A stretch of DNA of 63,873 bases, the filler included, from Psammoneis japonica (taxonomy: Eukaryota), in assembly GCA_008632985.1 (NCBI GenBank). It is 4 parts of 3 records of this genome, joined end to end, with 100 filler letters (N's around TTAATTAATTAA, not from the genome) between each part and the next. Parts side by side here need not be neighbours in the genome. Positions count along the whole stretch, not along the records: positions 1 to 10,265 come from QPGO01000228.1; positions 10,366 to 37,359 come from QPGO01000231.1; positions 37,460 to 52,919 come from QPGO01000231.1; positions 53,020 to 63,873 come from QPGO01000249.1. The stretch is one strand, 5' to 3'. Made by a program: the position numbers and the translations under genes. Positions 1 to 63,873 of this stretch are shown one piece after another. Each line of letters opens with the position of its first letter. Position 1 is the stretch's first letter. The notes below the pieces were generated by a model that saw only the letters and a list, made by a program, of their open reading frames with translations, did no database searches and had not been told where the DNA came from.

Positions 1-2104
1 GCCTAGCTAGTAGAATAGCACGCTCTCAGATGTAGATGGAGGCAACTGGTCAGATGAGACGCGGGTGTAAACAGATCATCATCAGATTGATGTTTTTAAA
101 ATAGAAGATTAAGGAAGCCTATGTAGAGCGGAAGGTAACAGCAGAGGGAGGCACGGAGGTAGCTGTAGAGACGGTAGAGTAAAAGGTTCGATGGACGCAA
201 GACGAAGGGCGTTTTGTGGAAGGTATGGGTGAGGAGGGGGCAGGGAGAGAGGAGGTGAATCGGAGGATGTGCGTAGAAAGGTGAAGAACAACGTTGTAGC
301 CAAGAGTTTGGGTGGCCCACTGGGATGGGGTGGCTGTACGGTAGGTGCTTCCAAAGCGATCGGCGGACAGGCGACGCCATGCGGAGTCAGCAGAGGGAAG
401 GATTGCAGACGGAGACGATAAAGCGTAGAGGAAGGCGGAGTAGGAGGCATCGGAGTGACGAAGGTCAGAGGAAGAGGACCAGGGTGGCTTGGGCTGAGAG
501 CAGACGGGGGGGATGTAGAACCAAAGAGCAAGCGGTGGGCAAAGTAGCCGAGACCACCAAGGTGATCGACAGTGAAGGGGAGCAGGAAGATGCCATTGTT
601 GTCAAGCGAAGAAACAACAAGGGATCCATCGGCAGAGGAAGCAGAGGGGCCAAGAAACTTCAATCTCGCGCTCGAGTGGTGTGCCTCAGTTAAGATAGGA
701 GAAGAGGGAGCAGGCAGACCTGGAGGAGGGCGAGAGGAAGCTTGAGGGACGGTGACGTCCACTGCAATGTAGTGATGGCGGGAGGGAGCGGAAAGGGAGG
801 CGGGAGGGGGGACAGAAATGCCAACATCGGCGGGACGGAGGAAGCGGGCGGGTGGGGAGCAGGTTGGTGGGTTCAAGATGAACGTCATTGGGGGATCGAC
901 AGAACTCTGCAAGAGGACCCAAAGTTTGGGCTAGGATGAAAACAGTGTCACGGAGACCATTGGAAAGCTTGGACTTGTGAGCACGGCGGCAAGAAAAGGC
1001 ATGATCACCACAGGCGTCCAGAATGGCATGGCCACAGGGACAGGGAGTGTTGACAAGGGACGGAGGAAGGATGGGGAGACGAAGCTTACGAAGGGCGGCG
1101 ACAGCGCAGGCGTCCGAAGAAAGGCGGGAGCTTGGAAAGCGACGAGAGAAGGAATGAAGAGGAAGGCTTGTAAGCGGAGACAGCAATGAAGGGAGTGAAG
1201 ATTGCACGTCGTAAGATGAGTTAGCAAGGATGGAGGTCACTGCTTGTTGCTGATGTTCGTGGTAGAGATGACGGGCCAGGCCGGGGAGAGTGGCCGATTT
1301 AACCAGGGTAGCCAAGGAAGAAGAGGAAAGGGCAGAGGCGGAAGCCAGAACGGGAGCATGACGGCGGAAGAGCGTATAGAGTCGCAGGGAAGAGCGAGGG
1401 TTGGACCAGGAAGACAGGGAGAGCCGAAAGCAGCGCGGAAGGGAAACAGAAGCGCCAGATGGTAGGCTGACACCGTGCGAAGCAAAGCGGAACGAGCGGA
1501 GAAGCGACACCAAGAAGGAAGGAATGGCGGCAGCTGTTGGGTCCCGGAGACCAAACCCGCCCAAGGAGGCAGGAAGGAAGGCGATGGCAATAGAGTGGTC
1601 GGGAAAAGGAGCGGCGAAGGAAGTGACGTAGTGTAGAAAGCGGTGAGCAACGGTGAGGAGGAAATCTTGAAACGGAGAGGTCCAGAGAAAGGGGGCGGAA
1701 GGATCATCGGGGTCGAAGTTGCAGCAGAAGTCAGCTCCAAGGAGGTGAGCAGAGGATGGAACAAAACAGTGCTTGAAGAGTTGAGCCTGGGTTTGTTTGT
1801 CATGGAGACGGGTGAGAAGCATGTCAACTTTGTCGGAGAGAGCAGAGGAGGTGTCAGAAAGGAAGGAGGTGGCGAAGTCGTGGGAGCCGAGGGGCTGTCC
1901 AAGGAAGCGAACACCAGAGGTGAGTTCGGGGTTGCAAGAGGGGTCATTGGCGGGGTTTAAGAAGGAAAGTGCAGCACGGAGAGAATCGGCGCGGGAAGGG
2001 GGAAGAGCAGGGATGGGGCTAACACCGGTGATGGAGGCGAGGATCTTGGTTTTACGGAGGTTGAGGGAGATTCCGCAGGGGGGGCACCGAGGGCGGAGAA
2101 GCGT

Positions 2105-2956
2105 TCAAGGAACCATGGGAGCACAGAATGGGGAAGGAAAGCGTGGGGCATCGTCAATGTAGGAGCCAACTGAGACAGAGGAACGGCCAGGGATACGTTC
2201 TTGAAGTTCTTGGTTAATCGGACGAAGAACCAGAGAGAGGACCAGGCTGGCGAAGACAGGGCCGAGAGGGCATCCTTGGGCAAATCCCTCTTCTTGAAGA
2301 AAGGAGCCCCAGGAAGAATCGGGTCGGCGATGCCAACATGTGTTGGAACTTTGACATAGAAGGTCAAAAAAAGGAAGCAGAGGATGAAAGGCAGGGGTGG
2401 AAGTGAGAACGTGTCGACAGGCATCTCGAGATGCTTCGTTGAACATGTTGACGAGGTCAAGAAGAAGAAGAGCCTTGGTAGAGTCGGCAGAAGAAAGACA
2501 TCGTTCAATGTTGGCAAGAGCAGAGTGCATGAGATAATCGAGGCCACCTTTGACACCAATGCCAAATTGGCCATCTGGGAGGAGGCATTCGGTAAATGCA
2601 GAACCAAAGAGAGTCATGACGACGGAGCCGGCAATGCGACGAAGAGCAGTGCCGACGCCAATGGGGCGAAGCTTGTTGAGGTCGCTGGCATCTTTATGCA
2701 AAGCGACAAAGCAGTTCGAAGCAAATAAGGAATGGACGGAGGAAGGAATGGAGCCGTGGAGCAGAAGAAGGACAAGCTCACGAAAGGATGACAAGTGGGG
2801 GCGTTTGAGCAACACCTGTTGGGGTTTTGGTGGAACAGAGGGCGCAGGACTTGAAAAGGTCGGTAGAATCAGCAAAGACACCGGCAGCAGTCCCAGGCTT
2901 ACATTTGGAGAGAGCGGAAAGAAGAGCATCAGAGGAGAGCTCAACAGGCTCATCAT
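2105..2956 (-). pseudogene. Reverse transcriptase domain of the CRE-like element
   Basis: RT motifs through SYIDD are present; frameshifts on both sides; likely Tyr>Cys/His changes (FDLLCQ, CWHRR). Confidence 0.85.
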
Positions 2957-3886
2957 GAAGGGGAGGAGGCCGAGCGAGTTGAAGGAGGATTAGGCAGGTC
3001 GGAGGGGTGCAGGCGAGGAGGGTAGAGCTTGAGGATGGCAGGAAGGCGCTCAGGAGCAACGGCAGCAACAGGAAGCGCAGAGGTGAGCTTGGAGCAGGCC
3101 GAGTGAAAGTCATCTTCGTCGGCGCAAACTTGAGCGGAGTGGCAACAGGTGGAAGCAGAAAAGTCGGGGGAAGATGAGGAGAGGCGTGGCGCATGGGAGT
3201 GGGCTTCGTGGTGGAGTTGGCGAATGCAGCCACGGCGGAAGAGGGACAAGCGGGAGGCAATGGTGGGGCCAAACTTGGAGCGTGGCGGGACAGGAGCAAG
3301 AATGAGAGCTTCAAAGAGTAAGAGCAGCTTCCAGAAGGGAGCAGAGTCACGTTGCCACATGGGAATGAGGTGGGAGGGGTCAGAGAGAGGCTGGGAGGCG
3401 GCCAGCACCCAGCTTGTCACATGATGAAGAGCAGAGCAGAGTTCCTTGCGGGCGGAGGACGAGAGCTTGCGGCGGCAGGAAGCTTGGAAAGGCGGAGGCT
3501 CGAGTGCAAGAGCATGGAGCCATTGTGGCGAGGGGCCCCAGTCACCTGGATTATGGAAGGACGAGAGAACAATGTCAGCGCCAAGGGAAGAGCGAGGAGC
3601 GAAGTGCTTGTTCTGCAAGTGATTGCGAAGGTGGGTGGTAGACAGGTGGGGTGCATTGGCTATGATCACAATGCCTGCAGACATGCAAACCAGCGGCATC
3701 GAAGAAGGACGTAGGTGCATGAGAAAGCGAGAGGCGGGGATGCTCCTGGCGAAGATGGCTGCGCACAGAAGCAGGAAGGGATGGTGCATCAATGGAAGGA
3801 GGGGACCAGGAGCAGAAGGGGCAAGTCAGCGGGGCACGGGCTTCAGTGGGTTCCACGAGGCGATGAGATCGCGGAGGGAGTCGACA

Positions 3887-5413
3887 TCAGGGGCTGCAGC
3901 CCGGATGGCTTCTTCGTAGAAAGGTTGCCAGGCAGAAAGGCGGGCCGGGGCAGTGAGCACCTACGAAGGCATCAAGGACATCCAAGAGTTCCATCTCGCG
4001 CTGGGACTGCTGGGGAGAAACCGAGTCATCAGATTCGGTCTGCACAATTGCATCGGGAGCGGTGGGGGGCGGAGAGGTCTGCAAAACTGCGGCAGGAACA
4101 GCGGGGGGCGGAGAGAGAGTGTCGGGAGAAGAGTGGGGACGTTTGGAGGGAGGAGGCTCGGTGGTGAGGGAGCGGGCTTGGGGAGGATGGGAGGAAGGAG
4201 ATGCAGTGGCAGGGAGCGGATCTTGGGGCTTGGGGAGCTGCCAGTCTTGAGCAAGCAGCTCAAGGGCACGACACGAGAAAGAATCTCGAGAGGGAGCGGG
4301 CGGCTGAAGAGCAGCAGAGGCGCAGGATGGGGAAGTCACACTGTCGTCATGGGTAGATTCCGCCACAGAGGTGAGGAGATCCAAGGGAAAGCCGGGATGG
4401 TCATGCAGGTTGGCATCCACAAGAGCAATTGTGCACGGAGACGGGAAAAAGAGCAGCTTGTGCTTGATTGGGAGGGAGTCATGAGCAGAGAAGATGGGGA
4501 TGAGGGAGTGAAGATTGGTTGCAGCAAGGAGACGACTGATGCCAGGTTGGGTGAGAGGAAGAAGAAGACGGTCAGAGACAACCACTTTCATGTTGCTCTG
4601 ACGTGAAATGAGCTCGGAGAGGGCGTTGCAGGTGGAAGCAAAGTTGGCCGGGGCTGGGAAGGGAATGATGGCAGCAGAGGTCCCCAGGATGGAGAAGGAG
4701 GCAGGTGGCGCATTGGATGGATCAGTGACATGAAGCAGGGTGTTGGCATCGGAGGCAGCAGAAATGTAAAAAACCGGAAGAGAGCGGCGTCGCGCCTGGG
4801 CCGAGTTAGCGGGGTGTTGCGAAGGACGAATTCCAACGAGATTGAGAAAGGCAGGATGGTCTCGGAAGGATTGAAGGATGGGATTGGTCGCAGTGCTGGA
4901 GATCTTGCCAACAAGGAAGGAATAAAGGCGGGATAGAAGAAACTCAGAAGTGCGTCGAGAAGAACCGCAGAGGGTTGGAGAGGGGCCAGCAAGGACACCA
5001 TGAGCCTTTTCTTCGAAAGAGTTGCAGGCCGGGATCACAAAGGTGCAGTGCCGAGCCCAAGGATCATCCACAGCCGAAACCGGAGAGAAGTCAGGGTGGA
5101 GAAAATTGGAAGGGGAGCCAGCGGAGCGGAAGGGGGTGAAGTGCGACGTAGGGTGCAGATGCCATTTCTGAAGGAGAAAAGAGAGCGCTTGGCTGCGGAA
5201 GGATTCGAAGGAAAAGGTGGTGCCGTCGGGGGTCACCGGGTGAAGAGCAACGTGAAAGTGGGATGCCCACTGATTCTGGTGAGGACAGGAGCGCTTCTTG
5301 GTTTCGGCAAGCGTCACAGAGCCAAGAGTGAGGAGGAGCGGAGAGACGCGCCGGCTGTGATGCTCTAGCGTCTTAAGAATGATGTCACGAATGACATCAG
5401 ACGCTGAGAGCAA
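3887..5413 (-). CDS. Putative ORF1 / N-terminal region of the CRE-like element (Pro/Ser-rich, function unknown)
   Basis: 508-codon ORF upstream of the zinc-finger/RT region, same strand and same pyrimidine-rich bias; non-ATG start in the ORF track. Confidence 0.4.
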   Translation of the reverse strand: MLSASDVIRDIILKTLEHHSRRVSPLLLTLGSVTLAETKKRSCPHQNQWASHFHVALHPVTPDGTTFSFESFRSQALSFLLQKWHLHPTSHFTPFRSAGSPSNFLHPDFSPVSAVDDPWARHCTFVIPACNSFEEKAHGVLAGPSPTLCGSSRRTSEFLLSRLYSFLVGKISSTATNPILQSFRDHPAFLNLVGIRPSQHPANSAQARRRSLPVFYISAASDANTLLHVTDPSNAPPASFSILGTSAAIIPFPAPANFASTCNALSELISRQSNMKVVVSDRLLLPLTQPGISRLLAATNLHSLIPIFSAHDSLPIKHKLLFFPSPCTIALVDANLHDHPGFPLDLLTSVAESTHDDSVTSPSCASAALQPPAPSRDSFSCRALELLAQDWQLPKPQDPLPATASPSSHPPQARSLTTEPPPSKRPHSSPDTLSPPPAVPAAVLQTSPPPTAPDAIVQTESDDSVSPQQSQREMELLDVLDAFVGAHCPGPPFCLATFLRRSHPGCSP

Positions 5414-6057
5414 TGCAGAGGCACGTCAGGCAGGTCAGTAGGATGAAGGACCTGAGCTAAAAGCTTAACATCAGCAGGAGGAGCGGAGGCGAGAGTAGAC
5501 ATGATCAAGCGGGAAGAGAAAGTTTGCAGAGAGTCGTTGTTGTGTGCGGATCGCCAAAAACAGCGACAAGGTCACAGAACGTGTAGAAAGATAGGAGGAG
5601 GGAAGGTGAGGGCATGACGTGGGCAATCGTACACGAATGATCGTAGAGGATGCATAGAAACATAGGGAGGAAGGCACAAGCAGAAGCGCGAAGGGAGTCA
5701 TGGAAGAGAAAGGGGCAGTAGAGAGGGCCGAAGGGTAGGGGAAGCTGTAGAGGAGTACGGAAGCAATCGTGTTCGAAGGGGCGTAGAAAGGCATGTGGAA
5801 CGATAGGAGAGGAGTCATAACTAAAGGCGCGAAGGGAGTCATGGGAGGAAGGGGGGCAATTGAAGGGATTGCTGGAGGAGGAAATGGGGAAGAGGTCAGG
5901 GAGCAGAGAGGGGCCATAGGGAAAAGAAACGAACAAGGCAGAGAGGGAGAGAGGGCATAAGGAAGAGCAGAAAGGGAAATGGCAGGGGGCAGTTGTTGGG
6001 ATGAAGAAAGGGAGTGAGGAAAAGTGAAAGGGCAATGGAATGAGCAGTTGGAAGGGC

Positions 6058-6370
6058 NNNNNNNNNNNNNNNNNNNNNNNNNNNNNNNNNNNNNNNNNNN
6101 NNNNNNNNNNNNNNNNNNNNNNNNNNNNNNNNNNNNNNNNNNNNNNNNNNNNNNNNNNNNNNNNNNNNNNNNNNNNNNNNNNNNNNNNNNNNNNNNNNNN
6201 NNNNNNNNNNNNNNNNNNNNNNNNNNNNNNNNNNNNNNNNNNNNNNNNNNNNNNNNNNNNNNNNNNNNNNNNNNNNNNNNNNNNNNNNNNNNNNNNNNNN
6301 NNNNNNNNNNNNNNNNNNNNNNNNNNNNNNNNNNNNNNNNNNNNNNNNNNNNNNNNNNNNNNNNNNNNNN
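6058..6370. other. Assembly gap (N run)
   Basis: Continuous run of N. Confidence 0.99.
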
Positions 6371-6459
6371 ATGTAGAGTAGTCACCGTACGTGCCGGTAC
6401 GCGCAAAGTGCAAGCCCGATGCCCTGCCACAAAGCAACTGCTGTACAACATGGACCGAC

Positions 6460-9400
6460 TGCTGCATTGCATGGCAGACAGAGGAGCCGCCATGGTTTGA
6501 TCGATCTGGCAATGCTTTTCTTGTGGCAGAAAAGCTGCCATCATGACTTGACTTCTGAAGCACTGAAGTGGAGACCGCCACGTGACTGCCCATGGTCCCG
6601 TGGTCCCATGGGATGTGCTGGGTGTGGGCGATGTGTTGTGACATCACATGCGTTGAGTCGGATGTGCTCATGTTCTTGTGAATGTGCACATGTCGTCAAG
6701 TAAAAACTCCCATCCCATGGTGCCCACAAATCTGGAGTTGCCTGGAACCGAACAGCCAAAGACACTTTTTCGGCCATTTCCACACCACGAAAAAAGCACG
6801 CGTCAACTCCACTCGACCATGTTGATGTCTCACGATTCTTCCCCAATGCCTTTGCAGCAGGACACCATTCTTGCTGACACTGTTGCAAATGACACTGGCA
6901 CAACAGGCAGCATCATTGCTTCTGTTCTGAACGGCCTCATGCGTGCAAAACGAGATGCCACCAACTCACGCTGTTGTTTCCTCACCAAACCGCCTCCCAC
7001 AGACACTGTCACAAATGCCAGTGCTGCACCTGCATTGGGGTCCACCGGCATGCCCAATGCTGTTGCTCATGCCATTGCTGTCACCGGCACTGTTGACAAC
7101 ATGTCATTGACTTGTGCCAATGACATCTGCAATTAAATGACGCCAACTCACACTGTTGTTTCCTCGCCAAACCGCCTCCCACAGATGCTGTCACAAATGC
7201 CAATGCTGCACCTGCGTTGGGGTCCATGGGCATGCCCAATGCTGTTGTGCTGTTGATGCTGCCACTTTGTTGTGCCAACAACATCCACAATTGAGTGGTG
7301 CCAACAACTGACGCTGCTTTCCATTCTTGCCCCACCACCTCCCACAGATGCTGTCAATGCCAACCCTGCACTGCCAGTCAACGCCATCCACAATTCCTGT
7401 GTTGGCATCTCTGTTGATGTCTTTGGCAAGCACCCTCATGCTTGGCAGCAAAACATGGGGTGCAGCATCCTTGCATCAATGCAGAACCAAAACATCCATC
7501 CTTTCTTGCTTGTCTGACCCACTGGTGGTGGCAAATCCCTTGTTCGTGACATTGTGGGGGTTTGTCTTCAAGGCATCATCCTTGCTGTCATCCCTCTGTT
7601 GTCCCTTGGTTTGGATCAGTGCCGCAAAACAATGCAATGAGCCAAACAAGGCCAGCAACACATGGACCTGTCTCAGCCTTTCATTTGGATGAGATTTCAA
7701 AGAATCCAACTCACATGCAAAGGTTCTTTGACTGGATGTGGCAGCTTTCACCTTCAGTGCATGGCACGGTTTTCCTGTTTTGCTTGCCTCAGTTGACAGT
7801 TGCCAATGATGTGCTGCTGCAGCTCCTTCTTGGCATTTTGCACAATGGTTTGCTTTCGGATGATTGCCTTGGACACAAATTCATCTTTTTGTGCCTGTCA
7901 TTTTGGTCCAAATTCCAGGGCCTCCGTGATTGCTTTCTTTTGTGGGTGCACTCAATGCATTCCATTCCCTTGCTTCTCATGACAGCAACATGCAACACAC
8001 CCAATTGTCTTGTCCACAGAGAATTTGATTGGGAGAAACATTGACCATTGCCATTGGCCATCACCTGATGACATGAGGCATCATCATGTGTCATTCTTGG
8101 TGACATTTGTGGTGATTGCCCATTCACAATTGTCTCCAACATGCTCTCTGCCTTGCTTGCAGCTGGTTCTGATGCAGACAAGTGCATTTTCTGCTCAAAC
8201 CACTGAACCAAAATTGAGACGTTTCAGGCAAACTTGTCAACATGGTTGGATTGGAGCGACGCTTTCCATTTGTTTGACATTGTCTCTCTTGTTGGGACAC
8301 CAACCAAGGAACAAAAGGCACATCACATTGCCACCTTTGTTGATTCTCTCCATGCCAATTTGCCATTCCAGCCTTGCTTTCTCTGTGCTGCCAATGCTTT
8401 TGACAGTCTTCCGACAGGACCACGTCTTGTGCAGATTCTCCCGAGACACCTTGTTGTGTGCCAACACAGCTTTGACAATGTCAAACAGCTGAAGCAGACC
8501 AAGCATGACCTTGCCGGCACCTTTGCTTGTCGTCTCATCCTCACAGGAAACTGGAGGAATTAAGATGGACACATGTGGAGGTGTGCCACACCAAACCTGT
8601 GTTTCACGTGTCATTGGAAGAAATTGCAGGAGTGGCAGAATCCCTTTGCCGCTCAGTTGGGTGTGAGCTTTTGTTGGACCTGCATCTGATCAATGGATTC
8701 TACACCAGAGGTGGGCTGAAAAGAAAAAGCAGCGCCAACCCAAGGAACACAGTTTCGGTGCATGTGTGCCACAGTTGCAAGAGACACAATTGATGCATGC
8801 CGGGCTGCACGGGTGCCAGTTGAATCTGCAGCTTCCAGAAATGCATTGGAGGTTTGGAAGGCTGCAATCAATGCATCAGCACAAAGCAAAGCAGGGTTGG
8901 ACTCACATGTGGGCATGCCACATGGCAAAGGAATGCATTGGTTGACATGAGTGATGGAGTCAGGTGGAGAGATGCCATTGGACAAGATGCAAAGTTGGGC
9001 AAGGGGCTGGACATGCGGCTTGATGAACATTCAAGAGGTGGTCTTGGCGACATTGGAGGACTGGCGGTTGCACTGAAACTCAAGCAATTCCACCACCTCA
9101 AGAAGCATGAGAAATCAATGGACAGTTGGTGCCATGAATGCAGAAACAAAACATGTGGAATGGCATGACAATGGGGCAAAGATGCACCTGAGAATTGTCA
9201 AATGTGGGTGCGCCAAAGGTTTCAGAAGCAATCAAGGACTTGTTTGCATTGTCCATGACAGTTGCACAGTTGGCAAACAAACGTGTCTTCTGCAATGGCG
9301 TTTGTTGTGTTGCCGCTTGTCCAAAACACACAGAAAGCTTTGATCTCGATGTCAAGCCCAATGATCCACACATGGCAGCAGTGTTGCGGCAGGACCATCA

Positions 9401-10265
9401 TGCAAAAGAATGAGAATTTTGGATGTGCATGATGGACATGAAAACATGCAAAACAAACCAATCCCAAATGGGAAGGAGCTGTTGTTTGGTGGAAAGGTTT
9501 TTCTTTGCCTCGCAGCTCAACAAAGTGCTCAATGCAATGCAGTGGAATGGCATTGTTTTGCAAAACTGCCAAGTGATTGCCACAACAGCAGCCTGATCAA
9601 GAATTGGGGAGGTCAAAGCCATGAACCATCCAAAACAGGAACAAATGGCAGTCTTGCATGAGCCCCTGACAAATGAAACAAAGTCATTTAACGTGGTGTT
9701 GCTTGTGCCAATGTCAAACAACTGCCGAGTCCAATCTGCAGAAATGCCACCTTGTTTGCAATGGGCCAGCTGAGCACCCAGTTTGCTGTCCTTTAAAAGT
9801 GGGTCACACTCATTGTGGCAAAGGACATGAACAGCACGGCCATTGCCCCGCAGTTCCTGCACACACCGATTGAGCATTGCAGCATGATGGTTTGTGTTTT
9901 TCACTTTTCCCAGCAGCAAACGCATGTGGTTGTTGTGCGGGAGAGTGCAGCCCACATGTGCAACGTTGCACAGGAGTGGAACATGTCACAGTGCTTGACC
10001 TCAAAAGACACAGATGCACTGCCCACCGGTGCAACAACGACAGCACCACCGCCTTGGCGAGTGCAAAGGTGCTCCAGTTCTGTTGCAGTTGAGTCTTTTT
10101 CTTGCAGTTTCTTTTGGTGGGCCTGGCTGGAAATGGTTGCTTCAATGATGAAGAAGAATTCCTTGCCAGTGCAAACAGCAATGGAGGGAGAGCCAGCACA
10201 CATGGCAGTGAGCACGGGCTTCCACGTCAGTGCAAAAGTGTCATGGGAAGAAGAAATCAAAAGAA
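6460..10265. other. TpA- and CpG-depleted hypermutated relic, origin not identifiable
   Basis: Very few TA or CG, excess TG/CA; many spurious Cys/His-rich ORFs in all frames. Confidence 0.75.
6955..7380. repeat. Degenerate tandem duplication, about 185-190 bp period
   Basis: ccaactcac..tgttgtttcctc..caaaccgcctcccacaga..ctgtcacaaatgcca recurs near 6961 and 7143, with a partial third copy near 7335. Confidence 0.8.
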
Positions 10266-10365
10266 NNNNNNNNNNNNNNNNNNNNNNNNNNNNNNNNNNN
10301 NNNNNNNNNTTAATTAATTAANNNNNNNNNNNNNNNNNNNNNNNNNNNNNNNNNNNNNNNNNNNN
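10266..10365. other. Artificial contig linker N-TTAATTAATTAA-N
   Basis: Six-frame stop spacer at 10310-10321 flanked by N runs; identical linkers at 37404 and 52964. Confidence 0.95.
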
Positions 10366-13300
10366 GTCCAAGGACTCGCACGCTGATGTCATGATTCCAA
10401 CGGTGAATAAACTCATACAGCAAAGCAACAACAAGCCTGGGGGAGTAGTTGAAGGCCCTGAGAAGCTGCCGCACCTTCTGATGATATCCTTCAAGCGCGC
10501 TGGTTCCGCGAAGACACTTGAAAATAGGGATCCCATACGAGTCAGTGCCGACTTGAACGTAGTATGACATCAAAGGGATGTCGCTGAGGCATCCTTTTCG
10601 TATGTGGTGAAGAGTCGACTGGTAGAGGTTCCACGCCTTTTTTTGGAAGAGCGGTTTCTTTGTCTTCGCATCAAGTACTTTTGCTAGAAGATTCACTAGG
10701 TTGGTGAATTCTCGCTCCAACTCCTTTGGACCTGGCACAGCACGACGGACTCTTTTGCGAAAAAAGCTCCAAGGCAACGCGTTGATCTCGTCTTCACTCA
10801 GGCCGCTCTTTCGCAATGCTTCCTTCACAAACTCAATATCTGTCTGGTATGGAACAAAGAAAACATCCGATAGTCGAGCCATAAACACCCCAAATGCACC
10901 ATGGTTTTTGGAGATGACCTTCCCGAATCGAATAAATATATGTTCAATATCTTGTTTCGTGTGGAATTGACGCTCGTGGTGCGTTGGTGAGTCCTCCATA
11001 TTTACGTCACATTCACCTTCAACGTCTAAATCACACTCATACTCGTCATCTTCATTCTCAATCTCCGGCGGTGGTACTGCAGCAGGCGGAACAAAATCGT
11101 CGGTGATATCATCGCGATCCGAAATTCGCTCCTCCACTCTTTGCGTGTGTATTTCAAACTCCGTAGCATTACATTGAGTATCGGGGACGATCCGTAAGTT
11201 TCGCACTTCCCATAAAATTTCTGTTGTGCCATCTGCAGTTATCTCCTCAATGCATTTCTTCTCCATCTTTGGCACAGTTGCTGAAGGACGCTTAACATTA
11301 TCGAGTCGAACTTTAACAGCCGCGCGATCGACCGAAATGCCAAACGAAGATACCGATTCTGCTGGGCCCACATAGCTTGCTTCCGCAACAATGGCAGATT
11401 TGTTGGTGGTGTACAACAACAATTTGTCATTCTGCTTTAGTTGCTTCATATCTGGCGGCGGAATCACTCTTGGATCGACACACGGCATGGCGGCCATTTT
11501 CAAGTAGGACATCATTTGAACCCAGGAGTCAATAGCAGCATAACGATAGTGCTCTTCATCAATAGTAGCTGCTTTCCAATCATACAGACGCAGGCGGTTG
11601 TCTTTATTGACGCCATATCCAAAAAGTGCTTTTGCTATGTCATGCAAACCAACCGTCGCCCTTTCAATGACACCTCGTTCCTTTGCCACGTTCTGCAGGT
11701 TGATTGCGTTGGTCAACGATATGCCAATCTGCTTGAGCTTCCTTTGGTCTGCTGAGATCTTGGACGCAACTTTACTTATTGTGTTTGACTCCAAAAGAAG
11801 CTTGAGTCCATCAGGAAATGGAGACACAAACACGTAGTTCTCCAAATCAGGCGCAGTAATTTGAACAGTGTGAGGGCCATCCTCCGTCCCAACGGTCCAC
11901 TCGGTGTCAATCGAAACTACATCCCAATTGTTGTCAGCGCACTTGGCAAGAATGTCCTTTGCTGTGGCATCAGCAACTTCTTTCGTAGAAAATGTGATAG
12001 GCTGCTTCGGAAGATCAAGATGCTCAACATACTTGTACCCCTTACGAGGTTCGTCGGCACCAGTTTCACGTTGCGGCTCGGCATCACCCAAGATGGCATG
12101 ATCCATTTCCTCTTCTGATTCTGGAACAAATGAATGGAAGATTGGTTCCTTGCCCTTGTTCTTATCACCTTCATAAAATGATCGCTCATTGCAGCAGCGG
12201 TCCGTGGTGAACACGATTGGGCCTTTGAAACCGTGAATTCTGTACCGACGGTTGAGACCGCGTAGGCTATCCTCAACTTCCAGCAAGGTTGTACCGGTGA
12301 CGAGTCGGAATACAAGTATTTGTCCAAACTCGTTCATAACCGAGTGCAATCCAACGAAACCTCGTTTGTTCTCGATCAGAACAACCTTTCCGATTTTGAT
12401 AAAATGATCCCCAGACAAAAACAGACCACCATTCATCGTCATCTTGTGACGATAATATGGAATGTTTGACTCAATTTCCGATATGGTTACTTCCAACAGG
12501 TACGCTAGGGACGGTGCTTGCATTTCCGACCTGTCGTCGTCAGCGTCGAAGTACAAAGAGCGATTCTTGACTCGACTCTCCTTTCTAACCGCATTGTGGG
12601 CCGAATTGACGTATCCTTGCCACATCTTTGCCTTCATAGCATGAGTCTGTTTATATTGTTCAACAAGAGACTTGAGAAAGCCAAGCCCACTCATTCCATG
12701 TGAAAGCTCCGATCTCATCCTGTCGACAAGTGTCCATTTGATTGCTCCTTTAGACGTAATTCTGCAACCATTTTGTCTCCACCAACCTTGAACAAACTCA
12801 GGTGCTTGCGACAGCACTCCAGAGTCATGACTATAGAATGTGTAGCTGTCCTTGTTCCGAGTGCCATTGGTCTCCGCTTGCATTCGAGTGCACAAGTATC
12901 GTCGCCCAACGAAAGCTTCATTTTGCTTCTCCCCATGTGCGCGCCTGACACAATCTGAGTGCCCAAGATGCTTAACACAGGCAGACTCTCCAGGATGAAA
13001 AGGGCAGCAGGGCCTGTACTCTGGCCAATACAATGACCGCCAACGATCCTCTGGCCCAAAAAACATGATAGGCGGCATGGCGAAATCCTCGCGACAGAGA
13101 CACGTTGCACTCGGCTCTTCCGTACTTTCTTGTCCTGGAGGAAAAGGGAAGTTGTTGATGGGGTCAGATGAAAGATCTACCATGGGAGAGGCAAACAACC
13201 GAGGCCAGCTTCCGTATGGCTCATGTTTGTCGTTCGCCTGGAAGCCAACAGACGTCTTGCGGCACTCTGACAGCTTGTCGTACACGGCCAAGGTGTGTGA

Positions 13301-13696
13301 CGTGAAAGATCCTTTCAAACTCCCATCAACTACATTGTCATCTACTTCTTGACGTGAAACTTTTGCTGCTCTGTTGACAGCTCGAGTTTCTGCAGCCCTC
13401 TTTGCTCGACGGCTCCTAGCAGCATCTTTGCCACTCTCGACACGAGCTTTGTCCTTTTCAGACGCTTTCTTCGACGCTTTCATCATTCTGGCCAATGTGC
13501 TCTCTGCCAATCTCTTGTTCTTTCTTATGGCTTCATTCTTTGCAGAATATGGGTTGTGTACAGGACAATGTGAGCCCTGATTCATGTTGTTTGTTTCCTT
13601 GATACACTTCACAAACGTCCATACTAATGCGTTGATGTTATCAGTTGCGCCAGAAAAATGCCGATCCGTTGAATACAAATTGATTTGCAGGTTCAT
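10366..13696 (-). CDS. Mutator/IS256-like DDE transposase with embedded DEDDy 3'-5' exonuclease, 3' truncated by contig end
   Basis: Open frame of about 1110 aa: Cys/His-rich N-terminal domain (CPFH...RRYLC); SGDHFIK (D1), TTDRCC (D2), QDIEH (DxxH), RGTSALEGYH (E), RWN; WRN-like exonuclease motifs SIDTEW, ISAD, YAAID at about 11520-11930. Confidence 0.7.
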
Positions 13697-13754
13697 TGTC
13701 TTTATTTTTTATGTGTCATTCTACGCAAAAGCGACATCAAATGCTAGTCAAGAA

Positions 13755-13975
13755 TTGCATTTCTGTATTATTAGCTATTTGAAATCCCGACGTTAATCAT
13801 TTAGGTCTCTTCACTAATCATTTAGCAGTCTTTGTGCCGAAGTAGAAATTTTATTTAGGGGGCATCACTAACCATTTAGCTTACTCTGGCTCGAAGTCGT
13901 TTAACGAGATGGGTTATGGGCTTATCGTTAACCAGCCACGAGCATGAAATCTTTGCCAAAATAGCGCACTGGTGC
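13755..13975. repeat. Putative subterminal region of the MULE-like element, homologous to 38070-38330
   Basis: Shares gggttatgggcttatcgtta..cagccacga.catgaa.tctttgcc and repeated cacta.tcatttagc....cgaagt units with 38070-38330. Confidence 0.7.
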
Positions 13976-14036
13976 AGGTAGCAGGTAGACTACAAAACTC
14001 AAAAGAAACTCCTCAGCGAACATAATTCTCAACCAA

Positions 14037-14160
14037 ATGTTTCACGGCGTTTCACAGCGTTTCACAGCGTTTCAAACGAATTTTTGCGTGTATTTTGTGC
14101 GAGGTCTGACAAGCAAAAATGTCAGATTTTGTCAGACATGTCAGACTATGTCAGAAAATT
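14037..14160. repeat. Short tandem motifs: (gtttcacagc)-like x4 and (tgtcaga) x4 plus one inverted copy
   Basis: Directly visible at 14039-14074 and 14105-14156. Confidence 0.8.
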
Positions 14161-14361
14161 CAAACGCTGGGGAGAGATATGCCGGTATCACTTCTACTTG
14201 GAACCTACGTAAAAGTATCTGCAGAGCGAGCGCATCGAACACAAATAATAAAATAATACACAACGATGCCTCGCTCCTCGCTGTTTACGGCTATGTTCTT
14301 TTTATTACCGTAAAAATTGTGTTTCACGTCCCCATCCTCCTATTCAAATAACTAGGCCCTA

Positions 14362-15057
14362 ATGCCTCCCTTTCCTGCGAATTCCAAGAAGCGCTCCGGT
14401 GACGCCGTTACCGGTAATCAAAATTTCAAAATGCCCCGTCGTAGTGGCCGCGCCTCGAACAAGCCTGACTTTGTCGAAGTGTGTAAGAACGAGTGTTTTG
14501 GTCTTTGGCAACCGGGATACGTGAAGAGGAACGCAAAGGAAGAGTTGGATATCGAAAAAGAGCAAAAAGGAACCAACATCTGGTTAGGGGATCTACAGCC
14601 GGCAGGTTGGAAGTGGCAGAGGCGAGGTGATGGCTATGTTTATCGTGCCCCAGGTGTTACCAAAAAAGATGAAGTTGTAAACGTCAACATGTTCACCTCC
14701 TACAAAGATATGTATGAGCAGTTTGAAAGAGATGGACACACAGTGAAGCGCATTCTTGAACGGAGTGGCAGGAATCCAAATTCAAAAGTCGATAGGGCAT
14801 CAGCCGTCGAGGAAAAGCATACTAACCTTACCTCCGCTAAGTTACCGAAAGTCACTCCGGTTCAGCGTTCCATCAAACAGCGGCTTGATCGTATTGAGAA
14901 AGAATCAGGGCTCTCTGTTTCCAAAGAAAGTTTACTCTTTGAACGCATCGAATATTTTGAGAAACAGCTTGGATTGGTTCCCACGCCCGACTCTTCGATA
15001 GTGGATCGCGTTGTCGTGTTGGAGGAGACAATGGGTTTGTCTTCTCTAAAGGCTTAA
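14362..15057 (+). CDS. Hypothetical protein, 231 aa
   Basis: ATG-initiated ORF with normal composition; GWKW..GYVYRAPG segment; three C-terminal R-h-x-x-h-E-x-x-x-G-L repeats. Confidence 0.65.
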   Translation: MPPFPANSKKRSGDAVTGNQNFKMPRRSGRASNKPDFVEVCKNECFGLWQPGYVKRNAKEELDIEKEQKGTNIWLGDLQPAGWKWQRRGDGYVYRAPGVTKKDEVVNVNMFTSYKDMYEQFERDGHTVKRILERSGRNPNSKVDRASAVEEKHTNLTSAKLPKVTPVQRSIKQRLDRIEKESGLSVSKESLLFERIEYFEKQLGLVPTPDSSIVDRVVVLEETMGLSSLKA

Positions 15058-15372
15058 AACCTACTGCTAGGTACCCTTCAGTGTTGTGACAGTGTGAGGT
15101 GTCATCCATACATACGGTGTCTTCAGAATATATAAAGTCAGATATGTTCTAGCTAAGGCAGAGTTTGCATGTGCTTGACCACGCCTCGAAAGATCAAGTC
15201 AATTTGATCTTCATTGTTCGACCTTGCTTTTTAGACAAGCTGGGTCCTTTGGTATTTCATCTTCTTAACATTCTTAAAATGTCATGATATGTTTCAACGC
15301 ACTCGAAGGTAGTCGTTCTCCGCGAAAGTCCTCCTGAAACTGTCGGCGTTGCACCGTTTTCTTTAGGGTCCT

Positions 15373-16863
15373 TCATGCATTTTGAATCGCAACTTGTGCA
15401 GATGGATCATCAGGAAATGCAGATGAAGACCCCGCCTCCGACAGGCTATTGGACGATGTTTCTGTGGGTGGTGACGTGACCATCGACAGCATTCGTTTCC
15501 AAAAACGAGAGGCTTCGCCGCTCTCCGAGGACGACCTTCTCTGCCCGCGTGCTCGTCTCCTTTTCTTTCTGTAGTTTCGAACATGCGGACGAACATACAC
15601 CAGAAAGTTGTTGAAACCCTGTAGCGGAGCAACAAAAGACATGATCGCTGCGACCGCATAACTTTCCCAATCTAACGAACCCAGGTAGACGGCAAATTGT
15701 ATCGGCCAGGTGATGTAAAACGCCACGACATACCAGAGGCATTGCCAGAACACTTCTCGCTCTAACGTTCCGCTGCGACCCACACCGAAAAGCCAACGTC
15801 TCGTCGCTCGAGCTTGACCCCGGACCGTGCAATACACAAACACCATATTCACCGTGATTGTTATAATGGAAAGTGAAATCGGTAGAACGAAAAAAACAAA
15901 CGACACCCAGAATTTGCCATCTGGGTATGGTCGGAAGTGACACCCATATTCGACCCAATCGTATTGAGAAAGAGCTCCTAACGCCAAGCCAATGCCGACA
16001 CAAAGCGGTATTCCGTGTAGGACTATCCTGATTCTTTTTAGGTCGTGTTCGCTCCAACGACGGCAAATCACAAGGATATAGTATGCCGATAGAGATACAT
16101 TGTAGAATACTGATGTAAGTCCCAGTTGTACAAAAAACGCTTGAGCCTTGCAAGTTGCTTCGCTTCCGCTGACACCATAGATATGATCGCCTCCATCGCC
16201 CTTCGGAATGGGCGCCGTGGCAAAACTCCAGGCAACAGCTGTGGACAAATCAAAACATGCCATGAATCCAAGTATTTCATGATACGTGCTTTGGCGGTTC
16301 TTTTTCGAAGAAAGCACATGAAAAATAATGTACGATGCCCCGAAAAAAGAAAGGATTGCAGCCGAGCGGGAAAGCCATATGAGTGCTCGCTTCTTTGCAG
16401 TTGTGTCTGCGCCCAAATATGATTCGCCAAAGCAACCTAAATAATCAGGACAGTTCGACAAGGCTTGCTCAGCACGGTAGCATAAGTCAATTGTAGCTGG
16501 CCATTCGTCTCTCAAGAACAACTCCTCAAGCTCGGCGCACGTCTTTGTGACATTGACACTTGCATCCGGTGTGTCAGGCGGGCTACACTGCGAGAAAAAG
16601 CAAAATTCATCCGTCACATTCTCAGCGCACCAGAAGCACTTATGGTAGACTTGCTGTGCTTCTCTACACAGATCAGAGTCTTCTTCAATCTCATCAGAAA
16701 ACAAATCTTCCAAAACAGCGTATTCTATCTCTGCACAGACGGACTGAACATCGATGGAGGCATTGATTTGAGGCAAAGTATCGCAGGTAGGCTCCTGGCA
16801 TTCACCCCGTGCTGCTGTAAAAGCCCCAACGAACAGGAGCTCGAGCAAAGAAGTGAGCTTCAT
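15373..16863 (-). CDS. GPCR-like 7TM receptor (cAMP-receptor/Git3-like) with signal peptide and Cys-rich ectodomain
   Basis: 496 aa; hydrophobic N-terminal signal; two Cys-rich repeats; seven hydrophobic helices with CKAQAFFVQLG, YNVSLSAYY, PLQGFNNFLVYVRP. Confidence 0.88.
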   Translation of the reverse strand: MKLTSLLELLFVGAFTAARGECQEPTCDTLPQINASIDVQSVCAEIEYAVLEDLFSDEIEEDSDLCREAQQVYHKCFWCAENVTDEFCFFSQCSPPDTPDASVNVTKTCAELEELFLRDEWPATIDLCYRAEQALSNCPDYLGCFGESYLGADTTAKKRALIWLSRSAAILSFFGASYIIFHVLSSKKNRQSTYHEILGFMACFDLSTAVAWSFATAPIPKGDGGDHIYGVSGSEATCKAQAFFVQLGLTSVFYNVSLSAYYILVICRRWSEHDLKRIRIVLHGIPLCVGIGLALGALSQYDWVEYGCHFRPYPDGKFWVSFVFFVLPISLSIITITVNMVFVYCTVRGQARATRRWLFGVGRSGTLEREVFWQCLWYVVAFYITWPIQFAVYLGSLDWESYAVAAIMSFVAPLQGFNNFLVYVRPHVRNYRKKRRRARGQRRSSSESGEASRFWKRMLSMVTSPPTETSSNSLSEAGSSSAFPDDPSAQVAIQNA

Positions 16864-17450
16864 CTCTCTTTAGACACACTCCCTCGATCTCTCTATACCT
16901 CAATCGAGCTCTTGAGCGATACGATCGCTGAAAGCGATTTCTCGTGGTGAAGACGCAACGTCCTTTGTCGTCTTTAGTTTGCAATCAATCAGAATTGTTT
17001 GTTGCTCCTTTAGATGGATCTATCGCTCGATCATTCTCCCTACTTACCCCCAGAAGAAGTTGAGATGCAAGTGAACGACGTGGCGTGGATGCTGTCAAGG
17101 CATGAGGGAAGGTAATAAGGGGCGGAAGATAAGAAGAACGAAAATGAAAGCAGGATGAAACTAAAAAAGCCCGCCACCCCCCACCAGCGCGACCATACCA
17201 CAGCCTACCGGTACCCCACAACGTCATTATGACCGTGTTATGACGTACAAGTGCACATGTTCCATCAGGTATGTAGAATCATTATGGATACAACTGTATG
17301 TAGAATGATGTATCGAAATCACGAGAACGTGCCACACGCATGACTCAAAGCAGAGTGCTGGATTATTTCTGACTCACTCATGACTGAATTGACCACAAAA
17401 AATCTCTCACCACTCACCACAATCCACACTATCGACACAAAAGAAAAGCC

Positions 17451-18476
17451 ATGACGAATCAAAGAAAGTTCCCGCCCCCTAAGCCCCTTCCAAAGATCGA
17501 ACCCTACGGACCCAATGCGATTGAAGTGAAAAACTTGACGTTTTCGTATGATGTATCTCAATCTCAAAAAGGTGAAACGATTTTGGACGACTTGAACCTT
17601 GATCTTCCGACAGGATCTCGTTGTTTATTGATTGGAGCAAACGGTAGTGGCAAGTCGACTCTTTTGCGCATTCTCAGTGGTCGACACTTGTTTCCTCCAA
17701 CCAGCGACGTTCGCGTCTTGGGATTGAACGCGTTTCGTGACACAAAGCTCAATTTCCACCGTGCCTACTTGGATTGTGATTGGGGTATGCGCACTGTTGC
17801 TTTTGCCGGCGCAGCCGTTCCGTTGCAGGCCGATATTGCTGTTTGCGAAATGATGCAGCGCCTCCAAGAGTCCTATCCGGAACGCCGAGACGAGTTGGTG
17901 GAAATGCTTGGAATAGACTTGCATTGGCGCATGCACCAACTGAGCGATGGACAAAGGCGGCGTGTTCAGCTGCTGCTTGGCTTGATTCGCCCCTTTAAAA
18001 TCCTTCTTTTGGATGAAGTTACAACAAGCCTGGATGTCTGCGTTCGACAGGATTTGTTGCGTTGGCTCGTTCGTGAGTCGGATGTTCGAGGAGCCACGAT
18101 TTTGTATGCCACGCATATCTTTGATGGTCTTGATGACTGGGCTACCGATTTGTTTTTCTTGACATCAGAAGGTCGTTGTGGCTGGAACGGCAAGATGAAA
18201 GACTTGAAGCTTTACCAGGAGCTTGTGGAGAAGAAACACCCTGCTAAAATGTTGGCCATTGCCGAAGCGTGGCTGCGTAAAGAGATGGAGGCCAACAGAG
18301 AGAAACATCGCTTGGAGAAGGCACAAGGTGCTCTTGCGCACGAGCTTGACCCAACCGACCATCACGGTGGATATGGTTCAGGACGAAACCTGCCAATCGA
18401 GCAGCCACAGGAGCAAAGGCGGGGCCGTCTCAGTGACATTATGGGAAACAAGGGAGTACTGGATAAGCACAGATAG
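17451..18476 (+). CDS. CAF16: Soluble ABC ATPase, CAF16 / ABCI19-21-like
   Basis: Walker A GANGSGKST, signature LSDGQRRRVQ, Walker B LLLDE, YATHIFDGL H-loop; no TM domain. Confidence 0.9.
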   Translation: MTNQRKFPPPKPLPKIEPYGPNAIEVKNLTFSYDVSQSQKGETILDDLNLDLPTGSRCLLIGANGSGKSTLLRILSGRHLFPPTSDVRVLGLNAFRDTKLNFHRAYLDCDWGMRTVAFAGAAVPLQADIAVCEMMQRLQESYPERRDELVEMLGIDLHWRMHQLSDGQRRRVQLLLGLIRPFKILLLDEVTTSLDVCVRQDLLRWLVRESDVRGATILYATHIFDGLDDWATDLFFLTSEGRCGWNGKMKDLKLYQELVEKKHPAKMLAIAEAWLRKEMEANREKHRLEKAQGALAHELDPTDHHGGYGSGRNLPIEQPQEQRRGRLSDIMGNKGVLDKHR

Positions 18477-18653
18477 GCTCTCATGATTTCTAAAGCGTCG
18501 GACGGCATTGATGCTTATCATGAACCCGGACAATCACAATCCTACGACGAAAAAACAATGCTAGTTTAAAGACGGTTGCTTTTCAATGAACCCAGGGCGG
18601 ACATTTGTCAGATCTGCTCTCTACTAGCCGCTTCAAGCTATTGTACTACTAGG

Positions 18654-18728
18654 ATCCTGTATGATGTCATCTCGTGTCCACATGTGCAATCACATCACGA
18701 AACGCGAAATTCATTCTCATATCAGAAC
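18654..18728 (-). promoter_or_regulatory. Putative eukaryotic SECIS element in the 3' UTR of the DCC1 gene
   Basis: Hand fold: helix I GUUCUG-A-UAUGA / UCAUA-CAGGAU; core AUGAA (18714-18710) / UGAC (18669-18666); helix II UUUCGCGUUU / GGACACGAGA (9 of 10 pairs); apical mini-stem UGUG-AUUG-CACA. The canonical apical AA is missing. Confidence 0.6.
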
Positions 18729-18752
18729 TTTACTCAAAAGCCGCGAAGCAGA

Positions 18753-19358
18753 CTACTCCGTTCTTGTTCGAAAGCCCCAACTAGGGTCCACTGGGTCCTG
18801 CACACCAACGATGCGGTCCTTGTACTTGTCAAGTTCGGTGTCCCCAATTCCAGTTAATTTTTTTACGTTTCTCCATATTTTGCCTCTATTCTGGGCAAAT
18901 GCGCGATAGCAAAAGTCTCGAATAAATGTTGGAACGAGCAGTAGCGCAGCAGGACCCAGCAAGGAATACGGAAATCCCATAAAGGGGAACATACGGAGGA
19001 CGGAATCAGAATTTGAGTGGGCGCCTTTCTCATCAATCAACACCGCGGTCGACAAGTCAGCAGGCATGTCATATGCCTTGCAGACATCCTGCGCAAAGTC
19101 GGTTTGAATAGGACTAAATCGAAGATGATCAGAAGTGTCCCTGTCGGAGACAAACGCCACACAGTACTTTCACACACCGCATCCTCCATCATAAAAGAAG
19201 ATCGCTCTCGGTCGCTGCTTTTTGTCGAAGCCTAGAATGTCGACAATGTCCTCTGAGGCTTTCATTGCTATATTCCTTTTGTTGGCGAATAGAAGTGACC
19301 TTGGCGCGGCGTTAAGTAGGAATGGACCCGATACGAAGGCCGCTTTTACGCTTCTCAT
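18753..19358 (-). CDS. DCC1: DCC1-like (DUF393) thiol-disulfide oxidoreductase, probable selenoprotein (DGGCGVU), 201 aa
   Basis: ORFs 19170-19358 and 18753-19160 are one frame separated by TGA (19172-19170) at the second Cys of DGxCxxC; downstream LRFSPIQ and RDFCYRAFAQNR are DCC motifs; N-terminus resembles a transit peptide. Confidence 0.82.
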
Positions 19359-19619
19359 GGTGACAATCTTCTCATCAGCTTCAATCTGCCTCTCGGCGCC
19401 TCTCGCTTCTTCTCACTTATCACTTATCACTTCTCATGAAGTTGTCAGTCCCGCCTGCGCGAAACATTCGTGATTCACCGATGAATTGTGACAACGGTGC
19501 ACCGCGGAAAAAGATTGCCGCCAAAGCGACGATGACACATTAAAACGTAAACAACTTGTGCTCTAGCCAGCACATTTGCTGCATGTAACTGGTTCTTTGG
19601 CTTTACATGTATGCCAATA

Positions 19620-22600
19620 AACAGGTTTGTGCATTGCATGCAGTGGATTTCATAAAATGGCACCAAAACAATGCACCATTCACCAAGCACTCTTCAACGA
19701 CGTGACAACCAGGTGCAACACATCGTCTCTCATCAGGCATTGGGCAAGTGCTGATGCTTGGCTGACTGAACTGCAGATCATGGGCATGAGCAAAGATGTC
19801 ATGGTGAAACAAATGAACAGTTGAAGAAACATTCCAAACACAGCCCTCACCTGCTGAAACAAGATGCAAGATGCAACACATGGAGCCGAAGTTCATCACA
19901 TTGCCAGTGCCACCAAAAGCACCAAGATTTTAAAAAAATTGACCTTGTCTCCAATGCTCATCACCTCTTCTGTTTTGTGTCCCTGTGCATCTCATTGGCC
20001 AAATTGACATGTCCTTCAGATTCTGCTCATTTTTTCTCTGAAGCATCCAAAATTCCCAGCAAGAGGGAAATTTGGCATGCAGCGGTGGTGACCTTGCAAG
20101 GCAACAAAAGCCACAAGGCTTCATGGAAAAGCTTTTGAAAAATTGTGGACCAACATGTGAATCTTCTGAAGATTGCTGTCATGGGAGACAAAAGCAAGTG
20201 GCAAGAGCTTGCTCCTTTCATCAATCATTTGGAGATTGAGGCAACTGCCTGGTGGCTCTGTGATGTCTAAAACAGCACTGCACACTTGACACCAAAGAAG
20301 AAGAGCAATCACAATGTGGGGGGGGGGGGGCAGCATCAACGAGGACAGATTCTTGGCAACAACAGTGTTTGTTGCAACAAAACTTGAAATTGTGTGGCAA
20401 GCAAGATGATGGCCACTTGTTGTTGCATCAGGCATCATTCATCAATGTGCAAAAACTGTGCTAGAGAATCTCACAGAAAATCCAATGAGCCCAACTCATC
20501 ATTTTTGACTTCACAAAATGTTTGCATGCTCTTTCATTTGGCTGCTCACAGAGTGTTTGGCTCCATCCTGGTGGAAACATCAGAGGCCAAAACTGATGTT
20601 GGGTTTGTTCACAATGAACATTGTCTTTTTTGGAGCCATTCTCCACAATGGAATTCAGCGTTGCTTCCACAGAGCCCACTCCCCTCACCACTGATGGGCG
20701 AAACATTCAGTGCACTTTCCCCATGTTGCACATTGGCAGACATGCATTGTGGGCTTGTTGACCAGCACAATGAAGCACCAAGCAAAGTGAGATGTCTTTG
20801 GCATTGACAGGGCCACAAGCTCTTAGACTGCTGTGCAGTGATTCATCTTGTTTCAATGTGCCAAGAGAAAGCCATTTGTGTGGTGACAGGGGCTTCCGCT
20901 GCAAACCCCTCAGCTGCAATGTCCAGCTTGCACAGTGATGCATTTAGCCTGTCCCTGCTCCACAAAGCAAGGGCAATGCTGGGATGGTTTCTCAGTGCAT
21001 TTTCTTGCCAACGAGTTGAACAATGTGTCATTTTTCTTTTGAAAACCAGTGTGTTGGTCAAACAAACAGGCTGCTCCATTTGGCTCATTTGACCCCATTG
21101 CAATGAGGAAGCCTTTGAATGATGGAGTTTCTGGCTTTGCTGGCATGAGCTGCACACCTGCTTTTGAGAGACTTGGCATTGACTTGTCAAAGCCTCCTAA
21201 ATCAAATTCTCCATTGGCTCCCACATGTGTCTTGTGGGGTGCAAACAGCAACAAGAACAACCCCAAAAGACAGCGTGCAACCATGTCTCATTGTCTTGTG
21301 CAAAAAACCAGAAAAGGTGCATCACCCCATCAACCATCAATGCCTGCCATGCGTGGAGCAGCTGCATCAAGAAAGACCACCCAATTTCATTTGTGATGGC
21401 AACACTGGGATGTGCAATCCTTGCAACTCAAATGGGGCAAGCAGACTTGACAAGGCTTTGGTCATGGGTGGGAGGAGTGAAGATCAACACTGTGAGCACA
21501 AGCCAATGCATTCTTCTTGAAGCAGTGTCCCCCAAATTACCAAGATGTTTGACAAGCTCAAAACAGCAGAAAACAGCAGCCACAATGAAGCCACTGCATT
21601 GTTCTTGAGTGGCACCTGAAGGCATTCTGCATGTGTGGCAAGAGATGGGGGCAGAATGTCTTGACAAAAGAAGTGTGCAATGTGCCATTCCAATGGAAGT
21701 GGTGACTCTTCATTTCTTGCAGCCAGGTTGTGCAGTTGCTGCAAAAACACACTCAAAAACCATGAAAGTGTGAGCAATGCAAAAGTGTCACACCAGACAT
21801 TTTGGCCAATGCACAGTGCCTTGTTTTGGCTTTTTCATCAGACACTTCTTGTCATGTGACTGTGATGCATGGCTTGCACCTCCATGTTCTTGCAAGAATG
21901 GCAGTGCACACAAGTGATGTTCCTTGCTCAATGTCAACACCATGGTCCACAATGCTTGCAACATTTTGTCTGGAGACTCATTGCATTCATTTGGAAAGCA
22001 AAAAGAATGAATGTGCTTTGGGAGCTCCGGCCCACATCATCTTGACTCTTGGGGCAGCAATCCAAGACATTGGGAGCAAGTGTCACAGCGGTGACTTTTC
22101 TTCTTTTTCTTTCTTGACATGTTGCCATTGGCATCTGGCTCCATGGTGCAAAAGAAAGCCCAGTTTGGTTTGTCCAATCTGTTGTTGGGCACTGAGGATT
22201 TGGACAAAGAGGAGTCATTCAAAGCAAGTGACAAGGTTGGTTGTGCTTGCAGCTGGTTGTGATTGACCTCTGGCAATGCCAACACAGATGCGCACACTGA
22301 ATCCACAAGAAATGCATGCTGCCACTGCCACTGTGGGCAATTGCACTTGGGAGCATTGGCGGGAGTTGTGGGATTCCCATGACTGTGCTGCACATGGCCA
22401 TGATTCTGAAATGAGGAAGTCTTTGCAGCATCATGATGCAGAGGTGGAAGTGAAAGCTTTTCATTCACAAATGGATGACTGCCTGGCAAAGGACAGAGTG
22501 CATCTCATGGATTTGGTTGAAGAACACAGCAACCACTCTGCTCACTGTCTTTGCAGTTGGTTGGCCATGGTCAAACCCATGTTCAAGTCTGGCATCAAAG

Positions 22601-22800
22601 AAGCCAAATGTTTGGCTGCCAGATGCACAAGGACAATTGCAAGTTGTTTCAGTGCACTGCCCACTGGTGATGCCAAATCTGGCAAGTTGTCTCTCATGCT
22701 CCTGCTGCACTGTTTGTGTGCTGGGGGTGTGGGTCAGCTTGTTGTCAGAGTTGTGGGGTGGAAGCACAGCAGCACTTAAAAACCAGACTTTTGGTGTTTT
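19620..22800 (+). mobile_element. Heavily mutated Ambal-like LINE relic (post-RT region, RNase H, zinc knuckle, C-terminal domain)
   Basis: Decayed motifs: LQIMGMSK, NAHHLF..VSL, LCSDSS and MSSLHSDA (RNase H SDGS and SSxRSE), CSCC..NH knuckle, WRELWDSH..AHGHD...SWL; TA and CG depleted. Confidence 0.5.
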
Positions 22801-25094
22801 TTCAATCCTCAAATGCCTTCCATCAAGTGCTCAATGGCTCATCTGTTCACTCGTGACATGTGCTTTTAACAAGTCTGCAAAGCTGGAACAAGACCAGGAG
22901 GTGTTGTGTTGATCATGGTGGAGGGTTGCATGTGTGATGAACATGAGTGGTGGTGTCTTGTGTCTAAAAAATGAGTCTGAGGACACCAAAGAGGACAGAG
23001 GAGTCCACTGCACAATGCAAACTCATTGGGCATTGCACAACAATTTAGAAAAGGAACCAAGTGTCAGATGACACATTGTCACCACTGCAGCACTTCCAAA
23101 AACAAATTTGAGATTGACGCGCACAATTGAGGATGAAAAAGTCAAGTCAGCTTCCAGCTTCCAGAACTTGTGTCAAATCCTAAATGCCAGCATGCCATTG
23201 CAGCTGCAATGGCCATGATTGCAATGCATGCACCAGTTGTGTGGCAACTTGTGACACCCACCACCATTGCATCTCCCATTGTGAGTGCCTTTTTGCATCT
23301 CTGTATGCTCTTGTTAGAGCCATGGCATTGGGAGCAAACAGTGCCTCAAAAAAGAAACTTGTTGCTTCACAAACATGTGGCACTTGTCTGCACATCATTT
23401 TCTGGGCCAGTTGAAACAGGAGAGTGTGCACCTGGTGGTGCTGTGCAGCAATTGCATTGGTCATGCACACTCAGAAAATGTTTCACTCCACACAAGACAG
23501 CTGTGCATGCCCACACCTTTTGGTGTGGTGACTTTGTGGAAAATCTTGCAGAGGCTCAACCATTGTTGAGACATGGGACACAATGAACACTGATGTCATG
23601 CCCACAATCCTGAAATGAAACAGATGTGAGTGAAGCAATGAAGCCATGATGTGCATTGCCAGCACAGCGGGGGGGGCTTGAGGCACATGTGGGCACCCAT
23701 TTTGTGCACATTGTCCAAACCACCTCAACACAGTGCTTTCTTTTTCATTGAGAGTTAAAAAGCACTTGTGCAAGTCCAGTCTGGTCATTTGACAAACAAC
23801 CCAGGTTCTGTGGGATGCCAGCACACTGCACAAGGAGCAGCTGGAGGCAGCCAGGGCAAAGCTTGTGAGAACACCAGCAGTTGTGCAAGTTTGCTGGTGC
23901 AAATTTTGGGCAGTCACATTCCTTGCAACTCTGGCAATGTGTCTGAGCATGCCTGCAGCCATGCTGCTGATGCCCCAGCACACCAGTTGTTGCTGGCACA
24001 AAGAAGCAGTTCTGCCCAAGTGTCACACACTGCTTGCTGCTGGAGCAACTGCCCTCTTGTTGCTGGGTCCAGTTCCCCCCAAACTTGTTGCTGACATGCT
24101 GCTGGCAATGCACGCTCATCTGTTTTGTGTCATCCCTGGCTTTCCCTGCTGCCAGCAACAACCCCAGTGATGCATGGTTCCTGATTCCTGTCATCATCAC
24201 TCTGTCACCATGCAAATTGCCTGATGTTGTCACTGCTGTTTTCAACCAAATGCTGCAAAGATGTTGCTCCCCCCCCTTTGTTTCTTCCTCCTGTGTGTGT
24301 GTTTGTGTCTTTTTGAGGTGTCAGCCTGACAATTCAAGACAATTGGGGCCACTGGAGAGACAGTTTGGTGGGTCAAATGATTGCTCAGTGAAAGTTGTGA
24401 CTGTTTTGTTCCAGATGCATTTGGAACATCTTGCTCACAAATGCTTGCAACAAGAAGTGTTCCATGGGAAACTGGCTCCAAAACAAAAAACAAAAAAAGT
24501 CTTGCACAATTGTGCAGAAACAAGTCCCACACAATGGTCTTGCTTCAGATGGACTCAGCTCTTAGACAGGTCTCATCAGTCTTGCACAAAACAACAATTC
24601 TGAACTCATCTGCTGAGTTTTGGCAAGTGTGAAAATGTTGGAGACAGTGCAGCAACATCAACATGTCTGCAATGATTTTGTGACATCACAGAAAGGCTAA
24701 AGATGCAGCAGGAGCATTTTTCTCCTGTTGATTGTGTGGGCCTTTTCATGATGCCGGGAGCCAGAAAGGGGATCTGGAATGAAGCAAATTTAAGCTGAAA
24801 GCGCATCTTTTGATTTTTCACACACATGTTGCATTGTGCAAACATCCACAAGAGAGGAGTGAGTTTTCACCATGACCATCTATGTCCAGCATGTCATCAT
24901 CTTGCTCCACCAGATTGACTGCCTCCAGTCAAGTGCAGAGAAAGGAAACAATGAAGTTTTTGGTTCCAGCATGAAAGGTCCAGTCCATCGAAGATGACTG
25001 GGGTCGCAGATTCAACGACGAAGTTGTGCTGTAGATTTTTAGTCGATGGAGTCAACTATTAATAGGTGCTGAGCTGTTCGCAGAAACAAACACC

Positions 25095-26890
25095 ATGGCC
25101 AAGTACAAGCGCCGCTATCCCCAAAAGAAGCAGGGCGATGAGAGACATGTTGTAAAATGAGAGCAGGAGATTGAGAGTCTTCAACAGCGGGTTGCTGCAG
25201 AAGCTCCTGGTCGAGGATACTCCTACGCTTGGTCAGCACGTTTCGTTTCGAGCTTTGCCCTTCGTCAGAAGCAACGTTGCGTGGATTGGATGGAGCTAAC
25301 TTTGTCACCATGACTGAAATACAAAACGCTTGTATCCCTCACGATCTATGTGGAAGAGACATTTTGGGTGCAGCCCGAGTGAACGACAAACTTTGTTTGT
25401 TTTCTGCAACGCAGACTAAACGAGTTTCTGATTTGGCTGCGTTGTCGCTGAAAAAGCCCGAATACCTTGGTGTACATGATAAGGAATCAACATCTTTTCC
25501 ATCCAATCCGGTTCAGTCTGCTGTTGTGGTCCCTCTCGAGCACAAGCTCAACATGGTGTATTCCTTTATCAAGTCACATCTCAAATCAAAATCGATTATA
25601 TTCTTGGCGTCATGTTCCCAAGTACGCTTTGCGTGGCAGCTCTCTTGTGCGCTTCAACCCACCCGGAATTCCCGTCATGGCATTGCACGGCAAGCTGGTA
25701 CAAACCAAACGAACCTCTATTTATTTTGTCTTTGTCCATCGACCCAACGCCGTCTTGTTTGCGACAGACGTTGTGGCACGTGGGTTGGACTTTGCAAGTG
25801 TCGATGATTCGGTCGTTCAAGTGGGTGCTCCTGAAGACCAAGATATGTATATCCATCGTGTGATACGAACGACACGGTACAATCTTGGTGGAAAGTCGTT
25901 AATATGTGTCACGCCACAGGAAGAAGCCGGCATAATGGAATTGATGAGCAAGTCTCGCGTGCCGTTGAAAAAGATGGCCATGAACCCAACCAAGACGGTT
26001 CTTGTTACCCAACGTGCAGCCTCGCTTGTCGCGTCAAATCCTAAACTACAATCGCTCGCCAAAAAGGCGTTTCATTCCTATCTACGATCGATTCATTTAA
26101 CGCCAAACAAGGATATCTTCAAGTTGGATTACTTGGCCGTAGACGAGTTTGCCACTTCTCTGGGACTGCCCTTCACTCCCAACCTTCGCTTTCTACAAAT
26201 AATCAAGGATCGAACGCAGGTGCGCAAATCCAAAAAACGTCAATCACAAGCTACAAAAGCTTAAGGAGCAAATCAAGGCGGAAAAGTTGACGAAAAAGAT
26301 TGCTGAACTCGACAACAAGAAGCGTCCGCTGGAAAGTACAAACGTGGAGGAGAAAGAAGTGGACGAATTGTTGGTTTTAAAGCAACGGCACGAGTAGAGC
26401 CAGGAGGATGTAGACGCACCGAGGGTGGCATTCATGAGGTTACCAAAACTCGAAAGGCAAAGAGAATCAAGGTCGAGGGAGGCTTAGATGCCAAGAATAA
26501 ACGAATCGTCTTTGATGACGAAGGGCGGGAACAGGATCCTACCATGCTTTCTTTGAAAAATAACGACACTATGCATGAGGAACGGGACTCGTTGGCGGAT
26601 GCAAATCAATCCTATGTCGACAAGGTGCGTCAGCGGTTGGAGGATGGCATGAAACAGGATCGTGAACAGGAAAAGGAGCGAGTATGGGAAATGCACAAAC
26701 GGAAACGAATCAAAGCAAAGGGTGCATTGGATGAGCAGCAGCAGGATACTGGCATGATGGTGACTTGGTGGACATAGTGATGACGAGGTATCTTCTAGTA
26801 GTAGCAGCAGCCGCAGCGACGAAGAGAGCGATTCAGGATCGTCTTCATCATCATCAAGTAGTGATGACAAGGATACAGGCAGCGAGCTAC
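25095..26890 (+). pseudogene. DBP4: DEAD-box helicase DBP4/DDX10 pseudogene, copy 1
   Basis: ATG at 25095; Q-motif MTEIQ..IP..L.GRDILGAA jumps straight to LFSATQTK; HGKL, FATDVVARGLDF, YIHRV and a DBP4-type C-terminus follow; internal stops and frameshifts. Confidence 0.88.
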
Positions 26891-28187
26891 TCTGATATAC
26901 GGCGCTATTACTCGTGGCAGCGCCTCTAAAGCAACGTTCAATAGTACCAGGTAGGGCGTCGTCTTGAACTGCTTTATCGTCCCTTGAGATTGACGCATGA
27001 GGGCGTCCTGAGACATCTCTAGATAGTCCATGCGCATGCTCTCTGGAAAGACACAAAGAGCAGAAAACAACTACGAGTACAAGCATTCCATACCATGTAG
27101 GCGATTGCAACTGCAAACGATTCAAGAACATTAGCTACAAGCATCCACTCAAGGACGTCCCCTCTCGAAGCGACTTTTGAAGAAGAGCGTCACCATTGGC
27201 GTTTTTTGCGCTTCTGGTTGATAACACAAAAGATGCTACCGCCGTCAGTCCAAAAAGAAAAAAGACCTTTCAATAAAATAGGTTTGCACCGTACCGTACT
27301 GTCCACGGCCAATGGTGCTTTTTCAGTCTCAAAAGGGATTCATCGAGTCCGACAAGATCGAACGGCAAGCATTGCGATGGACGATACTTACAAGACAAAG
27401 TCGATGCTCGAAGGACATCGTATCGATGCTTGAAGAACTACACACTGAGTTAACAAAGCCTACGTTGCGATTGTAGAAGGTATGAGCTTTACGCATGTGC
27501 ATTTGAACGTGCGGCTTCAAAACTCTCCGTACGCCTACCGAATTTGCTAACACAACCATACTATTTTTTTGTTTCTTTGAAACCCCACAGAAATCTTTCC
27601 GACTAGTAAAGGTATTAAAATCATCAAGTACTCCATTGCAGAAACAAGTCTGGATCCGTCCACGGTGCAAGCAACACACTGACTGTCCACGGCCAATCTT
27701 GCTTTTTCAGTCCCAAGAAGGAATCATTGAATCAGGCATTGAGCTTTCCATCGCCATAAAGCTGAATCCAAAATGTTGAATATGCAGGTGCGTGCTGTGC
27801 GTTATATGTGCCGAACTGCAGGCGCCACGAAGATTCTGTTGGATAGAATATCGCTGCTCACCCGAAACTTACCGATCGATACGATCACAAAAGCAACTGC
27901 ACCATGCATATTCATACACACGGATCCAGAGTATGGTCAGAAAAGCCGCTGCCAGACTCAATTCTTCCATTCGGGAACTTGTAAAGCAAGCAAAGGCAAG
28001 TGTGAGTGTTACTACCTGCAGTCCTTTCCGAACCCAGTCTTCTTCCCGCCTCGCCATTTCCCCGATTCTTTTTCTCTCTTCTACAAATGCTCCACTCCTT
28101 GTCTCTAACTCCAGCTCCTTTCTCGCTATCTCTAATTCCCGCTCTTCTCTCTTCCCGTGTTTTTCTTCTTTCCCGCATGCACTCGAA

Positions 28188-30010
28188 CTACCCAACGGCG
28201 TCATGTCGCCGGTTCAAGATTCTAGCGGACCTTCGAACAGTTCTCCCATCGGCAGAGAGGACATACACGCTTCCCAAAGCTGCTCTAAGCCGAGCAGACC
28301 GCCTTGGAATGATTGAATCCGTAATGAGGGATGTAGGTGCTTGAACGTGTTGACCTTCTGCCTGTTCCGTCTCCACCAACAACTCGTCTCCACCATGCTG
28401 GTCTGGAAGGTTCTCATTGCCTTCGTCGGCAGGGATCTCTTGTGCCGAAGGTACCACCACTGCTGACGCCGTCTCGTGGATAGGATCGTCGCTGTCAGAA
28501 GCACGGTGATCCGTAATGAGGGATTCCCGCACTTCGACACGCCCTTCTTCTTCTCGATCTTCTCCCAAGACTTCAGGCAAGCCATTGTGTTGATTTGGAA
28601 CAGAAGCCTCATCGTCGGACGGAACCTCGCACGCTGAAGGCACCGCCATTGCTGATGCCATATTGTGGAAGGGACCATCCTTGTCCGAAGCAGGCAAGTG
28701 AGACCCTTCCAATTGTTGTTCACCAATCAACACTTCGTGCAAGTCATTGTGATGATCTGGACCAAACGCATCGAAATCGGAAGGGTCATCTTGCACCGTA
28801 CTCGCCGCTGCAGGAACCGTCACCTCTTGGACGTGATCATCATCTAAAAGAATCGCATCGAGAGGATTCTCTGCCGCAGCAGATGCAATGGAAGATGTCT
28901 CGTGTTGACTCGATGTATCAGGTGCAAGCTGTGATTGTAGAGAGTAAAGTAGAAGTAGAAATAGGTTTTAGTCAATTGTCAACGAAAAGGAGCGATAATA
29001 CAAACGACAAAATGACTTACACTCTGACTGCTCTCCTCAGGACTAGCGCTGAGTCTACCGGTAATGCCACCGCATACATCATCTTGATCACGTGTGATAA
29101 TGCGTCGTTTCCGAGAACCCAATGCTCTGCGCTGATACTTCCTTTTGTCGCCGGAGAAGGTGTCCATGAAACGTTCATTCGATGATTCTTGAACAGACAG
29201 CTTCTCCATAACGTACAATGAATGGTCAGGCTTGGAGTGCTCATCCATACGGCGTTTCCTCGGGGCACGGATAGTCTTTGGGTGGAGGTCTCGACGCGTG
29301 CGAGGAAAGCAAGTGTCGTTCACACATGAACAAGGCTTTGGACGTCCCCAGCCGAATGCCAGATGGTTGTTTCCATTGTCACTGCTCTCCTTGTGAATGG
29401 AACCAACAAGAACGCTGTCACCAACTTGCTTGTAGGAAGTCCGACGACGTTTGCGTGAACCAAGTTCCGTACTGCATGTGTGCCGAAACCACCTCTTGTG
29501 ACCACAACTCGGATCGACAAACAAGCATTCGCTCGAAGACTGGCCAGCAATCTGTTGCACAACACTTGCAAAGTGATCGTGCTGGGAGCTCTCATTATTA
29601 CATCGGAGTAGCGATGACTCGTCTGAACCCAAGTATATCGGTGACCAATCTGAAAGCTCCGGCTGAACTTCCAGACGAGATGGTTTCGAAATGCCTTGTC
29701 GTGATTCCTGCTCGGATGTTGTTGAGGATGCATTGATGCCCGTCGATTCGTCCAGCAAGTACACGTTGGAGGTATCGTGTTTGCTTGGAATGACGCTCAA
29801 CTGAACCGATGACTGCCATTGGAGACGTTTCGAAGGACGTCCGCTTGTCGAAAGCTTCATGTCGCGGGAAACCTCGTCTTCGGTCAACAGCCTGCTGCGT
29901 TTGTCGCCGACGCTCATGCGAGCCCGCCCCATGCTCTCCATTGGAACGGTACGGGAAGAAAGGTTGTATCTCATTGTTTGTTTGGACATTGTGGATGTGC
30001 TTGAAAGCAT
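28188..30010 (-). CDS. Two-exon hypothetical protein (about 576 aa) with acidic region and C-terminal double RRSAR motif
   Basis: Exon 1 30010-29021 and exon 2 28928-28188 are joined in phase 0 by a 92-bp GTAAGT...TGACTAA...CACAG intron, which links ORFs 28979-30142 and 28188-28823. Confidence 0.72.
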
Positions 30011-31261
30011 CGTGAGATTGTGTGGTTTTTGCGTGAAGAAGAGATCATCATCTTGTTTGAAACACGAGTGGGTTTGATTTTTTGTGACATCAGGTTCATC
30101 GTAGAAATATACGAGAATATCATACCACAGAACTGTTTCCAAAATGTCCGATCGCCAAAAACAACATCAAGTTTAAAATATACTGGTATACGTGACTTTA
30201 GGAGACATTTTGAGAAACAGCTAGCCGGCCCGCGCGCCCGGAGAAATTCGGGAGGTCTGTCAGTGGTACGGAAGAGGAAAACGAAAAATTAAAAATTCCA
30301 CGCAGAATTTGCGTAGCCACCATGGCGAATTTGCGTCGCGTCCACCGTCGTTGCCACCGTTTTTCACAAGGTGAGTCACTCGTGATGTTGTCGTCATTTA
30401 TCTTTAGCACCATTGCGTGTTGGATCGATTTTGACAAGTGCCACTCCACGCAAGCAAATCGGTTTCGACTCCTTCGGGGTGGTGTGTGAGTCTGTGAGTC
30501 TGCTGCTGTTGTCGTCGTTCCGGTATGTTTCGTCGAGTTTGTTATTATTTCCCTCCTCTCATCCCTTTACCTGTGCCTCATTCGTTTCATAATAAATATA
30601 GATAAAAGGCGCTGATGTGTGGGGCACCTTTGGAGTGTTTGAGACGAGCTCTGGACGTCGCGGCTCGTGGTTGGTGTGTTTCCAAAAGACGTTAGCGGTC
30701 CGGCACTTATTCTGTTTCTTTCGGGATACTGATATTGTTCAACGTGCAACTTTTGCAAACCACCAAGATCCAAGCATTGCAACTCATGCAATGTCTGTGT
30801 TTATAATTTGATCAGTACGTATATCTTATCGTTGGGGTCTGGCTTTTGCAAATTGAAAATGATAATATCTAACATCTCTATGCATTTCACTCAGTCGTTT
30901 TGCAAAGCGAAAGATTATTTGTTACTTTGAGCGCTTCTCCTTGTGCCCACCATGCATTTCTATGTGTTTTCTCTCAAACTCTTTGTAAAATTACTGAAAT
31001 AACGAATCTGATCCGTACAGGTAAGACGGATCTCTCAAAGCCTTCCAGTTGTGATGGTAGAATCCATTAGATGGAGAGTTGTCCTGGCCCGCGACGCCGA
31101 AGAAATCAGGATCTGCTGCAACGCAATCCCAGTAATCGTTGAGACCCTTTTGCGTCCACGGTATGGGCATGGGGGAAGCGGAATGATCATGTACATGGAC
31201 GGTACGTTGTCTGGATGATGTTTTCGTCAGCACATCTTGTTTCTCTAGAAACTTATTATAA

Positions 31262-32871
31262 GCACCGCTATCCCCAAAAGAAGCGGGGCGATGAGAAACA
31301 TGATGTATAATCTGCCGAGCGAACGACAAACTTTGTTGTTTTCTGCAACGCAGACGAAACGAGTTTCTGATTTGGCTGCCTTGTCGTTGAAAACGCCTAA
31401 ATACCTTGGTGTACACTACAAGGAGTCAACATCTACTCCATCCAATCTGGTTCAGTCTTTCGTTGTGGTTCTCCTCGAGCACAAGCTCAACATGGTGTAT
31501 TCCTTTATCAAGTCACATCTCAAGTCAAAAAAAAAAATCGATTATATTCTTGGCGTCATGTTCCCAAGTACGCTTTGCGTGATAGCTCTTTTGTGTGCTT
31601 CATCCCGGTACTCCCGTCATGGCGTTGCATGGCAAGCTGGTGCAAACCAAACGAACCTCTATTTATTTTGACTTTGTACATCGACCAAACGCCGTCTTAA
31701 TTGCCACAGATGTCGTGGCGCGCGGGCTACCGGTAGACTTTGTAAGCGTCGATTGGGTGGTTCAAGTGGATGCGCCCAAAGAACAAGACATGTATATTCA
31801 ACGTGTCGGACGAACAACACGGTACAATTGTGGTGGAAAGTCGTTGTTGCGTGTCACGCCACAGGAATAAGCCGGCATCTTGGAATTGCTGAGCAAGTCT
31901 CTCGTGCCGTTGAAAAGCTGGCCATGAACCCATCCAAGACGGTTCTTTTTACCCAACATGCAGCCTCGCTTGTCGCGTCGAATCCTAAGCCACAATCGCT
32001 CGCCAAAAATGCATTTCAGTCTTATCAACGATCGATTCATATAATGCCAAACAAGGACATCTTCAAGGTGAATGACTTGACCGTGGACGAGTTTGCCCCT
32101 TCTCTGGGACTACGCTTTGAAATCAAGGATCGAACGCAAGTGCGCTAATCCAAAAACGTCGATCACAAGCTTCAAAAGCTCAAAGAGCGAGCCAAGGCGG
32201 AAAAGTTGGCGAAAAAGATTGCTAAGCTCCACTACAAGAAGCGTCCGCTGGAAAGCACAAACAAGGAGGAAAAAGAAGAGGACGACCTGTTGGTTGTAAA
32301 GCAACGGCACGAGTGGAGCCATGAGGATGTACCGGTAGACGCAACCGAGGGTGGCATTCATGAAGTTAACAAATCTCGAAAGGCCACGAGAATCAAGGTC
32401 GATGGAGGCTCAGATATCAAGAATACTCGAATCGTCTTTGATGACGATGGGCAGGAACAGGATCCTACCATGCTTTCTTTGAAAAATACGGACACTATGC
32501 ATGAGGAACGGGACTCATTGGCGGATGCTTATGTCGACAAGGTGCGTCAGCGGTTGGAGGATAATATGAAGCAGGATCGTCGACAGGAAAACGAGCGAGT
32601 ACGGGAAATGCACCAACAGAAACGAATCAAAGCAAAGGGTGCTTTGGATGAGCAGCAGCAGGATACTGGCATGATGGTGACTCTTGGTGGACATAGTGAC
32701 GACGAGGTGTCTTCTACTTCTAGTAGTAGCAGCAGCAGCAGCAGCGACGAAGAGAGCGATTCAGAATCGTCGTCGTCGTCATCAAGTAGCGGTGACCAGG
32801 ATACTGGCGGCAGCATTGACATCAAGGTGCAAGAAGACATGGCTCTGGCCATGATTCGAAAAGGCTTGTAG
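31262..32871 (+). pseudogene. DBP4: DEAD-box helicase DBP4/DDX10 pseudogene, copy 2
   Basis: Close nucleotide match to 25110-26890; larger internal deletion; frameshift at an A run near 31526; intact C-terminal tail ending EDMALAMIRKGL. Confidence 0.88.
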
Positions 32872-33660
32872 CTACCGTGTTGGACCTATGAGAACGCGGA
32901 AAAACGTCTGATTTCCTTCGTGTAGACCTAGTAATTCTTCATGGCAACTTATAGACATACTTCGTACGCAAGCTTTACACAATATCTGACTACACAGGAC
33001 GGGAATACCAAATAAAAGTACCACTACACAGTTAAACCCAGGCCCTACTAATTATTACTAGACGCCACGGAATACGTAACAACAATGGAGCCGCTATCCT
33101 TGGCGTCCGATTCCGTTTTGTCACTACCTACCTTATTTTAATTCGTATTTCTCAGCATCCGACATTCAAAGTTATAGGTTTGGTCCATTGACCTCCACGG
33201 GTCTCGAGCCGATACGAACAGAGTATTCTTTATGTTGAAAGACCAATCATGCCTGGTACACATTTTGTTTGAAAAAACGTAAGTTGCGGGGCGGGACCCA
33301 CGGTTACTTGAACCTTAGTATTTCAACAAAGACTGTCTGTCGTATCGTTTCAAGTCGAGTGGTCGAACCGGGTAAAGGGTGTATTTCTATGTTGTGAAAT
33401 GAAAACAAAAAGCAAGGTTAGAAAACAAGTCTCAATGGAAAATGGAGAGGAGGCACGAACTTTACTTACATTGGGGGTGCATTCGAATGTAACGTGATAT
33501 AACGAGTGCACCCCATGGTTTTATGAATTGCACGACAAACTCGTGCAATGATGGCGAGTCTTTGATGCGCATAAAAGTTGTATTGTACCGTGAAATGGAA
33601 TCAAGAGATGCCCCCATGCATGCTCGATTTCCAAGGATACAAAAGAAGCAGATAATGAGT

Positions 33661-35507
33661 CTAGCGGCGACTCATGATCCTTGCGGATCTACGCACGACA
33701 CGCCCAGTATTAGACGAAAGAAAGACACTGCCAGCGGCTTGACGGAGCCTAGGCGAGCGTCTCAATTGGCCAGTGTGGGCTTGCTTTTCCTTGTTTCTCA
33801 CAAGTACAGCATCAGGAACAGCATCCTCCTCTGCCACTGGATTGTTGTCGGCAGCCATATCGTGAACGTCGAAAGTATCGTCAGGCTCTTCGGCTACAGC
33901 TCCAAGAACAACTTCCTCGTCGTGTACAGCAATCACGGGATCGTCCGTAGCGTCAGCAACAGCAGGTTCCTCAACGTCAGCAACGGGAACGCCCACCTCC
34001 GCATCGACTGGAGCATCGTCAATAGCCACAGCAGGATGGTCCACGGCTTCAACGACAGGTTCCTCTACTACAGCAACAGTAACGCCCACCTCCGCATCGT
34101 CTGGTGCGTCGTCAACAGTCGCAGCAGGCTCGTTCAAGGCTTCCCAAGGCTCTTCAACAACATCAGGAACTGCTTCCTCCACAGCATTTAGATTGTTGTC
34201 CGTATCCTCAGCCGGTTCCATATCCAAAATATCCGAGGCATCGTCAGCAATGGGGCTGTTGTCCGTAGCATCAGCGGGTCCAATGGCAGCTAGAGTCCGC
34301 ACCCAGCCACACCAGTGATCACACGAAAGATCAGAGTCCCAGTAATGAATACTTTCTTCTTGACCCGCATCAAATTAAGCATTGCCACAGCCAACTGCTC
34401 ATCATTCAATACGGGTATCACACGGGTGTAACGTGCACGTCGAAGAACGCGTTTGGCAGGCACACGGGTTGGGACTGGAGGAATGTCACCAACGTGATAA
34501 TCTTGAGTCATCACTCGGTCGGGTTTCCACCTGACATGCCTTTCTACTGGATCAGCAAGAGCCTCGGCCGGTTCCATGGCCGCTGGAGTCCGCACCCAGC
34601 CACGCCAGTGATCATACCTTGGATCCGTACGATGCTCACGAATGTATCGGTCTTGCTTCCAGTCAAACTCAAGCAGCGCAGCAACCAATTGCTGATCATT
34701 CAGGACAGGAATGACACGGGTGTATCGAGGGATCCGAAGACATCGTGGAGCGGCCACGCCGGTAGGAACTGGAGGAGCATCAGCAATGGGTTCGTCAACC
34801 GCTGCAACAACCTTGGCCGTTTCAATTGCTGCTGGAGTCCGCACCCAGCCACGCCAGTGATCGTACCTTGGATCCGTTTGATACTCACGAATGTATCGGT
34901 CTTGCTTCCAGTCAAACTCAAGCAGCACAGCAGCCAATTGCTGATCATTCAAGAGGGGAATGACACGGGTGTATCGAGGTATCCGAAGACTTCGTGGAGC
35001 GGCCACGCCGGTTGGGACTGGAGGAGCGTCGCCAACGCCATGGTGTTGAAGCATTATCGGGTCAGGTTTCCAACTGACACGTCCGCGACCAAACAATTTA
35101 TGCTTCAACAACAGCAGCCAAGGGGATACAAACCGCAAGGGAACATATATGGCATAATACATGGTCCATACAACCACAGCAACCGCGAGAGCAGCCGCAA
35201 CAGCATCGCACGCTCGATCCCAAAGAAGAGTGGTAAGGTCGTCGATTTCCATAATCCGGTAGTACAAGAAATCGACCTTATCACCAATCAACTTCAACGA
35301 GGAGTGTATGAATAATCCAGCATACAAGGCGAGGAGAACTTGCCAGATCGCAACGACAAAGGACACGACAGCGTGAATCGTGTAGCGAAATTTGTCCCAC
35401 ACTTCCGAAAGGAAACCGCCAACGATTCGGCCGTGGTTCTGCTTACCGTGAAATAGGCGTAGCAGGAGGTTGATAAATTGAATGAGTAGTGCAATGTATG
35501 CAATCAT
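33661..35507 (-). pseudogene. Membrane-anchored repeat protein with acidic linker and C-terminal double RRSxR motif; one frameshift
   Basis: ORFs 34290-35507 and 33661-34302 join if 1 nt is restored near 34377 (ctt aa ttt gat versus repeat consensus ctt gag ttt gac); three PPVPT...RYTRVIP.LND.QL...DHW.GWVRT repeats. Confidence 0.65.
34582..35032. repeat. Near-identical coding duplication, 249-bp period
   Basis: gctggagtccgcacccagccacgccagtgatc starts at 34582 and 34831; a diverged third unit lies at about 34293-34535. Confidence 0.9.
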
Positions 35508-35819
35508 AATGGGGGTAGTAGTATCAATAAAGATAGATTGGTATCAGAGTGTTTCAATGCAAGCAAAACTTGAAATTGTGTGGTGAGCGTGACGACGGTC
35601 GCTCGTTGTTGCGGCTGGCCCATTCGTGAATGCGTAGAAACTGTACCAGAGAAGCCCGTAGAAAATCCGACGGAGTCCCGCTACGATTTTCGATTTTCGC
35701 TCGATGCGATGTGGGCACGTTTGCATTCGGTTAGTCGTAGGCTCAAGTAGAAACAATCAGTGGCCGAGACGGAAGTTGGCTTTCGTTCGTAATGAATGTT
35801 ATCTACTTATCGCTATTCT

Positions 35820-37359
35820 GCAATGCTCTGGAACAAGACATCGCACTTGATGTGGGAGCAACAATGAACAAGACATTGTGCAGACATGAAGAATGTCACC
35901 ATCTCTTGCTGCTTCCACTCTGGTGGGGGGGGGGGGGGGTTGCCCTCTCTCCCTGACAAGCCACATCTTCCTGCTGGAGACACCAAAACATCCCACCAGG
36001 TCTGACTGTCCCTGGATGCCCACCCCCCATCATCCCTGGGCACCCCCAAGTGTCCCCAGAGTGCCAAGAACTTTCCCTGGGCACCCCCTTCCCCCCAACG
36101 AAACCAGCCATGGCAGGAGCACCAAAAAGCTGGAGCTTGTCTGCAAACTCAGACTGTCAAAGCTTGCACAGCTCTTCTCAGAAAATGCAAATGGGTTTGG
36201 ACTCCTTTTTGTGAGTGCAAAATTCATCTTGCCCCAGCAGCATCGCAGAAGACATGCACCGGCATCCGGCATCAGCACATGCCGCAAAAAACAGCAACAA
36301 AGAAGAGCTGGGAAAACAAATCACCAACGTGGGCACTTGATCATGTGAAAATGCATTTGTGCAAGATGCAGTGCACAGTCTGCTGGCCCTCACACATTTG
36401 CAATGCATTGATTCCTCAGCCAGTTGTCATCTTGACAGTCACGCCAATTGTCTCCAGCTCAATGACACCCCACCCCCCAATGATTGTCCTCCATCCAACA
36501 TTCTTGTGACCCTTGTTGCCAGTCTGTCAGACAGATTGAAAGCACGATTGTGGGGCAACACATGCTCGCAAACAATTTGCAATGTGGGCATCACTTCTTG
36601 GCAGCTTTGGCTGTGAGACATGGGCATCACTTCTTGGGAAATGCAAGAGGAGTTTTGCCAAGTGAAAATGTTCACAGAAAACTGTCATCTTTTGGTTGAT
36701 GCAAAGATGTCTGACTGGCATGATGCGCACTTTGCTTTGGAGCTTCTTTGAGGCAATGATTGTCAGCTGATGCCACTGCTGCAAAGCAAGAGAGAAGCTG
36801 TGTTGCGCCACCTTTCTTCAGCATCTTCTTGCCAGCCTTGGCATTTTTGTGCCTCAGGTGCAGACCCCATGCACATGCACTCACACTCATCCTTCCAAAC
36901 TGCCAGGCAGCATGCCAGCTCTGCAGAGTCTTGGTGTGCTGATTCTGTGTGTGTCAAGCACCCTTGGGGTGTGTGTGATGTCATTTTCTGCTCTTTCAAT
37001 CTTCTCAATGTTGGCCATCAGCTGACTGCCATTTCCAGTTGCTCAATGTTGACATGGTTGGTTCTGCTGCACTTGCACAGACAGCTTCTGCAGCTCATGA
37101 CATGCCAGCAGAGCACCCACTTGCTGCCATCATGCATTTGGTTCAAAATGTTTTTCTTCAAAACACTTGCCATTGCTCTGCACACTCCCATTGTTGCCAG
37201 GCACAGCCATGAATTGAAGGTTGTTGTGCTTCACACAGGCCTTTTGCATCTTCTCCACTGCCAACATGTCACACAGCTTTCCTTGGTTTGCTGCAAACAT
37301 GGCACCTGCTTGAAAACTCTTGCTGCAGCTCCTGCCATTGTTTGCCTTGACAATGCAGG
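35820..37359. other. TpA/CpG-depleted hypermutated relic
   Basis: Essentially no TA; 36991-37049 matches 52857-52915 (59 bp, one mismatch), so it belongs to a dispersed repeat family. Confidence 0.7.
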
Positions 37360-37459
37360 NNNNNNNNNNNNNNNNNNNNNNNNNNNNNNNNNNNNNNNNN
37401 NNNTTAATTAATTAANNNNNNNNNNNNNNNNNNNNNNNNNNNNNNNNNNNNNNNNNNNN
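37360..37459. other. Artificial contig linker
   Basis: TTAATTAATTAA at 37404-37415 between N runs. Confidence 0.95.
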
Positions 37460-38069
37460 GTGATTCGTTGACTCTCTTCTGTTTCATGCATTCAAGAGCT
37501 TCTTGTCCTTCTGAACATTTGTTGTGCATTGTTGTCTCTTTTAATTCAAGTGCAAAGAGGAATCACTTTTCTTGTTTCTTTCTCTTGAGGGGTTGTTGGT
37601 TGTTGAGTGATGCAATTTTGTTGTCACATTTTTGGAAATGTTGGCAAACCCGATCACTGGCTTGATTGTCAACCCATTCACCATTTTAAGTCTCCATGGC
37701 ATAAAATGCCATAAGCCCAGAGCCCTCAATTGTTTCATCAAACGCAGTGCTTTGCACACGTCCAACATCAACTCGACTCAGTTGAAATCCCAATTTGTGG
37801 GCGATGAAAAATCACGAATGTCAAACAAATGGCTACTTTCGACACCAACATCCCCGAGTTCAATCCAAATGTGACGGTATGCCTTACAGCTTATGACCAT
37901 GACACATACAAGCATGCTTTATTGTTGTCATCGCGTGCTCGTATTGAAAATGCCGATAGATCAAAGTTTACGAAAAGGATGGAATACAAATTCATTTGTG
38001 TATTCATTAGTGGCATTGGAATAATGACATTAAGGGCAGAAGGGATCTAAAATCCTTATTCATCATTGA

Positions 38070-38330
38070 CATTTCTGTATTGCTCAGAATTTGAATTCTG
38101 ACCACTGCCGTTAAGCATTTAGCTTTCTTTGTGTCGAAGTGTAAATGACACTTAACGATTTGCACTAATCATATAGCTGTCTCTGTGTCGAAGTGGAAAT
38201 GACACTTAACGTTTTACACTATTCATTTAGCTTACTTTGACTCGAAGTCAAATGTCGAGTTTGGGTTATGGGCTTATCGTTATTCAGCCACGATCATGAA
38301 GTCTTTGCCGAAAATCCATTTCTGGTTGCA
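38070..38330. repeat. Second copy of the putative MULE subterminal region, with about 55-bp internal repeats
   Basis: Three cat.tagct....tcgaagt units and the gggttatgggcttatcgtta block shared with 13755-13975. Confidence 0.7.
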
Positions 38331-40244
38331 TGCTGAAAAGATTATACGGCTAACGTACCGGTACAGACAGTACGAGGACTGAACGGTAATTCCCCTTTGT
38401 AGGATCTGGTACGCTTTCTAACATTTATTTCCCAAGTAGAAGCGTACGAGTTTGCCGCAGTACTTTCAGGTATAAACGATATACGGGGACATAGGAATAA
38501 CAAATGTACAAAATTTTGAAATCAGAATTTCTCCCTCCGACCTCCTCCAGCAAAACAAGAGGCCGAAGCGACAAAAAAAAAAAGATTGAGAGAAGACACA
38601 TCACATCGCACATACAGCGAACCATGGCATGGCGTCGTCAGCGGCTGTCCTGTCGAAACGCGTCAGTCTTCCCAAGTCGGGTGGAGATGCAGTTATTCTG
38701 TCGTTAAATCGTCCCGATCGTCTGTACTGTTTCAACACACAAGTTTGCGAATTGTTGTCGAGACATGTTTCCGAGTAGTTGGTTTTGGATGCAGAAAATG
38801 TGGTTGCAGTGTTTTTGACGGGAGAAGGGAGATCGTTTTGGCACGATGGTAGGAATGTCCAAGGATCGGCATCACAACGTTGCAGGGACAGCAGCAGCGA
38901 TCCATTTTTGCACAATTTGAAAACCCAGTGCAACAAAGAGAATTCGAGTCGTAACAATCGAGTATCGAGTACTCTCGGTAATAAGGGCTTGACTGTGAGC
39001 GACATTGCCAGAGAAGAAGAATTGCGGTGGTTACGTTGAAAGCAATTCAACAATGGCAACCATCCATCACGAGAGTGATCACGCGCAGCACTTGCAGAAC
39101 GTCTGCAGGAAAATGGAGGATATGTCATTCTTGACCTCGGCAAAAGCAATCAAGCAGGTGGAGAAACTGACATTACGGCGGACATGTGGTCCAGATGCTT
39201 CCACCGCAGCATTTCGTTCCTTCTGATGATCATGCCGAGAGCACGAAATCTTGGATGTGAAGGCAGATTCTTGCTCGGGAGAACCAGCAGGGTAAGAAGA
39301 AAACGTCACTTGTGGCCGTTCTGGGTGAGGACGGCACAAGGGCAGCTGAACGTTCTTTTGATCTGTTGTTGGATGTTGCGACAAGTGCGGTTCATGAAGT
39401 GTTACCTTTGTATGCAAAAATGGCAAAGACAAAACAGAGACAACGCTAGAGCAGACACCATCATAGACAGTGGGAGGGAAAACGATGATGCTTTTGGAGT
39501 TGATGACAGGCCATGGAGTTGTTCGGTCCATTGATTCTGTTAGTACCTGAGTGGTCCAAATAATAATGCATCAGAGACGCTCCGAAGCCATGCTGATTGG
39601 ACACTAGTTAAAATGGTCCCTGTGGCTGCAGTCTCGGGGCCACAAGTATGGAGGTCTTTGGACCAGGCATGGACGTGTGCAGAAGAAACTGCTCATACGG
39701 TCAACGATGATAAATCTCGGTATAGGTGTCATGCCTGGCAAGCGGCTTGAGATGCTCACGAATGGAGCGATTCCCGCAGCTGTACATCGGGTATAGTTGT
39801 TTATTCTCACAAGAATAGCTGTCCTAGAATGCGCGAGCCCTTCGTTTTACGGCTCAGGAGGCGAGTTGCTGAGGATCTTCAGAAACAGTTTGGCCGCGAA
39901 GCAAATTCCCGATCCAACCAAATGGTATCCCCGGCGGAATGCATGAATCAATATCTTTGGGAAACTTACCGCTAAACCACTATGACATTCACTGGATTCT
40001 CATACTTGGGATAGAGTGCAATCCTTCTCACGACTCTGGCTTCTGGAGTCCCTTGCAAACCCTCTAGTTGGTACTAAAGAGACTATCATTGCGCTAGTAG
40101 TAGTCATTCAAATATTTGATAAATCCTCAGAAGAGAGTATCTTTCTCTACGTATTTTTCTGCACCTTGTATGTCTCATCGCGGAAAAGGGAATGGAGTAG
40201 GTCGTCTACAAGCAATCATTCTCAAAGTAAGCGTCGACCTACGT

Positions 40245-41510
40245 CTACATCATTTGTATTCGAGCGTCTCCCTTGCTGTCCGTATCGTTGCTTCGACTGG
40301 TAGCACTACCATCAAAGGAATATCCTTCTTCTTCCGGCCCAACCTCGGTGTCATCGGCAATGACACAACTCGTATCCTTGTCTTCGTTCTGCACTATGGC
40401 CATTTCCAAGTTCTTCTCTTCATTGTTCATTTGGTTATAATCATCATTGTCGCCTTCGACAATGTATCCGCTCTCGGTGTATTAACCGAATTTCTTTACC
40501 ATGAAGCGGGCATTTCAAATCAAAAAGGGGCGACCGCCATTCCCACCAAGCTACCGTTTGCAACCAAGGATGACGCAGAGTTAGAGAAGGCGGTCGTCAC
40601 AACACTGCCCATAGCCTAAAGGTAAAAAAAATTGTAAAACATTTGAGGGATATACAGGTAGATGTGAGTACCCTTCATCATATTCGAGGCGACAAGTGTG
40701 CGACGAGCTTGCGCTTACCTTGCTTCCACGTGCACCAAAGATATCAATCCACGACTTTGGCTTGTATTTGACAGCAGGCGAGGCTGGTTGGTAGAGCATT
40801 TCCTTGGTGGGATTGTTCAAGGCGTAGGAGCAAGCCTTGGCATCATTACGGCTGCAAACACAACGTAAAGGGACCGATGAAGTCTGACAAAAACAATGAT
40901 AACCAGACAGAGCGAGGAGAACAAGAGGAGCGTCAAGCGCAATCCCAAATAACGAATGACTGCATTCGTTCCCAACATGTTCAAGAGGAAGGATAGTGTG
41001 TTGATGGCTTGCCCGAAGAGTCCCATAAGGTGGTAAAGGCGGCGGTTGCGTCTTGCGACATGACGTGGTCTCCGGTATCAGGTTTGTGGCAACTCATACC
41101 TTCAAGACAAGGATGAAGATGATCGCCAAAGTAGTCTCACGCCAACACCTTCATGGTGTAATCATCAATGGTGACTTCAACCACGAAGAGGTATGAAATG
41201 GCGAAAATGCCCTTGACGTACTGATGGTCCCAGAATAGTTTGAGTCCTTCCAAGATTCCAGCCTTTCTTTCCTTCACCTTGCTGTTCTTCGACCAAGAGT
41301 ATACAGAGGGCACCAACAAGGTAACACTTGGCAGCAACCCAAGTCGCACCGTATCGATTCACCACAGTAGGACCAATGATACTTCCGACTTGGGCCATGA
41401 CTACCATGACTCCGTAACTGGCCTTGTCTGTCTCCAACGAAAAGTTGGAGTTGGCGAAGGACCATAAGGGCGATGTCATGGATAGTTTACTTCTCAACCA
41501 CTCACCAATA
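40245..41510 (-). pseudogene. NTT: NTT / TLC-family ATP:ADP (nucleotide) transporter pseudogene, 5' truncated
   Basis: [51 protein letters not shown]; stops and frameshifts; retains a GT-AG intron at 40718-40616. Confidence 0.82.
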
Positions 41511-41529
41511 ACGATGAACTTGTTGGGCT

Positions 41530-44390
41530 CCAAGCTGTGTGCACTCAAAGTGCCTTTTGCAGAGCAGCTGTCCAGCCACACAGAACTGAGGGTGCCACAG
41601 GCTGCCCTGAAGTTGCCATCATTGACATGGACAGTTGACATTTTCCCTCTTGCAGAGGTGATTGTGGGCCAGATCTAAAGAAGAAACCAGCACATGTGGA
41701 TTGAAAGCTGTTGGATGAATTCTGCCTCTCCTTTCCTTGCTCATGTCAGAGATGATGACCAGCCCAGGCAGAGGCATCAGAGTTTGTTGAGCAACCAGGC
41801 CAAAAGAAAGGAAACCAACAATGTTGATCACAGCATGCAGCAGCAGCAATTGAAACTTGGATGTGAGCCACCCATTGGATCTTTCTCCATGTGATTGACA
41901 ATGGCATAAAAAATGGCTGTTGTTGTGCTCCACTCTGCAAGTCTTGCTTGTTTGTTTCCTTGTGAATTTGCTGCCCCCACAGCAATTGCACAATGCATGG
42001 AATGACAGCAGCATCTCCCCCACTGCAGCAATCACTCCCTCTGAACTGACCTGTCAGTGGGAGCAAGAGAACCAAGATGTGCAAGCTCCTCCATTTCTCA
42101 AGAGGACACACAAATGGTGCAGAAAACTGTTGAAGTTTTGTGCCACAATTCTGCATTGGTTTCATTGCCACACCCTTTGCATGTTTTTCTGTGCAAGCTC
42201 TAGTGCAGATGCCATCTTTGTCTGATGGTGCAATGATGGCTCTTGCCTGCCTGTCAAGACCTGTTCTTTTGTTGACATGTCTTTGTTTTGTGATCATTGG
42301 CAATCTCATGCAGTGGAAAACAACTGGCATCAAGCCCTTGTGGTCAATTGCTCAGCACTCTTTTGGGCATTTTTTGTTCTCACGTGCAAAGTTTCTGCAC
42401 AAGTTTCAGCACAAATTCTGCATGTTCTGCAAGTCATTTCAGATGGACAATGCACCAAACTGCCAATTGCTGTCTCTCTGCATCTCTCAAGTGTCAATGA
42501 CCCCCTTCTCTCCATTGTCTGTTTAAGTTTCCTGTGTCACATGATGGGTGATCTTCCGTTGTTGCTGTTTTCAGAAGTTTGAAGATGAACCAACTCAGCG
42601 CGCATTGGCCATTCTTCCTTGTGCCGACGAGCATCAACACAAGTTTCAGCACATTTTCTGTGTGTCTCAAAAGTCATTTTGGATGATTGACTTGCCAAAA
42701 CTGCCAACTGCTCTTGGTCCATGCCTCTCCGGCATCAACAACTCCTTTTTTTCATTGTCCATTTAAGTTCTCTGCTCCATGCTGTGAACAATCCTCCATT
42801 GTTGCTGCTCCCAGAAGCACAAATTTGAGCCCAGTTCAGTGTGAGCTGGTGGTCAATTTGTGCCCCATTCCTTCTCATGTTGAAACTCTTCCAGACCGCA
42901 TTGGGCATTTTCCTTTTGAAGTCTTGTTGTGCTGGCACTGTTTTTGTTGTTGTCAGCTGTTTCTGGTGGGCACCACAGCCTTGAGGCATCAATCTCGACC
43001 ACTTGTCACACGTCCCTGCTGCATCACACAATGTGCTTGGGGTGTGGGTCAGCTTGTTGCTGGAGTTGCACCAGGGCAGAAGCACAGCAGCACTTCAAAT
43101 GCAGAGTTTGGGTTTTGTTTTGTTGACATTTTGTGCCAGTGCAGCACAAGGGAAACCCTTTCTGTTGGCAACAACATGGGAGTGCTCAGGACAAGGGGAT
43201 GTGAGCAGTGCACTGACATCTGGTGTGGACAAGGCAACAGCTCACCTCTTGGGTTCTTGCTCCACACTGTCTCATGATGGTGTTTCTCCTTGTGCTTGTC
43301 TCCCAGTCATTCAACCAAGCAAACACAAGCACAAAGTGTCCTGGACTGTGCTTCTGCAACTGCAATGGCTGCATGGCTGAAATCAATGTGATGACAGGGT
43401 TTTTCCACACTGTGCTTGACTTCTGATGAGCACCACCTGCCTTGCTTGCTGCTGTCTTCTGTGGCTCTTTTTTGCTGTTGGACTCCTGGGTTTGGTCTCA
43501 AAAGTTTTGGGATTTTTCTTGGCAGCTGGGCTTGTGGCAAGCTGTCAAATTTGTTGAGTGCTTGGCTTCCTGGAAATGCAAATGCAAGCTCTGGCAATTG
43601 AAGTTGCTTGACTGTTTTGTGCTGTGCTGAAACCACAGAGTTCAGCAAGTTTTTTGTTTTGTCGCAACATGAGGTGGCAAAGTCAGACTGTTTCAGTTTG
43701 AGAGCTGGGAAAATGCCAAAAAATGTGTCAATGGCATTTTTGTTTGGTTTTTGACAGAGGGCGCCAACTGCATGCCATGATTTGTGCATGCAAAACAGCA
43801 ATTTGTGGCAACCAGCAAGGCAAGGACCCTCAGACAGACAGCAGCAGAGGCGGCAGAGCTTGCAGGCCATGGCTGGCAACAGCCTTGTCAGAGCAAAAAT
43901 GGGGGGGGGGCAAGCTCTTGGTTTGTCATTTGAATGACAACAGAGTTGTCCACACCAACCCAGACAGTCAGGTTGCAAGTTGTTGGCAGGCAAGCTGTGA
44001 GAGTGTGCAGATGCATCACATGCTGCTGCCAGGGCAAAAGGAAACTCAACGGGGTGGAAAAGAAACAATTCTCCTTTTGGAAGAGGAGGGCCATGCTGAG
44101 AGACACCAGCTGGGTTGAGCACCTCAAATCTCCAGGACATTTGGCTGGAGAAGAGTTGTCACTTTTGCTGCTTCTTGTGAGCTCAGCAGGAGAAAGCAAT
44201 TGTCTTTGTCATTGGTGCCAACTGTGGCAGGGCTGCCCTGGAACAAAGCAGCCTGGCAACAACATGGCTGCTGCCTCAGAGGCAGCAATTCAGACCTGTG
44301 GAGAGAAAAAAGGCTGTCTGGCTGCTGCATGGGTTCGTGCTTGATTGAATGAGTTTTTTGACACTCCCAGAATCAGCACAGTTTAAACAC
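41530..44390. other. TpA/CpG-depleted relic, possibly a LINE 3' part
   Basis: TA loss; 43033-43105 (gggtgtgggtcagcttgttg...gaagcacagcagcactt) resembles 22716-22790 at the end of the Ambal-like relic. Confidence 0.55.
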
Positions 44391-44923
44391 TCATTGATGA
44401 ATGCAGCATCGTCTGTTCTGATGTGTTCCACGGCGCACATGCGCGAACACAGAGTGCAAATCCATGGATTTGGGACGCCATTTCCATTCCGAAGTTATCC
44501 ACTGTAGGGCCCATTCGGTCTCGGAGGCAAACGCGTGAGCGATTCGAAATCGATGGGAGATGACATCACATGTAGATTTGACAACGGCGTGACATCCGTT
44601 GGTCGCCTGAACTTTTTTGTCATGTTGACACATGAAAAAAGTCATTTCACTGCATGATTCTCGATGCATACTTTGCACTCACCATCAGTGTCGATCAGGA
44701 AGATCGTATGAACGTAAATAGTTTTTATGTGGTCACTTAAGTCTAATTATAAACGCGTTGGTCAGATAAAATAACGGATTCACATACATGACACAACGAT
44801 GAAAAACTGATCTTCGCGCAACTCGCTCACTTTTTGCGTGAGAACGGCAGGTCGTCAAATAGTGTGGGTAAACGCACATAACGACAGCGCTGACGTGGAA
44901 GGTCATCCTTTAAGTAATTCACC

Positions 44924-44956
44924 TTATGTGCGGCATAAAATTTATGCCGCACATAA
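44924..44956. repeat. 33-bp palindrome (16-bp arms, 1-nt centre)
   Basis: ttatgtgcggcataaa-a-tttatgccgcacataa; an extra half-site tgccgcacata near 44979. Confidence 0.9.
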
Positions 44957-45762
44957 ATCATAGGACATTTACAGGTTGTGCCGCACATAGAGGCGAATTT
45001 GTCACTTGCAAAGAAGGGCAATTTTAAAAGTCATCACACATTGCCCCTTTCTCATTTTAAAATCAAGTTAGTCAAACACAGCTTTAAACCGCCATGGTGA
45101 AGCGCGCACGGAATGACGATCTTGTGGCACAAATGTCACCAGTCTAACGCAAGTAACCAGGGCAGTGAACACAGAAAATGTGAAGTGAAGGCATTCTGAG
45201 CACAAAGAATTGCCGTTGTCAGCTGTTGCTTGCCCCACTGTCTCAGCTTGTCTCCTCGCCCACCCCAAGCAGCTTGTCTTGCTTCTTGCCCACTTCCTTC
45301 CTGCCACCATGCTGCGCACATTGATCAAAGCATTCTGATTTTCAACTCTGCCACAAAGTGCTCTAAGTTGGCAATGCAAGAGACCAAGGTCTTGCAGATG
45401 GGAGCTGGCCAGCACCGCTGCTGCTCTTCTTGGTGCCTTGCAAGGGCAGCGGCCGCGCATGACGATGTGCGCTGTTGAGCCGCCGCCTGGCACCAAAGCT
45501 GCAAGGCTGCACAAAGTTGGCTTCTCGCTTCTCTGTGTGTGGCTTCTTGACCATGCTCATGCCATCCTCACAAAAGCAAGCCTTTGTTTTCTCTCCCTGC
45601 TTCTGATGCTGCCTGCCTTGTGCTCCACGGCACACACAGGAGATCATTCTTTCTGGCCACCTCAGAGGATGCTGCTTGCCTGCTGTGAACTTCTGCTCTT
45701 TTCATCTTTTCTTTTTTTTGTTGCTCTGGCTGCTTGCTGTTGCTCCAACACACAGAGCTAAT

Positions 45763-45764
<2 letters not shown>

Positions 45765-45806
<42 letters not shown>
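45765..45806. repeat. (CTG)14 microsatellite
   Basis: Directly visible. Confidence 0.97.
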
Positions 45807-45812
<6 letters not shown>

Positions 45813-46129
45813 TCATGATCTTGGCGCCTCTCCGCGCAAAGCGTTGTGCTGGGAGCTCTGTGCCAAAGCTGCGAATCATGCTTGCACTCTCTCAATGGCA
45901 TCTTTGGCAAACTTCAGTGCTTTCTTGTGCTTGGAGATTCAGCGACAAGCGCTGAAGCAGTTTTTTGTGAGGCAGCTCTCAACAACAACTGGGCCACACC
46001 CCAAAGTGGGGCTGAAAGAAACACTTTGCAGGGCGCTGCTTGGTCATGGAAAACACATGCTTGGCTGGGCTGCTGGGGTGGCAATGAGCTCTTGCTGAGT
46101 TGCACTGCAGAGCATCTCAACTTCTTGCT

Positions 46130-46945
46130 TTTGGCACCCAAAACAGCCTCACAATTTTCCCTTTTGGCATCTTGTTCATCCCTTCTGCCTGTTTCTTCAA
46201 AAGACACAGGGGGGCTCTCTGTGGGAGCTCGTGCACAGTGCCACCCTTGCTTCTTTTGCTCTGCCTCTTGCAGCCATCAATCAGCACAGCAGCTGGACAC
46301 ACTGCTTCTGCACAAACTTCTTTTGTCTGCATGCCACACTTTGCCCCACAAGTTGTTCCTTGTCCTTGAGCGCAGCTGGCCTTTGGCGATGGTGTCGTGC
46401 TTGTTGTGAAAAATCATCAGCTTGCCCCACTTTAAAATCCAAGTTGCTTTTCTGTGCTGCTTGGTGCCTTGCAGGTGACTGCATGCCTTCTTGAGCCACC
46501 ACCCTGGTCAAGGCTGTGCCAAGTTAACTTGCTTCTTTTTGTCTGTGTGCGTGGCTTCTTGACTTCGCTCATGGCGTGTCATCGACTGTGCGCTGAAACA
46601 GTTCTTTGTGAGGCAGATCTCAGCATCACCAAAGCAGTCTCACAATTTTCCCCTTCTGGTGTTTTCTTTGCCTCTTCCGCCAGGTTCTTCAAGGCAAAGC
46701 ACACACCACCAGTCTCCTCTCTGTGCGCGGCTCTTGTGCCCCCCCCCCTCTGGCTTCTTCTTCTTGCTCTGTGCCTCTTGCAGCCACTGGTGAAGTGGCC
46801 AGACACTCTGTTTCTGCACAAGCTCCTTGTCTGCATGTTGCACTTTGTCTCATGTGTTGTTCCTTGTCCTTGCATGCAGCTGCCTCGCCTTTGGTGATGG
46901 GTGTTTTTGTGCAGTTGTCAGGTCTCCCCACTTTAACATCCGGGT
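46130..46945. repeat. Degenerate direct duplication (about 490-bp period) within a mutated relic
   Basis: ctcacaattttccc...tgcctcttgcagcca...ttctgcacaa...ttgttccttgtccttg occurs twice. Confidence 0.7.
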
Positions 46946-47089
46946 TGCTTTTGCGAGCCGACTCTCGCTTCGCTGGAGTCGAGTCAATCAAAACCTTCTG
47001 CCCACACCAGGTAAAAAATGCCGTGAGAACCACACAACTCGTTTGAAAGAGTTCCCTGTCGTTGACGAACCACCAAGCCATCAACCATG

Positions 47090-50000
47090 GCAGCCCATGT
47101 CACAGCCATGCATGCAGCATGCCGCAGACTTGGCTTCACGAACGAAGCATCAGCAGCTCCCACTGCTGACCAGGGAGTCGACACTGTCAAAGGAACTGTG
47201 TCGTCTTGATGATCAGGAGGTCGAGACCTTGTGCAAGGTTGTGCATTGCCCAGGAGGTGCAGCAGGCAGCAGAGTGAGTCCACAACCCAACCTGGGGACT
47301 GCTGCATCACTGCAGGCTGAGATGAACCTCAAGCTTGCGGCTTTTGCTGCTCGTCACCACTGTGAGTGCATCTCATGCACGTTGCGTGTGCTGCCGACAT
47401 CACCCTCGACCATGTCAGGGGGTGCCGCCACCTTTGTGCAGCAGATCAGCCCATGAGAACCCTGACACCCCACCTGCTGTCATCAAGAAGGCTGGCTGAA
47501 GATGATGGAAGCCATCCACAAGCATCTTCGTGCCAGTTGCGGGAAGACCAAAATGCCCCCAGCCTGCATGGTCCAAGAGAACCAGGCGGTTGCACCGGAG
47601 GCAGATGACAACACCAACAGCTGCGCCAATGCCTGTGCCAAGATGATTGTCCATGCCCCCCACTTCGCTGCTGGGGCTGGCCTGCAACCCACCAAAACAT
47701 TTGCCACGCTGATGACGCCAAGGTTTGGGAGATTGTTGCTGCAATCACGTGTTCTTGCTGGTCACATGTGAAAAAGGCTCAACACAATCAGGATGGCAAG
47801 ACAGCCTGCCTGAACTTGTGCAACCACTTCTTGGGCCCAAATGACACAGACAACATGGCATTGAGGGCCTCAAGGAGTGTGGCCATGCCAGGATTGATGA
47901 ACGCTCCAAGGTGCACCACCTTCTGTAGAGCGTCAAGGATGTGTCCCTTGACTCTGTCAAAGCACAGGTTGTGGCCAGCATGATGCTGCGCAGTGACTTT
48001 GATGGGTGTGTTGTCTCATGTGAAGACTTCATCAAGCAGTTCAAGCTGGATGGCAAAACTAAGAAGCTTTGTGTTGCCACCTTGAAGGAGGCAAAGCGCC
48101 AATGAGATGACATCATTCATGAGAAAGATGTCAAGGACAAGTGCTGCCCTGACAAGGAGTGCAAGCAAATGTCCCCAAAAGCACGGAAGAAACCAGAGTT
48201 CCTGCACAATGCTTGTGGTGGCCAAGGTGCAATGTCTGTCACCAAAAACGCAAAGCAGATCAAGGCCCTCACCAGCGCGGTTGCAGCCATTGCTGCTCAT
48301 GTTGAGGACCAGCAGGACTGTGCTGCTGGTGAGTCCAAAGAAACCAAAAAGTGGGCTGCTGTCAAGCAGAAGCACAACCACTCTAACTTCCAGTCACTGA
48401 AGAACACAATGGCCAACAACTGGCATGACAAGAATGGCAACCTCAAACCCGGCAGGAAGGAGAAGGAATGATCCTCTCTGGCCCTTTGTCTCAGTCTGCT
48501 TCGAACCCTGCGCGCAACCCAAACAACCATGTGAGAAGCCATGCACGCTGAAGCTTGCGCCAAGTTGGACAGTCATGCAGATGCAAATGCACTGGGCAAG
48601 CATGCTTTAATTGTGCTTGACCATGATTGTCCAGCAGATGTCACAGGTTGCAACCCCAAAAAAGGGTGCCAGCAAGAGTCTGTGCACTGTCAGCGGAGCC
48701 GTCACATGTGCAGACCTCACCTCGGGCCACCAACATGTCCTGGCAGTCCACCAGGCAACACATGTCCTGCACCTCAAACACAACCTTTTGTGTCCCATGA
48801 AGCTGTGGCTGAATGAAGTGGAAGTCAATTTGCAACCAAAATTCCTGCTGACAAAGCCTGACAGTGAGTCACATGCAGTGACGTTGACAGATGCAAACAA
48901 GGATGAGCTCCTGATTCTGTTGGAGGCAAATGATGTCACGAGTTGCTTTCCCACCTCCAAACCCACTGCTTCTGAGCATGAAGCCACCGTGCAAGATGGC
49001 ACAGCAGCAGAACTTGCTTGCGAGTCCCCGGAATGGGACCCACAAAAACTGCCAACTTTCAAACCAGAGAGGATTCCATGACAGACTCTCTTGGTCATGT
49101 GCCTGAGACTGTGGACAATGCACATCCTCAGATCCACATCATGAGCATGAAGCTCTCATGCACCATGGTGCAAGAGACCTCAGACTGTCTGGGAAATCAG
49201 CCACTTTGAGACATCTTGCATGCATGTGATGACCACATGCTGCTTGCCTCGATTGGTCTCTCTTCACTCAAGATGACAAAGTGGGGACTGCATGTTGACA
49301 CAGAACATTTGGTCAAGAACTGATCTGTCAGTGTCAAGGATGCTGAGAACACTGTCAAAGTCACAATGCAGCATGGTGCATGAATGGTCCTCCATTTGAT
49401 GCTGTCTTGGAGGTTTTGGACCAACAACCAACAGTTGCAACACAGGCACATTGCAAAGGAGATGCACTCCAATGCCTTGGTTTCCTTGACTGAGTTGAGA
49501 AGGAGCAACACCTGTGCGCAAGTCTTTGGCATCATGTCCAATGGTTGGGCATGGGCTTGTTCCCTCAGATCTAAAGGACCAGCACACAAAGCACCGCCGT
49601 CCTTGCTCTTTGCACAAGATGGGGTGCCCCACACAATGATTGTGGACAGAGCAAAAGACCAGGTGTTGGGTCAGTTCAGCAAGAAGGCCAGGGAGGCTGA
49701 CTGCCATGTCAAGCAGACTAAACCCTGTGCTCCATGGTCAAACTTCACTGAGGGCACTGTTCGTGAACTCAAGCGGGGGAGTGGGACGCAAGATGGTGAA
49801 GACTTGAGCCCCAAAATGTCTTTGTGACAATTGTCTTGAGCTTGAAGCTCTTGTCTGATCAAACACAGACCACAACATTTGTGAGTTAGACAGAGAGGTT
49901 CCAGAAACCGCAGTGTCCAGACAGACAGCCAACATTTCGCACACATGCGAGTGTGGCTGGTGCGACTGGGTCATGTTTGGGGACACGGCAGTCTCATTCC

Positions 50001-52520
50001 CCGAGGACAAGGAGGTCCTGGGGCATTGCCTTGGTCCAAGTCGGGACATGAGTCCCACCATGACAGCCAAGATGCCAAAGGACAATGGACAAGTTGTCCA
50101 CCATTCATCCTGTCAACCCTTGAACCCCAAGGAACAGTGCCGCGAGATGCACTTGGCATTGCGCAAGAAATTTGACGGGCCAACAGAGGCCAAGCCAGGC
50201 CCAGGCATGATGGTTGGAGACATCAATGACCCTGATGCCACAACTCCCACTTTTGATCCCTGCAAGGACAATGCTGACCAAGATGCTCCTGCGAGTGCAC
50301 CCAAGAATGGGGACAATGCACCTGATGCTGCTTTTGATGTTCATGCAAACTCAGAAGCATTGCTGCCTCATGGGGACACCCAGCAAACTGGGACAGTCAA
50401 GCAGTGCAAGCTCAGTTTGGATGGAACACCGATGGGCAGGGCCAATGACAATCCCGTTCTAGACACTCGCACACACAAGGTCGAATTTCCTGATGGCCAG
50501 GAAGCAGAGGTCACAGCCAATGTCACAGCTGAGAACATGTTCACACAATGTGACAACAAAGGCAGTCAGCGCTTGCTTCTGGACGCCATTGTTGATCACA
50601 AGACTGATGGGCATGCAGTCCAGAAGGATGACACCTTTCCACAGGATGGCAGAGGACACCAAACCATGCAAAAGATGACCAAAGGATGGCACCTTTGTGT
50701 CAGCTGGAAGGACGGGACCACGACTTGGGAACGCCTTGCAGACTTGAAGGAATCCAACACAGTCAAGTTGGCTGAGCATGCCAGAGCTTTGATCAGGGAT
50801 GAACCAGCCTTTGCGTGGTGGGTTCCATGTTCAATGTGCCTTAAAGAAATGGCAGCAGATCATTGCTGCAATGAACAAGTGGTGTCACAAATGGACACAC
50901 AAGCACAGGATGTGCACTCCCAAGATGTGCAATGAGATGGTCAAGATTGACCAGGCAAACGGCAACCGCCTGTGGCAAGACACCACAGATGAGGAAATGG
51001 GTGTTGTCAACAAGGCATTCTAGATCATTGATGACAACAAGGAACTGGCAGGATGCCAGCATGTCAAGTGTCACTTGGTCTTCAACGTAAAGAGCCACAA
51101 GACTTCAAGCGCAAGGCACACCATGTGGCTGGTGGGTGTGCCACACAGATGCTCCCACCACCTTGACATGCACAAGCATTGTGTCACGTGAGAGTGTGAG
51201 GATCACCTTCATCTGGCTGCTCTGAATGACTCAGAGGTCAAGGCAGCTGACATTGAAAATGCTTGTGTCACTGCACCCAACAGTGAGATGATCATGATGA
51301 CTTTAAACCCAGAGTTCAGGCACAATGCAGGGAGGCGTGCAACAGTCAAGCACGCACTTTGCAGTTTGAAGAGCACAGGCACGGCCTTCAGGAATCACCT
51401 GGCCTCCTGCGTGCACCATCTTGGGTGGAAGCCCCAGATCCCAATGCATGGCTTGAGGAAGTGGTCTGATCTAAGGACAGGTTTTGGCACTGCGTGCATG
51501 CACTGCTGCACGTTGATGATGTGCCAATGGCACACCACAATGCCATGAGCACACTCAAGGAGTTGGATCATTGCTTCAAGATGAAGCCTGGTTCAATCGG
51601 CAACCCTGAGATGCATCTGGGTGCCAAGATCCAAGAGGCACAATTGCCAAATGGCATCTGCGCATGAGGCATGAGCTTCAGCAAGTGCATCCAGCAGGCT
51701 GTCAAGAATGTGGAGGTGCATCTGGACAAATGCTGCCCTGGACAGACATTGCCATGCTGGGCATTGACTCCATTTCCACAGGATTGTCATCCCAAGTCAC
51801 AGATGCATTGCCTGAGCTTGAGGCAGAGGATGCCCAGTTCTGCCAGTTGCAGGCAGGTGTCCTGCAATGGACAGTGGAACTCAGACACGTCGATCTGATG
51901 ACAGAGGTTTTGGAGCTTGCCTCATTTCTTGTTGTGCCCAGGGAGGGTCCCCTTGAGGCTGTTTTCCATGCACATGGATGCCTCAAGACAAGACACAATG
52001 CCAGGCTGGTGTTTGACCCAACATGACTGGACATTGACATGTCTGACTTCAAGGAATGTGACTGGAAGTCATTTCATGGGGACGTGCAGGAAAGAGAAAT
52101 CCCACCCAATGTGCCAGAACCTCCAGGCTTGGAGGTGGATCTGCACTTGTTCGTCAACTTGGATCATGCAAATGATGAGTTGACCAGACGTTCATGCACC
52201 GGCTTCTTCATCTGCGTGCACATGACCTCAATGGTGTGGTTTTCTAAGTGCCAAAGTGCAGTTGAAGCCTTGGTTTTTGGAGCCAAGTTTGCAGCCATGA
52301 AACAAGGCATGGAGTCTTTGCACAGCTTGCAACATGAGCCAAGGATGATGGATGTGCCATTGACTGGTCCATCCCACATCTGTGGGGACAACATGTCAGT
52401 TGTCCACAACACACAAAGTCCAGAGTCCACTTTGAAGAACAAGTCAAACTCCATTTGCTGCCATGCACCATGAGGGAGTCGATGGCAATGGGTGAGTCAC
52501 TCACTGGACACATTTGTTTG
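47090..52520 (+). mobile_element. Ty1/copia LTR retrotransposon relic of diatom CoDi type
   Basis: gag (LCKVV..PGG...AE.NLKL), protease (LDSHAD), integrase (GVP..MIVD, PWSN..EGTVRELKR), NPVLDTR and WKDG..TWE.L.DLKES, RT (VSRESVRI, DIENA, HVDD), RNase H (DHA.D..TRRS.TG, GDNMSV) in copia order; many stops; LTRs not identified. Confidence 0.92.
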
Positions 52521-52919
52521 GCATGCCACCATGTTAGAGTGACCAAATGTGGCCGGAGAGTAAATTGGGTCAAGCCGACTCATTGTTCAAGTCATCAACT
52601 TGAGGGGACTGAAAAATTTACCATGTGATCAATTTGAATTAGTTTGGTGTGCTTTGTCATTGGCAATTGGGCACAGAGCGGTTCCTCAGGTTTAGATCTC
52701 ACTTCTAGATAACTGGCATGATGTTGCAAATCTTTCTTTTGGTCTTGTCCCCAGTTCATGCGACTGCAGGGCAATTTGTTCATCTCCCTGAAGCCTTGCC
52801 CATTTCATCAGCACTGCCTGCACTTTGTGATGCTTTCTCTCTTTTCCTTGCTGCATCTCTTTCAATCTTCTCAATGTTGGCCATCAGCTGATTGCCATTT
52901 CCAGTTGCTCAATGTCCAC

Positions 52920-53019
52920 NNNNNNNNNNNNNNNNNNNNNNNNNNNNNNNNNNNNNNNNNNNNTTAATTAATTAANNNNNNNNNNNNNNNNNNNNNNNNN
53001 NNNNNNNNNNNNNNNNNNN
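52920..53019. other. Artificial contig linker
   Basis: TTAATTAATTAA at 52964-52975 between N runs. Confidence 0.95.
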
Positions 53020-53903
53020 TTCACAAAGAAGGAAACGATAATCGGAAGAACCGGTTCCCAAGACGCGTACCATACCGCCTTTCGAACGTGTTCATGTTCC
53101 ACAGGTCGGCTCTGGATTGAGCCGCTATGCAAGTACAAGTTGTGAGGCATGACCACAGAACCCAAAATCCCCGTAATGGCGAAAATGTCGCTTGCAGTGA
53201 CTTGCTCGAAGCCGTACACCCACCCAGCCATTGCTTCGTTCCATTCAACACCAACTACATTCATTTCAACCCAGAGTGCAATACTCATAATCCCCACAAA
53301 GCAGGCAATCAGGAATTCCAAAATGTTGATTCCATAGTTCATCGTTGCGAGGAAAATCATGGTGGTAATGAGTGACAGAACGACCCCCACCACGTACGGC
53401 CAGCCGAAAAAGATGTTGCACGCTATTCCAATCCCAATAACTTCGGGTAAGTCTGTGACGATTGTACTGAACTCCGCAATAAACCAGTTGAGATACCTCA
53501 TTCTATCCGTTGAATTCGATGCTTGCACTTGAGCTAGATTCACCCCTCCGTAATACGCCAGTCTCACGCAAAGAACTTGTACGTAAATGGACAGAATCGA
53601 GGTCCACCAAACACAGAACAGCAAGTAATATCTCGTAGTTGCTCCGGCTTGAACATCGGCCTGATAATTTCCTGGATCAACATAGGCGACAGAGACAAAC
53701 CAACCAGGACCAACAAAGTACCAGAAATCTCTCCAACGGTTTCCTGATGGTGACCACGGTGCAATTCGATGTGGTGATGATGATTCGTTGGAAGAAAATT
53801 CTTCTTCCTCGGCATCCTCCGTTGTTGTTGTTGTTGCATGATCGCCTTCCATGATACTTTCTGACATTGGAGGATCTGGTGCATGCATCGTTGAGAGTTC
53901 CAT
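53020..53903 (-). CDS. NRAMP: NRAMP family divalent metal transporter, 3' truncated by contig end
   Basis: GPGWFVSVAYVDPGN and GSVVMPHNLYLHS signatures; multiple TM helices. Confidence 0.95.
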
Positions 53904-54021
53904 GGGTCGAGCGAGTAAGACTTTTTAATGTTTGCGGTCTGGTGACCGCCATTTTGTTTGTGTGGTCGGTCGGACATCGCGGCGCATTGCGGCATGTTTC
54001 ATCACGCACGGCGAAAAGCGG

Positions 54022-54268
54022 ACAGACGAAATGCTTCCTGATTGACCGACCATGAACAGACCGGAATTTAGATTGAAGATTGGATCTCAGATCGATCGAT
54101 CGATCCTGAAACAAAGCTCTTTCTGCTCATCTCAACATCACAATCGACTCTTAAGTCTGATTGTGTGTTCAACGATTGCAACCAGGAAGAAGCAACATGC
54201 TCCCAACCTGTCCCAACTGCAGCGCTGTTCAACGTGCACGTCGGCTCCACCATCAGCGCAAGAACTCG
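54022..54268. repeat. About 250-bp dispersed direct repeat, second copy at 63622-63873
   Basis: aatgcttcctgattgac.gaccatgaaca...agattgaagattggatctca...gactcttaagtctgattg...ttgcaaccaggaagaagcaa present in both. Confidence 0.85.
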
Positions 54269-54779
54269 TGGCCACACGCGCGGCAGCGCGCGCAACACTG
54301 TGCCGGGTGCGGTAGAAGAATCATCATCATCTGAAATCGGGACTGAACGAAAATTACACGGTGAAGGACGCAGGTTATTCGCAAGGTTCCATCTCATGTT
54401 CAATGTGCGGGGGACGTGTTCCAGGTCTAGGTGGGACCTCGCACTGCTGAACTGTGACATCGATAGTTTTTTGAATCACGTCGTATGTCGCGCACGTAGA
54501 TTTCTACGTGATTTTTTCGATATTTTGTATCTATAGGCACCAGAGGGGGGGTGATATTTTGAGACAGTGACGTGTGCTTAGTTGAAGGGGGCGGTGCACT
54601 TCAAGTGCACTGGCATAGTTTCCGGTGCACAGCGGTGCACTGATAAGTAATTTTTGACTTTCTTTCGTCCCTAAGTAGCTTTGTCCAAAAGGTCATTCGA
54701 AAACTCGAGGGGCGCGCCAAAAGAAAATCATCAAAAACTCGCATTTCTCGTTCGCGAGAGAGAAAACACACACTCGACG

Positions 54780-56888
54780 ATGACATCTTACGTTATTTTG
54801 AAGGGCGGCGGATTCAAAATAACGCAGCAAACCCGCTCTCTTGGTGAGTCGAGCTTGAATAAGACACTGAAGAAGTACAAGCTTGACACAACGTCACCAA
54901 AACTTGCAATTACAGGAAAGAACAAAAAGACCGGCGAAGTAGGCACTGACGCTGTTGCGACTAGTTCTATTGCACGGTATGAACCCATATGGAGGCTTTT
55001 TCGTGACTTCTGCTACCTGATTGATGATTCTGAAAGTGCCATGCTGCCGGCACGTGACTTGTGTCCATCAGATCCTTTTCCTTCGAATTTTTATACAGCA
55101 ATCCAGTTTGCTCAGTTCAGGACAAAACAAAAAGGCGAACCACTACTTCACAACCGCACGAACGCTCCTGTAAAGGACCGGCATGGAAACCCTATCACCT
55201 GCATTGGTGATTGGAAAGGTCATTCTTCCATTGGGCTCTTCCGCACTGCCATGAGCAAGCTTCACAAGCACTACGAAACGACCAATGGCGAACACCGAGA
55301 AATGTGCACTGCTTGTCATGAGATTGGCGAGGAGGAAGCCCGAAAGGGCACTGGATGCCGCAAACACCCTGGTGATCCCCATTTCTGGCGTCGTGGAAAT
55401 ACCACCAAACATGAAGATTTCAAGGCTGCAATTGACCAATGGCAAGACTACGCATCAAACTGCTACGAAGCTAGAAGTGCTTTTGCATTCTTGCCGGGCG
55501 AGGTGCGGGCTATTCGAGACCACTGTTTGTCACATAATGACAAGTATCATCTAATGCTTTGGACTATCATTATTGTTGGTACAAAGTCATTTCTACGCTG
55601 TGAAGAAGTTTTGGAGATGACGGTTGAAAAGTTTGTCACCGAGTACTTCCAAGTGTCGGAAAATGCCGTCAAGGGTCTCTGCACCAAAATCCGTGGCAAG
55701 CGTGACGAGAAGGATCTTCATTTCATGATTTGGGACGATGAAGAATGTCCTGAATTCTCAGGAACTATTGCTATTCTCCTTTGGATGCATTATTCCGGCA
55801 TCAAGTCGGGCAAGTTGTTTCCCACTAGAGACGAGTTGGAGCTCAACAAGGAACATCACGACAAAAATTTTCCATACGACTCGCTCCTGGATTTTTTCAA
55901 GTTTGCTTGCGAAACCATTCTGGGAAGAGACATTGATAAGATGTCAACTGAAATCATTGGAACACACATTCTTCGAAGGACTGGCTTTGCGTTTGCTGAA
56001 TGGGGCTCTACGCGTGACGGAGGGCGGCTGGGTGAGATGGCCGAAGCGAACACATTGCTGAGCGCTCGTCACAAGAACATGTCAAGCACCGCGACTTGCC
56101 TTTCTGACAGTGGTACACTGAAGGCTCTAGTTGATAGGGAAAAGGACAAGGATGCTCACCGTGTTGGTAAATGGGAGCCCATCCATATGAAGCATCTTTC
56201 TTCATTTGCATCCGTCATGGTAGACTCTGCCAGGTGCCGCAAGCCTCCACCAGAACTTGCTGATTGGCACGTGACGGAACTGCTTGGTGTGCAGCAGAGC
56301 AACTTATTGACTGTCAAGCAGCTGTTCACAAAAGCTACATCATACACCCCGGACTTGTCTGATGAAGAAGAAATGAAGCAGTTCTTGATTCGTGAGCTTG
56401 GATCTAGCAAGGCAGAGGTGGTGATGCGAATGCACGACAAGTCGGCTGCAGAAAGAGTGCGTGCTGCACAGTCTACAACTTTTGAAGTACTCACCAATGC
56501 CAACAGTGCAAGGGAGAAGCGAGCTGCTACTGACCCAGCTCAAGATGAAAGGAACACCAAAAAAACCAAGTCCACAGGTGATGCCGTCGTACAGTTTGAT
56601 CGTGACTGCCAATCTGAATTTAAATCCACCAAGGACGCTGCTACCAAGGTTCAGGTATTTGTGGATGCATGCCAGGACGTGAAAGATCAGGTGCGCGCCG
56701 GCAAGTCCTTGGAAGATCCTATCAAAAGCTTTGCATATCGAGCCGCTAGGGTCGTACAGTGCCTTGACGACTGCTACGACGGCAAGGTTGATTGTTTTTT
56801 GCAAGAGAATTCTGGGCCCCTGTCAAAGTTCAGGACGTGCAACAAGGGTGTCAATCACAAGCCTACATTCGATATGGCAAAACTGTAA
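54780..56888 (+). mobile_element. Crypton-like tyrosine recombinase ORF (702 aa), catalytic Tyr apparently replaced by Cys
   Basis: FLRCEE (R), GKRD (K), THILRRTG (HxxR), SARH (H), then STATCLSDS where Y is expected; Cys/His cluster CTAC...GCRKH; no RT nearby. Confidence 0.8.
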
Positions 56889-57291
56889 GAGGACAGGACT
56901 TACCAATACATAGAAATACATAGCGTTGTTCATCATTGTCTACAGTGGTATCGCGCCGTGCTTCACTCGTTCGCGTTTCGACGAGCGACTCTCAATTCTG
57001 GTGAGCGGCAGTGCCTCCGTTGCTTTTCTACGACTACAAGTACGACCAGGTACGATCAATACCACGACTACCCATGACCACGCGTGACGTGTACTTCGGT
57101 CTATAGTATGCTCTGTAGGCGCCAGTACTGATTCTACGTGAGTGCACAGTGCACAGCACAGATGTGCTGTATCCATTAATTAAATTCTCGTACTGCGGAG
57201 CTCGCACGTAGAATTCTATGGGCCCAATGTCACACGGAGTCCCACCTGGGGCTGGAACGCGTCGGGGCCACCATTTCAACACAATCAACAA

Positions 57292-58640
57292 ATGCCGGCA
57301 GACTGTCAACGTACGATGCATGCCGCAACACCTTCAGCCCCTTTCTGGGCTAAGACAATGAGTCTGCTTTTGGCCACCGTGTCATGTCAGAAAGTCATGG
57401 GACATGAAGTTGAGGTCAGTGTTGATGGCTCCGTCGTCCAGAAAACGATCCATCAGCAAGAGCATCGGGTTCGCTTCATCAACAAAAGCAGGTGCCCTGT
57501 CAACATGTGCTTTGAGGATGACAAGGAAGGCAAAAAGATCTCCACAGCCGAGGTTGGAGAGGACCGGACCATCAGGACTCTGCACCATGCCATCTTCTAC
57601 GTCACAAGACTTGGGGCTCGCGATGGTCTCTTCGATCCCGAAACGGACCTGCAGCACAGGTTTCGTGCATCCTTGCCGGATCAAGTCTTTGAGATCCCAG
57701 CAGTGGCAGAACCCTCCAAGAATCCCTGTCACAATCACTTTGCTGTCCTCTGCCCGAAGAAGGCCAAGCAGGGCGATTGCAGTCGAGAACCAGGTTGCGC
57801 AGCAATTCACTGCTGTCAGTCATGCGATGACGAGCTTGATGCAAGTCGTCTCATTGACCCAAAGGTCCGGTGCACCCGCGAATTCCTCAACATGACAGAG
57901 CCTGCTTGGCATCTGGGCGATCTCAACAAGCTCTTTACTTTGTGGGCAACCGACCCTCGCTGTGCCCAGTGCGAACCAAAGGCACACAGTTCTGTTCTCC
58001 CAATGCTGGTGCACACGGAGGAAAGGATGGCCCGTGGGTGTTGACATTTGAGAACTTTCTAACCAGCGAAGAAGTGGATGCTCTCATTGAGGGCGGGTGC
58101 TTGGAAGGGTTTCGTCGGAGCCGCACTTGTGAAGGTGAGAATGCGAACAAAAAGAGGACCACAGCGGAAGGCCGCACGAGCTCCAACGCTTGGTGCCCAC
58201 AGAAATGCTCGGCTTTGGAAGGAGTCAAGTCCGTTTGGGACAAGGTCCAAGCAGCCACTGGGGTGGCCACGTCGCATTGTGAGAGAATTCAGATCCTAAA
58301 ACGCGAAGAGAACCAGTTCCATGGCACTCACCACGATGCCAAGAAAAGAGATGTTTCGCTCAGTGGACCGTGAATCCTCACCTTTTTGCTGTGCTTGAAT
58401 GATGTTGAGGAAGGAGGTGAAACCAACTTTGATGCATTGGACATGGCGGTGAAACCAAAGAAGGGAAGGGTCCTGATTTGACCCTCCATTGCGGATGATG
58501 ATCCTGAGTGCTGTGAGAAGCGCGTGCATCACCAGGCGAAGAAGGTGGTTGGGGAACAAAGCATGCCGCAAATTTCTGGATTCGTCAGCATGATCTTGAA
58601 ATTCCAAACAGGTGGAAGTGCAACCCGACCACTGGCTGGC
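57292..58640 (+). pseudogene. P4H: ShK-domain prolyl 4-hydroxylase (2OG-Fe(II) oxygenase) pseudogene
   Basis: ShK-like C..C..GDC..P...HCCQSC; GPWVLTFENFL, RTSSNAWC, THHD, LNDVEEGGETNF, VKPKKGR, HQA; frameshift and stops. Confidence 0.85.
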
Positions 58641-58749
58641 TAGCCCCATTTCCCGCACGCAGTTCGGATGGCCCAGGAAGCACTCCAACAAGAGAAGAGA
58701 GCATGGAAAGACCCGATTGCAATGATGCAAAGTTCTTGCCAGCATTCAA

Positions 58750-59560
58750 AAGGACATCTCTAACTCCCATTGGGAAGCCCAACTGGCTGATTCTGAGAAG
58801 ATCAAAGGTCCAGAATGGACCACAGTGCACAGAAATTCAAAGAGCATGAGATGAATTTAAATTAACTTGACAGAACGTCGCTTTTGCCAGTCATGACGCA
58901 TGAATGTCAAAAGTGTCAAATGGATCCGACAATGCAGTTCGATGACCCACGCACTGTCCAAGTGGGGTCGCAAGTGTGAACAGCATCCCAGCTTCGTTTG
59001 TGGCTTTGCTGCGTGGCCGGTTGCTGGACGACTGGCAATTGATCATTCACAGCTTGCGTGTTGGATGCAAGACTTCCTTTCTCCATGAACTCAAATGTCA
59101 CAAACATTTGCTTCTTGTCAATCATGGCACCAATGACCTGAATGACCCTGGGATTGTGCAGCTTCACCAGCTGTGCCATGTCCTCTTTCATCAAACTCGA
59201 CATGCAGCCCCTGCTTCTTGTTTTGTCAGAAGAGGACCCACAGGAAAGGTTGCTGTTGAGTTGAGAGTGCCCCTGGGATGATGCTTTCACAGCAACAGGC
59301 AACAGGAGCACTGTGAAGGCACCCTTTGGTCATGATGCCAAAGGATCCTTCTCCCAAAATCTTGCCAGTCAATTGCAAATCTTCTGGTTTGATCACCCTC
59401 TGCTGCTTGGCCTTTTGGCATTCTTTTCTCACAAGAAAGAGTGCAAAGAAACTGGCAAAACAATTGCGGCAAAGGCCCAGCAAGCGATGACAATGTCGAC
59501 AATGGCACCCTCGCTCAAGCTGTCTGAGTTCTGAGTTGACTCTGGCTTGCACATGTTGAG
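58750..59560 (-). pseudogene. Receptor-like TKL protein kinase relic
   Basis: TM-like segment followed by ILGEGSFG, L..P.VIQVIGA and EFMEKGSL; frameshifted and TA depleted. Confidence 0.72.
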
Positions 59561-60127
59561 CGACTTTTGGCAGATGGACAAGAGAGGGAGGGTTGTGTCA
59601 TCGTGATTGTCACAGTCACACGTGGTTTGTTGCCAAGCAGCATCAATCAAGTCTGCCACCCCAAGTCTGTCCTCACAAGTCTTTTCAAGTCAAGCCACAA
59701 AACTCTCTTTGAGATGCTCAATGATGTGGTCATGCATTGCCGCAAAGGAGATTGCAGCCTTCAGGAAGCACACATCAAGAATGGTGTTTTGGGAACCAAG
59801 CGCTTTGCAACAGCATCCTTGCATTGCTCAGCTCCATTGATCTGTGCAGAAATGGGGAGCAAGTGCTCATTTCGAAGAGACAGAGATTTTCTGTGTTGTG
59901 TGAAAATTGTGAGATTATTTTGTGCAGAGCACGCGCATGTGCGACAGCAAGACATGGGGAGTTTGAGTCCTTCCGCGGAATCAGTCATGCTCGGTGCTGC
60001 ACGCATCATGCACAGACACTTCATGCAAGGTGAGTCACTTGCGCAACAGCCAGTCACGCTGGTCTCAGTCATGTGGACACTCCTGCAGCCTGTCACAGGT
60101 CTTGCACTGGGAGTCGCGTTGTCCAAT

Positions 60128-60565
60128 TGCAATATACAGCTACTAATAAGAGTTAATGTATCACGGCGACGTGTTACAGCCTTTAAAAGTCACAAAGGGC
60201 GTGACAAAATAACCTTTTGTCTGCATGCACACTGCATTATGAATTCATAGCGGAGTGGTTCATCTCGCATCCATTAGGCTGGAGGCCAGGGGTTCGAAAC
60301 CCCGAGTGGGAGTTGTCTGCAGCAACGTTGATCACTGTCGAACGCGTAAAACTCTGTGCAGTTCTGCATGTTCCTTCGTACGCACCCACACTGTTCCGCC
60401 AAAACCGTGCAGTGTCAGTACACGTGAGCGTAGGTCGCGTGATACATGGGGAGGAGTGCAACATACAGCTACTAATAAGAGTTAATGTATCACGGCGACG
60501 TGTTACAGCCTTTAAAAGTCACAAAGGGCGTGACAAAATAACCTTTTGTCTGCATGCACACTGCA
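60128..60565 (+). mobile_element. 438-bp TRIM-like miniature LTR element
   Basis: 109-bp direct repeats 60128-60236 and 60457-60565 (TG...CA, one visible mismatch); PPT GGGGAGGAG abutting the 3' LTR; 4-bp TSD CAAT; empty site in the paralog near 61848. Confidence 0.88.
60241..60312 (+). promoter_or_regulatory. tRNA-like segment with Pol III A and B boxes inside the TRIM
   Basis: A box TAGCGGAGTGG (60248-60258); B box GGTTCGAAACC (60291-60301) within a GGGG-TTCGAAA-CCCC T-arm; no convincing acceptor stem. Confidence 0.65.
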
Positions 60566-62161
60566 CAATGCATGCTTCTGCAGAATCAGTGTCACTGCGG
60601 ACAGCCTGCAGACGCAGGCAGGAAAGTGGCATCATCGGCGGCCATGGCAGGGATGCCTGCTGCACTCGCCCCCCATGACAAGGTTGCACGAGTGAAAAAA
60701 AGGGGCCCACTGCTGCCAAGGGACATGTTTTGTTGTGCCCGACAGCACACACTGCCTTCCCACTCATGAAGGGAGTCATTGTCATCATCTTGACATTGTT
60801 TCAGTGGACATTTTGCCACGTTTGGCCTCTGGAACATGTGCAAGCGAACACTGCATTCAGGAGCATCAAGACATTCATCAAATTGTCCAAGCTGCCAAGG
60901 TCACACAGGTCGCTGTCATGTTGGCCGTTGTCAGATTCTCAAGACCCTTTGCTGCCATGTCATCAGTGTCAGCATCAGAGTCTTCAGAGAGGGGCGCATT
61001 TTCGAAGACATCAAGTTCTCCATCTGCCTTCGCGGCATCACATGCCATGTGTTTCAATGCATTTTTTTACAGCCCATTCAACGATGACATTGAGTTCTTC
61101 ATTGTCGCGTGCGTCAGTTGTTTTCTGAGCTGACATCATCTTGGGTCACTTGACTTGAAGTTTCGGTGTCCAGCAATCATCAGTGCCGTGATTGCCTGAA
61201 CCGTGAAGCATGCACACAGTGTCACGCATCATGTCTGACTTGCTTCTTTGCCGCCAATGTTTGCTCACTTGGCACGCAATCGAGCTGTCTGCTGCACTTC
61301 TTCATCTTGGCATCTTCAGGGTCATTTTGAGGTTCATCTTTAGGAGCGCTCATTGTCAAGTGGCAAAGGTTCTGAAAAGCACTTGCACACGATTGACATT
61401 TTTGCATTTTTGCTTTCTGCTGCTCTCTCAATTGAACAGTCACAGAGAACAGGTGATTGACATTCTGTCGCACTCCACTCTTTTCTGCAGAGCGGCTGAC
61501 AGCAATGGCTGGTTGTTGAATGAAGGCTGTTCTTGCACTTGCTGGGAGCAATGTTGCTGCAACCCATGCAGAAATGGGGAGCAAGTGCTCATTTCAAAGA
61601 GACAGAGATTTTCTCTGTGTTGTGCAGAAATTGTGAGACCATTTTGTGCAGAGCATGTGTGTGTGCAGCAGGAAGACATGTGGAGTTTGAGTCCTTCTGC
61701 GGAATCAGTCACACTCAGCACTGCGTTCATCCCACGCAGACCCTTCACACAAGGTGAGTCACTTGCACGATGGCCAGTTGCATGGGTCTCAGTCATGTGA
61801 ACACTCCCACAGCCCATTGCAGGTCTTGCGCCAGGAGTCACGTCATCTGATGCACACTTCTGCAGGGTCAGCATTGCGGTGGACAGCCCACAGATGCAGG
61901 AAAGCGGCATTGTTGGCAGCCATGGCAGGGATGCCCACTGCACCATCTCTTGGATGTCCTTGTTCCACCCATTTGGCCAATGTCAAAATGCCACTTTTGG
62001 CACTGAAGCTCACACCAAAAAGCTCATTCAGTCCCATGAAAACAAGCCTGGCGCATGCTATCATGAACCACATGTTGCAAACAATGTTCAGTTCAACACA
62101 CAAGTTAAATTTTTGTCACTCAGCAGAGCTTGCAAAAAGCTTTGCCAGCTTTCAAAAGCCA

Positions 62162-62282
62162 GCACCAGCTTTTGTGGCACCAAAAAATGGGTGCCGGGGG
62201 CTTTTGTGGCACAAAAAAAATGAGCGCTGGCTTTTGCGGCACCAAAAAATGGGTGCCAGCTTTTGTGGCACCAAAAATGGGC
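62162..62282. repeat. About 30-bp minisatellite x4
   Basis: gcttttgtggcaccaaaaaatgggtgcc units with an internal GGCACC/GGTGCC inverted repeat. Confidence 0.9.
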
Positions 62283-63873
62283 TTGGATGACAACTTTGCA
62301 GCTCTGTCTCTTGATGAGATGGTGGCCTGAGGACGAGCCCTGCTTGTGCCACGTGATGCTTGCACCAGTGCAGTGCAACACAAACAAAAGCAAACATTGT
62401 GGGAAGGCCCTGCTGTGGATTTGATGAAGATCAAACTGGCCGGCTTTTCATCATTTTTGGAGAAGTTCATGACTTCAAGCTCAAATGAATCTGCAACAAA
62501 CAGCCTGTTGACCAAGCAAAACATGCCAAATGAAATGTCGCAGACACGCATTTTAAATGACATCCTTGTCTTGTTCATGCACCATCAGATGCTGTCCAAG
62601 AAACCTTTTGGCAACAAGCTGCTCTCTGCAAGCATGAATCAAACACAAGGAGGAGGACGAGGCTTCTTCAGCAACAGCAGCAAGATGCTCATCAAGTGTG
62701 TGGCCATTGGTTTGGATGCTGGCCTTGTTGGATGCAATGCATGTGCCGTGCAGCGTGACAAACAGGAGTGGCAAAAGAGTGCCATGATGCTCAAAGGGGT
62801 GATGTGGATGCCACTTCACACCACTGTTGAACAGCACATGGAAATGATTCAGCAGGCAGCTCATCTCCAAAAATGAGAACAACAAGGATTTGACCTAGAG
62901 CGAAATTGGATTGGTCTGTTGCTGCACAACATTTTCAAAAATGCGCACTGCCAGGACATGAACATTGAAGAGTGGTGTCACAAGCAAGGAACCGAACTTG
63001 CGATTCCCAACTTGATGGTGTCAATGAAATGGCAGATTGATGATGATGCAATCTGTGCTGCCAGGATGACCACAACAGCGGGGACACATTTGCTTCAGGT
63101 TGAGGTGTTGAAAGTTTGTCCCACTGACAACCGCCGCAATGACAGCGGTGAAAGCACAGAGGAGCAAACAGGCTGCAACTGCCATGTCATCAGGTTGGAT
63201 GATGACAAGAACGCAATTGCTGCCAGATGTGGCAGCCTTGCTGGCCAGGTGGAAAGCTCTGGCCCTGGTTTCTCCTGTGACTTTGAAAACTGCTCGGGCT
63301 GTTCGTCATGGAAGAATCAGTCATTGTCGGTGCACTGTGCACTCTGCACCCCCACGAACCCAAACAAGTGCCGCAGTTGATTTTTGTGAAGTTCACTTTG
63401 TGCCAGTCTCTGGCCTGCATTCCATCTTGCTTCTGACTTTTAAAGACTCGAGGGAAAGTTGGCATTCAATCATTTGTGCTTGCGACCTTGTCCTTTTTTC
63501 ATCATGCTGCAACAAAGCATCGTGGACTCATTTTCCTTCTTCTTCCTAAGATGCAACATGCTGTGCTGTTGATTGTGTTCTTTTGCAACAGCAGCATTTA
63601 CACTCAAACTTTAAGCCTGATGCAGATGAAATGCTTCCTGATTGACTGACCATGAACAAACCAGAATCCAGGAAAGATTGAAGATTGGATCTCATCAGAT
63701 CGATCGACCCTGAAACAAAGCTCGTCGCATCACCACAATGGACTCTTAAGTCTGATTGCGTGTTCAATAATTGCAACCAGGAAGAAGCAAGAACATGCTC
63801 CCAACTTTTCCCACTGTGTGATGTGCTGCATGTTGGCCCCTCGCCACCTGCGTTCTATCTGCACAACGAACTC

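Follow-up and report, generated by a model that had tools for sequence, protein, structure and literature searches.

Candidate context-specific hypermutation of TpA in repeat and non-genic DNA of a diatom-type genome

Why are long blocks of the Psammoneis japonica genome nearly devoid of the dinucleotide TpA when the genes beside them are not? The window analyzed here, 63,873 nucleotides of assembly GCA_008632985.1, consists of several contigs joined by linkers, and three of its depleted blocks (6451–10265, 35816–37359, and 45166–52919) end at contig joins. Depleted segments were called by a two-state HMM on T followed by A, with expected TA taken from base composition. Summed over these segments, seven blocks of about 28 kb hold 84 TA against 1786 expected (observed/expected, o/e, 0.05), whereas the DNA between them holds 1162 against 2032 (o/e 0.57) and its genes are not depleted, as the original prediction of TA-poor blocks separated by TA-normal genes had it. 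TG and CA both reach an o/e of 1.6–2.0 inside the blocks, AT, AA, and TT have the same o/e inside as outside, and GC content is 0.47–0.52 in blocks versus 0.43–0.48 in genic DNA. The probable explanation is a DNA-level, context-specific hypermutation that turns TpA into TpG or CpA in repeat and non-genic DNA of this diatom-type genome, with a TadA/ADAT2-like or other CDA-fold adenine deaminase as the putative agent.

The HMM segments and TA positions show block edges that are sharp to tens of bases (10 edges). The first block, 6451–10265, is repeat-like DNA of no assigned family (HMM segment 6451–10310; observed/expected TA 6/247 and CG 73/230; TG and CA o/e 1.9), and a Pfam search of its ORFs of at least 80 aa gave zero matches. 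Between two genic regions lies 19658–25030 (TA 19/380, CG 27/294), at whose left edge dense TA stops at 19653 and the next TA is at 19931. Near 35816, TA occurs every ~5–50 bp up to 35814 and then not for more than 400 bp, marking the start of TA/CG-depleted block 35816–37359 (HMM segment 35816–37686; TA 4/117, with three of these in an assembly linker). Two further TA/CG-depleted blocks are 41515–44495 (TA 6/200, CG 22/171) and 45166–52919 (HMM segment 45166–52964; TA 27/455, CG 142/515), the latter containing a Copia copy. In 57359–60127 (HMM segment 57359–60128; TA 9/166) CG loss is only moderate (97/180), and the last block, TA/CG-depleted 60566–63872 (HMM segment 60544–63872; TA 13/221), holds a diverged paralogue, 61567–61943, of 59845–60665. 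None of these blocks is assigned a strand. The HMM agrees with the block coordinates first proposed except in two places: the block given as 57300–63550 is interrupted by a TA-normal island (60133–60539) and extends to 63872, and within 1650–5350 depletion is clear only at 3029–5364.

The pattern could be a sequencing or assembly artefact in which a modified base in repeats is miscalled, so that TA is read as TG or CA; the window, as a draft pseudomolecule, is pieced together from linker-joined contigs, and the public runs found all come from a single sample of one study, as contigs. Contigs built independently from run X1, which is that one sample and possibly the assembly's own source, cover all 30 bins of 17500–37300 with 90–100% likeness, both blocks included. 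Among 40 of the 557 differences between window and contigs, one (at 21770) restores a block TA and four are TG↔CA flips. Such flips and TA/CA differences might hint at de novo mutation, though alleles or paralogues may equally be their source. In the Copia copy and in a pseudogene described below, TA loss goes together with frameshifts, stops, and CpG decay, as in real old pseudogenes, and miscalling would not account for paralogues that differ stably, one with TG and one with CA. We regard an artefact as very unlikely and continue with hypermutation.

The direction of change is recorded in a degenerate diatom-type Ty1/copia coding region at 48565–52540 (+ strand; aa 1–1311 of ~1344), recovered by tblastn as 7–8 pieces in three frames, with several frameshifts and stops, a TA o/e of 0.051, and a CG o/e of 0.224. 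Columns were taken as conserved where at least 80% of at least 30 intact homologues (101 queries) share the same residue. Not one of 23 conserved Tyr is kept: 12 have become Cys, 10 His, and one a TGA stop, and none has become Phe, Asn, Asp, or Ser. Four other residues are retained at ~90–95% (Phe 16/17, Asn 18/19, His 10/11, Gln 9/10). The anticipated excess of A>G at TA is present, with codon-position-2 A>G at 12/23 Tyr versus 1/139 Asp, Glu, Gln, His, Asn, and Lys codons (Fisher p = 4e-11). The residue changes named at the outset recur in our translations, which read HVDD (51509), WCDW, HCLGP, AEHA, ENAC, and ALCSLKS where the consensus of relatives reads YVDD, WYEW, RYLGP, AEYA, ENAY, and ALYGLKS. 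For this copy, comparison with intact homologues proves the direction TpA to TpG/CpA. Its relatives might equally have lacked TA; all 80 of 80 intact metagenomic relatives have a TA o/e of 0.48–0.92, and 0 of 240 relatives among the matches listed are Tyr-poor. Judged against these relatives, TA loss is not a trait of this Copia family and arose in the copy.

TA is under-represented in most genomes, and the genes here are also TA-poor (o/e 0.57), which would suit intrinsic composition, GC-biased gene conversion, or selection, for instance against sites cut by a TA-specific nuclease. The TA content of the relatives speaks against these explanations, as do the destruction of catalytic and invariant Tyr, including YVDD>HVDD, a block GC that scarcely exceeds the genic value, and A>G outside TA at 1/139. 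We give them practically no weight.

The TpA changes fall on either strand. Cys and His follow each other in random order along the Copia copy (11 runs versus 11.9 expected), and counts of TG balance those of CA across 51 windows of 500 bp (z-variance 0.84). Double flips between TG and CA occur 40 times across six block pairs (1250 aligned columns) and twice across six genic pairs (2491 columns; p = 2e-17); for the block with paralogues 61567–61943 and 59845–60665, one alignment of 277 columns has 12 and another of 98 columns has 6. These results show paralogous copies that were mutated independently, after duplication, and a process that uses both strands. The prediction of a separate A:T>G:C process on both strands of repeat DNA is upheld by the ratio of 12 Cys to 10 His, the double flips between paralogues, and a context rule distinct from CpG decay. 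The same process had been called adenine-directed, of which the A:T>G:C change at TpA stands and adenine as the target is putative: TA is its own complement, so that in sequence A>G at T[A] looks identical to T>C at [T]A and the two chemistries are inseparable in such data.

The context rule emerges from TA counts in depleted versus normal DNA, which are 1/383 for RTAY, 8/315 for RTAR, 11/282 for YTAY, and 61/172 for YTAR (chi-square p = 2e-39). The corresponding per-kb ratios are 0.003, 0.027, 0.041, and 0.37, where genic DNA stands in for the ancestral distribution of contexts and a single surviving site underlies the RTAY term. YTAR makes up 75% of the 81 surviving block TAs. These counts show RTAY erased, RTAR and YTAY nearly erased, and YTAR largely surviving, which fits a per-strand target of 5'-TAY-3'. 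The ratios also fit strands acting independently, because 0.054 squared is 0.003. The most enriched products, NTGC and GCAN, derive from TAC. Tyr codons after a pyrimidine have yielded 8 Cys to 2 His and those after a purine 4 to 8 (p = 0.04; 0.07 in a relaxed version); the R..Y excess that the rule would predict at the flanks of TG↔CA flips is absent. Segment 3029–5364, purine-rich and of a different sequence type, is partly depleted of TA (13/92), with a CG of 125/171 (o/e 0.73) and a weaker TG/CA excess. RTAY is missing there (0 versus 20 expected), and its surviving TAs are RTAR, not YTAR. The early description of 1650–5350 as a hypermutated block is apt in part only, and action of the same process there is possible, not secure.

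CG is co-depleted with TA in the blocks (450/1690, o/e 0.27, versus 1642/1640 outside), a loss that the original prediction does not mention. Diatom TEs are CpG-methylated. In the Copia copy 14 of 43 conserved Arg are kept, and 24 of 43 have become Trp, His, Gln, Cys, or stop. Deamination of 5-methylcytosine as the sole cause was rejected: it explains the CG loss and not the TA loss of 84/1786. CG o/e varies from 0.09 to 0.54 among blocks that all lie near a TA o/e of 0.05, and CG loss follows W versus S flanks, not R versus Y. By these measures CpG loss is decoupled from TpA loss. The parallel conversion of CpG to TpG/CpA would be ordinary methylated-CpG decay as it occurs in diatom TEs, a separate, slower process with its own flank dependence and block-to-block variation, which cannot remove TA.

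A thymine-based chemistry is a less likely source of the TA loss; TA is palindromic, so T>C at R-T-A fits every result equally. The T in 5'-RTA-3' might be modified by a TET/JBP-type enzyme (hydroxymethyluracil or a base-J-like derivative) and mispair with G; dinoflagellates carry hydroxymethyluracil at TpA, and we know of no modified thymine in diatoms. Alternatively, 5mC-linked T:G repair might miscorrect T to C in methylated chromatin, in the manner of the VSP repair that depletes CTAG in Escherichia coli, and the CpG-decay mark of methylated DNA in the blocks would bring such repair there. Repair bias is limited by mismatch supply and therefore matches near-100% conversion poorly, and the rate of 6e-7 per site per generation in Bigelowiella natans (see below) is likewise hard to reconcile with it. 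The decoupling of CpG and TpA losses between blocks, with different flank rules, weighs against thymine chemistry in general, which we consider unlikely.

The TpA loss has also reached DNA other than transposons, to which the original prediction had confined it. At 57466–58624 (+ strand) lies a pseudogene of a host-type ShK and 2OG-Fe(II) prolyl-4-hydroxylase-like gene (homologues to E = 1.7e-42; tblastn in three frames) with two frameshifts and internal stops; its relatives have PF13640 and ShK. None of its three conserved Tyr is kept, one Arg has become TGA, and one Trp a stop. A protein-kinase-like fragment lies in the same depleted block at 58919–59329 (− strand; PK_Tyr_Ser-Thr, E = 3.8e-5, 23.6 bits versus a cut-off of 23.1).

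These targets bear on another route, in which double-stranded retrotransposon RNA would be edited A-to-I by an ADAR-like enzyme and the changes fixed through reverse transcription and reintegration. One target is indeed a retrotransposon. Against this route, ADAR's 3' neighbor preference is G, whereas here it is pyrimidine. Non-retroelement DNA is affected, including the pseudogene, and block edges reach kilobases past the Copia coding region. Sense-strand A>G equals T>C (12 Cys to 10 His), conversion is near-complete, and paralogues were altered independently after duplication. ADAR does favor a 5' U (bioRxiv 10.64898/2026.01.13.699255, Discussion), yet with so much against it we find this route scarcely credible.

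Some sequences are untouched. A young miniature LTR element of 438 bp at 60128–60565 (+ strand), in which a pair of 109-bp direct repeats (TG...CA) encloses a ~220-bp core and which has CAAT on both sides, is unmutated (TA 26/28 in island 60133–60539; CG 24/23). It is missing from paralogous copy 61567–61943, and its two LTRs differ once, by TA versus CA at an ATAT site. An unmutated element inside a block means that the process is not simply regional and continuous and must be episodic, ended, or length- or copy-dependent. A 1.5-kb gene duplicate pair (25375–26883 and 31315–32811; 85% identity) is also unmutated, whereas both copies are mutated in paralogous pairs within blocks.

We propose that mutation strikes both strands once the DNA has arrived, stops abruptly at domain limits, and outpaces ordinary decay by far, and that its targets are the Copia retrotransposon, repeats of no assigned family, the dead prolyl-hydroxylase gene copy, and the kinase fragment. 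The agent may be a deaminase of the TadA/ADAT2-like or another CDA-fold class. Such an enzyme would turn the adenine of 5'-TAY-3', on either strand, into inosine, which is read as G, and would serve as a genome defense by being drawn to chromatin that is silenced and CpG-methylated.

The original prediction knew of no description of such a process; TpA>TpG/CpA hypermutation is reported in B. natans by Mettrop et al. (bioRxiv 10.64898/2026.01.13.699255). That preprint describes de novo mutations of this type in 11 of 15 mutation-accumulation lines, with A>G or T>C accounting for 230 of 231 in two viral inserts, every one of them at TpA, and a rate of 6e-7 per site per generation (about 1e-7 to 1e-6 in some clonal lines). 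Its targets are integrated NCLDV and virophage DNA that retains a TpA content of 3.3%, and reverse transcriptase and DDE domains are overrepresented among low-TpA CDS. The agent proposed there is an ADAT2-like adenine deaminase, and the process is likened to RIP. As reported there, the change shares with ours its confinement to A:T>G:C at TpA, strand-dependent TpG or CpA products, foreign or non-genic DNA, and sharp bounds. The host, however, is a rhizarian and not a diatom-type stramenopile, and mutations were caught de novo, whereas the P. japonica blocks present a saturated footprint in TEs and pseudogenes, known from sequence alone. "Trinucleotide," "flanking," "CpG," and "diatom" do not occur in the preprint's main text, supplements apart, so the TAY rule, CpG co-depletion, and escape of a short young element are additions here, although the supplements may hold contexts. 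The B. natans signature, as read from base composition and substitutions, is now in a second lineage, and the process is peculiar neither to one species nor to viral inserts. More tentatively, a natural, chromatin-guided DNA adenine deaminase with 5'-TAY-3' specificity, erasing TpA from invading and duplicated DNA, might be common to diatoms and chlorarachniophytes, either inherited within SAR or evolved convergently.

RIP in Neurospora and other Pezizomycotina depends on RID/DIM-2, is premeiotic, and is triggered by duplication with a length threshold. It resembles the process here in its single transition class and dinucleotide context, sparing single-copy genes and killing TEs and duplicated genes. 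Fungal RIP itself was ruled out: it requires C>T changes at CpA (or CpN) that create TpA with a drop in GC, whereas here TpA is destroyed, CA and TG are ~1.9-fold enriched, and GC is not lowered. To our knowledge, the well-studied mutational genome defenses (RIP, APOBEC/AID) all deaminate cytosine, and the natural substrate context of TadA/ADAT2 is U-A in the tRNA anticodon loop. RIP is described as C>T mainly at CpA, generating TpA (PMC2621366). Wild-type TadA is described as dependent on UACG and TadA-8e as favoring UA (PMC12296453); this U-A context matches the 5'-TA(Y) target, of which TAC products are the most enriched. Wild-type EcTadA is reported not to mutate DNA, and amphioxus BjADAT2, one eukaryotic ADAT2 shown to edit DNA, deaminates it in TCG and GAA contexts (PMC10354150), so its adenine context, GAA, differs from TAY.

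A natural A:T>G:C system that removes TpA has one prior report, a 2026 preprint on an unrelated rhizarian alga. If diatoms and chlorarachniophytes do share such a deaminase, no natural eukaryotic genome defense that edits DNA from A to I would precede it; it would mirror RIP/APOBEC and be nature's equivalent of the adenine base editors made in the laboratory. Base editing would itself stand to gain from a natural DNA adenine deaminase. For the enzyme search, a second genome allows comparative subtraction, and the TAY versus TAR rule lets candidate deaminases be tested.

TE dating by LTR divergence or Kimura distance is unreliable in such genomes because TA and CG sites saturate while others barely diverge. 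Annotation suffers as well, as TA loss drives TE proteins under Pfam detection; Pfam searches of ORFs gave no RT profile match despite a near full-length Copia in the window. TA loss also removes two of the three stop codons and so opens long spurious ORFs in all frames.

TA dinucleotides are nearly absent from long stretches of this DNA, where their observed/expected ratio in 1-kb windows drops to 0.00–0.10 versus 0.4–0.8 in the DNA between. A two-state hidden Markov model on "T followed by A" called the depleted segments, or blocks, and seven are strong: 6451–10310 (6 TA observed, 247 expected), 19658–25030 (19 and 380), 35816–37686 (4 and 117), 41515–44495 (6 and 200), 45166–52964 (27 and 455), 57359–60128 (9 and 166), and 60544–63872 (13 and 221). 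Together they contain 84 TAs where base composition predicts 1786, whereas normal segments contain 1162 where 2032 are predicted, confirming the TA depletion described in the original prediction. The block edges are sharp. Near 35816, TAs are spaced 5–50 bp apart up to 35814 and then absent for more than 400 bp, and near 19658, dense TAs stop at 19653 and the next is found at 19931. TG and CA are each about 1.6–2.0-fold above expectation in the blocks, and CG is depleted there as well (450 observed and 1690 expected, versus 1642 and 1640 outside), a point absent from the original prediction.

With TAA and TAG lost, TGA is the sole stop codon remaining, and therefore stop-free frames of 80–280 aa occur in all six frames of the blocks (192 stop-to-stop ORFs of at least 80 aa). 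Their translations have an excess of Cys, His, and Gln. A Pfam scan of these 192 ORFs gave no reverse transcriptase, integrase, or transposase match, only a kinase match at the borderline and three others below threshold and at chance level; Pfam is insensitive to such mutated, frameshifted remnants. Gene callers will thus overpredict in such DNA, and Pfam missed a reverse transcriptase that is present there, that of the Copia considered next. For four blocks (6451–10265, 19658–25030, 35816–37359, and 41515–44495) no identity was found, and their longest ORFs look non-coding.

The direction of change can be read from the Copia, a degenerate diatom-type Ty1/copia coding region. An ORF at 49859–50932 matches Ty1/copia polyproteins (PF07727) with E-values down to 4e-97, and tblastn recovers a near full-length Copia at 48565–52540 on the plus strand, split into 7–8 pieces over three frames. 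Its named relatives are from the diatom Fragilaria crotonensis; self-blastn found no LTR pair, and its 3′ end reaches the contig end. The codon test used 101 relatives of at least 900 aa and 525 codons at which at least 30 relatives aligned with at least 80% agreement. None of 23 conserved Tyr codons is retained (12 are Cys, 10 His, and 1 TGA), and every change in these columns is TA>TG or TA>CA. Control residues are largely intact: Phe 16/17, Asn 18/19, His 10/11, and Gln 9/10. The A>G change at the second codon position affects 12 of the 23 Tyr codons versus 1 of 139 codons for Asp, Glu, Gln, His, Asn, and Lys combined (p 4e-11). Conserved Arg is retained at 14 of 43 positions, and its replacements (His 7, Trp 6, Gln 6, stop 3, and Cys 2) match the CpG-decay set. 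Individual residues cited in the original prediction are borne out. HVDD, proposed to derive from YVDD at 51509, is seen in translation at a site that is Tyr in 97 of 98 relatives, and WCDW, HCLGP, AEHA, ENAC, and ALCSLKS stand against the relatives' consensus WYEW, RYLGP, AEYA, ENAY, and ALYGLKS.

TA loss is not a property of the Copia family. In the best 80 metagenomic loci encoding Copia relatives, TA observed/expected is 0.48–0.92 (median 0.70) and CG 0.31–1.17, versus 0.051 and 0.224 for the Copia of the window, and none of these 80 best-scoring loci falls below 0.48 for TA. Three fragments of the Copia contain no Tyr in 614 residues; among the protein relatives listed, none of 120 longer and none of 120 near-length sequences has less than 1.4% Tyr (medians 3.8–3.9%). 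Both relative sets are best-scoring matches of word- or pattern-seeded searches and are biased toward intact copies, and they say nothing against the process operating elsewhere.

The changes are distributed over both strands. In the Copia, sense-strand A>G (giving Cys) is about equal to T>C (giving His), and the two are randomly ordered along its length (11 runs versus 11.9 expected). TG and CA counts are symmetric across 51 windows of 500 bp each, and neither this symmetry nor the Cys/His order reveals any strand-coordinated tract. Paralogues within blocks differ by adjacent double mismatches in which TG in one copy faces CA in the other, 40 such flips per 1250 aligned columns in six pairs versus 2 per 2491 columns in six genic pairs (p 2e-17). 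Such a flip is the expected product of one ancestral TA (or CG) that was resolved independently in two copies. In the best pair, 59845–60119 and 61567–61843, flips or single TA- or CG-context changes account for 38 of 50 mismatches, and 12 are of other kinds. These patterns in the sequence support a DNA-level process that acts after duplication and on both strands, and with them the separate A:T>G:C mutator of the original prediction.

Survival of TA depends on its flanks. With those in assembly linkers excluded, 81 of the 84 block TAs were left (27.8 kb) for comparison with 1152 TAs in normal DNA (29.3 kb), genic DNA serving as a proxy for the ancestral context distribution. With R for purine and Y for pyrimidine, RTAY occurs once in depleted and 383 times in normal DNA (per-kb ratio 0.003), RTAR 8 and 315 times (0.027), YTAY 11 and 282 times (0.041), and YTAR 61 and 172 times (0.37), a difference in distribution with a chi-square p of 2e-39. 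A per-strand target of 5′-TAY-3′ (the TAY rule) predicts this four-class order, since the target lies on both strands in RTAY, on one in RTAR and YTAY, and on neither in YTAR. With survival of 0.61 on a poor strand and 0.054 on a good strand, the predicted RTAY value of 0.003 equals that observed, a term that reflects one site. Complementary tetranucleotides behave similarly (TTAC 0.088 and GTAA 0.065; CTAC 0.024 and GTAG 0.011). The most enriched products, NTGC (1.7–2.65-fold) and GCAN (1.65–2.1-fold), point to TAC as the best site. At conserved Tyr codons, which are TAY on the sense strand, Cys:His is 8:2 after a pyrimidine and 4:8 after a purine (p 0.04), or 12:3 versus 8:10 in a looser set at 50% conservation (p 0.07). 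Flanks of the TG/CA flips (Y..Y 12, R..Y 11, R..R 5, and Y..R 4) have no clear pattern and lend the TAY rule no clear support, since the set also contains flips that arose from CpG.

The loss of CpG is decoupled from that of TA. Among blocks with TA observed/expected of about 0.05, CG observed/expected varies from 0.09 (19658–25030) to 0.54 (57359–60128), and therefore TA loss saturates first. CG survival is set by A/T versus G/C flanks (TCGA 0.16, GCGC 0.63) and not by the purine/pyrimidine rule. This behavior fits a separate process, ordinary 5mC deamination; diatom transposable elements carry CpG methylation. The original prediction placed a further block at 1650–5350, and here the outcome is mixed. 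TA is partly depleted at 3029–5364 (13 versus 92 expected; RTAY 0 versus 20 expected), but the survivors are RTAR, TG and CA observed/expected are only 1.2–1.5, and CG is at 0.73. This segment may be a less advanced or a different case and is not counted as secure. It lies in a purine-rich stretch at 1–6057 (about 70% purine on the plus strand, GC skew +0.43, AT skew +0.35, GC 0.56) that has no Pfam match and whose pyrimidine-rich strand has long stop-free frames in all three phases.

A modified base in repeats that is miscalled, or an assembly error, could mimic TA loss. We compared three public runs (X1–X3), all from one sample of one study, as contigs; no RNA run was listed. Contigs of X1 span 30 of 30 bins of 17500–37300 at 90–100% likeness, those of X2 span 19 of 30 with no bin inside either block, and no X3 contig matched this interval. 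Public reads assembled independently thus also show the TA-free state. This weakens the artefact explanation but does not remove it, as those reads may come from the very sample behind the assembly and 40 of the 557 differences between X1 and the window are listed. Those 40 include, in block 19658–25030, four CA/TG flips, four changes from TA in the window to CA (all at YTAR), and one from TG to TA; CG is involved in four. Among the 40 of 557 differences listed, alleles, strains, or paralogues differ in the manner predicted by the hypermutation process.

The targets are not confined to transposons. An ORF at 57184–58041 has 74 relatives (best E-value 1.7e-42), the longer of which bear ShK and 2OG-Fe(II) oxygenase domains, and tblastn identifies a near-complete gene copy at 57466–58624 with two frameshifts, an Arg>TGA change, a Trp>stop change, and none of three conserved Tyr retained. 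A kinase-like fragment, a borderline Pfam match, lies at 58919–59329 (−). The proposal that transposons are the targets holds for a Copia but is too narrow, as this gene copy and the kinase-like fragment are affected too.

Some sequences escape. A TA-normal island at 60133–60539 (TA 26 observed and 28 expected, CG 24 and 23) is part of a 438-bp insertion at 60128–60565 that is missing from the paralogue at 61567–61943. Its two 109-bp TG...CA direct repeats and the CAAT at both flanks identify it as a miniature LTR element. The sole difference between its LTRs, a single observation, is TA versus CA at an ATAT site. The element is young: it landed in a repeat that had already been hypermutated, and it is itself unmutated. 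A tRNA scan found no tRNA gene in it, although its core has a T-arm-like stretch, and an Rfam scan gave only a chance-level miRNA match, located outside the element. A genic direct duplication, 25375–26883 and 31315–32811 (1.5 kb, 85% identity, 5.9 kb apart), is likewise normal in TA and CG. The process is therefore not uniform across the region: it must come in episodes, have ended, or hinge on length, copy number, or chromatin state. Short dispersed repeats of 79–82% identity (13812–13961 with 38163–38313; 54023–54215 with 63623–63813), outside blocks or at a block edge, have no TG/CA flips and may be small non-autonomous elements that evade the mutator. One X1 contig and one X2 contig link 26236 to 32258, omitting 6021 bases, and a collapsed or recombinant form of the 1.5-kb duplication may exist.

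The original prediction knew of no description of such a process, and one has since been found. In mutation accumulation lines of Bigelowiella natans, 230 of 231 mutations in integrated NCLDV and virophage DNA were A>G or T>C changes, every one of them at TpA; they arose in 11 of 15 lines, at a rate of about 6e-7 per site per generation. That genome has 324 low-TpA coding sequences in which RT and DDE domains are overrepresented, and the agent proposed is a homologue of ADAT2 (Mettrop et al., bioRxiv 10.64898/2026.01.13.699255). The words trinucleotide, flanking, CpG, and diatom do not occur in the main text of that preprint. Among the titles and abstracts searched, none was on diatom TpA or retrotransposon hypermutation, and the matches listed for A-to-G repeat hypermutation were only APOBEC, ADAR, and base-editor papers. 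The TA erasure described here extends to a second lineage a phenomenon described once, in 2026. It adds the TAY rule, a CpG decay decoupled from TA loss, targets other than transposons, and a short young element that escaped. Among possible mechanisms, adenine deamination has the best support, although it is unproven. The responsible enzyme would be TadA/ADAT-like and act on T-A-(C), for which a rationale is that wild-type TadA is reported to require UACG and TadA-8e to prefer UA (PMC12296453). Amphioxus ADAT2 is reported to deaminate DNA in TCG and GAA contexts (PMC10354150), and the known DNA-active ADAT2 therefore does not match the signature here.

The window is a pseudomolecule, made by joining contigs end to end. 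Its three identical 100-base linkers (10266–10365, 37360–37459, and 52920–53019) each consist of 44 N, a 12-base six-frame stop spacer, and 44 N, and gene order across them is therefore no evidence of linkage; an N gap lies at 6058–6370. Contig ends terminate three depleted blocks, as happens with repeats, and truncate the ORFs at 10310–13708 and 52968–53924. A 59-bp match of 98% identity (36991–37049 and 52857–52915) lies near two different contig ends, both in TA-depleted blocks, and these ends probably fall within copies of a single repeat. For the CAF16-type ABC gene at 17388–18476, every relative that carries a name is from a diatom, with identity up to 76%; with the Fragilaria relatives of the Copia, this is the ground for treating the genome as diatom-type. 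At 33957–35079, in GC-richer genic DNA with normal TA, repeats 93 to about 250 bp long (70–91% identity), both tandem and dispersed, probably belong to a repeat-containing protein gene, and contig depth in both X1 and X2 peaks there.

Follow-up and report, generated by a model that had tools for sequence, protein, structure and literature searches.

Flank-dependent loss of TpA steps in a copia-type relic and other blocks of Psammoneis japonica DNA

Why does a stretch of DNA lose almost all of its TA steps, and do the few that are left carry a mark of what removed the rest? The question is raised by a TA-erased, CpG-decayed Ty1/copia relic at 47090-52520 (+ strand) of the window, the 63,873-nucleotide stretch of Psammoneis japonica sequence (GCA_008632985.1) analysed here. 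This element retains 14 TAs against the ~311 predicted from base composition (TA observed/expected, o/e, 0.05), with o/e values of 0.26 for CG, 1.76 for CA and 1.98 for TG. An original prediction, made from the sequence by eye, held that a mutator appears to act as A>G at TAY, so that TAY is erased and pyrimidine-TA-purine (YTAR) survives.

Discrete TA-depleted blocks and the copia relic

The window carries three assembly linkers (44 N, TTAATTAATTAA, 44 N; 52920-53019, 10266-10365 and 37360-37459) and a gap of 313 N (6058-6370), and is thus five joined contigs in which domain "edges" at these points are contig ends. The placement of the linkers also means that the relic and the Nramp gene are not established as neighbours by the window. 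All three TTAATTAATTAA linkers lie outside the counted ranges.

TA erasure is confined to discrete blocks comprising the copia relic, high-copy repeats and a broken gene copy. Apart from the relic, the depleted blocks, none with an assigned strand, span 6400-10250 (7 TAs, or 11 over 6371-10265), 19800-24950 (the second region of the original prediction, with TA and CG nearly gone; 19 TAs, 16 of them YTAR), 35950-37350 (0 TAs and 11 CGs, stopping at the contig end), 41500-44300 (6 TAs, 4 YTAR), 45250-47089 (repeat DNA of high copy number, lying upstream of the relic; 6 TAs, 5 YTAR), 57250-60000 (CpG largely kept; 11 TAs, 7 YTAR) and 60700-63500 (7 TAs, 5 YTAR). Summed contig depth over the high-copy repeat DNA is 665-1880, compared with ~85 at 44000-44297. 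Borders within contigs are sharp, as TA counts per 250-base bin switch abruptly between 0-2 and 6-20, for example at 19750, 24950, 41500, 57250, 60000 and 60700.

The pol coding remnant of the relic (48560-52540, + strand) follows protease-integrase-RT order and is interrupted by frame changes and stops, with tblastn resolving at least seven frame segments. A Pfam search of the relic itself gave no match at E<=1, while 120 tblastn homologs span 48560-52540 in pol order, most with PF07727 RVT_2 and some from Fragilaria crotonensis. In the intact homolog P0004, Pfam places RVT_2 at 828-1023 (62 bits only) and, at 327-390, matches rve weakly. This arrangement, with an integrase ahead of a copia-type RVT_2, is that of a Ty1/copia retrotransposon. 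The block at 57250-60000 contains, at 57325-58621 (+ strand), a frameshifted gene copy of host type, encoding a prolyl-hydroxylase-like 2OG-Fe(II) oxygenase, with seven homologs at 35-49% identity, five of which carry PF13640 and one of which is from Ditylum brightwellii; its tblastn segments switch frame near 57990.

Flanking bases and the survival of TA steps

The TAs that survive in the relic lie at 47926, 48060, 48384, 48608, 49572, 49719, 49887, 50460, 50842, 51021, 51088, 51304, 51472 and 52245, and 12 of the 14 are YTAR (six CTAA, three TTAA, two CTAG and one TTAG), the others being GTAA and GTAG. A hand count of about 13 TAs, about 11 of them YTAR, had been close to this: the 11 positions then listed are all real YTAR sites, each given one base before the TA, and the list left out one YTAR (48384) and two RTAR sites (47926 and 51088). 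The same bias, as had been claimed, holds at 19900-24800, where YTAR makes up 16 of 18 TAs. Taken together, the seven depleted domains (26.0 kb) have 53 of 70, compared with 164 of 1114 in normal DNA of the same window (28.5 kb). A class that is under-represented in normal DNA (14.7% of TAs) and in intact relatives of the relic (17.7%) forms 76% of survivors. Enrichment is significant over all domains (Fisher p=1.6e-27) as well as in 47090-52520 (p=1e-8) and 19900-24800 (p=1e-11), recurs in three separate contig groups (p=5e-12, 3e-13 and 1e-6), and holds for the relic when set against the pooled TAs of 73 intact members of its copia family (p=6e-8). Depleted DNA as a whole has o/e values of 0.04 for TA, 1.81 for CA and 1.84 for TG.

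These counts leave next to no credence for a reading without any mutator motif, in which the YTAR excess would stem from base composition, selection or assembly artefact. The linkers do contain TTAAs, on which a count by hand might go astray, but none of the counted ranges includes a linker. The first-order composition expectation for YTAR is 0.31, which the survivors exceed (binomial p=1.8e-14), and selection for YTAR is not credible because the relic is dead, with stops and frame changes. TA-poor stretches are also reproduced by contigs from a public run, which may be the assembly's own sample, for example without a single difference over the 330 bases of 47946-48275. The YTAR counts, the significance tests and the recurrence across contig groups refute this reading.

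The tabulation of NTAN tetramers that had been proposed as a check shows unequal depletion, with strong loss of the TAY/RTA classes and relative retention of YTAR. With normal DNA or distant relatives (~65% nucleotide identity) standing in for the ancestral sequences, survival in both-strand counts relative to normal DNA is 0.54 for TTAA, 0.35 for CTAA/TTAG and 0.16 for CTAG, falling to 0.05 for GTAA/TTAC and 0.00-0.02 for the remaining classes. Flank-dependent TA loss is therefore confirmed, while the original wording, that TAY is erased and YTAR survives, proves too absolute: YTAR survival is only ~0.16-0.54, and the bias is a preference in rate, not an absolute rule. The base at +2 matters as well. 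Survival of YTAR rises from 0.11 to 0.48 to 0.70 with zero, one or two TARA half-sites (Fisher p=1e-4). Judged separately in the three contig groups, this effect is repeated in two (p=0.005, 0.011 and 0.19). An A at +2 is thus an extra protection, a new detail, and TAAA is almost immune. An additive half-site model fits all 15 site classes.

Direction, strand and products of the changes

Among the changes inferred for the relic, 24 of 31 A>G follow T (5 of 31 follow A) and 21 of 22 T>C precede A, and the changes at TpA are transitions. The next base at the A>G changes in TpA is C or T in 21 of 24 (13 C and 8 T, with saturation masking any C-versus-T difference). Five Leu>Pro/Ser replacements correspond to CTAR/TTAR turned into CCAR/TCAR, showing that YTAR is struck too, more slowly. 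Two Lys>Glu replacements reflect A>G within A-T-A-A, compared with roughly two events expected from background.

On the relic coding strand, changes at TpA number 24 for A>G against 21 for T>C, and Tyr codons gave 14 Cys and 10 His, so both strands are hit about equally; + strand counts of CA and TG are balanced in 8 of 8 domains. This bears directly on RNA A-to-I editing (ADAR- or ADAT-like) of retrotransposon transcripts fixed through reverse transcription, to which we assign only a very small probability. A -1 T(U) preference is common to ADAR and fungal Tad2/Tad3 (PMC10661471, PMC9600606), but an RNA-editing origin is contradicted by the strand balance. The erasure of non-coding repeat DNA and of a host-type gene copy is a further objection, and because CA and TG are balanced and that gene copy is erased as well, the substrate points to DNA and not to retrotransposon RNA.

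Conserved Tyr codons of the relic offer a view of the individual strands. None of the 26 is kept, 14 now reading Cys, 10 His, one Val and one a stop. As had been claimed, Tyr>His mostly follows a purine (8 of 10); over 24 codons His:Cys is 8:5 after a purine versus 2:9 after a pyrimidine (p=0.047, or 0.058 and 0.039 at consensus thresholds of 0.9 and 0.5). The four conserved Tyr of the oxygenase copy became two Cys, one His and one Arg, and adding the three that are usable (including one His after C) weakens the test to p=0.12. A repeat pair gives a second view: a 160-base repeat has an unmutated copy at 35511-35668 with 9 TAs and a mutated copy at 20323-20483 (+ strand; 73% identity) with 1, and in the latter six GTAG/ATAG/GTAT sites became GCA/ACA and one GTAC became GTGC.

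Product ratios extend this to the domains. NTGY/NTGR is 1.03 in normal DNA and 1.31 in the pooled depleted domains, compared with 1.10 (1.02-1.18) for a context-free simulation on the window's normal DNA, 1.31-1.37 for strict TAY and 1.23-1.28 for TAY with 20% leak. Pooled YTGY/RTGR is 1.49, and both pooled ratios exceed the context-free maxima (1.18 and 1.25). The TGY/RCA product excess agrees with a strand-wise T-A-Y model, above the context-free range, in 6 of 8 domains, NTGY/NTGR being 1.40, 1.36, 1.46, 1.44, 1.71, 1.06 and 1.27 in the blocks outside the relic in the order given above. In 57250-60000, where CpG decay confounds the test least, this 1.06 and a YTGY/RTGR of 1.25 do not leave the context-free range, unless the ancestral sequence started from a low ratio. 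In the relic, the observed NTGY/NTGR of 1.14 is a weak test unless set against its own family, where the 34 intact relatives that reach 4 kb, from 73 retrieved, yield 0.81 before mutation, 0.92+-0.09 after context-free simulation and a matching 1.12+-0.14 under TAY. Gains on the relic coding strand relative to intact relatives, imprecise proxies with an sd of 2-7 per kb, are +17.6 per kb for RCAR versus +3.4 for RTGR, as the T-A-Y model expects, and +8.8 for YTGY with +8.6 for YCAY, which has a context-free look for that class.

The original prediction of strand-wise A>G at T-A-Y thus draws support from tetramers, Tyr fates, the repeat pair and products, whereas the block at 57250-60000 does not separate the models. 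The same mixture frames the main rival, unlikely in our judgement, that a duplex tetranucleotide is recognized as a whole, with YTAR (especially TTTAAA-like) a poor site and the changed base independent of its flanks. The ratios at 57250-60000, the equal YTGY and YCAY gains and the marginal Tyr test all suit such a reading, and the A-tract-like survivors (TAAAAA at 19931, 22965, 41907 and 47012) could reflect duplex shape. Against it stand the pooled ratios above every context-free simulation, the fit of the relic to the TAY simulation on its own family, the change of RTA to RCA in 6 of 6 sites of the repeat pair and the 9 Cys versus 2 His at Tyr codons after a pyrimidine. A repair-based signature, in which TpA is attacked evenly and the lesion or mismatch is better removed in YTAR/TARA contexts, strikes us as unlikely. 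Graded survival would fit either unequal damage or unequal repair, which sequence does not separate, but a strand-wise product bias would need repair to read the 3' flank of the damaged strand, a possible but added assumption.

The erased blocks have also lost CpG to TpG/CpA, some more than others (CG o/e 0.26 in depleted DNA overall), and for the relic the preceding base is C in 45 of 54 G>A changes and the next base is G in 15 of 21 C>T changes, a pattern that fits ordinary CpG decay with putative methylation. The TA loss is independent of it, as 57250-60000 keeps 99 CGs in 2.75 kb and 19800-24950 only 20 in 5.15 kb. Pol-eta has a WA>WG bias, known from immunoglobulin hypermutation, and error-prone patch synthesis by a polymerase of this kind might be brought in by the T:G mismatches that arise when 5mC is deaminated in these putatively methylated blocks. 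The two kinds of loss share domains and TA fits the WA motif, but we regard this origin as very improbable: AA is without depletion (o/e 1.20 versus 1.15), A>G after A is rare, and TA loss is near-total even with CpG largely intact. The Bigelowiella natans hypermutations described below, all on TpA, also speak against it (10.64898/2026.01.13.699255).

Known systems and a putative mutator

The one published case of TpA-only hypermutation is that of Bigelowiella natans, where it affects giant-virus and virophage sequences that have become integrated (Mettrop et al., bioRxiv 10.64898/2026.01.13.699255). The likeness is close, with almost only A>G/T>C changes, all at TpA, in stretches of foreign or mobile origin, together with long-term low TpA, raised CpA and TpG, and a proposal of adenine deamination (10.64898/2026.01.13.699255). 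The window likewise shows A:T transitions on TpA confined to discrete mobile-type blocks. The systems differ in that the reported B. natans events are de novo, in chlorarachniophyte mutation-accumulation lines, whereas here a fossil footprint is seen in one diatom assembly and contigs of one sample; in saturation, TA o/e being 0.04 here versus a reported Rho of 0.45 for the B. natans NCLDV region; and in the targets, which here are retrotransposon relics, repeat DNA and a gene copy, overlaid with CpG decay. The main text of that study contains no analysis past the dinucleotide, and its supplementary mutation list could hold flanks.

RIP in Neurospora and other ascomycetes turns CpA into TpA and enriches TA. 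It resembles the present case in its local, near-saturating transitions that kill mobile elements, its dinucleotide context and its sharp domain edges, but the change here runs opposite to C>T at CpA, with TA destroyed and CA/TG created (0.04 and ~1.8), which rejects a RIP footprint. Duplication was also not seen to trigger TA erasure in one untouched pair of 1540 bases (25375-26883 and 31315-32811; 84.9% identity, 6 kb apart) that keeps 53 TAs per copy.

Among deaminases, TadA has the tRNA target context U-A-C-G, its natural substrate being a tRNA loop as opposed to chromosomal DNA. The footprint here shares T at -1 and a pyrimidine at +1 of the target A, while C versus T at +1 and the +2 effect are not comparable. 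The engineered ABE8e-A48E prefers YAC according to a review (PMC13109818). For ADAR2 the reported hot spot is 5'UAG (PMC10661471), and fungal Tad2/Tad3 (ADAT2/3) editing is described with U at -1 and, at +1, enriched A/G and depleted C/U (PMC9600606). Both editing systems have A-to-I chemistry, as proposed for the process here, and a strong or moderate preference for U at -1, but favour a purine at +1, whereas T-A-R is the slow class here, and they act on one-strand RNA while here both DNA strands changed equally. An ADAR-type footprint is rejected by the slow T-A-G/T-A-A contexts and the balanced strands, and a fungal Tad2/Tad3 footprint by the reversed +1 preference, pyrimidine being fast, despite the T at -1. 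The preference for -1 T and +1 pyrimidine seems to resemble that of TadA-type deaminases, unlike ADAR or fungal Tad2/Tad3.

We favour, as somewhat more probable than the contrary, a local A:T>G:C mutator acting at TpA on both strands, for which the bases on the 3' side of the target adenine set the rate. Once the relic and six other blocks of the window were resident DNA, this locally confined process would have rewritten them, striking both adenines of a TA step independently, each according to its own 3' flank. T-A-Y half-sites would be fast (at least 2.8 hazard units), T-A-G-B intermediate (~1.5), T-A-A-B slower (~0.6), T-A-G-A slower still (~0.15) and T-A-A-A near zero. RTAR would then become mainly RCAR, YTAY mainly YTGY and RTAY either, and slowly decaying YTAR would supply the survivors, while a separate, ordinary CpG decay would remove CG in the same blocks. 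The agent may be a putative enzyme that is attracted to silent or repeat chromatin and converts adenine in DNA into hypoxanthine, such deamination being the simplest route to A:T>G:C. An A in T-A-Y and a T in R-T-A are two descriptions that sequence does not tell apart, and if the primary target were the thymine of R-T-A, such as a modified T mispairing with G to give T>C, none of the sequence tests would distinguish this from the favoured model, the two being formally the same. We consider a thymine target improbable, as excision-based routes should give transversions where the TpA changes here are transitions, and an enzyme reaction that efficiently makes T pair like C is not known. Adenine deamination is also what the B. 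natans authors favour (10.64898/2026.01.13.699255).

Nearly all TA steps in the dead transposon DNA of this Psammoneis japonica window are now TG or CA, and the rare leftover TAs in pyrimidine-TA-purine contexts are a readable sequence signature of the mutating process in that DNA.

Composition of the window and its TA-depleted blocks

The window is made up of five contigs joined by artificial linkers (10266-10365, 37360-37459 and 52920-53019, each consisting of 44 N, TTAATTAATTAA and a further 44 N) together with a gap of 313 N (6058-6370). Three TTAA sites in each linker could contaminate hand counts of surviving TAs; all of them lie outside the ranges counted here. When dinucleotides were counted in 250-base bins over the whole window, the depleted blocks proved to be sharply bounded against normal DNA, with observed/expected ratios of 0.04 versus 0.56 for TA, 0.26 versus 1.00 for CG and about 1.8 versus about 1.2 for CA/TG, and with 0-2 TAs per bin versus mostly 6-20. 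Three of the hypermutated blocks terminate at contig ends, and because domain edges at the linkers or the gap are contig ends, it is not established that the Ty1/copia relic (47090-52520) adjoins the Nramp gene.

The loss of CpG is uneven, as the block at 19800-24950 (D2) retains 20 CGs in 5.15 kb and the block at 57250-60000 (D6) 99 in 2.75 kb, yet TA depletion is equal in the two. Thus, TA erasure and CpG decay are separate processes. D6 includes a frameshifted, prolyl-hydroxylase-like 2OG-Fe(II) oxygenase copy on the plus strand (57325-58621; PF13640 in its homologs), and the TA-erased block around it keeps most of its CpGs, indicating that the mutator hits host-type gene copies and can precede CpG decay. 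Relative to normal DNA, CpGs in all depleted domains survive at 0.64 in GCGC and 0.47 in CCGG and at 0.15 in TCGA and 0.17 in ACGA/TCGT, a flank tendency opposite to that of TAs in that surviving CpGs have G+C flanks and surviving TAs A/T-rich ones.

Positions 1-6057 are also TA-poor but purine-rich with RTAR retained (62 of 94 TAs), and this segment was placed outside the phenomenon. Its plus strand is strongly purine-rich (GC skew about 0.4, AT skew about 0.3), and its minus strand carries long open frames that have no Pfam match. Two unmutated islands interrupt erased DNA, one at 60000-60700 (27 TAs in 700 bases) and the other at 44400-45150 (about 30 in 600). The first, which contains 117-base direct repeats (60128-60244 and 60457-60573, 96.6% identity), interrupts a repeat unit whose other copy at 61567-61943 is uninterrupted; both islands look like insertions that are younger than the mutator or exempt from it. 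Duplication alone is not seen to attract the mutator, as a 1.5-kb pair lying 6 kb apart in normal DNA (25375-26883 and 31315-32811, 84.9% identity) has 53 TAs in each copy. An uninterrupted 1132-residue frame on the minus strand (10310-13708), which begins at a contig end, encodes a 3'-5' exonuclease domain (PF01612, E=6e-11).

Surviving TA sites and codon changes in the copia relic

The original prediction held that a mutator erases 5'-TAY-3' and leaves YTAR, and its observation of YTAR survivors is confirmed. Twelve of the 14 TAs left in the relic are YTAR, the 11 such positions first picked out there by hand are all correct, and the same bias claimed for 19900-24800 is found in 16 of the 18 TAs remaining in that interval. 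Neither equal depletion of all NTAN tetramers nor base composition alone accounts for this excess: YTAR makes up 53/70 TAs in all depleted DNA versus 164/1114 in normal DNA (Fisher p=1.6e-27) and exceeds the first-order composition expectation of 0.31 (binomial p=1.8e-14). Enrichment recurs in each of three contig groups (20/26, 21/26 and 12/18), and the relic's 12/14 stands against 17.7% pooled over 73 intact copia relatives of the same family (p=6e-8).

The identity of the relic rests on homolog alignment, since a Pfam search of it (X at stops, six frames, six in-frame pieces) yielded no family at E<=0.01 and, at E<=1, nothing above chance level; RVT_2 reaches just 62 bits even in an intact homolog. 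A 358-residue open frame (49859-50935) used as query found 173 relatives, most of the 120 listed carrying RVT_2, and their tblastn matches tile 48560-52540 (+) in pol order over at least seven frame segments. Homologs named from diatoms include Fragilaria crotonensis for the relic pol and Ditylum brightwellii for the D6 oxygenase. Among the 73 related loci, DNA identity to the relic is at most about 65-68%, and consequently silent-site ancestors are not inferable. The lowest TA observed/expected ratio among these loci is 0.39, in a set fetched with peptide patterns that contain Tyr and would miss mutated copies, so the lack of erased relatives in it carries no information.

Conserved codons, defined by at least 70% agreement among at least 30 aligned homologs, number 665, and 208 of them are changed in the relic. 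All 26 conserved Tyr codons have been lost, 14 of them to Cys, 10 to His, 1 to Val and 1 to a stop. Among the 156 changes explicable by one step, 31 are A>G (24 after T), 22 are T>C (21 before A), 54 are G>A (45 after C) and 21 are C>T (15 before G), and these four contexts point to two transition processes in the relic, the first acting at TpA and the second at CpG. The base following the A (+1) is C or T in 21 of the 24 A>G changes at TpA, although 14 of these are Tyr codons in which that outcome is forced.

The fate of Tyr codons is the more informative test, as their A always lies in T-A-Y and their T in R-T-A only after a purine, and the purine or pyrimidine class of the 5' flank is reliable because transitions leave it unchanged. 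After a purine, 8 became His and 5 Cys; after a pyrimidine, 2 became His and 9 Cys (Fisher p=0.047; p=0.058 with the consensus threshold set to 0.9 and 0.039 with it set to 0.5). The earlier suggestion that most Tyr-to-His changes follow a purine thus stands (8 of 10 His). What did not stand is an absolute rule: TA loss is indeed graded by flank, but five Leu codons changed to Pro or Ser (CTAA, CTAG or TTAG to CCAR or TCAR), showing that YTAR is hit as well, if slowly. In two codons Lys has become Glu through A>G at A-T-A-A, where about two events are expected from background. The D6 oxygenase homologs (n=7, 35-49% identity) are too distant and too few for a useful Tyr test.

Products of TA loss and a graded flank preference

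A strand-wise T-A-Y rule predicts that TG derived from TA should appear as TGY, with RCA as its complement. The NTGY/NTGR ratio is 1.03 in normal DNA (1.02-1.05 in four large normal stretches) and 1.31 in pooled depleted DNA. When the window's own normal DNA was mutated in silico, a flank-independent product gave 1.10 (1.02-1.18), strict T-A-Y 1.31-1.37 and T-A-Y with 20% leak 1.23-1.28. The pooled YTGY/RTGR ratio of 1.49 similarly compares with simulated values of about 1.10 context-free, 1.53-1.60 strict and 1.35-1.42 leaky.

By block, NTGY/NTGR is 1.40 in 6400-10250, 1.36 in D2, 1.46 in 35950-37350, 1.44 in 41500-44300, 1.71 in 45250-47089, about 1.15 in the relic, 1.06 in D6 and 1.27 in 60700-63500. 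The relic has to be judged against its own family, for which the 34 of 73 fetched loci of at least 4 kb were used; these give 0.81 unmutated, 0.92+-0.09 under a context-free model and 1.12+-0.14 under T-A-Y, and the relic is observed at 1.14. With strands pooled and the symmetric CpG share subtracted, roughly 85% of its TA-derived products run in the predicted direction, in agreement with the 9 of 11 Cys among Tyr codons after a pyrimidine. On the coding strand, RCAR has gained 17.6 per kb over the relatives and RTGR 3.4, which fits the T-A-Y model, while YTGY (+8.8) and YCAY (+8.6) do not fit it, a class balance that is noisy because the relatives serving as stand-ins vary by 2-7 per kb. The proposal of A>G at TAY is upheld in part: the fate of Tyr codons and the pooled shift to 1.31 favor it, but the ratios in D6 (1.06, and 1.25 for YTGY/RTGR) fit the context-free model unless the ancestor, partly the prolyl-hydroxylase-like gene copy, had a low baseline.

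A repeat pair gives a direct comparison, with 9 TAs in the copy in normal DNA (35511-35668) and 1 in the mutated copy inside D2 (20323-20483; 73% identity). Six GTAG, ATAG or GTAT sites now read GCA or ACA and one GTAC now reads GTGC; no RTAR to RTGR change was seen in this pair.

The second base 3' of the target A (+2) also matters. Considering each strand's T-A with its own 3' flank as a half-site and pooling both strands, +2 is A in 76/140 surviving half-sites versus 592/2228 in normal DNA. With normal DNA standing in for the ancestors, as in all survival expectations here, YTAR survival is 0.11, 0.48 and 0.70 of expectation with 0, 1 and 2 T-A-R-A half-sites (Fisher p=1e-4); when the three contig groups were taken singly, two of them showed the effect again (p=0.005, 0.011 and 0.19). 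An additive hazard model reproduced 15 class counts reasonably, with half-site hazards of 2.8 for T-A-Y (a floor), 1.5 for T-A-G-B, 0.6 for T-A-A-B, 0.15 for T-A-G-A and about 0 for T-A-A-A; TTTAAA-type sites number 7, versus 7.3 expected under no mutation. The motif is thus a graded rate preference of the mutator, probably strand-wise, in which T-A-Y is fast, T-A-R slower and T-A-R-A slowest, with no on/off rule.

Substrate, known editors and biological meaning

On the coding strand of the relic, A>G (24) and T>C (21) occur about equally often (14 to 10 at Tyr codons), CA is balanced by TG in eight of eight domains, and erasure extends to repeats outside coding sequence and to a host-type gene copy. 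Together these observations point to resident duplex DNA as the substrate and speak against editing of retrotransposon RNA. Contigs from a public run, which may be the assembly's own sample, reproduce the TA-poor sequence (951 placed on the window; one stretch of 330 bases, 47946-48275, agrees with 0 differences). They also include many diverged copies, differing mainly by transitions (as judged from 40 of the 721 differing places, a number too small for a context count). One such contig has CA where the window has TG at 44207-44208 and 44216-44217; paralogous copies there seem to have resolved one ancestral TA or CG in opposite directions.

Adenine deamination in DNA would be the most economical candidate chemistry for this pattern. 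The native target of TadA is U-A-C-G, and the mutator signature, by analogy, appears TadA-like in context. The TadA-derived editor ABE8e-A48E prefers YAC (PMC13109818). In contrast, the known eukaryotic A-to-I editors favor a +1 purine: the ADAR2 hot spot is UAG (PMC10661471), ADARs show slight +1 enrichment for G or A, and fungal Tad2/Tad3 editing combines a -1 U with +1 A/G enriched and C/U depleted (PMC9600606). Judged by context, specificities of the ADAR and fungal ADAT kind are thus already poor matches. Our literature search for diatom deaminases found no paper; the stramenopile LmjF36.5940-like and deaminase-SAM-tudor families described by Iyer et al. 2011 (PMC3239186) are candidate enzymes as leads only. 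A search for diatom TpA hypermutation or a flank motif found nothing beyond a preprint on Bigelowiella natans, in which A>G or T>C accounts for 230/231 mutations in the two viral regions, all of those at TpA, and whose main text holds no flank analysis (10.64898/2026.01.13.699255). What the present analysis adds is the testing of fate by flank, the influence of the +2 base and the contrast drawn with the preferences of ADAR and ADAT.

The signature provides an oligonucleotide assay for candidate enzymes (TAC/TAT versus TAG, TAA and TAAA) and permits a direct test of whether the diatom and Bigelowiella processes are the same. YTAR and TARA sites form a slow clock after saturation of the fast sites, making dating and genome-wide mapping of the process possible. 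For AID/APOBEC and RIP, it was a context signature that connected the mutation spectrum with the enzyme. If a natural deaminase acting on chromosomal-DNA adenine is the agent, that activity would be new to biology and would interest the base-editing field. Tentatively, and with more doubt than confidence, we suggest that diatoms, and perhaps algae more widely including chlorarachniophytes, which share the TpA signature, may defend their genomes with a mutator in the form of a DNA adenine deaminase targeted to chromatin. Such a deaminase would be the adenine counterpart of RIP and APOBEC, with a definable specificity (T-A-Y fast, T-A-R-A refractory) unlike that of ADAR and ADAT2/3. This would suggest a deaminase that either resembles TadA or has yet to be characterised, and that would in either case be a naturally occurring editor of adenine in DNA.

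Follow-up and report, generated by a model that had tools for sequence, protein, structure and literature searches.

RIP in Neurospora and other ascomycetes is a repeat-restricted, dinucleotide-specific process that acts on both strands and inactivates transposon genes; it makes TA from CA/TG, so that copies differ as CA/TG versus TA, and it creates stop codons. A hypermutation with TpA as its target has been described in the chlorarachniophyte (Rhizaria) Bigelowiella natans where TpA on either strand is reported to turn into TpG or CpA, nearly every change being A-to-G or T-to-C and none lying outside TpA; the changes are confined to foreign and repeat DNA, including integrated viral and transposon-like DNA, and arose de novo in mutation-accumulation lines, with transposon domains enriched in TpA-poor coding sequences (Mettrop et al., bioRxiv 2026, 10.64898/2026.01.13.699255). 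Our literature search for TpA erasure found it in print only for B. natans, in this 2026 preprint, with none for diatoms among the matches listed. The CryptonS transposons of oomycetes and Phaeodactylum tricornutum have a single tyrosine-recombinase gene with a conserved C-terminal region that lacks GCR1_C, and 5-6-bp terminal direct repeats (Kojima and Jurka, 2011, PMC3212892), whilst Cryptons are described without inverted ends both in the same source and in PMC13465315.

Here we analyse a copy of a recombinase transposon in a 63,873-nt stretch of DNA (hereafter the window; joined parts of the Psammoneis japonica assembly GCA_008632985.1) from a stramenopile-type host, probably a diatom. Very probably, a mutation process that turns A:T into G:C specifically at TpA has altered part of this copy of a multi-copy Crypton-type transposon and thereby changed its Tyr440 to Cys. 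The pattern is like that of B. natans in change type, TpA target, action on both strands and location in repeat DNA, and differs in its host, in its target (a small recombinase transposon here, a giant-virus insert there) and in that events are deduced here from differences among copies whilst in B. natans they appeared de novo in lines. With RIP it shares repeat restriction, dinucleotide specificity, both strands, transposon-gene inactivation and CA/TG versus TA differences, but the direction is opposite, since the process in the window destroys TA and no stop codon is possible.

The recombinase gene and its catalytic positions are as follows.

54780..56888, + strand: tyrosine-recombinase ORF (P0001), 702 aa, uninterrupted, taken from the first ATG (whole frame 54681-56888)
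55596..55598, + strand: R273, first catalytic Arg (FLR motif), codon CGC, intact; R in 154/157 aligned relatives
55698..55700, + strand: K307, hairpin Lys (GKRD), intact; K in 157/158 relatives
55965..55976, + strand: H396-x-x-R399 (HxxR box), intact; H in 146/155 and R in 148/155 relatives
56070..56072, + strand: H431, second His (SARH), intact; H in 151/152 relatives
56097..56099, + strand: codon 440, TGC (Cys), nucleophile position, nine residues past H431; Y in 147/148 relatives and TAC in sister copies

The AlphaFold2 model of P0001 (mean pLDDT 84) has the two-domain Cre/lambda-Int-like fold of the tyrosine recombinase superfamily. It matched Cre in Foldseek with probability 1.00 and a TM (target) of 0.68, and by VIA with a Z of 18.5 over 297 aligned residues at rmsd 4.0 (model 36-442 to Cre 19-326), whilst lambda Int, XerH and the Tn1549 Int gave VIA Z values of 14.9, 13.3 and 12.9 respectively; K307 lies in the model between strands 297-304 and 313-318. 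Cre of phage P1 (e.g. 1pvp, 1ma7) has the same two-domain clamp fold and shares with the P0001 family the R-K-H-R-H/W-Y active-site pattern with the nucleophile nine residues past the H/W. P0001 differs from Cre in that sequence identity is about 10%, in being a eukaryotic transposon protein of 702 rather than 343 aa, and in carrying an additional insert rich in Cys/His (C176, C179, C193, H196) as well as a Cys/His region at the C terminus (C661, C665, C687, H693). VIA gave no residue-by-residue pairing of C440 with Cre Tyr324: one row finishes at model 442 = Cre 326, in agreement with such a pairing, and the others finish elsewhere.

P0001 matched 1,786 cluster representatives (E <= 1e-3), and members of the family occur widely among stramenopile-type genomes. 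Two alignments were used, A1 with P0001 and 25 database relatives that are 24-55% identical to it, and a wider one with 169 relatives. Pfam scans of P0001 and all 26 A1 members gave no recombinase family and no DUF3504 match, a profile search of solved structures with the P0001 sequence returned nothing relevant, and no relatives were found in the viral contigs searched. An Atlas feature search with P0001, taken as a lead only, placed Oomycota and Bacillariophyta hypothetical proteins at the top, followed by NDC10_II, DUF3435, GCR1_C and DUF3504 clusters. Metagenome contigs yielded eight loci with distant relatives (32-44% identity), which are too divergent for codon-level polarity; relatives of P0001 were located on contigs of 2.5-3.6 kb.

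The initial annotation had described an open 702-aa frame in which R, K, HxxR and H were intact and TGC stood at the expected nucleophile position, and both statements hold: the catalytic R, K, HxxR and H/W are all present in the window copy and the nucleophilic Tyr is absent (sequence around codon 440: LLSARHKNMSSTATCLSD). Column 440 is Tyr in 25/25 database relatives of A1 and in the wider alignment holds Y in 147 relatives, H in one and a gap in 21, with Cys in the window alone. The family is a member of the tyrosine recombinase superfamily, and the window copy is a broken member. P0001 has also lost 3/9 conserved Tyr columns of A1, and its 15 tyrosines are the lowest count among the 23 full-length A1 members (16-41 in the rest).

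Copies were compared using public sequencing runs of the organism, which share a single sample and study and are perhaps those behind the assembly. Of the words sampled from the stretch, 73% occur in run X1, which is possibly from the sample used for the window assembly; X1 contigs were taken at likeness down to 80%, and the 'other' contigs therefore mix near and far copies. Neither X2 nor X3 covers the stretch completely. The borders of the mobile unit are given below.

54413..57263, + strand: outer limits of the mobile unit, 2,851 bp, with imperfect 25-nt inverted ends (inverted repeat I1, 21/25 complementary)
54413..54528, no strand: left end, common with a very abundant MITE-like short-repeat family; left inverted arm 54413-54437
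54526..54531, + strand: TGTATC, left copy of a 6-bp direct repeat, exactly where likeness to the abundant family ends
57168..57173, + strand: TGTATC, right copy of the 6-bp direct repeat, at the border of likeness to the abundant family
57170..57263, no strand: right end, same abundant MITE-like family as the left end; right inverted arm 57239-57263

The X1 contigs have loose ends where they part from the window, immediately outside 54413 and 57263. The left end reaches a summed X1 depth of 9e4-2e5 and the right end 1e5-2.3e5, versus about 300-600 in the interior; 13 contigs depart from the window behind 54528 into one common continuation (agreement 0.96) and 16 enter it at 57171, all out of a shared sequence (agreement 0.92). 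Within 54301-57400 the only two occurrences of TGTATC are those at 54526 and 57168, and they may represent the duplicated crossover site of a Crypton-type unit at about 54529-57170, as judged from the one copy examined. The 25-nt inverted arms may be part of a MITE-like carrier and not of the recombinase unit. Between 54413 and 57263 no long frame other than the 702-aa ORF has homology support, the remaining frames being 100-154 aa and overlapping it, and, as in Cryptons, a tyrosine recombinase is the only enzyme encoded by the element, which has no reverse transcriptase. Neither tblastn nor blastn found a second copy of the element within the window. Compared by description only, the likeness to CryptonS lies in the single recombinase gene, the C-terminal region without GCR1_C, the stramenopile host and the low copy number, and the TGTATC at both inner borders may correspond to the 5-6-bp direct repeats reported for CryptonS (4-6 bp for Cryptons). 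Unlike Cryptons as described, the window copy lies between 25-nt inverted ends, which are common to a very abundant short family. No clear inverted ends were seen in the metagenome contigs of four relatives, contigs that are possibly cut. Conceivably, the unit with the recombinase gene and the abundant family of short repeats with the same 25-nt inverted ends could together be an as yet undescribed eukaryotic class of tyrosine-recombinase transposon with its own MITEs.

Position 56098 reads A, giving TAC, at 277.9/393.6 of the summed X1 depth (71%, four contigs) and G at 115.7/393.6, so that sister copies carry the TAC at codon 440 that the initial annotation had proposed to look for. Three further tyrosine codons vary between copies.

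55875..55877, + strand: codon 366, TAC in the window, a near-invariant Tyr (Y in 143/151 relatives); A>G at 55876 in 507.6/737.1 of the other depth (69%) gives TGC
56235..56237, + strand: codon 486, TGC in the window (SARCR) and TAC in others; G>A at 56236 in 297.9/412.3 of X1 depth (72%) and in an X2 contig
56268..56270, + strand: codon 497, CAC in the window (ADWHV) and TAC in an X2 contig; T at 56268 in 90% of X1 depth

Codons 486 and 497 had been put forward as additional Tyr-to-Cys/His sites. This was borne out for C486, where both X1 and X2 have TAC and the family column holds Y in 36 relatives, F in 36 and C in none, and in part for H497: the X2 contig differs at 56268 alone and so reads TAC (H497 to Y), but most X1 contigs read TGC because 90% of X1 depth also has G at 56269 (family column Y 68, F 66, H 2). 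Codon 366 is TAC in the window and mostly TGC elsewhere, which indicates that sister copies have been struck at other TA sites. An 818-nt X2 contig, 99.5% identical to the window, differs from it at four sites, three of which pair TG/CA in the window with TA in the contig. The window letter is absent from X1 depth at six listed places (54690, 55091, 55092, 56053, 56248 and 57075), and the window copy is therefore incompletely represented in X1.

The kind of change was assessed on the best-supported 40 of the 423 differences listed for X1, 34 of which fall inside the ORF. Seventeen of these 34 have TG/CA in the window versus TA in the other copies, five are the reverse, five are CpG-type and seven are other changes, in line with the copy-specific change predicted in the initial annotation.

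55110..56702, no strand: 17 listed sites with TG/CA in the window versus TA in other copies (best 40 of 423), 8 TG and 9 CA

The division into 8 TG and 9 CA sites shows that both strands are affected. Amongst the same best 40 of 423, 17 of the 20 differences with G/C in the window and A/T in the others lie in TG/CA context versus a 35% background (p = 5.9e-6), and five of the eight with A/T in the window lie in TA context versus an 11% background (p = 8e-4). Window residues at the TG/CA sites include H135, C228, H248, S270, T425, M434, C440, C486, P490, H497 and C610. In the family, the residue of the TA allele outnumbers the alternative by 100:0 at L270, 105:1 at I425, 147:0 at Y440, 93:1 at L490, 68:2 at Y497 and 143:0 at Y366. 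Across the 16 non-synonymous sites the TA allele gives the commoner family residue at 11, including all five with a dominant residue, the window residue is the commoner at three (aa 111, 135 and 574) and one is a tie; wherever a column is well conserved, the family residue is that of the TA allele, so that the change went from TA to TG/CA. The ORF thus shows what defines TpA hypermutation, almost only A:T to G:C, at TpA and on both strands. The idea of a TAY-targeted mutator stands in so far as TAY codons were struck, but the target is TpA and not tyrosine as such. No TA-type difference was found among the four listed in the Nramp-side flank (54132-54164), a small sample, nor in the non-coding ends of the element among those listed (best 40 of 423).

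At 0.44 the TA O/E of the ORF is not diagnostic alone, because relatives' ORFs in other organisms range from 0.40 to 0.73 and the Nramp-side flank is at 0.45; the non-coding ends of the element have no TA depletion (0.62, and 1.15 at the right end, 56889-57263). A heavily depleted region begins where the element stops.

57264..58044, no strand: heavily TA-erased island that starts at the element's right end, TA O/E 0.10 (4 TA in 781 nt)

The window's islands, 29.4 of 63.9 kb in total (~46%), have TA O/E of 0.02-0.07, TG/CA of about 2 and CG O/E of 0.05-0.4, the additional loss of CpG being a difference from B. natans. Genic stretches of the window are at TA O/E 0.45-0.78, and the erasure is therefore found in repeat or foreign DNA whilst adjacent genes are spared. 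The window copy is lightly mutated, having lost about 1/5 of the TA sites of its ORF, whereas the islands keep almost none. The initial annotation called the copy 'hit early', for which 'lightly hit' is the better wording; the copy is presumably a recent insertion in which the process is still at an early stage.

Ordinary decay, in which the Tyr codon of an inactive transposon underwent an A-to-G transition by chance, without any special mutator, is an unlikely account, even though transitions prevail anyway among repeat copies (312/423 X1 differences), the TA O/E of the ORF lies inside the relatives' range and an analysis of the family alone, without siblings, assigned TA erasure to only 7/45 departures. 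It leaves unexplained the concentration of window-G/C differences (best 40 of 423) in TG/CA context, the three TA-type differences out of four to the 99.5%-identical contig and the almost complete loss of TA across nearly half of the window. The opposite, RIP-like direction, with TG/CA of the window original and TA gained in sister copies by C-to-T at CpA, would produce the same class of difference, and copies alone give no direction. The outgroup polarises the conserved columns the other way (Y440, L270, I425, L490 and Y366), so that TA alleles are ancestral, and the islands are short of TA and rich in TG/CA where RIP would leave them TA-rich, making this the least credible of the alternatives.

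That the Cys is a natural variant, or that the gene is a domesticated, recombinase-derived host gene that does not need the nucleophile, appears very improbable, and the initial annotation had likewise ranked a natural Cys variant as the less likely option. All 702 codons are open and the other catalytic residues are retained, and animal Crypton-derived host genes without the catalytic Tyr are known (Kojima and Jurka, 2011, PMC3212892), but Cys occurs in 0/148 relatives, the sample holds several sequence variants that mostly read TAC, and mobile-element borders surround the unit; the open frame itself is no argument, as stop codons cannot arise by TA erasure. Domesticated genes of the DUF3504 type would be single-copy with several catalytic residues lost, whereas here only the Tyr is lost and there are several variants. 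An assembly or base-calling artefact, by which the consensus would be wrong in its G at 56098 and at the remaining TG/CA sites, is about equally hard to credit. It could draw on the six places where X1 depth lacks the window letter and on the partial (73%) representation of the stretch in X1. Against it, the G allele at 56098 is itself present in X1 contigs, which is no independent proof since X1 may be the assembly's own sample, and errors would not keep to TA sites on both strands nor polarise against the family consensus.

On the reading that a TpA-specific process rewrote the window copy, the ORF would belong to a multi-copy DNA transposon whose sole product is a Cre-like, Crypton-type tyrosine recombinase, and an A:T-to-G:C process would turn TA into TG on one strand and into CA on the other, the same process having presumably stripped nearly all TA from the window's repeat islands. 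Tyrosines would become Cys or His because TAY codons contain TA, and the frame would remain open during protein decay because TA to TG/CA cannot yield a stop codon, as the initial annotation had foreseen for a mutator that spoils Tyr motifs without creating stops. With its nucleophile Tyr440 changed to Cys, the window protein should fail to form the covalent 3'-phosphotyrosyl link to DNA, and further conserved residues would have been altered in the same copy (L270S, I425T, L490P, Y497H). The window copy has probably lost recombinase activity. The mutating enzyme is putative, an adenine-deaminating activity being one guess. It is conceivable, if rather doubtful, that the process is now active and RNA-directed, with antisense or dsRNA from the transposon recruiting an adenine-modifying activity to DNA. 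The copies in this one sample are not alike at their TA sites, and the sole probably RNA-derived contigs over the element, from X2 and of presumed RNA origin, are spliced and antisense to the recombinase gene. X2 is labelled 'DNA?', and no RNA run was listed for the stretch. A clustering of hits beneath these antisense contigs (12/17 in 55589-56888 and 5/17 in 54780-55588, ~9 versus 6 per kb) was not significant.

Evidence for the TpA process comes mostly from old, saturated islands in which direction and tempo are unreadable. This locus is special in combining a lightly mutated copy, unmutated sisters in the same sample and a large protein family that supplies the ancestral state, and so the TpA process is seen part-way. 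The coding outcome is plain, an essential catalytic Tyr having been removed whilst the frame is still open, and annotators should be cautious, since a transposon or gene copy with an open frame and a good alignment may, in a genome of this kind, be dead. Between them, the TAC and TGC copies provide a natural comparison, already in place, by which recombinase activity could be tested. If true in a diatom, the finding would extend the chlorarachniophyte TpA mutator to a second major algal lineage and would suggest a widespread eukaryotic genome defence that is opposite in direction to RIP.

The Crypton-like locus carries a single long open reading frame (ORF), which from its first ATG encodes the 702-aa tyrosine recombinase-like protein P0001 and in which the codon at the nucleophile position is TGC.

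Features of the recombinase locus
54681-56888, + strand, single long ORF
54780-56888, + strand, ORF from the first ATG (P0001, 702 aa)
56097-56099, + strand, codon 440, TGC (Cys), lying in LLSARHKNMSSTATCLSD

A word-indexed search gave 25 relatives of 463-780 aa, sharing 24-55% identity with P0001 in their joint alignment (A1) and 28-56% in their best local BLASTP alignments, and all 25 have Tyr in the column of C440. An exhaustive profile search retrieved 1,786 cluster representatives with E <= 1e-3, 501 of them with E <= 1e-30. Among 169 aligned relatives the column holds Y in 147, H in 1 and a gap in 21, with C in the window only, confirming that the TGC noticed in the initial annotation (Y in 147/148 non-gap relatives) occupies the very column of the family Tyr. 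The R, K, HxxR and H reported there as intact are all present and conserved among non-gap relatives: R273 (154/157), K307 (157/158), H396 (146/155), R399 (148/155) and H431 (151/152). Two Cys/His clusters (C176, C179, C193, H196 and C661, C665, C687, H693), conserved family-wide, look like zinc-binding modules appended to the recombinase core.

Neither P0001 nor any of the 26 A1 members matched Pfam, and a profile search of solved-structure sequences with P0001 returned nothing relevant, so its identity rests on its fold. The AlphaFold2 model built on A1 (mean pLDDT 84) had Cre as its top Foldseek match (probability 1.00, target TM 0.68), followed by XerH, XerA, Tn1549 integrase, lambda integrase and Flp. 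VIA-align gave Z scores of 18.5 for Cre (297 residues, rmsd 4.0, model 36-442 to Cre 19-326), 14.9 for lambda Int, 13.3 for XerH, 12.9 for Tn1549 Int and 10.3 for Flp, the structural alignment spanning the core-binding and catalytic domains. In the model K307 is placed between strands 297-304 and 313-318, as is the hairpin Lys of tyrosine recombinases, and C440 lies nine residues beyond H431 on helix 434-452, a spacing we take to be that of Cre W315/Y324 and XerD H270/Y279. An Atlas feature search listed unnamed Oomycota and Bacillariophyta clusters and then NDC10_II, DUF3435, GCR1_C and DUF3504; the link to these Crypton-related recombinase families is a lead.

No second copy of the recombinase unit was found within the 63.9-kb window, and sister copies were sought in three matching public sequencing runs of one sample (X1-X3), of which X1 (73% of sampled words) and X2 carry the stretch or parts of it. 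X1 and X2 contigs were placed on 54000-57300 at >=80% likeness, giving 423 listed differences, the best-supported 40 of which were classified. At 56098 the window G is A in 277.9/393.6 of summed depth (four contigs); codon 440 is therefore TAC in the majority of the sample's variants. Both further Tyr-loss sites proposed initially were borne out: codon 486 (SARCR) reads Tyr through G>A at 56236 in 297.9/412.3 of summed depth and an X2 contig, and at codon 497 (ADWHV) 56268 is C>T in 371.7/412.3 and an X2 contig, the codon being TAC (Tyr) in X2 and TGC in most of the X1 depth. Altogether seven window Cys or His codons (aa 135, 228, 248, 440, 486, 497 and 610) read as Tyr in other contigs, and an 818-nt X2 contig differs from the window at four positions, at three of which it carries TA and the window TG or CA.

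Dinucleotide context of the 34 differences (of the best-supported 40) within the ORF
Window TG or CA, others TA: 17/34 (8 TG, 9 CA)
Window TA, others TG or CA: 5/34 (including the near-invariant Y366, TGC in 69% of depth)
CpG-type: 5/34
Other: 7/34

TG/CA context accounted for 17/20 rows in which the window has G/C and others A/T, against 35% expected from ORF composition (binomial p = 5.9e-6), and TA context for 5/8 opposite rows (11% expected, p = 8e-4); in a small control, the host-side flank 54132-54164, none of four listed differences was TA-type. Fungal RIP also leaves CA/TG versus TA differences, with the opposite polarity; here the direction is set by family residues. At 11 of the 16 non-synonymous TA-type differences the TA allele encodes the commoner family residue; the window residue is commoner at three (aa 111, 135 and 574), aa 602 is a tie and aa 228 stands at 2:0. 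Wherever one residue dominates a column, it is the one encoded by the TA allele (TA-allele to TG/CA-allele residues: L270 100:0, I425 105:1, Y440 147:0, L490 93:1, Y366 143:0). Judged from these alignments, TA is therefore ancestral and TG/CA derived, both at the sites altered in the window copy and at the different ones altered in its sisters. P0001 has the fewest tyrosines (15) of the 23 full-length A1 members (others 16-41) and departs at 3/9 conserved Tyr columns (closer relatives 0-2). From the family only, H172 (Y in 134 relatives) adds one more candidate for Tyr loss, the eighth.

TA and CG observed/expected ratios (O/E)
ORF: TA 0.44 (63 TA remain), CG 0.77
Whole unit (54413-57263): TA 0.55, CG 0.89
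Non-coding ends of unit: TA 0.62 and 1.15, CG 1.26 and 1.20
TA-depleted islands (29.4/63.9 kb): TA 0.02-0.07, CG 0.05-0.4

The ORF ratio alone proves nothing, since ORFs of relatives elsewhere range over 0.40-0.73 and the Nramp-side flank next to the unit has 0.45. At least 17 TA sites were lost and 63 retained, a loss of about a fifth for the ORF. In the right flank (57264-58044) TA O/E is 0.10, a heavily erased island thus beginning exactly at the element's right end, so that the unit looks like a younger arrival adjoining old mutated DNA. Within this DNA, ORFs at 57292-58044 and 57870-58373 have no Pfam match; 57264-58373 could represent a gene copy that the TA-erasing process has already altered. 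Nine islands (TA O/E < 0.15 in 500-nt windows) are interspersed with normal genes, among them Nramp, an ABC ATPase, a DEAD-box helicase C-terminal part and a 3'-5' exonuclease protein. The filler joints 10266-10365, 37360-37459 and 52920-53019, identical in pattern (44 N, 12 bases, 44 N), each lie at or near an island border, and a longer N run occupies 6058-6370. Window 1-6000 is strongly purine-rich on the plus strand (GC skew 0.35-0.43, AT skew 0.32-0.37, GC 56%, TA O/E 0.12-0.68) and filled by long minus-strand ORFs of 267-508 aa; two of these had no Pfam match, and the region contained no tandem repeat.

The X1 contigs part from the window immediately outside 54413 and 57263, which mark the outer limits of a 25-nt inverted repeat (arms 21/25 complementary). 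GGGG adjoins both outer sides in this copy and may be a 4-bp target duplication. Summed X1 depth is 1e5-2e5 on the first 116 and last 94 nt (54413-54528, 57170-57263) and about 300-600 in the interior, a difference of several hundred fold. Inward of 54528 and 57171 the abundant contigs leave the window for a shared sequence of their own, so the unit has its ends in common with a highly abundant MITE-like family that has 25-nt inverted ends and a different conserved interior. TGTATC stands at 54526 and 57168, exactly at the inner borders, and nowhere else in 3.1 kb. Two Crypton studies describe short direct repeats of this size left by insertions, and for CryptonS 5-6-bp terminal direct repeats without inverted ends (PMC3212892; PMC13465315). 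We favour, at a little better than even chances, a Crypton-type unit (approximately 54529-57170) nested within a MITE-like carrier; it is appreciably less probable that the inverted ends belong to the recombinase element itself and that the MITEs are its derivatives. No contig joining 54528 to 57171, which is no proof of absence, was among those listed. Where the abundant-family continuations at 54528 and 57170/57171 were compared between the X1 consensus and a single X3 contig, 5/6 aligned mismatches were TA-type, with TA in X3 and TG or CA in X1, and this kind of TA-erasing polymorphism apparently extends to the MITE-like family. A single X1 contig (depth 34.7) jumps from 57264 back 2,799 nt to 54466; neighbouring MITE copies, a tandem array or a circle-like junction could account for it.

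Run X2, labelled 'DNA?', covers the hyper-abundant ends at next to no depth and is therefore probably RNA-derived. Two of its contigs skip 56008-56099 and 56820-56903, which on the minus strand have the intron ends GCAAGT...AG and GTAAGT...AG, pointing to a spliced antisense transcript across the 3' half of the recombinase gene. Bases of the Tyr codon form part of the first donor, which would be GTAAGT with TAC and is GCAAGT with the window TGC.

Changes of TA to TG or CA never create TAA, TAG or a new in-frame TGA, so the open 702-codon frame says nothing on selection in the Psammoneis japonica genome; as initially proposed, Tyr440 was lost and the frame stayed open. Other conserved core residues are also changed (L270S, three before R273, I425T, L490P and Y497H), and from these alterations and the lost nucleophile we infer that the protein has lost its catalytic activity; the element's DNA could still be moved by intact sister copies. 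Sisters, context and polarity together support the proposal that a TA-erasing process removed the catalytic tyrosine of a Crypton-like recombinase transposon. A recent preprint describes TpA hypermutation, arising de novo in mutation-accumulation lines, of giant-virus and virophage DNA integrated in Bigelowiella natans (bioRxiv 10.64898/2026.01.13.699255), and the window signature, read here from copy differences on a Crypton-like transposon, matches that description. No description of a TpA-erasing process in diatoms was among the full-text literature matches listed. The locus adds a partly mutated copy, unmutated sisters in one sample and a direction-fixing outgroup, and provides a further case of a mutation process described only recently, here in a second algal lineage.
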